A stretch of DNA of 61,577 nucleotides, filler included, from Choristocarpus tenellus KU-1152 (Eukaryota; Protista; Phaeophyceae): the NCBI GenBank assembly GCA_964200185.2. It is 4 parts of 4 records of this genome, joined end to end, with 100 filler letters (N's around TTAATTAATTAA, not from the genome) between each part and the next. Parts side by side here need not be neighbours in the genome. Positions count along the whole stretch, not along the records: positions 15,992 to 42,199 come from CAXNAD020000171.1; 3 more parts are not named here. One strand, written 5' to 3'. The notes beneath the pieces were generated by a model, which saw nothing but the letters and a program-made list of their open reading frames with translations, was not told the origin of the DNA and searched no databases. Positions 1-61,577 of the stretch are shown here, in pieces (position 1 is the stretch's first letter; every line of letters starts with the position of its first letter). The position numbers and the translations under genes are program-made.

Positions 1-245
1 ATTCATTTCCCAGCTCACCACGATTAATCACTCGATTCCACGATTGATTGTCCAGCTCACCATGATTAATTAGTCTCTTCACCACGATTAATCAGTCCGC
101 TTCGACGATTGATTTCCCAGCTAACCACGATTAATTACTTGATTCCATGATTGATTTCCCAGGAATGCCACGATTAATCAGTCGCTTCGACGATTGATTT
201 CCCAGCTAACCACGATTAATTACTTGATTCCACGATTGATTTCCC
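1..245. repeat. Minisatellite with alternating ~21-22 bp subunits (~43-bp dimer)
   Basis: Repeated CCACGATTAAT.. / CACGATTGATTTCCCAGCT units from position 1 to ~245. Confidence 0.85.
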
Positions 246-2789
246 GTTTTTCTAACAAGTGGTACAAAAACTATATTGTACCACATCAATTCTGTACCAC
301 TTTTTTCGGGCATACCGATGGGTGAACAAAATCGGGGCACCTTCTGTATGATCATTAATATTTGTCATGATTGGAAAAGAAAACTGTTGATCGTGTCGTA
401 AAATAGAGGTTTTATTGTTTTGATCCCAATGCGATGAGCTCCATCCTATACTAGCAAGTAGTTTTGAGGGCATTGCTCCCAACATACATTTGCTGGGTAC
501 TTCCTGTTGCTCAAAGTGGACAAAGTGAGGGATTGATTCAAGGTCTATACAGGTACATGGGATAAGGACTTCGTCGGTCCTTACGTTGCGTCGAAGAGGT
601 TAAACACAATGTTTTTATTTCAGAGTCGCTCATTAGATCCCAGAGTCACATTTCCTAGAAAAAAGAAATTGACCTGTTTTCTGAGATAGAACAAAAATGA
701 TACTTTTCATCCATAATGTTCTTTGCAACTTGTGAGAACCTTGTTCAATTGAGACCCCAGTGTAGTGCCATGTTTGTGCACCACATACATATGCTCTGTT
801 GACATTTTAAGGTCGATGAAAAGCACTATGTTGTCCTAGTGTACCTTCCCCCCGTTATTGTTGCAGTAACTGGTGCCTCAGAAGGGATTTTATACTTGAA
901 TGGGAATGAAGGTTGGACTGGAACTGAAGAGATGTGTGTGATTCTTGACCATTGAACATCTGTCTACGAGGTTCTATGTGATGAAGATTCTTCTACTCTG
1001 CCAAGCGGTTAACAAAACACTCTGTTACTATCTTTTAAAAAGAGCAATCTCAAAAAAATCCACAAAAATATAATCTTTTCGAAAAGATCTCTGTTCAGGG
1101 ACAAAAAGACTTGTTTCAGTTCTTAAAATCATCATCCACTAATTTCATTGCTTAATCTATGTTTATCAGAGTTCAGAAATAGATAAAAAAAATGCTTGGT
1201 CACTATTCTCATTCTTACATTTTTACAGGTTCCTATGGATATAGTCGACAAATGCGCCACCACATTGCCCCAAGCCTATCATGGACACGTTTGGGGAAGG
1301 TAGGTCCACTACATTCCATGCCTATGCAGTGCTTCCTCACTGTTGTTCTGGTGACCAGTTGCTCAAAAGAGGTTTGATGCTGCAATTAAGGACAATCGGA
1401 GTGGAAGTGGACAGCATGGATGATTCTTGATTCAGGTTCCGTTGGAAAACCTCTTAACTGCAGGGTCTTCTATGATGATCTTTTTCTAGATGCCAAACTG
1501 TCAAGCAGTGGTATCTCAATGTTCTGAAAAAACTAGAGGCTGAGGACCTAAACCAGCATAATCTGTTGGCCATCAACCACTGATCGCATGCTCTCCCCGA
1601 GTAGTCATCTCAATCTCCATGTGTCCACTTTCATCCATCTCAGGATCACACTGTATCTGTTTATCCTCCAGTCATAGGGAATCAGGGAAAGCGATCCAGC
1701 TGGGATTCAATCATACAACCTCATTGACAGTGCATTGATACACCACTGTTCCACCAGAGCAGACAGTCTCAACACTACTAATCCAGTGGATGAATGCTAA
1801 ATAATGATTCAGGTACATGCCAAGAAAAGCATGCTGTCTTCTTGTCAAGCAAGTCCCAGTGATACTATCTGAATTTTAAATGACAATTTTCGCACTCCGT
1901 CAAAGTTGAAATAAAACACTGTCGGATGGTTAGCATGCAAAAGTTTCATATCTCTCATGATATTTTAAGTTCATGTGTTTGTTGACTGTGCACGACCTCA
2001 ACACTCGAGTGACTCAATGTTCCCATCCTGTTTTTGTTCCATGAGCAAAGAAAGCCTGAAGAGTACTTAGACACATGGGGACTCTGTGATCAGATTTCTA
2101 CGCTTTGGCATCATCAACCTCACAGAGTGGATGCTCAATCATAGTGGGAAACTCTCTACAGTGTGAACAAAGTGACGTCCTGCACACTTTTATATTTGTT
2201 TCCCTGATTTTTTCTTTTTGGTTTCTTTCTTATATCCGTGCTTTCTTTTTTCTTTGTTGTGGACACCGACCCCCCATGTTGGCCTCCTTCCGTTCTTATT
2301 GGTGCACCAGGCAGGTTTGCTCATACTACTGCTACTATCTTTTCTGTTCCGTTACATTAATATTTCTTGCTTTCTTGTAGTCTATTGTGTGCATTGCATT
2401 ATTCTGTGGCTGCACAGTTCACTCAGGTAGGGGTGGTGAAGAGAATCATCAGGTAAGACAGACAAACAGACCAAGACAAACCGGTAATGGAGAGGACGAG
2501 ATTAAGGTTTGACACGAGAACAAGGACTGATGAAGTGGGGAGGACTACGGCTCAGATGGAGTTCAGACAAAAACCCTCAGAGAGAGGATATTCACCTTCA
2601 GAAAATGTGCTCAAGAAGACACATCACAGGAAGGCATGGGAAAATATTGTTCCGTAGATCATAATACGTAAACCAAAGTTTTCAGAAAAGAACCTCAATT
2701 GGTATGCCGGTAATTAATGACAACAAACAACACTGCTTTCCACATCACCCACCCTTTTGATTGATGAGCCTGAGGCCATGTAATCTATA

Positions 2790-3715
2790 TTCGTGGCCAA
2801 CTCCGCTCTGTCAGCATGCGCTGGAACCTTGTGCTCCTCCTGAAGTTGCTATCGCCATCCCCACTGATACACCTCACCACCACCCCTTCTTGAACCATCT
2901 CGTCGATGTAGGTGGCGATGGCCGCGACAACGGCATCCTTCGTACGCAGAACCATCACGCGCTTCTCCCGGCTGGCCTCGTCCACAAACACCTGAAAGTA
3001 CTTCATGCCCGTCACATCCGGATCGAAGGGTCCCTCCAGGTCTGTGTGCACCAACTCCCCCAACGTCTTGGGCCTGCGGTCACTCTTTGCGTAAGTGAGT
3101 GCCTCGGACTTGCGCTCCTTGCATACCTGGCTGTGGAGCTCCGAGGCAACTTTAGAATCTGCGATGTCCAGGAGGCCGCGCTTTTCCAGGTGCTTGATTG
3201 CGAATGTGTTGTGCCAGTCGGAGAGGGAGAGACGCTGCTGCTTATTGGCGTAGCTAGCATTGGCTGTCGTCGGCCCTTCTTCCCTTTTTCATGTGAAACT
3301 GGGCTAGCAGCATCAGGAAGGCTCCCCTCTCCTCCAAATGGATCTTGGCTGCCCCCTTGTTAGGCTGGATGTAGCTGTTCCTGATTCCTGCGTCCACGAA
3401 CTCACCTCCCTTGCGCCGCACGCTGCCTGTGCTGAGAAGTCTACATGGCAGACCCGATAGCCAGAGCATATCCAGGAGAACAATCGTGGTCGGCGTGCCC
3501 GTCTCGTCAGTTGCCTCCAGGACCATCTCGCCGGTCGCTCGAGCGTCCAGCGTACCCATGTTTCCGAAGGTACAGATGCGGGTGATAGCTTTTGCTGCAG
3601 TGAGGTCCTGCAGTCGGGGAGTGAGGTGCACATTTGCACCCGATTTGCATAGGAGGCTGATGGTCTTGGACAGATCTTGAGATGAAGCCAGGAGGGCTGC
3701 CTCGACAATCCTGTT
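2790..3715 (-). mobile_element. Ty1/Copia pol fragment (protease, pre-integrase, integrase N-half), degenerate
   Basis: Protease-like LLCKSGANVHLT (DSGA motif decayed) and LPCRLLSTGSV. Integrase LVHTDLEGPF..YFQVFVDEASR..CISGDG. Frameshifted; same family as 10403-13366. Confidence 0.88.
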
Positions 3716-3756
3716 GTACACATCCTCCCCTTAAGAAACGTTCATGGCCAGAAAAA

Positions 3757-3826
3757 CTCACTCCGCTAATTAGTTCATCCATACCACATAAAGCTTTTAC
3801 TCTATTCGAACAGCTCTTTTTGCACA
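3757..3826 (+). repeat. 3' (U5) end of a Copia LTR, inverted relative to the adjacent pol fragment
   Basis: CTCACTCCGCTAATTAGTTCATCCATACC...CTCTATTCGAACAGCTCTTTTTGCACA matches the end of the LTR at 13367-13715. Confidence 0.8.
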
Positions 3827-4042
3827 ATTTTGATAAAGAAGTCGATTTGTTACGATAAAGGAGTCCATACCCTTAAGAAAAAGAGGTGCCCCCGTACTTT
3901 GGAGTCCAAATGAGGAGCGTACAATGTCATGTGGGAATCACGGTATTACCAACACCATATTAACATTGCAAACGAGGAATCTACATTGTTTCTACACACA
4001 AGCTGTTCTGTTCGTGGAATCTCCCTTTCCAAGTTGTTTGTT

Positions 4043-7000
4043 TGATACCTATTAGGAAGCACTCAAAGCAAAAGATGGACTGGATATTGATCTGTAGCCA
4101 AAAGATCACTCTCCGTAAACTGCAAGGACTCTCCCCATTGTAGGGCTTGGAAAATCTCTATTCAAAAAAATTCATGGAGTGAACTTTATGTCGTTGACGG
4201 GTGTTCAAGTCTATTATTATTATTATTATTAATATTAATATTTTTCTGTTAAACCAACTTTCATTCCTCTGCATATGCCTACCAGCATGAAACTCCGACC
4301 ACGTTGCGTCCCGTCATGGCTTGTCCACAACACCTCCAGAATTCAGACCAGCTACCAAGCCGAATATCTATGGCTCATATCAACCCACGCAGAATCAGAA
4401 AAGAATTATACAATCATACCTACCCCACAGCACACCACAAATGTTAGGATGCATCTCAAGTGTTTAAAGAGGAAAGTGGGTGCTGCCTCCTGAATTTTCG
4501 AAACAGGCACCCACTTAGCAACGATTACTTATCCTTACAAAAACTAATCTAATCAACAAACGCTTCATATTCCTAATCCCACCAGATAAGTCAGCAATGT
4601 TAGACATTTCAACCTCTCTCTAGATTTGTAGATGATTGAAAGTGTGCTTGAGGTTGGTCGTGATGTCCAGTTGTTAATCAGAGTACAACAACAGTGTGGA
4701 TACATTAAATGCTGTAGCACATCATTGATGATGATGTGGACCTCGTAGATGGGTGTCTCTGTGCCAACGACACTCCAGGGTCTCGTCCATATGTTCACCA
4801 TTATGCGCCTTGAGCCCCCCCCGCCTATGTACACAAGCCTCCATGACAAATTCACCAAGGGAGAAATTGGGTATTTTTTCACGGCTGGCACCACATAGTT
4901 GATACTGCCAATTACCGTCAACCCTCTGTACCACTTTCTTGTGCAGTTCTTGAATCTGAATCAATCTTGATACTTGTCGATCTGCTCTTGACTCAGTGGT
5001 ACCGTACGTCACATACTATCCTGCGAACTTGTCAATGTTAAGACATGGCAGTCTTCGGTGCATGTCCATACATCATATGATATGGACTTGATTCATAAAA
5101 CGCTATCTTAATGCAGTGAGTGTTGAGTGGCAATTTTCAGCACTCCTAAAAGATCCACCCAATCAGTTACTGGGCGATGACATTCATTATGTGCAAAAAG
5201 AGCTGTTCAAATAGAGTTTTTGCTTTATGTAGATGAATTTATTAGCGGAGTGAGCACCATCCTTCAAGGTGGGGGGGGGGGGGTGCTCTGCCTCGTTATC
5301 TACTGTGGCAGGTCAGCGGACACGTGAGAACGTTTTTTTGTCATTTGCACTACGTCACTCGTTCTGCGTCAGTCATAGCTCTGCGTCAGCTACTAAAATT
5401 AAGCAGAAATAAAAAATCAACCCATTGAGATTCAAACCTCTTACTCTAACGCACGGAAACAAGTTGTTGACACTCACTCCACTCAGTCAACATTTCTGTT
5501 ACATAGTGCTGGGTACAAAACAAATAAGAACCTATAGATTACAAGCCTATATTGCACATGAAGCAAATAAGTTCATTCATACCACATAAAGCAAAAACTC
5601 TATTTGAACAGCTCTTTTTGCACACATTAATCAGCGCTTTCATTGTCCTGATCACTTCACGCATTATGCGCGCTCAACAGTTCCATTTGTTCAAGGCAAA
5701 GTGGTTATATCAAACTCGTGATCTACTCCAAACAACACATGATATGAAGTGGATTGATAAAACGCGATCTTGAGTGAATGTTGAGTGGCCATTTCACCAC
5801 TCCTACAAGAATTAATTAGCATTTTCATTGTCCTGATCACTTCATGTATCATGCGCGCTCAACAGTTCCAATTTTTCCAGGGGAATTGGCTACAGCGAAC
5901 TTCTGATCCATTCCAAATGATTCTCTTCTTGGAAGCTGATTCTTGAAGCAACTTGCTGTAATATCAATCACCCATATGCTTAGCATACCAATGGTTGAAC
6001 GCCATTTCATAAGGTATCACGCTGTGAGGTCGGCATTGTAGGTTTCTGTAGGCTCCAACCATGTTGCCTGAACATTCAATCAATTTCCAGAACAACATCG
6101 TCCGCATCTGAACCACAAATGATGATATCATCGTAGCGTTGAGCAATCCTTGATTGAGGAACACCAGTAGGTTGCAACAGACCATCTGAGTTCTCTAGAG
6201 TGTAAAATCTCCTGGCCGTCCATAGCCAGAGGAAGAAGCTAGTAACTTTTGAACAGGTTCAATGTTGCAAAATAAAGAGCTGCCTGAAGCTTGGAAATCC
6301 TGGATTCCAGATTGGTCATGGGAAAGGAGCATTTCTCTGTCTTGTGATTCATAGCACCGTTGTTTGTCACTAATCAAAAACCCCCAACCCCCAGGCTTGC
6401 GGATTGGCATGGCAGGGCTACTCCAAACGGACTGTGGATTCCAGAGCAATATTCCCAAATTCACAAGTATACCACCTCCCTTCCTTTACTGGGCCATCAA
6501 ACTCCTCAGGCACTCTCGCTCGAGCGGGTATTTTCCACGATCATTTTGAACAGTCAAATCTGTACTATTGATGGATATCTGAAGATCTTCTGTCACGGTC
6601 TGGTTACCAACAATGTTCACATCATGCTCAGTCACTAGGCGTCACTGCAAAAAGTTGATTCTTGAACACCGATATCCAAATTGGATAGGCAAGCATGCGA
6701 GTTGGAATTACGACTGTTGATCACGAGAGTGGTGCCATATGTGACACTAACTTCGATATGATGGGAGGCAGAATGAGACACTGCCATACCTCCATAATGT
6801 CCCTTGACCTCACGGTCTTCCACTAGCCCCTCTGTAATGTTTGTCATCACGCTGTTGAGCAGGAACTTGGTACCTTAAGTGTCTTACCTGCCACATCAAT
6901 GCCAGGTGGGGTAAGATCACTTACTCCACGATATATGTATGCCATTGCCTGAACTTGCACTCCATCCTCTCGCAAAGACTTCATGAGCCTTGACACTGTC

Positions 7001-8955
7001 ATGAGGTACATTACCGTAATGGAATCAGGAGGAAGCGGTGGAGTATCTTCATAATCCGTGCCACCAACTTGGAGAGACCTGCCCCTGCCCCCCTGTACCA
7101 ATTCCTATTTCCTAGTTCACAGTAGGAGGTTGTATTTTTTTACCTTGACGACTGTGAATTCCTTGAGAAGTACCAAGATAACTTAGATCTCCTGCAGGTG
7201 GAAGGAAATGTCTGTGTGCCGTTGCTCAATTTCCTTAGCTGGACCCACCTGAAAATGCTTGTGGCCTCTGTCCATAAATATCCTGAGCATGTTGCCTGTC
7301 AACAACATACACAGGGATGTTGGATTGACCTTGCTTTGGTTGTCGCCAATTTTGCTACATCTGAAGCAAGGGATTGCAGGTTTCTCTTCTTGTCTTGGGT
7401 TTGATTCTTGTCACCTGCACTTTCAGGTTTATCTTTTCCTGAATCCTGTTTCTTGGACTGCTCCCCTGTCTGACTCCTGTCGTGATGTTTCTCTTTGCGG
7501 CCTTCCATAGCAACAATATTCTCATACTCCTTGAATTTCTGGGCATGTCGTTTCACCAGCTTACCAGCTTGACAACTTGTAGAAGTCATTCTTCATACTT
7601 TGTATCATGAGCTACCTCACCCATCGCTCTCTTTTTAAAAGTGAGAGGGTAAGTAAGACACGCAAGAATTCTTCGAACATAGGCTACTCATCCTTTGTGT
7701 ACTTGATACAATACAGTATCACCTGTTCATGCTAACTATTATGGAACACTCGACATCTGTCAAACATACAAGCACAGTATATGTGCCACATAAAGTGTTT
7801 TAGATATAAATTCAAGTTTGTTTTTCTTTTGATCTTCACATCAAACCAACCCATCACTCGCGTCTCATATGTTGATAATTATTTTTCTGACTGGCATTGC
7901 CCCCTTCGAAGACATCAAGCTAGCTCACTCTGCGCTAAATGTACCTGATACACAACTGGATGTCATATATTAAGAGTTAAAACATTCTAAAAAATCCTTC
8001 TTCACGATGTGCAAAGCCTCTACTCAGAGCATACTTCTTTCTTTGACTATGAAGATCATGTCACTAGATTCATAAGCTAGAATTTACTGTCGGTTCATTG
8101 AACTATGACACCCCTTCACCACAAACAACCTGCCACTGTACAAGAGCATGATTTATTCAATCCCAAGCTTCAACAAGAATATAACTTGAGATAAGACCTA
8201 GGAGGGACCTTCCTTCAACTCACCTCCTTCATTAAGAAAATGATCCGCCAGGTTGCAGTTCTCAATGTGTAATATAGGAACTTGCTCTTGCTAAGTCCTT
8301 ACAATGATTTCAGAGATGATCTTGGACGGACCGGACCTTCCACCAACTCACCTCCTTGGTCAAGAAAGTAACTATTATTTTCTCTTGGCTCATTCCTGAG
8401 TCCAAAGCCTCCTTCAAACTGACCATCACCACTCGCATGCCATCTTTGCCATGCTGGATGTGCACACTCGATTTGTACGCGCATCTTGCTGTCAAAAAGT
8501 TGCATACATGCTCCTGGGTTAGGTCCTCCAACCTCCAGGTCTTAATATTACCTACATGCAACGCTGATATGTTGAAAGATCGAAATAAGTTTCTTTCCTC
8601 GTGTGAGGGCTCACCTTCAGACATCATAGTGCCTTCTTCCTCGATCACTTAGATGATCTTGGTCGCGGTGTGCACTAACCCCACCTCAACAAGCTCTGCG
8701 GTCAATTAACCACCTGATAGATCAAATCATGTGCCCCACTCTACGACGTATGGCCAGGTCCAAGAATTCAATCGAAATATGATCATCTATACCCAAATGA
8801 TTATTCAGCTTACAAGGACTCCCTCCGTTGTAAAGTCTCGCAGGATATGCAGTCGAAGACTTTTGGGGAGTGAATCCTCATCGTCTTGATGAGAGTCCTA
8901 CTCTATTATTATTGTGTCTGTTAAACCGACTTTCATTCCTCTGCATATGCCTACA
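4043..8955 (-). mobile_element. Degenerate Ty3/Gypsy LTR retrotransposon
   Basis: Diverged direct repeats at ~4043-4284 and ~8715-8955 share CTGTTAAACC.ACTTTCATTCCTCTGCATATGCCTAC (TGTAGG.. start on - strand); outer limits approximate. gag-like ORF pieces 8650-7300. RT motifs WSSPAMPIRKPGG, QGLLNAT, YDDII. Integrase ..MREVIRTMKALINECHRPVTDWVDLL and C-terminal FSLGEFVMEACV..WTRPWSVV. RT precedes IN, the Gypsy order. Confidence 0.82.
5190..5624. mobile_element. Copia LTR-derived insertion (full - strand LTR 5190-5558 plus inverted U5 fragment ~5566-5624) with 5-bp TSD CATTA
   Basis: CATTA at 5185-5189 and 5625-5629. Removing the insert and one TSD restores the Gypsy integrase frame ..KALINECHRPVTDW.. 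Confidence 0.88.
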
Positions 8956-9208
8956 ATGCATGTATCAATATAAGAGAGGTCGATATAAGAGAAAATGGAA
9001 TATAGCCTTCCTTTTCTATAACCTTGCCTGAAACAAATCCCAAGTCACTCGAAAAGCAGGCATCAAATTGGGGTATCTTGGGACACCCCATCAAGCCTCG
9101 AATGGACAATCTAGGCTAAACACCCCCCCCTTCTAAGATACTTGTGCAATATAGGCTGGTAGTCTGTAGGTTTGGAGCCATGGATTCGAGTATCGACGGG
9201 CTCGTTCG

Positions 9209-9570
9209 TGTGCAAAAGAGCTGTTCAAATAGAATTTTTGCTTTATATGGTATGAATGAATTTATTAGCGGAGTGAGCACCATCCCTCGAGGTGGGGGGG
9301 TCTCTGCCTCGTTATCTATTGCGCACATCAGCAGACACTTCAGAACGTGTCTGTATAAGTCGCACTACGTCACTCGTTCTGTGTCAGTCGTCCTGCGTCA
9401 GCTACTTATAATATGCAGAAATAAAAAATATAAATCTTCAAGACTCGAACTAGTTATTCTATCATCGGAATCAAGTTCTTGATACTAACTCCAGTCTGTC
9501 AACATTTCTGTTAGGTAATATTGGATACCAAACACATAAGAACCTAAAGACTACCAGCCTATATTGCACA
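9209..9570 (-). repeat. Copia LTR (minus strand)
   Basis: TGTGCAA...TTGCACA termini; homologous to 5190-5558, 9998-10402 and 13367-13715. A short + strand U3 stub (TGTGCAATATAGGCTGGTAG) lies at 9143-9175. Confidence 0.9.
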
Positions 9571-10402
9571 AGAAGTACATGTCACGCAGCTTCATCTCGA
9601 GAGATATGAACTGCATGGGCCGCTGCACCGTAGCGTGCCCCCCATAGATCTGCTCCAACTCGATCCAGGCTGCCCTCCCGTCTGGGCTGCCATTATTTTC
9701 GTGGGTGCTGACCACCATCGCTGCGGCCCCCCCGTGGCCTGGCCCTGTACCAACCATAAGGCCTCACGATACTTGACCTACCCCTTGTACACGCTGCGTT
9801 CCCCGAACGATGTATCCGCCGTAAGAGGTGCAGGAATGTGGTACGCTGGTTGGAGGATGCAGTACGGTCCCTTGCCGCCTACATAGCTCACCAGCGCCAT
9901 CCGCCATTCTGCCCACTTCTCCCTTGTATGCCCACATGCGCCACTCCATAGTGGCAGCTTACGTGGGTCCGCTTTCATACCTGTGAGACTCATAACCTGT
10001 TCAAAAGGGCTGTTCAAATAGAGTTTTTGCCTTACGTGATATGAATGGATTTATCAGCGGAGTGAGCACAATTTCTCGAAGTAGGGGGTGCTCTACCTCG
10101 TAATCTATTGCACACGTCAGCAGACACGTCAGAACGTGTCTGTGTCAGTCGCACTACACCATTCGTTCTGTGTCACTAGTGTTATGTAGTCGTTTTATGT
10201 CAGTCGTAGCTTCGTCAGTCGTCTTGCGTCAGCCACTTGCGTCAAGCAGCAATAAGAAATCAAGTCATCGAGATTCGAACCTATTACTCTAAGCATACCG
10301 AAACAAGTGACTGATAATTGATCCACTCAGTCAACATCTCTGTTACATAATACTGGTTACCAAACCCTTAAAAACCTATTTACTACCAGTCTATATTGTA
10401 CA
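9571..10402 (-). mobile_element. Truncated Copia 5' end: LTR (9998-10402), PBS, first ~430 bp of gag
   Basis: PBS GGTTATGAGTCTCA follows the LTR directly on the - strand (9997 downward). gag MKADPRKLPLWSG..KWAEWRMALVSYVGGK..DGRAAWIELEQIYGG. Confidence 0.88.
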
Positions 10403-13400
10403 GGGCATACAAGGGAGAAGTGGGCAGAATGGCGGATGGCGCTGGTGAGCTATGTGGGCGGCAAGAGACTGTACCGCATCCTCCGACCAGCATACCACAT
10501 CAGCGGGTACGACATTTGGGGAACGCACCGCGTACGACGAGTACCTCAAGCATCGCGAGGCCTTGTGGTTCCTGCTGCGCCAGGCCACGAGGGGGGCCGC
10601 AGCGATGGTGGTCAGCACCCTCAAAAATAACAGCAGCCTCGACGGGAGGGCAGTCTGGCTCGAGTTGGAGCAGATCTATGCCCTCCAGCGGTCCATGCAA
10701 CTCATAGCTCTCGACATAAAGCTGCAGGACATGTACTGTTCGTTGGTGGTGGAGGACGCTGCCGACTTCGTCATCCGTCTCGATCATGTCTGGACAAAGC
10801 CATCGCTGCCTACATCCATGATATGGTTCGAGAAGTAATGGGGGTGACGTGCATCAGTGGGGATGGCGCCGGCGAGTTCGGGAGAACGTAAGGTTCCAGC
10901 GCATGCCGACAGAGCGGGGCGTGAAATGGTGCCAGACCCCCCTCACGCACGCCCTATAGAGCAAACAGGTTATGCAAGCAGCGCGCAGTCACCTGATCCA
11001 GGCTGGACCGGGGAAGGAGTTCTAGTTCTTCGCGGTGGCAGACGCCACATACAAGACCACAGGGATGCCACACGAGTAACTGGGCGGTGAGACACCATGC
11101 GAGCGCCTGACCAGCAAGTTGTTCAACTACAAGTGGCTCGGTGAGTTCGGGACGAAGTGCTTCGTGCATCAGACCAAACAACAGTGCGGTGCCAATTCCA
11201 AGTTCCACCCGTACGCAAAGCGGGGGATCCTCGTCGGGCACGACAGGGCATCCCTGTGCTGGCATGTGTAGATCCCGCAAGAAGGTGAGATGGTGACCTC
11301 CGTGCAAAGAAGATTCAACCGGAAGCCGAACTGTTGGAATTGGTGGGGGAGCCAGAGTTGGACATACTGAGGGAGTCGGAGCATGACGACGCCATGAACA
11401 TTGACGGCAACGGCGAAGAGGAGGTGTCCGCAGCAGGGGTGAGTCAAACGTGGCTGGGCAAGCGGGCGGGAGCATTGGGCGTGGGACTCAAGATGCAAAA
11501 CGCTCAGTACCCAATCAAAGTCAACAGGTTTCTTGCAGGATGGGACAACACCAGCAAATGGATAGGTCAGCGCAGATAGTGGCCAAGCACCTGGCCCCAC
11601 ACTCTGGACAGTGGGGATCTTCCCAGCTGGAGAGCGCCAGCGGGTGGACTACACATCCCAGCTATGCAACCTGGAGGAGGGCGAAGAAACGGACATGAAC
11701 CTCTTCGTGTCAACTCTCATACAGCAGAACAACGTGACGTGTACTGCATTATGAGTCCCATGGGGGAGGTGGCAACAGGTGCAGACGAGCTGTCTACAAC
11801 GAAGGAGACCCTGAGGGGGTCGGTTGCGGAGCAGTGGCAGGAGGCCATGGAGAAGGAAATGGCAGAGCTATGGCAGAAGGGAACGTTTGGCGACAAGGCC
11901 CTGCCCCAAGGGAGGAAGGCGATCAAGACGCGATTCGTCTTCAAAATCAAGCGCTCTGTGGATGGGACAATGGAACGCTATAAGGCGTGACTCGTGGCCC
12001 GCGGCTTCACCCAAAACGCAGGTGTGGACTTCTTCGAAACCTTCAGCCTGGCGGTGGGGTATGACACACTATGGTGCATCATATCCGTCGCAGCGTACAG
12101 AGGTTGGAGCATCGACGCCCTGGACTTCACACAGGCCTACCTCAACGCAGACCTACTGTAGGATGTCTGGCTGGAGCTTCCAGACGGCCGCACCGTCAAG
12201 GCAGAGAAGGTAATCTATGGGCTGAAGTAGTTAGCCATGAGTGGTATAACGAGCTACACGGCACCATCCTGACAGAAGGGTGGATGAGCAGCCAACACGA
12301 CGAATGCCTCTACTTCAGGAAGAGTGAAGACGGACGCATCGCCATCCTCACCACCTACTTAGACGACACTGCCACCACTGGGGACTTCACGGAGGAGATC
12401 CAGTGGATGAGGGCATCGCTGCAGAAGAAGTACGAGGGGCAGGACCTAGGCACGCCGGACAAGCTGATTGAGGTGGGCATCGCTGTGGGTGCGGACGGCA
12501 TCACCCTGGATCAATAGCTATACGCGGAGAGCATCATCATGGCCGGAATGGGCTCCATGGAAGTGCGGGAATCATCTACACCACTCCACACTGGCATGGA
12601 CCTCTCTGCCAGGCACGACAACGAGGAGGAACTGAATCGCACCATCTACCTCTATACCAGCGGCTAACTCATGTTTCTAACAGGCATGACTTGCCCAGAC
12701 CTGGCCAACAGCGTTCGTGAGCTGGGGCGCAGGGCGTCTCTATGCGTGTGGTACTGGCGTGAACTGCAACACGTTCTACGCTACATAGCAGGGACACTGG
12801 ATGTCTGCATTCAGTATGGTCGGGGGACTGGCGATATGGACGGAGGGGACGGTGAACTCTTGGTGGGGTATGGAGATTCCAACTGGGGCACCGACTCCCA
12901 AACACGCAGGAAGGAGTGTCACGTACTACCTACTACTGTTCAAAGGATCGCCGATCGCCTGACGCTCCAAGCTTTAAGACGCCGTCACCCTCTCCAGCTA
13001 GGAGGCAGATTGAACGGCAATTGCATACGGCATGCGCCACTGCATTTTCCTTCGAGATATTCTGGGGGAGATCGGTGCACTGCAGGACCAGACTCCCTGG
13101 TTCTGTGACAACCGTGGTGCTATCCAGGCGGGTAGCATCACAGGTTTCAACGGAAGAACGAAGCACGTGGACATGAAACTGAAAAGCACCAGAGAATACG
13201 TGGACCAGGGTCTGTTCCACGTAGAATACGTTCCTACATCCAAATAGCTGGCCGACATTTTGACCAAGTCTTTGCGCAAGAGCCTTACTTCTGATTTTGT
13301 GCATACCTTGCTTTCGCGTCGGGGGTGAGCTTTTGTCAGCAACTTTGCCGCACGCTTGTGAGGGAGTGTGCAATATAGGCTGGTAGTCTGAAGGGTTTTC

Positions 13401-13715
13401 ATATGGTGTTTGATAGTGAGTAGTTATTGTCAATCTCTTCTACTGCACGGTCGGACTCATCATGGGTTTGAATCTAGATGATATTGTTCGTTTCTTTTTG
13501 GCTTGCTACAAGTGGCTGACGTAGCTACCACTGATGCAGAACGACTGACGCTGTGCAACTGAGGCAGACACTTTCTGATGTGTCTGCTGACATGCGCGGT
13601 AGGTAACGAGGCAGGGCACACACCCCTCCCACCTCGAGGGATGGTGTTCACTCTGTTTATTAATTCATCCATACCAAATAAAGCAAAAACTCTATTTGAA
13701 CAGGTCTTTTGTACA
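10403..13715 (+). mobile_element. Ty1/Copia retrotransposon, internally deleted and pseudogenised (gag part, integrase C-half, RT, RNase H, PPT, 3' LTR)
   Basis: gag DGRAVWLELEQIY jumps to integrase CISGDGAGEF at ~10800. RT WQEAMEKEM..AIKTRFVFKIK..RYKA*LVARGF..AYLNADL..TYLDD. RNase H GYGDSNWG..FCDNRGAI..RTKHVD..LADILTK. PPT GAGGGAG ends at 13366; LTR 13367-13715. Many stops and frameshifts. Confidence 0.93.
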
Positions 13716-15800
13716 GATATGAAAGGTGGAACACCTCGCTTCACTTGGTGTCCACCCGTACAATTTTAAATTTAATGTGTGGCAATGTATCTTGCAAGCA
13801 CGTCCTGCCTGCCAAGACTCAACAATATTAAGCAATTTTGTATCGCCCATCCTCCCGGCAATGTCGTGCCCACTCGCCGTCCCATAGGTGGACGACATTG
13901 TTGGCAATATTTCAAGAGGCAAGAGCCGCAAAACTACCTGTTGCTGGAGCTATCCTTCAGACGTTCGGCCGGAAGGCTTGCTCCGCTTTCATGTGTGGTG
14001 CAAAACAGACAAGGAGTGAGTGAGGCAAGTACAGAGACTTTTCACGTGAGATGACTGGTTGAGGAATTTTCTCGCCCGCAAAAAGCTAGTCAGCAAGGAT
14101 CTTCACGGAGAGGCGGGTAGTGTTGACGATGCAGCTATTGTCCTCGTCCTGAAAAAAGTCCCCAAGTGTTTGCCAAGCAAGACGACCCAGAGTGTATCTT
14201 CAACATGGATGAAACTGTATTGTTTTGCCGCCTCCTACGAAACGGTCCTTTCTCGCGCTTGGCCAGGACAGGAAGACCGTACAGGGGGTAAAGGCAATGC
14301 ATGCGAAGGATCGGGCGACAGCCTATATCGCGACCAACCACCCTACCAGATCTCAGAAGGTACCACTATCGTTCATTAGCAACTTCAAGAATCCGAGGTG
14401 CTTCCATCTCCACAAACCTCCTTTCACCCACTTCTCTCAGACCATTGCCTGGTCCAACGCACACGTGTTCAGGCTGTGGTGAACAAAGCTGTTTTTGCCT
14501 TACGTGCGGAAGTTTACAAGCAAAGATGTCCTCATCCTCATGGACAACCACAGCATCCATGAAGGGCTCGAAGATCCAAGGAGGGAAAGGGCCTTGCTCG
14601 ACCTACTGCCCAACTGCACCAGCAAACACCAGCTGATGGACCAACCTATTATCGCCGCATGGAAGGTTACATACAGGACGAAGCTGTTGTCGACCCCAGT
14701 GGACATATTGTCCGCACAACCCCTTCAGCAGGCGAAGAAACTAAATATGGCGTTGGTTATGATGGGGCTGGAGGAAGGGTGTCACCCACACATCTTAGAT
14801 GAAACGGAATGGAGTATGGGAGGCGATCTCATCAAACCATCGCCAGGTCTGTGCCACGTCATTTAGTAAGCAGCATACAGTATTAATCCCCTGCTCATTA
14901 CATATAAGTCCTGCTGTGTCCTGCCGAAGGTCTTTTCTTTTATACCCCGTCATATTTTTAATTGTTGGATGGCATCTTTACCCTACGGGCTGCCCCCCCC
15001 CTTCATGTATTCTAGATGGTTCCATTCACTCACAATCTGCTCCCCTCCCTATCCGCATTCTTTTATGTGTATTTCATTCTATTCCACCGCAGGTACTGGA
15101 TTAAGGCCAACATCCTCCCTGCACCCGTCGAAGCGGAGCTGACCTCAAAGTTTGGTAAAACTGCTCGTACCTCGAACAAGTTCGCCTTCAGCACTGACCA
15201 CACATCTGTTGAGAACACCGATGAACCGGTGCACATCATGCAGCACTTGAGTGTCGGTACGAGGAGCGGCCATGTTGATAAGGATCTCTCTGATGCTCTT
15301 GAGGCTCTGCACCTCAAACCCTGTGTACGACCGTCTCAGGCTTCCCCATCAACGGGGCGCGAGCGTGGATCAGTGTGAAAGAAGAGGCCACTGCAATACT
15401 AGAGGACATGAAAGACTAGTTGCTTGAGGAATCCTTGTATCAATCAGACGATGAAAGCTCGGCTGACGAGGGTGACGATGGGTTTATGGGAGGGGCCAGC
15501 GCATCGGGGACTGTGAGGAAAGGAGCAGCCTCTACAGTGCTCTCGATTTCTCCACCCCTGTACTCTCACGAGTCTGAAACCTTAGAAAAACCGCCGAAGA
15601 TTGCAGCATGAATGATGTTTCGTATCATCTCCAGAAAGCAAAGCTGGCTTGGCTCAGCGCAATTGGGGCAAAGGGCAATCAAACATCCAGGTATTCGCGA
15701 TTTTTTTAATAGCGAATAAGTTTTAATCAGTGAGCGCGATGGGGGGTGGATGGCGGTGCAGCTGCATTTGATCCACGATGGCGTTTTTGATACTGTACTG
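13716..15800 (+). mobile_element. pogo/Tigger-type (Tc1/mariner superfamily, DDE_1) DNA transposon relic with a spliceosomal intron
   Basis: CENP-B-HTH tail WLRNFLARK..LHGEAGSVD, then IFNMDET, KDRAT, KNPRCF, LILMDNHSIH, LPNCTSKHQLMDQPIIAAWK. Intron 14847-15092 joins TIAR|YWIKANILP. Acidic C-terminus; frameshifts present. Element ends approximate. Confidence 0.87.
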
Positions 15801-15891
15801 TATATTATCCTTATAGAGTGCAATTGAATACGTAGTACAGGGCATCGGAGGGAGGATCAGGATATAAGAGATTTTTTTGCTTGCCCCTAGC

Positions 15892-15991
15892 NNNNNNNNN
15901 NNNNNNNNNNNNNNNNNNNNNNNNNNNNNNNNNNNTTAATTAATTAANNNNNNNNNNNNNNNNNNNNNNNNNNNNNNNNNNNNNNNNNNNN
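15892..15991. other. Assembly gap / scaffolding linker
   Basis: 44 N + TTAATTAATTAA (stops in all six frames) + 44 N. Confidence 0.97.
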
Positions 15992-16282
15992 TCTAGTTTT
16001 CATTGGTTTCCCCCTGACACATCTGCAAAATGTCAGAGGGCATAATAATAATATCTATTTACATCGGACAGAATTTAGAGGTTTCTTTATAACGATTTTT
16101 TGTAGATATAAGAATGTATCTTTGGCTTTATGTGGGATGTTTTACCTGTATTGAAGTAGGCACGATAGTGACGTCTGAAAGTTCACCGAAGTAGGAATAT
16201 GTGAAAAAAAAGTGGAAGGTGGGGAGGATGGGACTGTATTATCAACAAATGTTGGTAGAGAAAACACTTTTCTTCTGCTGGC

Positions 16283-19200
16283 ATGTGTGTCGCCGACTGG
16301 GTTTTGTGGTTGTTGCTTCTACCTACATGCATCACTGGACAGTTTCGGACCTACGATGGGACAGGAAACAATGAGCGCGACGAATTTCAGGGATCAGTCA
16401 TGACCGTGAGTGGGAAAATAACTGACACACTATAATTTTGTGTTACTGAATGTACTTGTGAAGATGATACTAATGCTGTGGTAGTTTGTACCTGTATATG
16501 CATTGGCAGCCCTTGATCCGCCTCCATGACGCATTATATGAGGATGGTGTCTCAGAGCCACCCCGCCAAGATGGTCCTAGTGCAAGAGAAGTGATGCGCA
16601 AACTCTTTCTGGGTGAGTCAATGTTCTTTCAACGTTTCTATGAATTACTTATGCTTGAGGATCTTGTTGTCTTGTTCTTTTATAGTGTGCTTGGGTATAC
16701 GTTGGTTATTGTTAGTGTCGTCATTCACAAAAGATAACACTATCATTGGGAAACGGCTCAACGCTTGACTGCCCACATTTCCATATTTGACATTTTGTAG
16801 AACTACGGTGGTATGATGATATTCGGAATCTTCGGGAATTTATCTTAGTGTTGTGTTTTGCCAGAGGGCAACGAGCGTGGAAACCGTTCTACGAACATTC
16901 AACATTGTTTGACCCGATCCCTCTCTACTTTCCAAAACGTGTACATCAGGGCTTCCCCTCCACAAAACCAAAGGTACCTCTCAGTTCTTGCCAGCCTTCG
17001 GGCAACTAGTGGCACATGACATCGTGGAATTGTCGATCAATAAGAGTACAGAGGAATTTTTTCCTATCCTGTGTTCTGATAATGTGGCCGACATGTGGTG
17101 CCCTTTGGCAAGGGATAGCAGCATCGACTTCCAACGTGCTGAGTGGACGCTGGTAGGTGACTCGGGTGGGGGGTACCTTTGGGGTTGGTATAGTATTCTT
17201 TACACTTAGGACACCTTCGTTTCAACGATGAGGGGTGCAGTTGGGTAGTTCATCCTTTTGGGGTTGGTATAGTAATCTTTACACTTAGGACACCTTCGTT
17301 TCAATGGTAAGGGGTATAGTTGGGTAGTTCCCGATGACTCGTTGTCATTTCCTCTCTTCCCAGTCTTCTTAGGTCCTTTATTTGGACTACTCCCACAAAA
17401 AGTCATATCGTGTTGGAGTTGGTTATAGTAGTCTTTACACTTAGGACACCTTCATTTTTATGGTAAGGATTACAGTTCGGTAGTTTTGGAGCTACTGCAG
17501 TTTCCATACTAAGATATTTGCTCCGTTTTTGAGCTTGATATTAGCGAGTCATGCAGATGCTGAAACCCGACCAACTTGCTGTAGTGCTCCTCACAATTAG
17601 CACTCCTTGGCAGGTGGATGGAGTTCGTTTTCCGTTGAATCACAAGACTGCGTACTTGGATGGCTCAACAATTTATGGCGTGGATGAAGAAGCTGTGAAA
17701 TCAGTGCGCACTTTAGAGGGTGGAAAAATGAAGCTCACGAAAGATGGACTTCCTCTATACTCTTACGATGCAGAAGATGGGACACAGGCCCAGGTGGGAG
17801 GAGTGTTCTCATTGGAGCAACCAACAACCCCAAGATGTGTGGATAGGTAAAGAATGGCATAAGTAAGGAACATACACAAAGTGTATTGGCAACTTCTTTA
17901 GAGGTAAGTATTTTTTGGAGATTGGTGGCCAAGTTTGTTTCTGTGTAAATGCCCAATATCATCAAGTTCAATGAAGAGTGAAAGTATCTTAGAGGGTATG
18001 AGTTTTGCCCTGTTTGTCCATTTGGAGATTGACTTCCCACGGTGTTTTGATGACATTTTACCTACTCCGAAACGTTTCGGAGTAGGTAAAATGTGTACGT
18101 TATAAAACGGTGTGTCCAGAACAAGGTATTGACATCTCCTAACAAACATGATAGCCAAAATTACATCAAAATTACAACATTGGATTTTCGCCCCGAAATG
18201 GACGCTGCTCTACCCCTCTAAGATACTTCCACTCTGAATGTCAGGTGGAGACAGGATGAGGTAGTAATGTAATTAAAATGCTGAGCTGATGACTGTAAGT
18301 TGTGAGTGTGCAAAATAGGACAATAGTGAAGTGTACCTTATTTTGTGTATATGAGATTATTGTGTTAAACAAACAATGAGAAGACACCCCACAAGGTCAC
18401 TCTCTCTTCCGACCTTGTTGTGAAACTTCCTCCACTAGCTAAGGAGGAGGAAAAAACAATTTTAAAGGTTGAAAAATGATGTGTCCAGATAGGTACCCAG
18501 TAAAAGTCTTTACGTGTAACTTATCTCCTTTCCTGCTATTTGCCCCAGACTGATGGAGGTCATTGGGTGCTTGCTGACGATAGGAATGCTAACAACCTAT
18601 CTCTCCTTTGGTGAGTGTTGAAGGCACTTGCTGTAGCCGGGACAAATTTGTTCGCGATAAGAAATAGAGATGACTAGGATGCAGACATGGAAGATGGGTA
18701 CACGTTGTTATATTAATGTTCGGATTCTAATCCTTTTCTACATATAAAGCTGAGACTATCTTTCATAGACATTTGGACCACAACCCTTGTTCTTTGGGCT
18801 CAACAACTCTGCTAGAAACAATCTGGAAAGGGTAGGAAAGATGTAACTTAGATCCATGGATGGCGTGTGACTCGCAATCTTTGGGATCGATATACTCCTC
18901 AGTGCACACAGGAAGTGAAAGTAAATGGGGTCACACACAGGTTGCCAGCGTTGTAAAGCAACTATGCCAAAATCACCGTCGCTTCCTATGTTCTTCTCTT
19001 CCTGACCCTTGTTGTTCACTGAATGGTACCGCATTCCATGTGCTCAACGCTTGCTGAGCAGCCTTGTCATTGTTTTTCTCCGTGAGCACAACCGACGGGC
19101 AGCGGAGATTGCAACAGCATACCCATTGATGGACGATGAGGTGAGGTATCTTGGCTGCATTTCATCTATTTGTAGTGACAAGTACATTAATTGCACAGTG

Positions 19201-22200
19201 TTCATCTTTGTCGTGGAGTATTGCCTTTTCTTGAGTCAGTCTCAGTTTACAGTGTTGTCAGGCGTATGCTCTTGTGATGGAACCTGTATGTCAACTCTAT
19301 ATTAACCTCTTCTGAAGAAATATTTCTAATTGCTATGAAATAAGTTAGATTGACTTGTTCAATCTATTCCTTGAACCCAATGAAGAGTACGATCTGAAGC
19401 ATATTGAGGTACAAAGAATGAGTTTGGTGTATGGTATATACCATATCAATGTCTTTTTATCTAGTTGGTTGAATTGGAGGGGTACCTGCTTCAGATGGAG
19501 ATACCTATCTAAAAGGATATAAAATAGAGTGCTTATGACGGCTGAGTTGATAAGTCACTTGTTGGAGTAGTTGCCACCCTTCCACTTATTTCGATGGTTT
19601 GTCTTGTGCTGGATATGTTATTTGTGTCCTTCAGGAATGCTCATTTTGCAGTTTCATATTTGCAGTTTCATATTTGCAGGTCATAGCTGTGGAGGATAGA
19701 GTGTATAGTGAGTCTCACATTTTTCCCTCTTGTACGTAAGTCGGTGAGAAAGTAAATGGAGTCCTGACAAGACCTCCTTTGCTAGATCGTGGGAGTCAGA
19801 TGGTTGGAATGTAACAAAGAGATTTATTTTTTCCCGGTGGAAAGGCAAGTTGTTGACTATTTCTAGAAGAAAAATGCCTGAATAACACAATGAACTCCTA
19901 AGATTTTGATCCTTCTGGTGTGCTGAAATAAATGTAGAACAGCAATCTACCAAACTCCCTATATGAATGTTATAGAGTCTGCTGCAATTATCTACCAATA
20001 TATGTAAGTTCCATCTTAATCTGCGCAATGATGATGCAGGAGCTTTTCCAGCGGGCACGGCAGTGGGTGGTGGCTCTGATTCAAACCATTTTTGAGGCTG
20101 AATATGCCCCAAGAATTCTGGGGGAACCATTGGGCAAAAGAGTTTATGATGAGAGCGTGAATGCAGCCGTCGATGTTTTCTTTTCTGGAGTGGTGAGAAA
20201 AACAATCCAAGGCAGCCTCTAACTCCCAACCAGCAAATATATTGCCTGTTTTCATGGCTTGCATGATATTTGTGATCTCTGCTACAGATTAGGTTTGCTT
20301 CTTCGTATTTATTTCTCTGGTGGATGGAGTCAAGTGTAGGTGCCTGACTGAAAATTTGGAGTATACAAAGTCTGTTACAGTGTGCCTTGCATCGTTCCCA
20401 TGACTAGTGTTGGTTAACTTTTTTTTTACTCCGTACTTTTTCATCCTTACGAGCAACAGGCTTTTCGGTATGGCCATAGTGCTGTTAGCAATGTCAACCG
20501 CCTTGTGGACGAGGAGTTCTCTCCTATTACCGGTGACCCAGTGCCTCTGCGGCAGACCATGTTCAACACACGGCCCACTGTAAGTATTTATATGGTTGCC
20601 AGATATATTCTGATTGTGTAGAGGTGGTTGGATATCAGGCCGCTCACATTGATGAGAAAAATCAAAGTTAGTGATATTCGTTTGGGGCATTTATGCAAAG
20701 AGTCAACAACTTGGATTTAACTTTACATGTAGACAATCCAATATCACGATTTTTGTGAAGAAGAAGAGTTATTTTGGCCATGAAAGAGATAAAAAGTTTG
20801 GAGCTGAGGATGTTGGAGTGCCTGTTTAGTGTTTTAGTGTGGCAGGATTTAAGGTGGTGGTAGAGGCCTAGTATCCCGAAATCGTTTTTGTTACACATAC
20901 AACAATTTGTTTGGGAGTTGTGCACCTCTATTGGTGTCATGTGAGAGTGTTACACCATAAACACATGCACTCTGTCCTTTGCCCTGGATGTGTTACTCAG
21001 ATCCTTCAAGTGGGAATCGAGTCTGTTCTCAGGGGACTTGCACTTGAGAATGACCAATTAGCGGATGCGGCTATTGTTGACGACATGCTCTTGTTTATTG
21101 TCTCTGTTCCAACCTACAACATCCAAAGGGGAAGGTGAGCACTAGTTTATGATGAACATGGATAGAAACACTTTCACTAATGCAGTATTCCTTCTTTGTT
21201 CTGTGTTGTTCACTTTGATGAGGAAATAGGGAAGCTACTTATCACTAACTTAACATGCCGAACATGATGTGGCATGCTATTACTGTTTTTTCTGCCACCT
21301 ACCTGAAACTGTCATGCGATGTTTTGTGCTTGTACCATGACTTGCAACATGAACAAGGATTAGTTCACTGCCACACCCTCCTATAGCTGGAAACCAATAA
21401 ACACAACAAATACAAATAAACATATTTATAATAGTATGCCTACACACTCAGTAATGACCTTACATGCCGGTTCAAAAGGTTCACAGGCAGGTTTATGGTC
21501 AACACGTCTGGTCTCTGGTCCGTTTTACGAATGATGCTGTCACAATTTTGTTTTCTTCTAAATAAACAACCATAAAGAAGTAACGTCTGACATCAAAATA
21601 TTCTGATTTTTGTGGATCTGGTTGTATTACATATCAACCTGCATGCTCCATAATTCCCCCAAACATCTCTATTCAACATATCCATAGCTGTGACTGAATG
21701 AACTTCAAATCACCCCAGAAAATCAAGTCCTTTACTGCGATACTAAGGCTTATGAACTCAACTCTCCGTGAAGAGAGAGCTACAACCTTCCAAGTGATTG
21801 ACATGTAAGCAATTGCTTCTCGAGTCACCGATTTGACATGATTGTTTCCAGCATAGGTAGTATTTGCATATATAATTAAAAACACAGTCCTTACCAATCT
21901 CACATTTTTTTTGAACAAGACAAAATCACGCCAATACACATCCGATTATATGCCAGTGCTTAGCCTTGGGATTGCTGCGGCATGTTACTCACTGCTGCCA
22001 ACATCAAAGATTGCCCTGCCTCTCTGTACTGGGCATCATCTCCAACACAAGGTAATCCTCTCTCCTATCTTGGATGTGGTCAAGATTGTGGGCTACTGCC
22101 TCTCTTGCCTCATTCACACCAAAACGTAAACACATGCTCGCAATTGACATGGTCTGACTGATGCTGATGCTCTGTGTGACTTTGCCGCGTGAAGTATCAC

Positions 22201-25176
22201 ATCCTACATGATGTTCAGTCCTCATCCCAAAGATCCTCAATAGGAAAATTGCACCTCAATCCTAGGGAAAATCCAAATAAAACCATAATCTTGAGGCTCA
22301 AAGTATCTGGGGGGCGGGTGGTGGCTGTCCATTTGGGGTCGATTTTTTCATGTCGCAATATTTGGGAGATTTGATTGCATATGTCGGATGGATAATGTAT
22401 GTGCACTTTTCCTGGTTATGTCCAAATGAACACCCTGGTGTAGACCCCCCCCCTCCGCTCTTAAGATATTTTGGTTCAAACCCAGAACTATAGGGTCATC
22501 AACATGGGGAACCATCACCGCTCATATTCTACCATTTTATTTGGAACACAAAACACAGAGACCAGCTCTATGAGTGAAAGTATCTTAGAGGGTACGAGTT
22601 GTTCCCTGTTTGTCCATTTGGGGCTTGGTTTCCCTCAGGTTTTTTATAAAATTTTCCTACTCCAAAATGTGTAGAAATAGGTAAAGTGTTTATGTTATGA
22701 AAAGGTGTGTCCGGAACAAGGATATTGACACCTCCTAATAAACACACTAGCCAAAATTACTTCAAAATCGCAACTTTGGATTTTGGTCCCCAAATGGACG
22801 CGGCTCTACCCTCTAAGATACTTTGACTCTATGTGGTACTCAAGACCTCACTGCTATACTCATGTATATTTACCAATATAGCATTGAGTGATACGCTTGC
22901 TTGCTTGGCCCCGTGTAGTACAATCAACAAATGAACAACAATCTCCAATCCTCGTCTGTGGACAAAGCCAGAACCAGTTGAGGCAAAATGTGTAATGAAA
23001 ATTCCAATATGTTGGTCATTCATGACAAAGCTCTTTTGATAGAAAAGAGCCTTCTATCGTATTCCCTCTCCAATTTTTTTTACTTCTTTTGTTAATAAAC
23101 TTTGTATTAATTTCTATGTATCCGGGAAGTAACCTACTCTCCACCCAACTATCATTCAACAACAATCTACGTAATACTGCTCTACCATGATCCCAGGACT
23201 CACGGTCAGAAGAAGCAGGTGCTGCTTTCTAGTTCCAGGATTTGGGGTAAGGTAATCAGTTGGTACTTCAGTGGAAACATCAGCTGCACACAAAATAAGG
23301 GTAGACTCATTGAAAATAGACCCTTCAAAGTATATTGATGTGAAATCAATCCCAGTCCTTGAAGATTCACCATAAGTATTGTCACAGTGACCAGATCTGG
23401 TGCGATGCAGCAGAACAATGTTCCTACTCTTGTCTTTGTTCTCCAACTGCCAGAGTTCTCTTCATTTGCTACGGTTGATTTCCTCCTCGTGATCCTGCCA
23501 TTCTCCCTCAAATGCAGATTTTCTGTCTGCAACATCCCAAACCTCCTGCACTAGAGGTAATTTCGCTGTGGCATCTGGTAGTCAGCACCCTCCTCTAAAG
23601 TTCTTCTTCGTCTGGGTAGACCAGAAGGTGAACCTTCAGCTGCTTCTAGGCAACTTAAGGCAATGTATCCCTCGCCATATTGAGTGCAGGAAGTCGTTAC
23701 TCCTAAAAAGAATGCTGCATACCTTCTTAGCCACGTAGATGTCTTTATCGCTAACACCTTCAGGCCTTATGAGAGTCTCATCACACATGCACCAATTGCA
23801 TCCCTCCTTTTTCCAAGCACTACATCCCAGCCTACTTTGACCCCAAGGTGCACGTGCTGGTGAACCAATCGACATAATTCTTGGAATTAAGCTGCAGTTA
23901 TTTACTGTGCGATAAACCCTTTTAGTGCCACCTTCTGCCCAATCGCTCCAGTTAGTTGTGATCGATCTAGTTTGAGATAGGAATGCTTAATAGTGTTGAA
24001 CCTGATAGGGAATTTTTCGACAGGTTCTGAATTATTGAAATACTGTGAACTTCTCGCCACACAATGAAATATGCCTCCAGCCCCATTTTACATGGAGTGG
24101 TGTATTTGCATCTGACTAAACACATTGAGTACGAGTTGGCGTGCGATTATTGGTGGTAGAAGCGTAGCAGTGCAATGTATATAAATACAGCTTATGGCAA
24201 CATAGTTTCACTCTCTCCTCTCGAGATTTTGAGGAGAAAACGGCAAGGAGTCATCACCTAGCACTATGTCCTCTTTGACTCAATGCAGCTCACAGTGCTC
24301 TTCCTTGTTCTTGACTTCAACTCCAGGGACCTGGGTATATGTTCGTTTAATGATTGCCGTGAGCAGCTGGGGCTAACTCCCCTGCGCATCCTGGAAGATC
24401 TCACCAACGATACAACAACGCTAAGCATCCTGCAGGACTTGTATGGGGGCCTAGATAATTTGGACCCATATGTAGGAGCTCTGGCAGAGAGTGGTGGAAC
24501 AGGCTTGGTGCCACCACTCATGCATGCCAGTATCAAGGACCAGTACCAGGTAGGGAGTAAAAATCAGTTGGCCAGGGTTGAGATATTAACGTGGAGCAAG
24601 GTATACAGTACGTGTTTTCATTCAAGGGTAGCCTAGAACACGGTTGTCCTGCTCTTCCTCAAATAGTCATCAAAGTTCCCTAAAACATTCATTAGATGGA
24701 CTTCTGAAGCAAGAGGATATTAGATTATTGCCTATGTTGCACCCTTTCAGGGCATAAAGTCTCTGGGGTATTCATGTCGGTTGAACCACAACTCCTTGCA
24801 AAGCTTGTTCTGATGTAACATCCCATCAAGCCAGGTTCATTTTACGACTGTGAAGTTTGGGGTTGAAATGGGTTAGTGGGTATAGCACTTAATCCCTGAG
24901 AAGACTAGGTTGCAAGCTATGGATTGTGCTATTTACTTGGGACTCAGATGTAGTGAGTATTATCGATGAGTGGATAAAAGTTCATTGACACTAAACCTGA
25001 ACCTTAACCCCACACTTTTCCTCTTGATAGCGCTTGCGGAATGGGGACCGATTGTGGCATAACACCTCGAGTGAGTTCGAGGCAGTTGATGGTTGGTCGC
25101 TGGCTCAAGTGCTAAGGGAGAATTGTGATGGAATGGACCTTTTCCCCCTTGATGCTTTTACCACGGCAACTTGGAG
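16283..25176 (+). CDS. Exons 1-11 of the fusion gene: signal peptide + animal heme peroxidase (peroxidase-cyclooxygenase superfamily) domain
   Basis: FRTYDGTGNN, PLIRL..YEDGV..PSAREV, FGQLVAHD (distal His), NHKTAYLDGSTIYG, ADDRNAN (distal Arg), FLREHNR, ELFQRARQWV, AFRYGHS (proximal His), NIQRGRDLG, LDPYVGALAE, QYQRLRNGDRLW. Confidence 0.93.
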
Positions 25177-28100
25177 GTTTGTTGTTGGTCAAAATGTCGC
25201 TTGTTAGGCTGCAGGAGTGTTGGCATAGGAAACAGAAATGTTCACTTAGGTTGAGCAATGTGATTCTTTATGATGTGCTTGGAGAATTCAAGTACTTGAA
25301 TGGTGACTTCCTCAACGCCCGCACAATTGGTGCTACTGCTCTACTGGAGCAGGTGAAGGCCTTCCTTCTTGGTGACTCCCAGAATGTATATGTGTGTGAG
25401 AGAGATTTCTGCATTTGACATGAGTGTGAGTATGTTAGATTAATATGACTGGGATGTTGTGTGGCAGTTCTAAGAAGTGATGATGGAAGCATAGAGCGTT
25501 AATGGTAGGTATTCTTCTGATTTTGTTGAAACACATTGTCACCTGTAGCATCAGCATCCAAAGTATACTTTGTTTTTTGGACCCCATGCAGGGTTTGCGA
25601 TGGTTCGTGCTCCTCCAGTGGAGAGGATACATTTGACTTGGAAAAACCTTACAACCTCAAGTGGGAAGGTCTGGACGACAAGAGGGTGACATTTACAATC
25701 ACGGTAGGTGATTGTGCGGTTGAGGCTACACCTGTTAGCCCACTCCTAGATGTTCAGCGTACCCTCTTATTGATTCTTGATCTATGTACTATCATGGCCA
25801 ACTTGGATATCACAATGAGAATTAAGAGTACTCCTTTAGCTGCACATCATACTCAGGACACGCAGGTCGCTGATAACACTCCTTGATTTGCATTGGTTGT
25901 GCATATGTAACTATCAACAAAAAAACGTCGCTGTCTCATCTATTTGCTGTACGTAGATTGGTATAATCCCTCCCTCTCCACCACCATGTGCCATTTGTTG
26001 CTCTATTTTGTTGTTACTCCTTGGTATCCCTCCTGTGGCAGGTGGGTGAAGTAATTACAACTGGATTTATTGGCATTGGGTTTGGTTCCCTGAACATGAA
26101 AGATGCTGACATGGTCTTTTGCAAGTTTGAAGAAGGTACTGACCCGGAGTGCTATGATGGCATAAGCTTTACCAACAAAGAGCCTAAGAGGGATACTGAT
26201 GTGAGTGTGTGGTGGGATAAGTATAGGATTTTAACGCTTTCATTGCCATGTACAAAGACATTTTGTGGCTCTAATGAGGTGACCTGCTTTCCTACATATA
26301 CTTCACACTACGGGTTGTCAGTGTGAGCTGTTGTTGCTACCTTTTCTTTGGGATTGTGTTGGGTCGTGGTGGACATTATATATATGTATACCGTTACATC
26401 TTGTGAAAACAGCAAGTGACTTGAGGTGAGGAACACAACATTATTTTGGCATGTTTTGCAAGTTTTGTCCTTTAGGTACTACTGAGTAGGAAGGGAATAA
26501 GATGCAACACTTGAATCTTTCAAAGCTTTTTTTCTAGTTGTGTAGGGGTGAAACACATGTTTCATTAATGCCTTACACTTGCTGAAGGTTCTGAAATGGA
26601 GAACATTTATGCTGGAATGCAGGATTGTGACGTCTGCGTCTTGTGGGTGAAGACGTTATAATTTAATCATAACACCAAATATCCTGCTATCCCAGCCTTG
26701 CTCATGGTCTTCTCTACCTATTACGATACACAGTTTATTGCATTTTTTTAAAAACCTTTTGAATACCATACATGTGGCCTCATGAACAACTGCAGATGGG
26801 TGGAACTAACGACTTAACTGCAGTGAGCACCTTGGTGGAGGATGGTTTTACCAGAGTCATCTGGACACGACCATTCCTGGCTACAGACGACTTCGACAAA
26901 GCCATTGAGACATCTGGGACAACAGATGTGAGCCAGATAAGAGAGCAGGAAGAGAAAACTGTGACCATGCTTACCATCCATGTGCTTTCATTTCTGAAGC
27001 CTCGAGGAAGATGGAAATGATGACATGGTGACAAAGGCTTTGTTTCTGTCCCTAACGCTAGAATAGCTTTTTCTTTTGACTTCCAAGAAGGGGATTATGC
27101 ATCTGTTGCCCTGTGACCGCTTTTAACCAGTATTAGAATACTGACTGGAGCACCAAAGGTTGATGCAACAAGCATGGAAAATGTGAATCATGTCAACCCC
27201 TGACTCTAGAATGTCGAGCGTAATGGTGGGGGTGCCCAGGTTGGTGTTGTCTCTGTGGATAAGGAGCAGCCCAGTATCAGTTGCCACTCGCTCTGTCTTG
27301 ACCCTAAGTGAACCGCTCCTTTCAGCATTAAGTGCATGCCTTACTAACTCTTGAAATTGGTAGTACCCTACGCTTAGACTACAAACTGAATCAAATAGAC
27401 ATCCCTTCTCAACCAGTACCAACTCATGCCCAATACCTGTATCACAGGTGATTGTGGCTTATAATCCTCAAGACATCGCTTTTCATGGCATGAGTCGCAT
27501 TGCCAAGGCAAAGATCGACTTTTCCACAGGGACAACTATTGCGACATCCTTTGACTCCCACTCCTCGTTTTTTGCCTTCCATGGTGCAGGTCTGGTACTC
27601 GAACCTTTCTCCCATCTCCCTCCCACGTCTTGGTATAGGAATATCATCTCCATTGTTCCTAAAGGAGGAGCTATGCACCTGATGTTTATGTTATAATTTT
27701 TATCCATTCTAATCAACATGACGGCTAGATCATCACTATTGCAATGCTTTGATATTCCAAAATAGAAGAAGCATTGATGACGTAAATGATTGGAGCTTGA
27801 AGCTGGGTGTGATGTTCGTGCATTGCACGTTTGTTAGGAGATCAGCTGGAACTTGTTTGCACAATTTTTCAATGCATATTCTGATATCCTACTGCGGCAA
27901 CCGAGTGTTGACAACGAATTAATGTGTCCTCCAAAGCACAAAGCTCAATTTCGAAGTTGCTAAGAAATGAGCAAATACTCAGCTCTCAAGCACTGTGGTC
28001 ACAATTGTCCATTTATTCGCGCATGGCCTTGTTCTGTCGCTATAGGAACTTGTCTATATCCTTTCCTTAAATGAACAAGTATGCCATTTTGAGAGTTACG

Positions 28101-31100
28101 AATCGAATGGAGTCCTGCGCACTGTACCCACATGAGAGATTTTTGATGTGTTTGACAATTGAAGTGTACATCATATCCATTATGATATCGACTTTTCTTG
28201 TCTTCAATTTTAAATATTGGAATTTGATCAATACAATTGACAACCTGGGCCGTTTTCTATGCAAACAACTTCGATCATTTGCAGTGCTTATGCAGGCGTT
28301 GGATTTGTATTCCATGGAATGCCGCTTGACAATTGCTCCAGTTCCTGAGTTGCACTATGGATTTCCAAAGTGCTACAGAATGCATCTTTTGGCAGAAACT
28401 CAGCACAATATGCAACATGTTGTACTTAATGGAGTTACTAACAATGAATTATACAAATGCAAAAAATATATATGCAAAGCATATGCAAGTGAAAGAATGA
28501 TTCCAAGCTCCCTCTGCCAATATAGGATGTCAATGCTAAGAGGTCTCCTCCACAAAAGTTGCGTTTTTGAAGTAGTGACCTATGCACATATCAGCAGGAT
28601 GATGGCAATGGCTCCAGCGAACCAACCCACTCACTCTTCCTTTATCCACCACTCCTTTCATACAGTGATGCTTTTAGCATGGTGTGTGGTTGGGCCAATA
28701 GCTATTTTCATCGCTCGTTATCTGAAGGGCTTGCCAATGTGGCTGGTGTTGCATGAAGGCAGGTAGGTAATCTGGCGGTCTCTGTTGGCAGGTCGATCAC
28801 TGGACTAGCATTGGAAGTTTTGCTGCCATACCTCATTGGTTCTATGTTAGACAATTGGCCTGTAGACGTCCACCAATGGAAGCCAACAGATCGGTCAATT
28901 CTTTCCCTGTTAGATTAACCCAATGTTTTGAGCATGGCTCTGTGCCTGAAACCCAGTCAGCAGAGAGTACTGATCACGCCAAACCAATCAGTTTATTTGG
29001 GTTGCCCACTCCATTGCATTTGATGCATGCCCATTGCGATTGTATTGACCTAGAGAGACGACCTGAAATCCTAGTTGTACCAAGTTTCTGCTGACTGGGA
29101 GTTGTGATGAACTCTTTAATATTCTAGACCAGACTGCTACATAAGGATCGATTTACTATCGTATACATCATCAGTTCAAGGAAACTCTACACGTATCAAC
29201 CTCTCACTCATCCTCACCTTTCCCTGTCTATCCATCCATCGCCAAAAGCATGGCGTTCGTTGCTGAAACGGTGATTCCTGTTGCTGCATCTGCCCTAGCA
29301 ACCACTAAGGTCGGAGATGAAAGACGGTGGATTTTATAGTAGGGGAGGACTGCTCACCTTTGCATGAATTGCATTTAGGACCAATGCGTGCCATTGAGAA
29401 TGTTGAATTGACAAATGTAGAAACAAGAATATTATGGATTGGTACGTTTTCTTGCACAACCCATATATGCTGCTGAGTATGTTTGGACCTTCTCTTTCAT
29501 CTGTAGATGTTCCATGTTGTAAGTGCAACACTCTGTAGTACTTACCACCACTGAAACACAAGGTGTCAACCACCTGAAACTTGCAACTATACTTGCAATA
29601 CACCCTATCCACACTCAGGGCCACTTTCGTTCATCACACTCCGTCATGGGCACCATCGTTATGGTGCTTGTCATCTTTCAAGTGGCCTCAGGCCTCAACC
29701 GCATCACCTCACTCAAGGGTAGTCAATACAGCATGACAGCCAAGGTATGTCAGGTGATGAGGTGGTCAAGGGACCTCATCAACATGACTTGCTTGTCGGA
29801 GGGAATAGAGGGTTTCATGCTTCTTGCTTTTGTCTCCTTCTGCACACAACTTGCGAACTAGTGTTCAGCAGACTAGAGGCATGCGGAGTATTTTGGCTTG
29901 TCAAGTGTTGTAGCTTAATGGGCTAGGTATTATTTAGTGTTTTATGTCGTCTATATATGTAAAAAGAGTAGTGCACACGCTCTTCTTTACATGGTCCGTT
30001 CATATTGGTATGTTTGCGTGTAAAGGTCCTTCCCACTTTGTGTTTGTTATCCTCATGTTTTCCTTCAGACAATGACATTAGTGCACACATGGGGAGGGCG
30101 CGCCCTAGCTGTGCTTGGCATTTTCACTTGCTACCATGGTTTGTGCCTCATTGCTCCAGATGCTGCATTCACGTTGGGATCTGCGGGTGTCACAGGCGAA
30201 GATGCTTTTGGACTTCAGATCAGGGGCTTTGGAACAATGCTGAAGTGGGTTCCAGAACTGTGTTGTGCTGAAAGACATGTGCCCATTTAACATAGCCCTG
30301 AAATAAAAAGATGTTCTGATTGTCTACTAGTATTGTCAATGACCTGCCTAAACGGGTCCTTGTTTCTTTGAGAGTTACTGACTTGTAAAATATGTAAACC
30401 TCTTAAGTGACAATAGACATGCCTTATGTTCAGGGCATATGCTAACTTCAAGTGTGCTGATGATCCGCCCTCTCCTTATCTGGTAAAGGTACTATTGGTA
30501 TTACATCATTTCCCTGGCAGTGGTATTTGCCCTTGGTGAGGTGCGACTACGCTTTCAGAATATGCATGTGAAGGTAGACTTGAAGAAGCGCTTGGATCTG
30601 CCCATCTTCAACTTGAAGGTGAGCATGCCTTGCTGGCATCAGTATTTTGTTGCCCTATCTTGCAGAAAAATGGAACTGATTAAATATTTTCAACCCCTTC
30701 ATGAATATTCCCTACTCTTGCTCTATCAATTTAACATGCTCTTGTGGAGTTTGTAGTAACTTGTTAAAGGGCAAGATTCTATGCCAGAATAGAAAGTGAA
30801 CACTCAAGAACATTCACTACAATGCTTTGATGATGCAGCAGCAGACTGATATTGCCTGTAATCCCGAGCACTGCATACCCTGTATTGATCTCAGAAAGGA
30901 AGCTATCACTAGAAGACATCTCGACAAATGTCAAGCTAATTTTGCTACATTCTGATGCGACTTGTGCTTTTATTTATGGAGCCCTCCAAATCATGCTAGG
31001 CAACTATCAGCAACTCAAAGAACCCACCGTAAACTCCCGCATCACCCACCCCAAACAGGAATTTCACGCACATGTGCACAATGGATCCAAATGGGTGCTA

Positions 31101-34100
31101 GTAGATGATGCAATTGTGGATCTAGACAAAAACCAATTCCGTGAGTACATCCCATATTAAATGGTGGGAATGTGTTGATTCAAGAGACCTTTGAGACCGG
31201 TCTAGGAGCGGAGAATTGTGCATCCATTGTGGCTGTTCGGGAATAACTGCGAGATAGGTTTTCCTTCAAGTTCAGGGGGTATCCAATCCTTTTCTAAAGT
31301 TGAGGTGGCAAGTGTTTATGTGAAGTCGTTTATGCTTCCATTGTTGCTTTCCAGGAACCACTACAAGATAGGTTTTCATTCAAGTTCAATGGGTATATCT
31401 GTTTCCAAAGTTGAGATAATCAAACATTTCAGGTAAAGCCAGTAAGAATTCAACATTGTTGTCCTTTTGGTACCGCCTTAGTTGAGATTCATCCTGGAGG
31501 GGCCCGAGTCTTGAGAGGGTCAATTGGGACAGATATCAAGAAAGAGTTGGCTGGGGACGAGGCTGCTGATACTGGGCATTCCCATCGCCACTCAGCACAG
31601 GTGAACATCTGTGTTAGGAAACTTCCAGGAGGTTCAAGTAGAGATTAGTGCGAGTGGTGTTAGAGTGGTGATTTAAAGTACAGTATGTCCCAGTGACCTG
31701 AAGAGGGACTAAGGGTTTGATTTCAGATTTTTATGTTATGCTTTTAGCTTTAGAGCTCTATCGGTGAATTATCGCTTTCCCTGACTTCACCAACACTCTC
31801 TTGATACCTGACCACACTGCGCAGGCATTGAATGCTGTGGCGAAGATGGTTGTGGGCTACGTAGGTGGTTCACGCCATAGGTCTAATTTAATGAAGGAAA
31901 ATGTCAGCGCAGAAGAAGCACCTGTTGCGTACCAGAAGTATACCCTTCGATCAGCTGTCCAGGCAAGTCAGCTATTCTATTATAACTTGGACCCCATTTA
32001 ACAAATATAGATAAGCCACAAGAATGAAAAATCACATGTTTGAGATTAAGTGTACACCTTGAAAGTTCCATTCTGAAGACCACTGCCCTTGTTCTACATA
32101 CGACTCTTCTATGGTCTATGTCTACTTGAGCTTGCTTTGAGTGAGAGTGCTGACTGCTGCACATGCTACCATTTGAACCACAGGTGTGTGAAAGTGATGA
32201 ACGACCTGTCTTTCTCTACACATTCATGTCACGCAAGGATGAGAAGCAGCCTCAAGAAGTCAAGGCTGGTGAATACATGCGATTCCAGGCCTCACTTGCT
32301 GATGGAACGATTGTACAACGGTAAGCTAGAGTCACTGTGAGATATTTCTGTATTTGTGACAGGAGCAGTTATATAGGGGGTGGATTGCATCAAGAGTCTA
32401 GGAGTCATAGATAGTAGGTTTCGAGGCATTAATCTAGACATCTGACATACGATATGGACTTGATGTTTCCCCCTTTTCTAGTCTTCATATTATTTGCAGG
32501 ATACCTCATATTTTACTATCCCAATTGCTTACGCAGCTCATACACAATGGTTAGCATGGTCCAATATGGAGGGCGGAGGGGCTACTGCTTTGCTATTCGC
32601 CTCTATCCAGATGGGCTCATGTCTGGTGTCCTCAAGAACCTCCAACAAGGATCAAAGATGCGAATGATTGTGGGTGCTGTTGAGGATTGCATTTGTAGGT
32701 GCACATTCATACCTGTGAGTATTTTTTTCAACCAGATATAGTGCAGTATTAACCATCCAGACAACATAAAACAGTACCTTTTTGTTTGTTATGACAATGC
32801 ACAAGATGACCCAAGAATGTCAAGTGACGCAATGTTATCAACCACTGGGCAGACACTCAACTGCAGTAAAGATGCCAGCAATGGAACAATTATTGCTGAC
32901 ATGAATACGAGATATTGTTTAACGAAGGACAATTAATCAACACTACTTTTTTGTGTTTAAAGTTCATTGTTACCTTCGCTGTAGGTTCTCCAAGCCATGC
33001 TTACTTTGGTGATCCATAGAGAATGCTATATACACCTAAGGAAAGGTACCAGGTTTTCTCTTCGATTTGATTAAATTTATCAGCAATTTTAAGCGATGTG
33101 TAATTTAAAAGCTTATTCATTAGGTTTTGCCTTGTAGTACATGTTTGAGGATTGAATCGAAGCTCTTCTGCTTTCACCAAGACTCAAAGTCAAGAATCGA
33201 TTGCTAAATTTTGTGTCCCCTATCTTCTACGGACTGTACTTCTGTTCTGAGTGCATCAAGTCCTTGCCAAGTATATTTACCCTACACAAATGTGGGTACA
33301 GCTTTTGCCACCTCACCGTAACTGCTAAATGCAACGGTATCGTTTTGTCATCTTCACAGGGGCCCTTCAACTTGGCGGGAGTACAATTCCCTCCTTTTGA
33401 TGACTACGTATACATGTTTGCTGGAGGTACTGGGGTATCTCCAATGCTGCAGATATTAAGTCAATACTTGAAGCGTTCAACATTGGTGGTAGATGAACGC
33501 CTACCACACAGTGGAAATGGCGAATATAAGCAACACAATCCTTTGAAGGCTGGCAGGCAAGTAGCTGGCGAGGGTTGTCATGCAGAGGAAGACGTGCATC
33601 TGGTTTCAGAGGACCAAAGAGGAAAACTTCTTCCATGGCCACCCAGTGGAACAGGCGCTGGAAAGCTGTGAGTTGCACTAAGTACTTTGATCTTACCATT
33701 GTAATATGTGTCGGTTTGTTACACTGGATCTATGGTGCACTGCTTGCATATGAAACCACACCAAGATACCTGCCAACACATGGGAGCTTTGGCTTTTACC
33801 TGCAGGAGCACATCCTACCACAACGTTCTTATAGTGAATGTATGACATTCTACAAGCTGTGAACCTCATTCTGAGGTAGTATGTCGATCATTTTTCTGTG
33901 CTGCCGTATCAGATTCCTGGTGTGGCAAGCGAAGTCTGAGTCAGAGCTCTACCTTAGAGACTGGATCGAAAGCTGGAGAGAATGCAGTGGTGGTCGGTTT
34001 TCATATGTCTACCTTGTGCAGGTTTGCCCTATTTGTATTAATTCTATAGGCTTAGGAATCCGACCTCGTGTGTTGACATCTAGGTGCCCTTGATGTGGAT

Positions 34101-37100
34101 AGACAAAACAGTTTTTGTCGACAACTGTTTAAATGTGGTTTTCTTTCGGTTTTGTGTTCCAGCGATGCCACTCTGCAGGGCTATATCAACATTAGCAAGC
34201 AGTTGGCTGATCGATGTAGTGCAAATCTTGTATAGCCCTGCGGGGAACCTGAGCGTTGGTTCTCAAGTCTATCTTTTGGAGCTCTGCACCACATTTCCAA
34301 TATCGACCTTGATGATGATCGAAATATCTCAATTTTACATTCTACTAGACGGCACACAAGTATTATTATTTGGCTTTTTTGGTTCAGTAGTATAGAGATA
34401 TTGGGGTTCCAGCAATGCCTAGCTTTATATTTGAGGTTGTACCTTCGTAATTGTAATTGATAATGTTGACGTTACGTTGACCTTGTGGAAACACCTTTGC
34501 AGCAATTCCCTAGCAGAGGTATGTTTTTAAAACTCTACAGTGAGGAGGTATCACATGCAGCAAATTGTGGCAAATGATGAGCCTAATGAGGATGTCACAC
34601 TTCCCACGTTGTACCATAGGATCTCAATGGAACTACCTGGTTCCAAACCTCATACCCCCTCCCTACATTGCACTCACTCTCTTCCTCATTAATTCTGCAG
34701 CAACCGAAGAAGGAGAAGAATTTCCGTGGGCGGCGTCTCAGCTCTGGTTCTGGTAGGACGGATGCTGATAGGTCTCGTTCGCGCTCAAGAGGTTCTTCAA
34801 TTCAAAGGCGCAGGAAGAAACATGTTACAAACTCTGAGCACCAAGACCAGAAGAAATGCGAGTCCAGTACAACCAACTATGAACTGGACAAGGCAGCACA
34901 GCATCATGTTGTTGGTGATGCTTCAGTGGTTGACGCCAAGGTAATGAAAATCGAGATTCATCAAGTATGATTTGGATGTGTGCATTCTAGGTCCCTCAAT
35001 CCTCGTTCATGCACTGACTTTGATCAGTTTGTCTGACATAGGTGAAAGTACTATAGGAAAGCTGCTCTCTTCCACATGTACTGTCTTCGTTCAATCTCCC
35101 TGCTCCAAAATACAACCTTAGTTTCAGTAGGGAAGCTGTTACTATCATATGTATCAATGTAAAGTTTGAATACTTTTACTGAAAGGTAAGCAAACCCCCA
35201 GCATATATCTGAGCTAGCTTTGTTGTTGATCATGATACGGCTTGGTGCCATAAGTACTTTTGTTTACAATTTAAACCTCTCGAATGCATTCTGTCGTATT
35301 TCACAGTATTGTTTAGAAGATTAGAGCAAAATGAATGAACCTCTTCTGCGATTTCTTGTTATTTCCAGTCCTGTTTAAATTTGTTTTGCAGTGCTTTTGA
35401 AGTTCAAGAGTCCCATCAAAACAGTGTAGTTCTGAGAGGAGATTGATCTACAATGCACACAGATTTGTAATATGACAAAATATGTTAGACTTGGGTTTGA
35501 ATTTAGGATGTCATAGCACTCAGTGATTGTTTGACAAGTTTGTTCAAATCAGAATGTAGTCTACTACCTCAATCTCAAGTAAATTTTCGATATGAATATT
35601 TGCACGGACTAAAAGCTGGTAGAACTTCCAGCAAGCTTTGAGATGTCAAGGGGAAACAAAAGAAATACATGCCCGGGTAGGAAAAGGAGTTCGTGGTACA
35701 TGCATCCATAGTGGGATGATAGGAAGCACAACGGACCAAGGACCATCTTACGCACGGAGCCGGAGATTGATTAGGAAACATCAGAGGCAGCTCATGAGAC
35801 GAACACAATTTGCAGTACGTGCAATATTTGCAAGTTTGGGGGGAGAAACCAAGGACATCCTCTATAGCCGTAAATCACTGAGCAAAGGCATTCTGGGAGG
35901 TACTGGAGGGTGTTTACATGTTCAATATAGCCTTGGACAGAAATGATTTTTGTCAAAATCTAGCCAAGATATTGGAAAATCGATTACGGAGCTAGGTCTG
36001 CGAGGAAAGGTGTATGAAGATGAGACAGATTGTGAGTGGAAGTATCTTAGAGGGTACGAGTTTTGCTCTGTTTTTCTGTTTGGGGCCTGGCTTCCGAAAT
36101 GTTTTGGAGTAGGTAAAATGTCTACGTTACAAAAAGGTGTGTCCAAAACAAGATTATTGACACTTCCTAACAATAGACAATTTTTTTTTAATCAAAATCG
36201 CAACATTGGATTTTTGCCCCAAAGGAGATGCGGCTGTACCCTCTAAGATTCTTTCACTCTAATTCTAAAGACACCGAAGAGACTTGTGTGGATGAAAGTC
36301 GCAAGGTGACAGTGGAGGGCAATGCCACAAAGGAGGATCGATAATGACTAGAGAGAGTGGGATAGGAGAGGTGTGTCCTTCAATGGTTGGATAATGACAA
36401 GTTTTTGACACCTGAGACCAGGGCAGGGGCACTGGTTATACAGGCAGAGGGTCAGAGTGGGCAGGACATAAAATGTGCTGGAAGGGTCAGTGCAACCTAT
36501 ACCATTTTCCTGCCTCCAAGAGGGAAACACGTTGAGATGTTTCAATTGTGGAGAGACAGATCGTAAATCTGCGGTTTGCTCACAAGGTGAAGGGAGAAAC
36601 TCCCAACTAAGGAAGGGTTTAAGGCCAAGGTGGATCCAGAATTGGTTATGTGGGTAGTGGACAGGACTGCAGAACACCACACATTTGAGTGAATACTCTC
36701 ATGATGTCAAACTGGGTTTCCACAGTTATATCGCCAATAATAATGCATATTCTGCTGCTAAAACATCTCATGACTTGACCACTAGATATTGGACATCATG
36801 GGGCCTAAGAACAGTATATTTCTGGCTCAGATCGCATGAAGACCAAGGAACCTTGGGAGTATTCAGGAGCTGTTAGTGTTTGGATTTGAAAAAGACTGAT
36901 TGGTGGGAGAACGAATATTCAAATAGATTGTTTGTATATGAGAAGATGTCCATGATGTGCGTGAGCTTAGGGCACAGTTGAAGAATTGTGGAAACAATGG
37001 GCAAGCACCTCATCCAACCAACTCCTGGGGGCATTGGGTATGGGAACAAGGTCCCATTCTTGAACCAAAACAGGTAACGATGCTCAAGTGTTTCTGAGAG

Positions 37101-40092
37101 ATTAAGGGAGGATTCAATACTTAATGTAGGGTGGTGAAGGCAATTCACAGCTTAATGGATAATGGGTAAAAATATATGGGCGGGGGTGAGGTCTAGCCCA
37201 GGGTGTCCATTCGGGTCCTGACAGGTGTTGGAAAAATGGGCCATTTGAGTGTCTTTAGTCCTGGTCGTGGAGGGTTGGTGCTGTTTTGATGAAGTGTGGA
37301 ATATCCTGCACTTTTGACATGTCCTTAGCGCTTAGATTTTGTGTGGACTGTATAATAATGTCAAAAGATAAAGACAAAATTGCGACATGGAAAAATGGTC
37401 CCTGATAGGACAGCCACCGCCCCCTTTCGGATACTTCGACTCAATACGGCCTATGTCGTAGATCCACTCGTTCATCTTGAGGATTGGGGGTGTTGATGAC
37501 CTGACCTGCAAAAATGTTGCATTGGTGAGCACGAATGAGATAAGATGCACACACACTTGAGACACATAATGCACATGGACCAGAATAACAAGCATTGGAT
37601 AGTATGCATCAGTACACAGTGCACTCCTCATGACCACATAGAGAATGTCCCGTTGGGAATGTTTAGTTTTCAGACCTATCACTGAACAGTACTGCAAGAG
37701 ACATCCGACAGACTAGCTGTAAATTTAAGGCTGGTTTGTTTTGATCTATCTGGGTCAAAGCTCGTGGCAAATACAAGGAGCAAAAATCAGTATGCCATCC
37801 CGCTAAATGACGATGAGTCACACATGCATGCATGAAATGGACGTAATATGTGGAAAAGCGTTAAGCTGTGGTAGTGGTGAGGAGGTTTATCATTGAGGAA
37901 GTCATACTGAATAAAGCAGTAAAGATTGAGCAATCCGAAATGACGGGGAAAATGAATACATTACTGGTACTTGGTCTGTATAATAGGGTTGGCTTTGAGT
38001 GAAGAATGGACTTTCGTGCACAGCCACCTTGAATCCCTGCGAAAAGGAGGTGTTGTGGGGGTCTGTCTGGTGCTGTACAGAGCTCGTTCCTGCTCCTCCC
38101 AAATCACAAAGATGCCAGCTATGACTTGTTACTTGCATATCGCTCTCCTGCCAACATCTCTTGTGTGGAGGTTGGCAGCACAGGGATGTGTATGGGGTTT
38201 CTATACAAAAAGTTGTTACACTTGTATTTTCACTTTTTACTTCTGCCTCTACGACCACAAGCTTAAGCCACAACCACACTCGTCAATTCAATCCGCATGG
38301 ATGGAAAGATATCAGGGATTGTTTATTGAGTGAGATTTATCCCTACCCATTGCGACTTCAGCTTGAGAGCAAAATATCCAGCATTTATACAGACACCCTG
38401 CCGTTCTACATTGTCTTACACTGTTGGACTTGAGTTAATATATTCTATCTCAAGCAGTAGTAACTGGACTATGTTAACATGTTTGCAACGTTCTATGCAC
38501 ACACCTCTGCCCTACCCAGCAGTAGACCACGTATTCCATGCTTTCATTACGGGATCTTGACATTACCCGACAGCACAGTGTTCAGGGCATACTATGTAAT
38601 TGTGTTAATGTCTTTTGGTTCGCTTGCTTTAATGACACACAGGCTTCACTAACAAGGCAAGCTTCTCAGAAATATTTTGATTGTTGATCATATAATAAGG
38701 CGAACCATTTACTTGATTTTTGCCTGTGTTGCACCCATCCCTCACTATCCTCTTGCAGGGAATGGCAGTCAACATATCAGAACACGATAACTCAACCACT
38801 CTTGGGGTATCAATCCCTGGAGATATTGAAGTTGCAAAGCCTATACGTGATGTACAGGTGAGTTGGTGTATGCCACTGCTGTTCAATATGCAGGTGCAGA
38901 GTGTTAATCTATGATATTTTCTGCCTCACTTCTAGTCCCACGCCTACCTTGTCTACATTCTCTTGCTTTTATTGCTAAACATGTGCATGTGTTCATGCAG
39001 ACGGGGCGAATTAATGATACTAACATCCACAAGTGGCTTTCTCCGCTCCTGGAAGCACAATGGAAGAAGGCATATGCAGCTCTCCAAGCTCCATCACACG
39101 ACTCTAACGTGAAAGGATCCCATGATCACGTGAGGCCTCCCAGTCACTTTGTAGACAAAAGGAACTACTCAATGTCTGCTTATGAGGACAAAGGGGAAGT
39201 AAAGTCTGATCCTACTGCACCACAGACCGACAAGAGGGAAGGACAGACGGGTTGGGAAGGTCAAACAAAAGGAGTGACCGGGGGGTTGCAGGATGAAAAC
39301 AGTGTTGAGGGTTCTAAGGATACAAAAGAGATCCTGAACCGAGGCCTCCAAAATCTAAAACATAGGGTCTTCGTATGTGGGCGTGCAGGTGGGCATCTTG
39401 TCCCTCCTGTATCTATAGAATTTTTTTTTGCCAATGACAACCCGTTATGAGTCTGGAAGATCTGTCCAAACAAGTTCATCACCACGCAGGATGCAAGACT
39501 CAGAGACATATTTGAGCTGTACTCTTCTTACATGAAATCCAGATGTTACGGTGGAAACACGGTGTCATCTGTTTATTTGATGCAAGGATAGATCCTGCAT
39601 CTCAAGTCCTTGAAAACACTTCAGCATCTTTAATATTTGGTTGTCTGCATTTACTGGCTTAAAGTATTTTGGGGGGGTGGCAGCTGTCCATTCAAGGCCA
39701 ATTTTTCCATGTTGCCATCTTTGGGTGAATTTGGTTGCATGCGTCGGATGGATAATGTAGATGCACCTTTCTGGTCAGGGCCGAAATGGACACCCTGGTG
39801 TAGACCCCCCTCACCCAGATACTTTGAGCCACTCGGCACACATGCATTGAAGAAAGGTTTTGTAGATGCACGCCTTGCTCCACCCCAACTGGTTCATACT
39901 TGTCAGTCTATGATTTTAACTATTTTCAGAAGAGAAACAGCAGTACTTTCGTCCAGAGCACAGCCAACCTTGTACAGGCAATACTGACATTTGATGCCAT
40001 CATTGTGCAATTGTACAGGATTTACGGAGAAGATTGAGGCGATGCTAAAAAATCTTCAGGTACATTCGGACCATGTGGTCTATCTTGACTGA
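16283..40092 (+). CDS. Multi-exon membrane fusion protein: signal peptide + heme peroxidase + DOMON + cytochrome b561 (5 TM) + cytochrome b5 + FAD/NAD(P)H oxidoreductase (~1,458 aa)
   Basis: Phase-compatible exons: 16283-16405, 16510-16612, 16950-17152, 17614-17793, 18549-18610, 19062-19140, 20040-20192, 20460-20579, 21001-21134, 24327-24549, 25031-25176, 25592-25703, 26042-26200, 26796-26927, 27448-27589, 28666-28762, 29249-29309, 29619-29744, 30069-30244, 30489-30618, 31059-31140, 31482-31600, 31825-31962, 32184-32320, 32537-32669, 33360-33556, 33913-34021, 34701-34940, 38759-38857, 39001-39388, 40019-40092 (4,377 nt, no internal stop). Begins MCVADWVLWLLLLPTCITG; ends ..VFVCGRAGFTEKIEAMLKNLQVHSDHVVYLD*. 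Extra exons near 34236 or 34541 are possible. Confidence 0.88.
17181..17485. repeat. Three copies of a ~70-80 bp intronic repeat
   Basis: GTTGGT(A)TAGTA.TCTTTACACTTAGGACACCTTC at ~17181, ~17260 and ~17415. Confidence 0.75.
17976..18234. mobile_element. MITE family A (intronic)
   Basis: TIRs GAGTGAAAGTATCTTAGAGGGTA / TACCCCTCTAAGATACTTCCACTC; flanked by TGAA on both sides; homologous to 22572 and 36034. Confidence 0.85.
22295..22477. mobile_element. MITE family B
   Basis: GGCTCAAAGTATCTGGGGG start; internal GGCTGTCCATTTGGGG and CACCCTGGTGTAGACCCC shared with 39656-39830. Confidence 0.78.
22572..22829. mobile_element. MITE family A with 3-bp TSD TAT
   Basis: TIRs GAGTGAAAGTATCTTAGAGGGTA / TACCCTCTAAGATACTTTGACTC; TAT on both flanks. 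Confidence 0.87.
25592..27540 (+). CDS. Exons 12-15 of the fusion gene: DOMON (heme-binding type) domain
   Basis: YNLKW..VTFTI, GFIGIGFGSLNMKDADMV (Met ligand), GGTNDL..GFTRVIWTRPFLATDDFDKAI, VIVAY..FHG (His ligand). Confidence 0.88.
27541..30618 (+). CDS. Exons 15-20 of the fusion gene: cytochrome b561 trans-membrane domain
   Basis: Four heme His: FAFHGAVMLLAW..PIAIFIARY, WLVLH, SHSVMG..FQVASG, LVHTWGGR. Fifth helix YYWYYIISLAVVFALGE. Confidence 0.88.
31059..31870 (+). CDS. Exons 21-23 of the fusion gene: cytochrome b5 heme-binding domain
   Basis: EFHAHVHNGSKWVLVDDAIVDL..FLEIHPGGARVL..IGTDI..HRHSAQALNAVAKMVVGYV; HPGG and second His ligand present. Confidence 0.9.
31871..40092 (+). CDS. Exons 23-31 of the fusion gene: FAD-binding and NAD(P)H-binding FNR/cytochrome b5 reductase-like domains with low-complexity inserts
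   Basis: AGEYMRF..VQRSYT (RxYT), IRLYPDGLMSGVL (GxMS), GPF, MFAGGTGVSPMLQ, TGRI, VFVCGRAGF. Confidence 0.87.
35600..37150 (+). mobile_element. Possible highly decayed retroelement gag relic in an intron
   Basis: Degenerate zinc knuckle RCFNCGETDRKSAVC (~36535-36580) after a Gly/Arg-rich stretch; no other clear motif; extent is a guess. Confidence 0.35.
36034..36259. mobile_element. MITE family A
   Basis: GAGTGGAAGTATCTTAGAGGGTA / TACCCTCTAAGATTCTTTCACTC; interior homologous to 17976. Confidence 0.85.
37164..37442. mobile_element. MITE family B variant (reverse orientation) with 3-bp TSD AAT
   Basis: GGGTAAAAATATAT.. / ..GGATACTTCGACTC; internal GGGTGTCCATTCGGG and GGACAGCC; AAT on both flanks. 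Confidence 0.7.
39656..39830. mobile_element. MITE family B with 3-bp TSD ACT
   Basis: GGCTTAAAGTATTTTGGGG / CCCAGATACTTTGAGCC; ACT on both flanks. Confidence 0.85.
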
Positions 40093-41961
40093 GGGTTAAG
40101 CAGTGTCCTTTTCAGGTCATATGCTCACAGGTACACATTTTGCACTTATGTAGCACTACTGTTCGTCTGATAAAAGGCACAGTAAGTATGCCCAATATGT
40201 TTCTTAGAATCTACCCCAAGTAGTTTCTCTATTGCAGCCGACCAGCTGTAAGAAGCAGAAGATATTCAGGCCAAGAATGTGAGGAGTACTGTTTTCAGCA
40301 AGAGAAGCGTTTTGATATTCAGGTTGTCGCTGTACGTTTGAGCGAATAGGTGCATTTGTCATACCCAAAATGTCTCAAGTGTTGCTTTTTGCTGGATTTA
40401 TTCTGTGCATGTTGTTGGATATTTCCACTGATCAACACTGAGACGAGAAGGGTAACCCACCGACAGGTTTCCACCAGTAATTGACGCTCATATTGTGACA
40501 ATAGTATTAATGGTTGTAGTGGAAGTAGAATAGTAGCAGAACAGCATGCATTCAAAACAAGTTGGATTTTGGTACTCTTATGTTTTGTGTGGTATCCTAT
40601 CCTTGGCCATACGCGTTTAGTCTTTGACATGGCATGAAGACCAAACTTACACTACTATATGGTGAATTTTTTTTGTGAGAGATTGTTCATTCCTCTGCGC
40701 TCAGTTGAGATCACTGTAGATAATCAATGCAGTTTGGGTACCAGTCAATGAACCAGAAAATGCGTCATTTCTGCAAATGCCACTGTAACGAATCGTTGCA
40801 AGTGGGGAATATCTGACAACATGCTGTTGATGATATTAAACAAAGTTTAAATCCCAGAGCATTGTACCAAATTATACCACAGAAAAATTTGAGATCAAAT
40901 AAGAGTTACTCAGGCGCGATTGATATGACGTTATAAATATGTCGTACAGCTTATGGGTTTCTTCAATACCATACCAGTTGACAACAGACATGATGTTTCG
41001 CAGTAATTTATGACAACTGTTACGGGGGTCCTTCAGATGTTGGTTTGGAATTTTCCCTGACACATCTGCCACATGTCAGAGGCCATGTTTATATATACAT
41101 TTTCTTTTAATATTGAATTGACTTTTCCCCTGATACATCTGCAAAATGTCAGAGGGGATAATAATGTATAATTATATGTTTATATGACGACTTTTTATTT
41201 GATACCTTGATTCAAAATGATGGATTTTCAAAATCACATTTCTTAGGGTATTTATCTTGGTGAGGTGAAACAATGTTGGAACTTCCTATTTCTCTTTGAA
41301 TTTCTCCCCGACGAGGAGACCGACCAAATAAGGCTCAACCTGATATTCTATTGTAGGATGTGTAGCATTTTCGAGGACGTTGTAGGCAATTACAGTGCGA
41401 TCTCTGCCAGATTTGCTACCATGATGTTTATTGTGTGCTAGAATGTGATGTCCATTACCTCCACTCCCTCTCCCCTTACAGAATAAGATATATGCGCTAT
41501 CATTTCTTAGTACTTCCAATAGCATTCGTAATAGTAGTAGCGATGAAATTACAGCAACTACTTCAACAATATGATTTTCATATATTGTTATTCATCAACA
41601 TCATCATCGTTATGATATGAATTGTTGAATGGATAGAAGCACAACTAATAATTGAAACTCCAACTTAAAAGTACACCGGTACTATTGATACTACTACAAT
41701 GAGAATGGGCAGGACAGTGGGTATGATTGGTAAGTGAATAATTTTTCTGTTTGTTGTGGTCAAGAAATACGAGTGGATGATGAAATAAGTGTCAGAGGGC
41801 AAATTAATAGAATGAAATGATGGCCTCCTCCTATGTATTTTAAATTATTTTAATGCAACAAGGTTACACAAAATGAGAGGTGAAATGAGGTGGAGCATCA
41901 TCAACAATGGCGGGCCGTACAGTATACATACTACGAATGCACCTAGAAGTAGTGGTACTGT

Positions 41962-42135
41962 GGCTCAAAGTATCAGGAGGGAAGATGAAGGGGTCTACAC
42001 CAAGGTGTCCATTCGGGCCTTGACCAGGAGAAGTAAATTTTAAATTATCCATCCGACCCATATCACCAAATCGCCCAAATATCATGAGATGAAAAAATGG
42101 TCCCCAAATGGACAGCCGATACCCCCCCCTGTTAA
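41962..42135. mobile_element. MITE family B (reverse orientation, right end decayed)
   Basis: GGCTCAAAGTATC..GGGGTCTACACC.AGG.TGTCCATTCGG..TTATCCATCCGAC..CCCCAAATGGACAGCC. Confidence 0.7.
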
Positions 42136-42199
42136 AGAAATTGGTGTTCCCAAGACTTGTGTATATAAATAACTCGATTATTTCCTCATTATGTAGAAC

Positions 42200-42299
42200 N
42201 NNNNNNNNNNNNNNNNNNNNNNNNNNNNNNNNNNNNNNNNNNNTTAATTAATTAANNNNNNNNNNNNNNNNNNNNNNNNNNNNNNNNNNNNNNNNNNNN
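42200..42299. other. Assembly gap / scaffolding linker
   Basis: N44-TTAATTAATTAA-N44. Confidence 0.97.
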
Positions 42300-42358
42300 G
42301 AGTAAGAAGAAAGAGAGTAAAGAAGGGGAGGGGGAGGGGGGGGGGTAAAGACCGCAAA

Positions 42359-42392
<34 letters not shown>

Positions 42393-42396
42393 CTAC

Positions 42397-43001
42397 CTGA
42401 GGTTAGCGATGGGGTTGAGCTGCGCATCTCCAGTGATGCCAAACGCCCCCACCTTGCTCCGCCATTGCTCCAGTTTCAGATCTGGGTATCTGTCGTTGTA
42501 TTTAGCCTGAAAAAAATCACCAATGCAACAAAGTCACATAAGGCAAACCTCAATCAGCACAAAGGTTCCGGTCTATTGTTCTCGGACAAGCAAAACACAA
42601 CACAACACAAGAAAATATTTATGTTCAAAGTACGGCAGCATGCATCTGTTGACATCAACAATCAACAATCAACAACCAAGCAGCAAACAACACAACAAAT
42701 AGAATGTGGATGTCACATTCAATATCTTCACCTTCAGGTAATCCACTGGAGATTTATCCAGTTCCAGCACCTCCGCAGAGTGTTGATGATACCGTCCAAT
42801 GCTAACACCCGACCGAAGCGATACAGTACCCTCCACAGGCTGTAACTGACCCACCATGAGCTGGACGTAACCATGGCAACAATGGTGAGGGGTTATGAGG
42901 CATGAGAGTGATGCATTTGAAAGGGAAATGGGAGGGGGAGGGGGAGGGGGAGGGGGGNNNNNNNNNNGGAGGGGAGGGAACAGAGGAAAGAGGGGGGGGG
43001 G

Positions 43002-43063
<62 letters not shown>

Positions 43064-46000
43064 GGGGGGGAGGGGGAGGGGATAATTATAGCGCCGAATT
43101 AATGCCTCCGTGAAGGTTACGGAGTTTTTCAATGGGAAATGTCAGAAACACCAACTAAAACAAAAAATAACTGTGGCGAATGTAAGTCAAATGAGGAAAA
43201 TGCCTTACGACAATTAACACTTGACAATAAATATAAAAATCAATCTATGCGATCAACACATCAAATAAAAATAAAACTCCTCCTCCCCCTGGGACAGTCC
43301 ATTATGTTAATCATGTATTGCATCTTCATGTTCATTACCCAAAACACAAAAAATTCTGCTTGTGGAAGTCTCCTTATCTGGCCTCAAAATCAACACCCCA
43401 AGAACAAAGATTTCATGTATTTATCAACCTTAGATGCAATACACACATGATAGCATTCAACCAAAAGCAATGTATAGTTTTTGCTTTTGCTTGGAAGACA
43501 GTACTTACAGGTCTACGCCCTTGTCCCATAAAAAACAAAAATAAAACTAGTTCAGCCACAGTCCTCACCATCTTATACCCTCATACCTTAAGCAATGTTG
43601 ATTTCCCTGCACCATTAGGCCCCACCAATGCAATACGAGAGTCGGAGTCAATTCCGAAGTGCAATCCTGAGAAGAGGTAGTCCTTGACCTTACCAGAGTA
43701 GGAGAACGCGACTTCGACAAAGCTGATCACTGGAGGCTGCAGCTTTCCACATCTTGAGAGTTGAGACATTTCCGGGGGCAGGGGGGAGGGGATGTAAAAC
43801 AGTTTGAGAGGTAAGGGTTAGAAAACAGTTTGTCACTTCAGATACACAGCAAACTGGACAAGAGTTCAGACATGACGGGGTTGAGAAAGTAGAGACGTAA
43901 GGATTTTTTTTTTACATAGTACACATTTACTTGGGATGAAATACAAACCGGACAAGAAATAAAAATAAAAATACCTACAAATAGTTATTATCACTCGAAA
44001 ACAAAGGCAAAATACATACAAATAGTTAACGTCACTTGAAAGCAAAGGCAAAGGCAAACAAAAAAAAATTCAAGTCAAAACCAAAAGCTACTCAGGATTA
44101 TCCACGCATCAAAAAATACATCCAAGATTGAGAAAGGAAAAGTGCTCTTTTGGAAATTCTTCTTCTTCTTGGGTATAAAAACAAAAAAATATATGCGTGT
44201 TCTACAAATATCGCTGTATTTTTATATGGTGTAGAGAAGGTTCAGGCTCGCAGTGTTCTCGTAACTGACTCTATAGTTAACCACCTCGAGTAACCAACAC
44301 CCAAGATTCCTTCCTTGATATTGTTGCCCAAGCTAAATTACACTACCCAGAGAGATGGCACAAAAATAAAATACCCACATCAGATCGGAAAACCTCATCA
44401 TTACGGTGGATACTTCATCTTACATTATTTTCTGCCCTGTCCAACTTGCACGCCAAATACTATAGGAACACTTCTTGAAACAAGCCACCTTCCTATACCA
44501 AAACTAACTACAGCAATAAAAATGCACACTATCCTATACAAACATGAGAACAATTTCAGATGACATTCCCAGTACTTGTACATAACATCTATACTCAACA
44601 TTAACACCCCAAGCACCTCAACTATCTATTTATTCAACAAGAGCATCCCGATGAGCTTCAAGGACCCTCTAAATGTCAGGTGAAATATTCTACGAGGGTG
44701 AAGTGCATTCATTCCGACTGTATAGTGAACACACTCAGTTTGGAGAAGAGTATTATCCTCGTCAACATCCACTGTTCAAACAAATAAAAAAGTTGAAAAA
44801 AAGCTCAATTAAAAATTCGAATGACAAAAACACTAAAAACAAAACAAAAAAACTCTTAGTTCTTCACCGACATTGTTCTTAGCCCAAAACAATAGCCACA
44901 GTGAACTGAACACAACCTTTAACAGAGAGGCAGAAAAATCAATTTATAACCCACTTATAACCCTAGTTAGATCATGTGAGTATCACTCTGTTAGTGAAAG
45001 GAGTGAAAAAAAGAAGTAAAGTCTCACGTTGGGAACTGGAACTTGAAATCCTGTTCCTTGAAAGGCATCTTCAGCAAACCTGCCTCCTCCATCTTGTCCA
45101 ACTGACAACATCAGACGCATCAACACGAGCAGTTCAAAAGAGGGAGAGCAAAGGAGAAACTCAAAAGAGAATCAGAGCGCAGGCAAGTCTGACCTGTCTG
45201 TGAAACACACTACCCTGCATCCCAAAGACAGGAGACAAGAAAAACAATCATAAAGAATTTTAAACACATCCAGTAATTTCTATTACCCTAGGATGACTTG
45301 TCTTCTAAATACAACCGTGATTTCAGTAATTAGATGTATGTACATATCTATGTAAAACTAAAAAAAACATAAAACAGCAGAAGCATAACTTCCCAACAAA
45401 CACACACAGGCAAACAAAACCTATAAACATTCTCGTTCTGCCCTGACCGGTGGCTTCACTCACTAACAACATCTCAAATATATATATATATATATATTTT
45501 AATCCAAATAGATATCCAACAGCGTCTAAAAAAACAAGAAAATAAAACACCCTCACCTACTTCCTAACCTTCTCACACGAGGTTCTAGTGACACTCTACC
45601 TTCCTTCCTACCTTCTTCCCCCTGAACACCCAACGCCCCCACTTCCCTCACCAAGGACAGACAACTACGGCTGAAGTACACTTTAGACCGCCACATGTGT
45701 AACATGTCAACACCCATCAACACCACAAGCACCACCTATTCACGTCTGTTCAGCAAACACCCCATCATCATATAAATAAATACACCCATACCATGCGCTG
45801 TTTCAGCACCTATTGGACACCAAACCAACAGTAACTTTTTCTCACCAACCCACACACACCCCTGCCTCAGAGTCCCCAAATGACACAACTCACCTGTTTC
45901 TGGCGAGACTTGGCCTGCCTAACCAGGTTTGAGAACGTGCCACACGAGGCAATGAACTGCTTGATATGCTGAATCTCCGCCTGCTGCTTCTTAAAGAGCT

Positions 46001-49000
46001 TGATCTACCCGAATACAACATCACAAAGGGGATTTTTTGTAGCAGAGGCAGGAAGGCAGGCAGGCAGAGAAGAGAACGCGTCAAAACACACACAACTCGA
46101 AACTGTCGAAACTTCAAAAAGACCACATGCCAATATATAACTACAGACTCTCCTGTTTCCTCCCACTTGTCCTCTGCGATATACACATTGCAAAAAGTGA
46201 AGCAACTAACAGACAATTCATAGGGTTAGTGTGGCAACAAAACCACAACCAACATCAACACCCACCACCTCGCCATTCTGGAACATTTATTTCATACCTT
46301 ACATAAGGTCACAACCACACCAAAATCAATCCCCTGCCCATACAGGAGTACATTGAACCTAGACAACTCAACATAAATCTACCGGAATATAATCTCATGA
46401 TCACAAACAGACTGATGCAGTCTCAACTCCCTCCAACCTCGGATGACAAAGAAGCAACATTACTTTCACTCAAGTCAACTTGACCTCACTGCACACCAAA
46501 CCCCTTTACTCCAAACACCCCCTCATACCCCACTTTCCAACCCAACACCCACCACCCTTCATTCCTTGAGCCATTTCCATCCCACATCAATACACAACAA
46601 CATCCCCCCTTAACTCATTCCCCTCTTCTTCCTATAAAATACCAAAATGCACTCTACTACCAACCCTTCTACACCCCATACGCCCCCTTACCCCCATAAA
46701 CTCCACTTAAAACCTACCACCCATCACCCATCTCCCAGCCTCAGCTCACACACTCCAAAACACAATCCCTACCACATCTCCACCTTTTGCCAAGAACAAG
46801 GAACTTCCAACGTTAGTATCTTCCACAAACCATGTTTCACCTGGTTCACATCCTGCTCCTCTCTCGTCCGAACATAGGTATCAAAGTTACCCCCCCAATA
46901 CTTCAGTTGCCGCTCTTGCATCACCATCGTGTTTGTACAAACCCCATTCAGGAAGTCCTGTGCGTTCATCCATGAGGAAATATCCAAATAAAATTCCAAT
47001 CAGGGGCAGGGGGGAAGGGAGGAACAGAATCCACCAATGATTCAAACCAGCTGAGAGGTAGGTGGGGGTATTGTACACCAACAATCCAACCAAAGGGAAA
47101 AATAAATAAATAAATATATATATATATTGTACAATTTTATAATATGACTACACTTTGTGCGAGGAAAGGGGGGGTATCAATTTTGGGTACACTATTGTGT
47201 ACATAAAACAATCAAATAATAATAATAATATAGTGTACCGCATGGGATTAGAAAAAGATGACTCAGACTGCAAAAGGGTTTAAATTAAACCTGCCTAGCT
47301 CTCAATCGATTCGGTTCAGTAACACAAGGCCATCGCACTCAAACATACACGGTGCGCGCTAACTCACAAAAAAATAAAATAAAGGTCACATAACAAAAAA
47401 TAAAAATAAAAATACATACAAAAAAATAAAAATAAAAATAGTTTTTTTTAATGACTTTCAAAGATTCACTATACTTAATAATTATTTTTTACTGCACATG
47501 AAAAAAAATACACATACAAAAAAAACACGCAGTACACTCCGACATTCAAAACAGCACACAACCGAGCCTGGCTAGGGGGGTGGGGGGAGGGGGGCATGTT
47601 AGTTCTATTGTTCACACCATATAAATTACCAGGGCACCGCCTTCCATCCAATAACAAACCTGGGAGTGTGACACAACCACGAGGATCTTTGAATAGGTGG
47701 ACAGGTACTCTTCAAGCCAAACACAAGCCTCCAAGTCAAGGTGATTCGTTGGCTCATCTAGAAGGAGCATGGTTGGCTGGATAAACAGCGCACGACTCAA
47801 TGCAACTGACCAACAACAGACAGAGACAAACAAGCACAACAGGGAACATCCCAAGCGAAGCAGGAGTTGGTTAGATGTAAGTAGGCAGGTGAGGACCAGA
47901 AAGGGGGGAGACATGCACTGAGAGTGAGTGAGCCTAAAAACAGATCTCAATGCTGCAACTCTTTGAAACTGTGTGTTAGGGTCGAAAAAGAATTGTGGAA
48001 GATGGGGGAGGGAGGGAGGGAGGGGGGGGGGGAATATTTCAACTTTGATCAGAGAGGATGTCGAAACAAAAAATATTCAGAAATAAAATAAAAAAAATTG
48101 ATAACTCACTTCATATTCAATGACACCTCTGTACCTTTGCACTCCCCCATCAAGAGGTATAAATACAGTCTACTGCCATGCACTACTGAATTAAAAAAAA
48201 AAGATTGCTCCTGATTCAATTTCAGGGGTAGAGTCATGGGTGAGTACAACAATGTGGAGGTATACCTCTAATTGAGCAATAAAAATCAACCATACTTTAC
48301 TGGCATCAAGTTAAAAAATCGCACCATACTGCCCCAACTAAACAACCCCACTGCAAAAAGCATCCTTGTTCCCATTCCCTAAGAACACTGCGACAGAGTA
48401 AGATATACCTCGCATTCGCCATCCACCACTCATGTCTTCTGTCTTCTTATGCAGTGTAGAGGAATTGAACCTGGAAAAAGCACCAAAGGACAGGGAAGAG
48501 AGACACAACAGTGTCAGATGATGGACGAGGGAGGTGAACTCACAAGCAAAGAAGTCAAACGGGAAGGCTAGCTTGTTATCACAGGGGATACACATTTGCA
48601 CTCAAATATGAAAAAAAATGGAGTTGAAACGTGAAAAGTGCATCCATTTCAACCAATCAGAGTCAGAGAGTCAACCATCAAAAGGATCATTTGTATGTAC
48701 CTCCACAATTCAAACACCAAACTATTTCCCTACTTCTACACACAACCCATCGACACAAATTACCTTGCCAACTCCCTCCCCCCCCCCCCCCCAACCCCGC
48801 CCCCACCCCCTCCCCCCCCCCCACCCACCCCACACCTACCCCACCCCCCCCACCCANNNNNNNNNNTCCCTTGCCAACCCCCCCCCCCCCCCCCCCTGCT
48901 CCCTTCTCGAAACCACTCTCTTCAACACAGCATCCCTAACTCTAACCCCAACTCAGGTATCGCAGGTAAAAACTCTTTAACTCAACTTGTGCCTTCACCA

Positions 49001-52000
49001 TCTTGGTATCTATCCCCCCCCCAAAAAAGAAAAATCCAACTCACTTTATTAAATTAAGCCACTCCAAAAAATACAGCACTCAACAGCCTCAACTCTTTGC
49101 TCAAATAACTTTCTAACCCTAACCCTAACACTATACGTACACATAAATACGGAAGACAACTATTCTAACCCTAACCCTAACCATCTTTTTTATTAAAAAA
49201 AAAAAAAATTGAAACATTCTAAATTTCAAACAAACCGTCACTTACAGAGAGTTACAAAGAGTTTATAGCAATCTATTTCCTTACCCCAGCCCAAGGAGGA
49301 TTTTAGATGCTCGGCTTTCGAAAGTAGAAGGGTCAAGTCCATCCAGGTTCTCATACACATCCATGACCGCCTCCGATTCCGCTCCCTCCTCTGAAATAAG
49401 CTGCTCCGCTAATGCTTCCAGTCGTGCCATCTCCTCGTGTGCCGCCTTCAGCACCCACTGACCAAAAAAATAAAAAACAGCACGAGAGAGAGAGAGAGAG
49501 AGAAGAGTTTTCTTATTCCCAGTACAAATACCTAAATACAAAGAGATTTCAAAAAAAAAAAAGTGCTTCAGCATTCAAGATAATAATAATTATTATTATT
49601 TTACTCCTACCAACACTTTCCAGGCATTGCACGGTAGACTGGAGGAGGCAGCATTGTAGAAATAACACAAGCGCATAAATTCTATTTTTATTTCCACTTT
49701 CAGTTACGACAGTGAGATGGAAAAAAAAGAGAGGGCAAAACAGAGGGTGCTTTGCTCGTAACCTCAAAAATAAACCTTCCTAATGCAACAGCTACGATGA
49801 TGGTAGCAGTATCACCACGGAGGCGGGGTCTGCAAAACAAGACCCTATCCACCACGGGGAAAAAAAAATCACACGCAGGCAACACTAAAATGTATACTAA
49901 AATGTATACATTTTGACCGATAATGGTCACGCTACTTTCTCCTATTAAAACAATCAAAACAGCAGGGAAGATAGTGTACATATTCAAGGTACACCCTAAC
50001 ATAACACAACGTCTGGTGGAAGCAAAGACAACCAACACAACCACTGGAAACAGCTCTTCACATCAAGTGAAGGAGAACGCATCGTTCAAACTGATGGGTT
50101 TTCTAACACAATGAATTTCATCTACCGCACTTGGCAATGAAGCTGGGAGGGAGAAAATTATGAGAAAATTATGCAAGACCACGTTCATCACAAAGGCAAA
50201 TGCTGGGGACATAAAAGTGATTTAAACGTATGTTCAGTCTTTTGATCAAATTCCTGCCATTTTGACTTGAATCTCTCCTGGCTACTCTCTATAATGTGTA
50301 ATTCAATGCACAAATCTGGTAGGAAAGGTTGATATTGTTGTCCTTCCATCATCAGTCGTAATTCAAATCAGAATACATGGGAAGCCCTTACTCCAATAAT
50401 GTAGTACCCTACATATATTCTGAATTGTTGAAAAATTATTTACAGAACAAAGACAGCACAAATTCTGCAGCCATACAATAAAAATAATCTGTTTTTCAAT
50501 CAATCAATCAATAAATCAATCAATTGTACTGTTCACACCAATATCACACATACAGATCATAATACAAGCAGGTCTCCACAATATACATACATAACACACT
50601 CAAATCAGTTGCAGCAATATTGAGCCAACATGTGTTCGAACAAACTAACGCACAACACCAACAAGACTGACAAAAAAGATCATCATTGGTAGCACCATGT
50701 GTGTACCTACGCATAAAGGTTACATCAAGGTTACAGTTTGAAAGGTACATTCATGAATTGGGAGACTGGGGAGGAGATACTCCACAAACCAAGCCAGGGC
50801 AAACCGAAAAGCATATATATTTTTTTCCCATGATGATCTTATATATTCTGTCAAAAGGATGTATGCCCTTACAGTTCCGTTTTAGGGTTAGGGCAAGTGG
50901 CAATGCCCGTAACAAATGTAACACAAGCTTTGTTGCATAGATGCATTGTGCACACTATTATCAGCAGCGCCCAAAGAACTGAAATAACGAACCGATATAA
51001 TGTGCGTGTGAATTGTCAGTCCGAAATAAATCGGGCGTTTGAAAAGCAAGCAGGTGGTACAAAAAAAAATGCAACATTCAACCTCAGCACAGTTCAGTTC
51101 CTGGTTGACCCAACTAATGGTTGCTCTTTCACCTCATACGGGTCTACTTCAGGACAAAACAAACTGGTACAAAGACAACTCATCTCTACATTCCGTTTAC
51201 TGGGTAGTTAATGCTCTCAGTACATACGGGTCAACAGACAGAATGACAAAAGTCTAAATGATACAAAATTGTGGGGAGAGAGTCATCACGTTAACACTCT
51301 TGCTATGAGAAAGAACATGGCAAAGCTTTGTGTGGCATCCTCGGAAGGTTCGCTTGGTCTGCAAAACCTTGTGTTAGAAAAACGAACAATAAATGCCAAA
51401 CATGTAACCTCGATCGGTGTAGGGAGAATATTCCGACACCCACTTCGAATAAACCGTACTTACCTCTAATGCTGAAAGTGATGTCGGTGGAGCTTCCTCA
51501 GCGAGTAAATAGATGTCCATGTGCTCTGGGATGGGAACCTCCCTTGCCGCAAGACATTGCAAGAATGTCGACTTGCCACATCCGTTCTGTCCGATCAGAC
51601 CATACCTGGAGCAAAAGATCGAGAACTGTACTTAAAACTAAAACTAAGTTTGGCACATCGTGGACAGGGATAATGGTCGATGTAGGTCTAGGGTTTCATC
51701 TAATGCAAACTCGAGATGGTATAATTTGACATCTAGAATAAGCACCAGACCATGCGAGGGTACCTAGAGAACACCTGCGCTACAAAAAACTTAGGTAGAA
51801 GGATACCCCCTAATCCTCAGACGAATGAAAGCCATCGACCTTGACCATGAGGTGGCAACAGAGAAGTAATACCCGTTAGAGGCCGACGAAAAAGTAGGGC
51901 AATAGGTAGAAGCAGGCTGAGTTTTCGCCTTGTTGATATCCCGTGTTATCGGAGAGAAAGCGTCCGTCACTTCACTGTTGGCAAGACCTGGCTTGCGCTG

Positions 52001-52458
52001 ACGTGTGTCACCCCAATGTGTTGAATGAAGAAGCACATTCAGATATTCTGTACCATGCTCCTACCATCTACATCACGACATGAAGATACCTTAAATGCAG
52101 TCATGGACATAGAAATGGAACGTATCTAGAAAAGACAAATGCAAGGTAGAAAAAAGGTATATAGAGACTGTGTTGAAACTTCTAGCCCTTACCTTCGGCC
52201 GTAGTTCAGTTCGATGCTCGAGTCCTCCACGAGGATCCTCGAGTGGAAGCTCAGCGAGAAAGACTGGATCTTGATGTCCCGTGCTCGCTTTTCAGATGCC
52301 AATATCCCCGACGCGTTTCGTGCTGATTTCAATTCCCCCCCGTCACTTAGCTTTATCCCCTCGATACCAACACCTGCCTCCGCTGCCGCCTTGGCTGCCT
52401 TGGCTGCCTTCTTAGCCTTTGCACTGATCCTCTTGGGTTTCCCCTCCTTCGGAGCCAT
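42397..52458 (-). CDS. ABCF2: ABC transporter F family member 2 (ABCF2/Arb1-type soluble ABC ATPase), 3' end missing at the gap
   Basis: Exons (high-low): 52458-52193, 51605-51464, 49457-49285, 48470-48409, 47805-47660, 46957-46841, 46004-45894, 45101-45028, 43752-43587, 42860-42732, 42506-42397; all GT-AG and phase-compatible. [80 protein letters not shown], second Walker [18 protein letters not shown]. No TM domain. Confidence 0.93.
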
Positions 52459-52998
52459 TCCCGCTGCTCTGGTTTGTTCTTTGTGACAACCCGACGACTC
52501 CACGAGATTTGAATCCTCACACCGATCCAACTTTGGTTTTCTTAGCAGAGAAAAACAGATAAAAGGGGCTGCAAGGAAAAATCTAGGTTATTCCTCCTTG
52601 CAGCCTACAGTTACTTCTAGGGAGTCTATGTCCAACCTCGACCTTGATTGGTTTGGTTGCCAGGCGACTTGGTTAGGGAGTGATCATCGTCTTGTGCTGT
52701 GTCCATACGTTGCATCGCGCGTCTGCGCGCGACTTCTGCTCAAAAAATTATCATCGAAAACTTTTTTTTCGATCGTTCCCCAAAATCATACGTCATGAAA
52801 CAAATAATATAGTTTATTGATGAGGAGACACATCCTTCAAAAATCGGTACCCTTTTGAAATCTCTTCTCACAAAAATACTATTGTACTAAAATATTATTA
52901 TATTTAATATATAGTAAGACTGTACCACCACCATCACTACCCAAGGTCCTTTCCTTGGTGGGAGTCGTTGGTCTAAGAGGGTGTGTTCACAAACTGCA
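52459..52998. promoter_or_regulatory. Probable bidirectional promoter between ABCF2 and the divergent gene
   Basis: Start codons at 52458 (-) and 52999 (+) are 540 bp apart; contains a CGCG-rich patch at ~52715-52731. Confidence 0.5.
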
Positions 52999-54352
52999 AT
53001 GGCGACGCCAGTCGGGACGCCTTTGAAGTTCCCAGCTGACCCCCGCGACCTACCAGAGGACACCCCATCGAAGATTCGCTTAAGAACCGCCAGAGAGTGC
53101 CGGAGTATCAAGAACAGTCAGGTAAGATGCTTCAAGGCTTGGTCTTGCTTCAACTCCTCGTAATATACTTGACCCATCCCCGTATATGTTATGTTCGTTG
53201 TCACATCGCATATTTCACGTGCAAGTGCATCATCTTCCATTCTACTAACACTCAAAAATCGAAGTGCTATCGCTCTCAACAACACCAAACCTTCAAATCG
53301 GTTGTCAAATGTATCAACCCTCCAACAGTGTTTTGTACCACTCAAGACGATTGCCTCAAATACAGGAACTTGTGCAATGCCACCTCGCTCACAATATATA
53401 TATATATATATCTTCCCCTCATCTCACCTTGCGTGCTGATGCTTTTTTTATGCTGCATCTCGCATAGGAAGAGCATTCACTCACATCGGAACTCGAGGCT
53501 GGGAGTTTTTATCATGAGCTGGTGCGTGGATGTAATTCATAGAGTCTAGTATCACTTCTTCCTCTGCAAAGTGCTCTTTGGTTGACGTCATCAATTAAGA
53601 AAGGGGAAACTTGGACAACGGTGCAAATTGGGTGAACACAAGTGGTGTGTGGAACAAAAACGAAACTGCAATTTGGACAATTTTATCGACAGAACATTGC
53701 ATCTCCCATCCTACCTTGTTCGCAAGGAGATGGGTGGGTAATCTAAGCTCCACGGAATCCCTCGAAGCTTAGAAATGTGGGCACCATCGCTGTGACGGTA
53801 TCATACCAATGGGTTGTGATGGGTTCAAAAGTTCCCCTCCCACCACTCGGTCCTCTCTCGTACCTGCTGACTTTCCTCACCCTCGTTTATCGCCCTCTCT
53901 CTCGAAACTGAAAAGCACGAAGAAATGGCTCAAAAGAAGGCTGCTGATGTGAAGGCGGATGCAAAGCTACAACGAGAGAATCTCCATGCTGTTTTCGACC
54001 TCCGGAAGAAGATGCGCCAGCAAGAGGTAAAGGGGGGCTGGTTGTTCAATGTTAGTCCATTCTTCCAGGAAATATGTACCATATCATGAACATCCCTCTT
54101 TCTCCTTCGGTGAACGTTGAAATGTTGCCATATTATGGGCAGCCATATCATGACACACTCCCTGACCCTCTTTTCTATCATGTAACTGTCCGAATTTGCC
54201 TTGTGGAACCTCAGACAGAGCAATTGCAGCAGAGGTTGGCTCTTGATAAGGAGACCTGGAATGGGATACAGGCGGATAAGGAAGGTGCGCGCCTCCGTGA
54301 CAGGGAGGAGAGAGTGCAAGATAGACTAAGCCGGGCGGACTTCCTCACCAAG
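52999..54352 (+). CDS. Unknown coiled-coil protein, first four exons (3' part unresolved, probably runs into the gap)
   Basis: Phase-0 GT-AG exons 52999-53121 (MATPVGTPLKFPADPRDLPEDTPSKIRLRTARECRSIKNSQ), 53468-53521, 53916-54026 (HEEMAQKKAADVKADAKLQRENL..), 54215-54352 (TEQLQQRLALDKETW..). E/K/R/Q-rich helical sequence. Confidence 0.7.
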
Positions 54353-55340
54353 GTGACCTACGACACTGACTCTAATTCAATGGAGTAATTGCTTGTTGCA
54401 TCACATTATACCCTTTTGTGTTACTGCATATGACTCCTGAGTGCAAGACCAGCAGAACTAGAGCAGAATTCCTGACCAAAATGGTGACCGAGAAAATGTG
54501 ACAGCCTCTACTTCACGTGGTGCGTTCTTGGAATCATATCGTAAGAGGTAGACTACAGCCCTACATCCTTCTGTTGCTGGCACTGTTACTACAGATTTTG
54601 AGAGGTGCATCCCGAATGAAGCTGCACCCTCTTTTTCTTGCTTTATGTCAAGATGGTGAAAAGCATGTTGATGGAAGAAATCGTCGTGAATGTACAGAGT
54701 CTGATTGGGTAAGGCAAGACCATTGGAAGGCGTATGGGTTCATTGAGAATCATGTGTTGTGTTTGCACTGGGAAGATTGCTCTGCTATAAAAGGGGGGGA
54801 GTCTTGACCTGAAGATGAAAGGATCAGTGACTTCAATCACCAACTCTTTTGTTTTTATTTTTGACACTACACGATTCAATCCGGTTGTAGAGGAGACACA
54901 CCAATCGAATCAAACACTGACTTCAATTTTTGTCAAGCGGAATTCAAGGAACAGTCTTTGAGTTTCGGTTTATCTCAATATGTACAAAAAACACCCACCT
55001 GTACGCTTTGGAAAAATAAAAATATCAAGGAGAAAAGGCAAATCTCCTCATTCTTCAGAATGTGAGAAGATATATTTCCAGTATAGTTAAGTTCTTTTTT
55101 TACGACCACCATAACAGCAAGAGGCGAACCTCGAAAAAGAAAAACTTCAAAAAATTGTGCTTGTTTTGGTTCTTGTGATGAGGAACATCAGCATGCTTTA
55201 CATCAATGCAAAATATATATAGAAGATTTTTTACACACGAAGGAGGCACTGTGTCTCAAGATCCGTGGGGGGGGGGGGGGGGGGGGGGGGGGGTTACTTC
55301 GTGTCTCTCACCAGAGGGATTATGCAGGGTCCAGCTCCGT

Positions 55341-55440
55341 NNNNNNNNNNNNNNNNNNNNNNNNNNNNNNNNNNNNNNNNNNNNTTAATTAATTAANNNN
55401 NNNNNNNNNNNNNNNNNNNNNNNNNNNNNNNNNNNNNNNN
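55341..55440. other. Assembly gap / scaffolding linker
   Basis: N44-TTAATTAATTAA-N44. Confidence 0.97.
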
Positions 55441-55620
55441 CAGTAGCGAAAGGGGTCGCACTAGTTGGTCATCGGATAGGGGAGGTGACCGGAAATCAGT
55501 AGCGAAAGGGGTCGCACTAGTTGGTCATCGGATAGGGGAGGTGACCGGAAATCAGTGGCGAAGGGGTCCCACTAGTTGGACATCAGATGTGGGGGGTGAC
55601 TGGAAATCAGTGGCGAAGGG
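55441..55620. repeat. 56-bp minisatellite (about 3 copies, abutting the gap)
   Basis: Unit CAGTAGCGAAAGGGGTCGCACTAGTTGGTCATCGGATAGGGGAGGTGACCGGAAAT. Confidence 0.88.
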
Positions 55621-57043
55621 ATATCTAGAATAAGAGGTGGGGATAAATATCTAAATTGTAATAGTACAACCCGATCTAGAACACTCTCCAATGTATATTG
55701 ATAGTGATAACTAAAAAAGAGTGGAATTTAGTGAAAAACAAATTCGTGAAGACCAGATGTACCCAGAACTTACATCTATTGTATACTTTATGTACTAGTA
55801 TAAAATGGAGACAAATATGTAGAATGTGACAGTACAACTCAAGGTATAATGCCAACCCATAAAAGGTGGTATTAGAAAACATGAGCCAAATCTAGCTTCA
55901 TCTTTAAAGTTTTTAAAAATGTGTTTTTCTGTTGATTTTCTCAGAGGTATAATGGAAAGATGAAAAATGTATTATCACAGGAAAAGGAGTAAAAAATCTC
56001 AGCGAACTTGGTTCTTTTTTAATTGTGGTTAAATTATATTTCTTGATTTATAATTTTCATCCTTTTCCTCACAATTAAACTACCACACAAATCCAGGCCT
56101 ACCCTGAGCCTACCTCGACCTCTTTTAGGATCACTGACTATTTCGAAATCCAATTAGTCATGCTACTTCGCAATGAAGGTAAACATTTGTTCATTTCAAG
56201 AAGTATAAACCACCACCTAACCCTAACTAATCACAACATAGTCTTCAATACTTACTGAGGAAAAGCACATGAACATAGGAACTTCACCATACTTAAACCC
56301 AACCCTAACCATATTTTTTCTCCATAAAAGTCCAAATTAATAAACCGCTTGAAGCAGTGACAGAATAATTTTCAGTACTAACCCTAACCCGACTAATACT
56401 ACTAATACAATATCAATCCCACGCATGCAAGCAACTAACCCTAAAATCGCGACATGGAAAAACAGACCCCCAATGGACAGCCGCCCCCATCCCCCCAGAT
56501 ACTTGGTCCTTTTAGGGCATCGAGAGGTTTATTATCTTGTTCTTCCAGGTTTTGGTATTGCTAACCAGACTGAACGGTTACCTACATCACATGATTGCAA
56601 CTGAATAGAAAATGAAGTACAAAAATAGAACCAAGGCGACATAAAAAAGAACTTCCATCTGAAGAAAACTTGTACAACGCACTATTTTCGTCTTTGTATT
56701 GGTGAGAACTGGGGAAGTTTATAGTCTGAGTGTTACAGGTGAGAGAACTCTGGAAGGAATGATATATGGGGAACAGAGTGCTGATTAGGGTAAAAATAAA
56801 ATAATGAGAAGGTGACGAAGAGTTAAGTGTTGAGTGGCTAGGACGCAGAAGAGGTAGGAGAGAACTTGGGGGGGGAGGTCGAGTTCAGACAGGGTAGATA
56901 CCTTCTACTTCAAAGTCACGGTATTCAAGAGGATGATGAAGGGGTGTTCTTGGATTTTTGCGGAGTGGTGATGAATGGTGTGGTGGAGTGGAAAGTGGTG
57001 TGGGGTTGAGTGGGGTTGAATGGTGGGGTGGAGTTGAAATTGG

Positions 57044-57200
57044 TGGTGACTGGAAATCAGTGGCAAAGGGGTTGCACTGGTTGGTCATCAGATGTGGTTG
57101 GTGACTGGAAATCAGTGGCAAAGGGGTCGCACTGGTTGGTAATCAAATGTGGTTGGTAACTGGAAATCAGTGACGAACGGGGTTTGCACTGACTGGTCAC
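57044..57200. repeat. Second array of the same 56-bp minisatellite
   Basis: GGTGACTGGAAATCAGTGGCAAAGGGGT.GCACTGGTTGGT repeated about 3 times. Confidence 0.85.
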
Positions 57201-57354
57201 AAGTGGTGTTGCAATGGGGGGGTAGAATAGGTGGAACCCAAATAAAGAAAAAAATAATAATCCAGAATTCACGAACAAAACGCAAAAAATGTTTTTCTAA
57301 AACACCTAATTATAACCCCCAATAAGAAAAATAAAGCACAATTACAAACTTACC

Positions 57355-57575
57355 TAAAATAGTGTAAGGCCAGGTGCAGGTTCTCCTATGACTACCTTGT
57401 TACGACTTCATCCCAGTTGTTTATCTAGCCCTTAATAGGGTCTCTCTTAATATATTTTTTAAAATAAAGAGTATATCTTTATTTGTAGCATTTTCAAATT
57501 CTATTCAATTTAAACACAATCTTTGCACCAAATTAGCTTCCAGGATATGATGGGCATTATGTGCAAGGCTCACTG
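57355..57575 (-). pseudogene. rns: Organellar (probably mitochondrial) SSU rRNA 3' fragment, NUMT
   Basis: CTACCTTGTTACGACTTCATCCCAG matches the universal 1492R region; a decayed 1392R-like site ATGATGGGCATTATGTGCAAGGC lies at ~57547. AT-rich. Confidence 0.8.
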
Positions 57576-57589
57576 ACTTTATAAAGGCT

Positions 57590-57910
57590 AAAAACACACA
57601 AACACAAAACAACCTTTCCCAGGTTGATGTCTCCATCATAGAAGATAAGCTACAAAGAATAACAAGACATCCGATTTTGGAATCATAGCAAAAAATTGAC
57701 TTGCAATAGTAGGTGAACCTTCATATACATCTGCAAACCATAGATGAAAAGGAGTGACACCCAATCAAAATAGCAAACTAGAACCAATAAAAGTGCAAGC
57801 TAAAGAAAAAATATATATTCTGAATTCTCAGTCAATGTGAATAAAACAGGAAAAGTGGTAGTCCTATTAAAAAAATACATTAGAGAAAAACCAAAACGAA
57901 AAACAGCTTA
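57590..57910 (-). pseudogene. nad2: Mitochondrial nad2 fragment, NUMT
   Basis: Minus-strand translation [33 protein letters not shown] (nad2 [15 protein letters not shown] motif) and FGFSLMY upstream; stop and indels present. Confidence 0.82.
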
Positions 57911-59079
57911 GGCTTAAAATGTTGATATATCCATTGAAAAGGTGGATACATTGTGACTCTCACGCTATACTCCACGCATTCATATTCCTGGGGGCAATGC
58001 ACCACACCTTTACAACATTGCAGATCTTGCCTGCTATCACTAGGATGTCTTGTAACTAAATCTCATGCGAATGACACTTTTAATCTATTGAACATAATAG
58101 ACGCAACAAAATAATATGAAATATATACATATATATATCCATCTCCAACCCCAAACGGAAAAAAACGGAAATAGCAAACTAAAAAATTACAATGTGGATG
58201 CCGTACAAAAATAATATAAAAACCAAAACATTTCGACTAAAATCTACGTTATTCTATTTTAAACCAATCGATACAATTGAATCATCAAAATTTACGATAT
58301 ATATGAACACAACATTGACAAAGAGAAAAGAGCCCAATGATTCAAACACGAAACAGTCATCTCTAACATGAAGGGTCCCAGAACCAAGGAGGTGTTTCTA
58401 TCTACTCACAGTCACATATCAAATGATCAAGTCCATTCCGATTCACCCACTACCAACACATGATACCACCCCCAGTATTAAGGACAGTATCCTAGGTCAG
58501 ACCCCCATTCTGATGTATGGGCCGGATGGAACCCTGACTTGCACAATTTTCTCATGGGACCTTAGCAATGTTGGCAGCATTGGTAGCACCTTTCCCCCAA
58601 CTATTGGGTGCTGGTGAGTAGTGTGTGGACCTTGGTCGCCACTCCACCAAAGGTACAAAGAGTATTTCTCTATTTTTTATTCTATATAGTTTCAAAAGAG
58701 GTATTATGTGTTTCTTCGAGCATTGTGTTGTTTTGCTTCTCACCTGACTACTCTTTGATGGCAGGTTCAATATACCCTCTTGACGGGGTGATAGATACAC
58801 CCTACAATCGCCTATGATGTTCAACCCAAGGTAATTAAACACAAAACACATTCTGGAGGCCTGATCCCACACAAACATCAACACACAAACATATACAAAC
58901 ATCAATGCACACAAGACAAAAAGGGCTATACCGCCCTTAGCTAGGTAACATAATTTTTTTTCCCGACACCAATGTAAACTACTGATGTATGAAGAAAAAC
59001 ACTTTCTGGTAACAAGTCAAGACAGATGTGATTTCCCCTAACACTGAGAGCAAACACATGGTCATGCAGTCCTGCAGTT

Positions 59080-60330
59080 CTAGTTAATATCCACATTCCA
59101 TCGAATGAGAAGCTCAGGCGAGAGCCATGAGCACATGATCTCATCCATTCTTGAAAGGGTTTCAGGGCGAAGCTCATCCATGAAAGGGGTCTGGACGTGC
59201 CCGTCCTCTGACTTCACCCTTACGTCCAAATCAAAGATCTGCCGAGGAGCATCAATGCAGTCCTCGATGGCAACGTTTGGCAAGTTCATACCAAAGAACC
59301 TTACGACTTTGCAGAAGAATGTTGATTCATCGGAGAGTACATCCTTATAGAATAAAAGTAGCGATTCTGATCGAAGAACTGTCCCAAACAGTATATTTCC
59401 TGACCATTGTCCTTTGGCAGTAGTTGGACAGCAGGCTGAGAACAAAAGAATCCATCTCGGCTTGTGAATCTATCCAGTTCTGTTTTTTCCCCATGAAGTA
59501 CAGACTTGTTACTGCTGCTCGAGGATCACGAATTATGGCCAACTGGGAGCTCTCATCCACAATGCTGCAACCATCATTGCCAAGGGATCCATCCAAGCAC
59601 GCCAAGATTTTCATTTTTTTCTCTGGTGTGGTCGCATCAGTGATATTAGAGCAGGGATAGCTACCATGTTCTGGGTCAAAGTATCAGGGGTGGGGGGTGT
59701 CGGCATCCGTTTTTCACCCTTTTTTTGATGTTCACTTTTTTGGTGTGATTTAGTCGCCCGTGTCGGATTTGAAATATTTCAGCAAAAAAATGAGTTGTTT
59801 GACCGAAACGGACGCCCCCTCACAAACCAGCCCCCCCCCCCAGATACTTTGAGTCTTCAGAAGTTGCAATCACAAACTGGTGACCGTAGCTGATGGTGCA
59901 ATCCAATCCAAGAGGGAGATCATGCTTACCAAATTCCACCACGTTTATTTCAACTCTGTGTCAAGGTCATGCACGGGGTTACAAAGTCACATTTGAGAAA
60001 GTAGCATAGTAGCATAAGAATTCAAGTAGGCGATATATTGTGCTTACATGTGGCTTCTTGCATCTGTAGAGTTGAGTCAACATTTGAGTTTGAAGCTTGT
60101 ACAACAAGAAAATAATGGAGTTGTCGGACACAACAGTTTACAACAGGTGATGAGGCACCTGGGTTTGAATCAACAACACTGGGACATAATACAGGACTAT
60201 TAAATGCAATTCTCTCCAAAATGATATATATCAGTGGATGTGAAGTCTTCTACCCTTGAAGAAGAGGATCTTTGACCTTTTTTCTTATTTTCTAATGTTC
60301 TAACAGTTTTTACCCAGTATATTATTCCTG
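59080..60330 (-). pseudogene. Sulfotransferase pseudogene, disrupted by a MITE and frameshifts
   Basis: 3'-PSB motif IIRDPRAAVTSLYF; LLFYKDVLSD..KVVRFFG; C-terminal FMDELRPETLSRMDEIMCSWL; KHDLP upstream of the MITE; possible decayed 5'-PSB LLQG*KTS near 60260; 1-bp frameshift near 59397. Confidence 0.72.
59673..59855. mobile_element. MITE family C inserted in the sulfotransferase coding sequence
   Basis: GGGTCAAAGTATCAGGGG / CCCCAGATACTTTGAGTC; closely similar to 61361-61547. Confidence 0.85.
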
Positions 60331-61360
60331 TGTGGCATATAGCACCACAATGCATGAGCAAAATGTGTCTCTCTCATCGCCAACTACCTCGTCACATGAT
60401 AGTGAATGTTCCACTACGAACAGTGTGCCAGAGTGGTATCACGTCTGCCAATGCCTTGCGGTTTGTTGTGGTCACCTAAATATATTTTGGAACAACACAA
60501 ATTCGAAACCTCCAGTTGATTCGACTGAACTTTACAACTCTCCTGAAACTAAACAGAAAAACCATTATGACTCAGATTCGTAGTTGGTAAGTATATTGGC
60601 CCGAAGCAGGGACTACCTAGGACCTACTGGAGTGGAATGGAGTTGGCAGGTAGGGGAGTGGTATATTGGTTTCCATACTCTCAGCTACTCTACTTAAGTA
60701 GCAGTTTGCATAGATCATAACTTACGTTTTCCGCCTGATCTTCTATTGTTTCTTTGTTGCAGCCTGTTGCACCACCTTTTTGCTTTTCTCCCCCTTGCAT
60801 TCTTCTGCTCGGCCAATGCAATGTTCCTCAACACTATACCCAGTACATATTGAACAATGCAGAACATGTTTCTACCACAGGGGGGTGGTCTGGTCCAACC
60901 AAATTATCTGGTGCAACTCCGTACATCCCTTTGAGCCCCAATCAGAAAGGATGTAGTAACCGCAATTGTAGTGCATCTGGGGGTATCACTAATGGGGTTG
61001 TAGATAGGGGTAAATCACAGTTGCAATAAAAAAAAGAGACAACTGGTTAGCCTACCTGGGAATCCAATTTGGTTGCAAGCTCCTTATTTTTGGGAGAGTC
61101 TGATGGTGTCCAATCCTTGTGGGGAGCATGTGTTCTTTGCCCTTAACCTCACACTCTAAACGCAATATTAAAACAATCTTGCAGCTATTGCCAATTTGCA
61201 CTGCTTGTCGACAGGCATCAACAACACTAACGTGTCTGACACACCCACTCCATTCAGGAGTCGTTGCCGCGAATGAGTTCGTAGAGGTTTTATGCCTCAC
61301 ACATTTGTGGACGTGGAATCCTCATCAAAAAGGGTGCTCTGCCATACAAGTGTAGTGTGT

Positions 61361-61547
61361 GTGTCAGAGTATCTGGGGGGGGTGTGGTGTCGGCGTCCGT
61401 TTTTCACCCTTTTTTCGAATTTCACTTTTTTGGTGTGATTTGATCGCACGTGTCGGATTTGAAATGTCAACAAAAAAAAGAGTTGTTTGACCGAAAACGA
61501 ACACCCCCTCCCAAACCACCCCCCCCCCCCCCTAGATACTTTGACCC
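61361..61547. mobile_element. MITE family C
   Basis: GTGTCAGAGTATCTGGGGG / CCCTAGATACTTTGACCC; same interior as 59673-59855. Confidence 0.85.
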
Positions 61548-61577
61548 GTCACTACACTTGTTCTGGGCATTCAGTTT

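Follow-up and report, generated by a model that had tools for sequence, protein, structure and literature searches.

Two kinds of electron route across the eukaryotic plasma membrane are known: the flavocytochromes of the NOX, DUOX and FRE families, and the ascorbate-fed b561 and CYBDOM proteins. DUOX1 and DUOX2 combine, in one fusion, a peroxidase-superfamily domain outside the cell with a heme chain in the membrane that a cytosolic FAD/NAD(P)H module feeds. CYBDOM proteins (plant CRR and HYP1, animal FRRS1/SDR2) have a DOMON domain outside with Met/His heme ligation, then a four-His b561 core and a cytosolic C-terminus; in the known members ascorbate is the donor and the DOMON heme the end point. 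Parts of such chains also occur elsewhere. CYB5R4/Ncb5or and the heme-FAD half of nitrate reductase place an HPGG cytochrome b5 beside a flavin domain with RxYT and GxGxxP motifs. In cellobiose dehydrogenase (CDH), electrons go from a flavin domain to a Met/His cytochrome of DOMON fold and from there, one at a time, to an outside acceptor, and cytochrome c peroxidase (CcP) is a heme peroxidase that takes its electrons from a cytochrome.

Here we describe a gene of the brown alga Choristocarpus tenellus whose predicted product carries a heme peroxidase, DOMON, cytochrome b561, cytochrome b5 and a flavin reductase in one chain. It resembles DUOX in its general plan, but has a 5-helix b561 and a DOMON cytochrome where DUOX has a 6-helix ferric-reductase domain, its flavin module is of the b5-reductase type (FAD_binding_6/NAD_binding_1) with an additional cytochrome b5, it has no EF-hands, and this copy has an intact peroxidase active site. 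By sequence it is not a member of the NOX/DUOX family. Its core is that of CYBDOM proteins, to which are added a heme peroxidase on the outer side and, on the inner side, a fused donor made up of b5 and a b5-reductase; the fused donor suggests that ascorbate has been replaced. In contrast to CYB5R4 and nitrate reductase, the b5 precedes the reductase, the pair is tethered to a membrane cytochrome and the NAD-binding domain of the reductase contains a charged, low-complexity insert of ~250 residues. The peroxidase shares its distal His/Arg and proximal His with Dictyostelium peroxinectin A (6erc) and with 8s6c; those short proteins from outside the animals belong to the peroxidase-cyclooxygenase superfamily and are soluble enzymes with a single domain, and the ester-link positions here are Ala and Asn. 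CDH and CcP, the latter a functional analogy, are likewise soluble, and neither spans a membrane or has five hemes in one chain.

We consider it probable that one expressed gene here encodes a single-chain trans-membrane NAD(P)H-to-peroxidase electron chain with five hemes and FAD. On balance we also think that it represents an undescribed, self-contained class of trans-plasma-membrane redox protein, of an origin independent of NOX/DUOX, in which cytosolic NAD(P)H would power heme-peroxidase chemistry outside the cell, with peroxide either consumed or made. The family extends the CYBDOM core with a full line of donors leading from NAD(P)H to heme and with a heme peroxidase equipped for catalysis. 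On that basis it would be a third design, self-sufficient and the only one of the three to end in a real peroxidase active site. Whether extracellular peroxide is removed or made bears on algal oxidative defence and wall chemistry, on chytrid zoospore biology and on the construction of long heme chains within one molecule. Biocatalysis, too, could make use of a peroxidase that NAD(P)H drives through a single chain.

Gene model and modules

The window is the whole stretch of DNA analysed, 61,577 nucleotides with filler. The gene lies on its + strand at 16283-40092, from the ATG at 16283 to a stop codon ending at 40092, and entirely fills the ~26 kb contig C171 of a fragmented assembly. The coding model was built by homology guidance (tblastn against the Discosporangium orthologue P0001) with splice-site constraint. 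It has 30 exons, all on the + strand, with 4365 nt and 1454 codons, and 0 internal stops. The introns are GT-AG except for one GC-AG intron between exons 23 and 24. Profile and fold comparisons used single exons or database homologues; the spliced model provided length, phase and stop counts. The original prediction of a single stop-free reading frame held, though not its figures of 31 exons and ~1458 residues; the mismatch probably sits in exons 28-29, within a 3′ part of low conservation. All nine motifs that it quoted were found on the + strand at the junctions named for them.

Pfam matches to single exons gave the expected order, An_peroxidase, DOMON, Cytochrom_B561, Cyt-b5, FAD_binding_6 and NAD_binding_1. 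No Pfam match was found in ten intron and antisense open reading frames, and Rfam and tRNA scans gave no matches. A NOX module had been said to be absent, and this was borne out: Ferric_reduct and FAD_binding_8 matched no exon and none of the orthologues, and NAD_binding_6 reached 17.7 bits, below its 22.2 cut-off.

The peroxidase occupies the first 11 exons. An_peroxidase (PF03098) is matched by eight exon segments in profile order from 21 to 479, three of which alone exceed the 25-bit cut-off (38.1, 29.3 and 44.9 bits). Exon 1 (16283..16405) contains the start codon, a hydrophobic leader MCVADWVLWLLLLPTCITG (hydropathy 1.91) and the start of the domain; it aligns by tblastn to P0001 residues 10-38 and ends at the donor ACC/GTGAGT. 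Exon 2 (16510..16612) covers profile positions 21-62. The distal His (VAHD, 17015-17017) is in exon 3 (16974..17152). Exon 4 (17614..17793; 38.1 bits, profile 141-194) has a donor at 17793 that was picked by consensus and the paralogue model. Exon 5 (18549..18610) contributes the distal Arg (DDR, 18582-18584), exon 6 (19062..19140; profile 222-254) the motif REHNR, and exon 7 (20040..20192) the 29.3-bit match. The proximal His (AFRYGHS, 20475-20477) falls in exon 8 (20460..20579). Exon 9 (21001..21134) is 64% identical to P0001 337-381 by tblastn, with donor AAG/GTGAGC. A 3.2 kb intron separates it from exon 10 (24327..24549; 44.9 bits, profile 401-479), which is 68% identical to P0001 382-458, and the domain ends with TATWR in exon 11 (25031..25176). 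Catalytic residues were aligned to MPO and 8s6c through P0001. The residues that form covalent heme ester links in MPO, LPO and EPO are absent, Asp being replaced by Ala (17012-17014, exon 3) and Glu by Asn (18591-18593, exon 5). The best sequence matches of the domain are 8s6c (E 2e-66) and 6erc (E 5e-55); DUOX1 chains match it with E 1e-24 to 1e-26.

Exon 12 (25592..25703) begins with VCDG and encodes a Cys-rich linker and the start of DOMON, which continues through exon 13 (26042..26200), with the heme Met at 26096-26098, and exon 14 (26796..26927). DOMON ends in exon 15 (27448..27589), where the heme His (27484-27486) is followed by the first b561 His (27580-27582). The DOMON pieces span profile positions 25 to 118 on single exons. 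The exon matches score 25.0 (exon 13) and 16.2 bits, each below the 32.7-bit cut-off, and the orthologue P0001 scores 68.2 bits. Helices 1-2 of b561 are encoded by exon 16 (28666..28762; second His 28752-28754, hydropathy 2.49), and helix 2 by exon 17 (29249..29309), which uses the sole frame-compatible, stop-free acceptor. Exon 18 (29619..29744), matched by Pfam Cytochrom_B561, has helix 3 and the third His (29637-29639); exon 19 (30069..30244) has helix 4, the fourth His (30084-30086) and an outside loop. Exon 20 (30489..30618) adds a fifth membrane helix and a cytosolic linker ending in IFNLK. All four His are in invariant or near-invariant columns.

Cytochrome b5 starts with EFHAH in exon 21 (31059..31140; tblastn to P0001 885-916) and continues in exon 22 (31482..31600), matched by Pfam Cyt-b5, where both the HPGG His (31490-31492) and the second His (31589-31591) are present. 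Exon 23 (31825..31962) encodes the linker to the reductase (VVGYV..YQKYTL) and precedes the GC-AG intron (31962>32184, donor CAG/GCAAGT). A GT donor at 31966 has no usable acceptor, and the GC donor at 31962 was adopted instead; the GT donors tried led to stops or the wrong phase. The FAD-binding domain lies in exon 24 (32184..32320), 70% identical to P0001 995-1041, and exon 25 (32537..32669), whose FAD_binding_6 match of 22.2 bits is above the cut-off. Its RSYT motif spans the exon 24/25 junction, and GLMS follows in exon 25.

The NAD(P)H motif AGGTGVSP is in exon 26 (33360..33667), identified by Pfam NAD_binding_1, by the N-terminal motif of NAD_binding_6 and by tblastn to P0001 1086-1192; the low-complexity charged insert, which splits the NAD-binding domain, starts in this exon. 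Exon 27 (33913..34021) is 64% identical to P0001 1190-1225. The least certain exon is 28 (34701..34940), within the insert; it has a weak match to P0001 1219-1294 (E 0.075), a good acceptor, an AAG/GTAATG donor and phase 0/0. After a 4 kb intron, exon 29 (39001..39388; tblastn to P0001 1311-1461, E 9e-5) encodes insert sequence and the NAD-binding strand ending HRVFVCGRAG, so that the C-terminal CGPxxM position reads CGRAG. Exon 30 (40019..40092; tblastn to P0001 1456-1484) supplies the C-terminus (FTEKIEAMLKNL..YLD) and stop. The nearest solved chains of the reductase part are NADH-cytochrome b5 reductases, 2eix and 7rom being closest, and nitrate reductase fragments. The earlier claim of intact heme ligands and intact FAD and NAD motifs agreed with the family alignment, and the protein of ~1454 residues should bind one FAD and five hemes.

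Hydropathy finds five hydrophobic segments in exons 16-20 in addition to the N-terminal leader, which resembles a signal peptide. An AF2 model of P0001:505-985 (mean pLDDT 74) has a beta sandwich, five long helices and a b5 fold; its fold matches are the DBH DOMON, the CDH cytochrome, Dcytb and cytochrome b5. A sequence search of solved structures with the DOMON-b561 part gave no match. The helix count is thus odd, as predicted, which implies an N-out/C-in chain. From hydropathy and the orthologue model, peroxidase and DOMON are predicted to be outside and b5 and reductase inside.

Transcript-like evidence

None of the sequencing runs is on record as RNA, and run X3 is judged transcript-like from its spliced contigs alone; RNA support in this sense spans 25110-31109. 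Eight introns are matched exactly by X3 spliced contigs, all with GT..AG ends. Four joints run from the peroxidase through DOMON (25176>25592, 25703>26042, 26200>26796 and 26927>27448) and four through b561 into b5 (29309>29619, 29744>30069, 30244>30489 and 30618>31059), the last two within a single 381-nt contig. They confirm both ends of exons 12-14 and 18-20, the donors of exons 11 and 17 and the acceptor of exon 21. No spliced joint was found in the DNA-like runs X1 and X2. X1 DNA contigs span 25110-31109 as two pieces abutting near 27420-27430, with 0 mismatches.

The exon 11-12 and 20-21 junctions had been proposed as transcript checks, and both are present among the X3 spliced contigs: the peroxidase-to-DOMON joint is 25176>25592 and the b561-to-b5 joint 30618>31059. 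The DOMON/b561 boundary is internal to exon 15, of which an X3 contig covers 27448-27587. No X3 contig was seen bridging 27589-29249, and the exon 15/16 junction (27589>28666) is homology-guided. Homology and splice consensus are the basis for the b5/reductase junction and for exons 1-10 and 21-30. With RNA joints spanning both the peroxidase/DOMON boundary and that between b561 and b5, we read the locus as one gene rather than neighbours, as originally proposed, and the same order recurs in other species.

Family distribution and conservation

The same module order is found in more than 25 database proteins and in two complete transcript open reading frames with all modules, from Rigifila and Tribonema gayanum. 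Full-length carriers include Discosporangium (P0001), three Tribonema and two Cafeteria proteins, diatoms and many chytrids. By taxon these are brown algae, diatoms, xanthophytes, bicosoecids and most sampled chytrid lineages, often with several copies. The proposed class would span stramenopiles, zoosporic fungi and CRuMs, with a shorter form in green algae. The Choristocarpus tenellus assembly has at least two paralogues, two of which share the exon pattern of the C171 gene; one on contig C173 (P0154) has the same architecture. No annotated product of the exact C171 locus was found in the protein collection. Homologue names are all automatic or empty ('Peroxidase mlt-7', 'Dual oxidase 1', 'hypothetical'). 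A word-based homologue search starting from Rigifila P0018 returned only unrelated b5 fusions. No description of the architecture was found in the literature searched, including PMC4855317, PMC3591440 and PMC8027222; nor, in keeping with the original prediction, did that literature yield a characterised protein with all five modules.

Invariant columns of the family are HPGG and the second His of b5, both kept in 18/18 homologues, together with the first and third His of b561. The DOMON Met (17/17) and His (16/16), the second and fourth b561 His and the RxY motif are kept wherever a homologue has a residue at the column. Between paralogues dN/dS is 0.07-0.60 and below 1 in each module, indicating purifying selection; the peroxidase is the second most constrained module (dN/dS 0.22).

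Across the family the chain ligands are more strictly kept than the peroxidase active site. Tyr replaces the distal and/or proximal peroxidase His in Tribonema and Cladosiphon homologues, and several chytrid homologues are without the distal Arg. The chain therefore has a use independent of peroxidase catalysis, and since some homologues without the peroxidase His keep the chain, the peroxidase reaction is not the sole conserved output. Tribonema P0156 has no peroxidase match, and some gene models in the family are shortened at the N-terminus. A green-alga protein consists of peroxidase, DOMON and b561 without the b5 and reductase modules, so the peroxidase and the trans-membrane cytochrome form the constant pair.

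Electron path and alternative readings

From what each module does elsewhere, a well-supported electron path can be inferred. Cytosolic NAD(P)H would reduce FAD and FAD the b5 heme, from which the inner b561 heme would take electrons in place of ascorbate. Each electron would then cross the membrane from the inner to the outer b561 heme and on to the Met/His DOMON heme, which would adjoin the peroxidase domain outside the cell. Single electrons from the DOMON heme could reduce peroxidase compounds I and II, and extracellular H2O2 would be removed or sensed, much as a cytochrome feeds cytochrome c peroxidase. Tentatively, then, the net reaction of this copy may be that of a trans-membrane NAD(P)H:peroxide oxidoreductase. 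Heme b with six-coordinate Met/His ligation reduces O2 poorly but compounds I and II well; because of such textbook redox potentials, reduction of the peroxidase's oxidised intermediates is favoured over a DUOX-like oxidant output.

That output is what the original prediction had proposed. Its gene, module order, ligands and topology all stand; O2 reduction convergent with DUOX stays as one possibility only, and we think it unlikely. The outer hemes, or a ferrous peroxidase heme, would pass electrons to O2, and the fused peroxidase would use the resulting superoxide or H2O2 locally to oxidise phenolics, halides or thiocyanate, in defence or in the cross-linking of walls. DUOX follows the same general logic, with a peroxidase-type domain carried outside the cell by a heme chain that spans the membrane and is driven by NAD(P)H. 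Sequence matches of the peroxidase domain here include DUOX1, one diatom homologue is automatically named 'Dual oxidase 1', and the His/Arg/His catalytic set is intact in this copy. Homologues that have lost such residues are reminiscent of mammalian DUOX, whose peroxidase-like domain is degenerate. However, an O2-reducing module of the NOX type is absent, and six-coordinate b hemes with Met/His or bis-His ligation, as in CYBDOM, AIR12 and CDH, have positive potentials and are poor with O2. Electrons that reached the peroxidase would quench compound I, so that it would not oxidise a substrate, the heme-linking Asp and Glu of halogenating peroxidases are Ala and Asn here, and the C. tenellus genome retains separate NOX/FRE-type genes at six FAD_binding_8 loci.

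The stricter conservation of the chain over the peroxidase site would also suit a CYBDOM-type reductase of ferric or cupric chelates, or a donor to a partner enzyme, powered by the fused b5 reductase in place of ascorbate, with the peroxidase as a structural cap or an accessory that removes H2O2 near new Fe(II). The DOMON-b561 proteins CRR and HYP1 are described as ferric reductases (PMC10784552, PMC10784544), and the CDH cytochrome domain, a fold match, hands electrons to external partners. We nevertheless regard this as improbable: an N-terminal peroxidase is fused in nearly every member checked (Tribonema P0156 being an exception), it is strongly constrained between paralogues and is kept even in the green-alga protein, where the cytosolic donor module is absent, and stand-alone CYBDOM proteins do the same job without one. 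Rather than one gene, the locus could be two or three neighbours (peroxidase, CYBDOM and b5-reductase fusion) merged in the model, an assembly chimera or a dead copy, given that exons 1-10 and 21-30 are outside the RNA-supported span, that the assembly is fragmented and the gene takes up one entire contig of 26 kb, and that its exact locus has no annotated product. This is very improbable and already largely refuted: spliced X3 contigs pass the peroxidase/DOMON and b561/b5 boundaries in frame, X1 contigs agree with the locus throughout 25110-31109, the frame is open over 1454 codons, two paralogues repeat the exon pattern, dN/dS is below 1 in each module, and all-module transcript open reading frames are complete in other species.

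Domain content, gene model and transcripts

The piece at 15992-42199 is an entire contig of 26,208 bases, from an assembly of 164 Mb in 27,310 contigs. Pfam scans of its single stop-free segments gave collinear domain pieces in one consistent order, all on the + strand: An_peroxidase pieces covering profile positions 21 to 479 (16474 to 24633), DOMON (25967 to 27017), Cytochrom_B561 (29523-29858), Cyt-b5 (31415-31645), FAD_binding_6 (32433-32738), and NAD_binding_1 and NAD_binding_6 (33156-33668). The gene thereby has a heme peroxidase domain, the DOMON + b561 core of CYBDOM proteins and a b5/b5-reductase pair. The domains of NOX/DUOX membership (Ferric_reduct, FAD_binding_8 and EF-hand) are all absent from it, and the original prediction was right to describe it as lacking a NOX module; the nine peptide motifs quoted there were all found in place on the + strand.

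P0001, the full-length homologue from Discosporangium, aligns collinearly with the piece (tblastn) over residues 10 to 1484. Splice sites were picked by homology, phase and consensus, and the exons were joined to count phase and stops. The final model runs from an ATG at 16283 to a stop codon ending at 40092, with 30 exons, 4365 nt, 1454 codons and zero internal stops, essentially the same as the 31 exons and about 1458 aa proposed earlier. Exon 28 is its least certain exon. The intron after exon 23 (31962/32184) apparently begins with a GC donor (CAG|GCAAGT), making it the model's only GC-AG intron; the GT donors tried there led to stops or the wrong phase. Exons 26, 28 and 29 (33500-33667, 34701-34940, 39001-39330) carry ~250 charged low-complexity residues that split the NAD-binding domain, and P0001 has a like insert at residues 1226-1310 and beyond.

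Splicing was examined in X3, a transcript-like sequencing run whose record bears no RNA label and which contains 22% of the sampled words, about the exon share. Aligned to 25110-31109, its contigs omit eight GT..AG-ended stretches with zero mismatches. The + strand joints are 25176>25592, 25703>26042, 26200>26796 and 26927>27448 on the peroxidase-DOMON side, and 29309>29619, 29744>30069, 30244>30489 and 30618>31059 on the b561-b5 side; the DNA-like runs X1 and X2 have none over the same interval. Our splice-site ranking put the observed joint top in seven of these eight cases and second for 26927>27448. The first joint is TATWR|VCDG, from peroxidase to DOMON, and the last is IFNLK|EFHAH, from b561 to b5, so that these domain junctions lie within one gene, as had been claimed. 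In both of the exon chains that the RNA supports, just one frame is open. The DOMON/b561 boundary falls within exon 15, where X3 coverage extends over 27448-27587; no X3 contig spans 27589-29249, where depth is low and the gap uninformative.

Homologues and paralogues

A search of 1.84 billion representatives with exon 10 (74 aa) returned several long proteins, among them P0001 (1484 aa, 68% identical). By Pfam, all six families occur in the window's order in P0001, P0004, P0018, P0053 and P0110; most occur, with the b561 match absent, in P0013, P0044, P0059, P0086 (also without DOMON) and P0103 (also without NAD_binding_1). The full or near-full architecture is found in brown algae (Discosporangium, Choristocarpus, Cladosiphon, Nemacystus), xanthophytes (Tribonema), Cafeteria, diatoms (Corethron, and Seminavis, auto-named 'Dual oxidase 1'), many Chytridiomycota and Blastocladiomycota, and Rigifila. 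The homologues are all named automatically or called 'hypothetical'. For Rigifila and Tribonema gayanum the sequences are Trinity ORFs flagged complete; shorter Rigifila isoforms begin within DOMON and are cut contigs, not transcripts starting at module boundaries.

The green alga Edaphochlamys has peroxidase-DOMON-b561, with the b5 and reductase modules absent. Shorter peroxidase-DOMON proteins, with or without b561 and lacking b5/reductase, are P0265 (Edaphochlamys debaryana), P0038 (Zopfochytrium), P0255 and P0278; in these the same external unit may draw its electrons from ascorbate. A chance find, P0166 (an MMETSP transcript, 1777 aa), is a different fusion, of NOX/FRE-type Ferric_reduct/FAD_binding_8/NAD_binding_6 with a cytochrome b5 domain. 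The full-text literature searched, whose coverage does not extend to a likely source, Iyer et al. 2007, contained no description of the combined architecture and no characterised five-module protein, in line with the original prediction. We regard the gene as real and its architecture as a widespread new variation on electron transport across membranes, with a function proposed from sequence.

Choristocarpus tenellus is an early-branching brown alga. Its protein P0154 ('unnamed protein product') maps at about 100% identity to another contig, C173, and is 45-95% identical to the window gene per exon, mostly 70-85%. The two are paralogues; the short contig C2832 carries a third copy, and exon patterns agree among the three. 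The P0154 product (1341 aa) stops ahead of the last NAD-domain exons; the public model is probably truncated at its 3′ end, since P0001 still matches C173 at 25422-25835. Their pairwise dN/dS values show constraint on every module: 0.22 (peroxidase), 0.41-0.45 (DOMON), 0.26-0.58 (b561), 0.07-0.09 (b5), 0.27-0.30 (FAD part) and 0.41-0.60 (NAD part), all between paralogues. An_peroxidase loci are few in this genome (C171, which holds the window gene, C173 and three small contigs), and it also has six NOX/FRE-type FAD_binding_8 loci.

Cofactor sites, topology and the electron path

An alignment of 18 proteins, with the window's exons as added fragments, shows which cofactor residues are both family-conserved and present in the window. 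DOMON contributes a Met and a His, b561 four His, b5 its HPGG and second His, and the reductase both the R and Y of RxYT and the NAD-motif glycines; the RxYT Arg, at the exon 24/25 junction, was taken from the splice model. The window peroxidase has its distal His, distal Arg and proximal His. In MPO/LPO, the halogenating peroxidases, two residues ester-link the heme, whereas the window has Ala and Asn at these positions. The ligands and FAD/NAD motifs named in the original prediction are present in the window.

The AF2 structure predicted for P0001:505-985, with a mean pLDDT of 74, contains a beta sandwich, five long helices with a hairpin on the outside, and a b5 fold. It has fold matches to DBH DOMON, the CDH (cellobiose dehydrogenase) cytochrome, cytochrome b5 and Dcytb. 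The window has a hydrophobic leader in exon 1 and five hydrophobic stretches in exons 16-20, in keeping with the five helices and N-out/C-in orientation first proposed. By homology the stretches are predicted to be helices 2-6 of the classical b561 fold, which would place the N-terminal domains outside and the C-terminal domains inside.

Electrons would pass from NAD(P)H to FAD, b5, the inner and outer b561 hemes and the DOMON heme. This part of the predicted flow stands, following from the roles of the modules in b5 reductase/b5, b561/CYBDOM and CDH together with the ligands and topology. DOMON-type heme potentials lie well above O2/superoxide and the ferric/ferrous couples of heme peroxidases, and far below compounds I and II. 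From these textbook potentials we infer a last step in which the DOMON heme would reduce peroxide-oxidised peroxidase, which should be an easy reaction; for this reason a trans-membrane NAD(P)H:peroxide oxidoreductase is our preferred, if tentative, reading. The O2 reduction and DUOX-like output also proposed fare less well: the gene has no NOX-type module for reducing O2, and we consider them less likely.

The peroxidase domain itself varies in the family. Distal and/or proximal histidines are replaced by Tyr in P0155, P0157 and P0159 of Tribonema and P0158 of Cladosiphon (P0159 keeps the proximal His), and the downstream heme chain is intact in all four; mammalian DUOX, with its degenerate peroxidase-like domain, offers a parallel. 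The distal Arg is missing from several chytrid homologues. Such loss of catalytic residues shows that peroxidase catalysis is not required for the predicted heme chain to be of use. We regard a metal reductase of CYBDOM type, in which the peroxidase would be an accessory, as more doubtful again than a DUOX-like output, and the NAD(P)H:peroxide oxidoreductase stays the preferred reading.

Repeats in the introns and downstream of the gene

A dispersed repeat of ~260-290 nt, with copies 66-85% alike in the same orientation (17976-18235, 22572-22831, 36034-36261), lies in the introns after exons 4, 9 and 28 and resembles a short mobile element of the non-autonomous kind. A second family, about 80% alike, comprises three copies, two direct and one inverted (22311-22450, 39729-39810, 42041-42129), one of them downstream of the gene. 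Short local repeats occur in the intron after exon 3 (17178-17486; three copies of 74 nt) and within the intron between the b5 exons (31216-31396; two copies of 67 nt).
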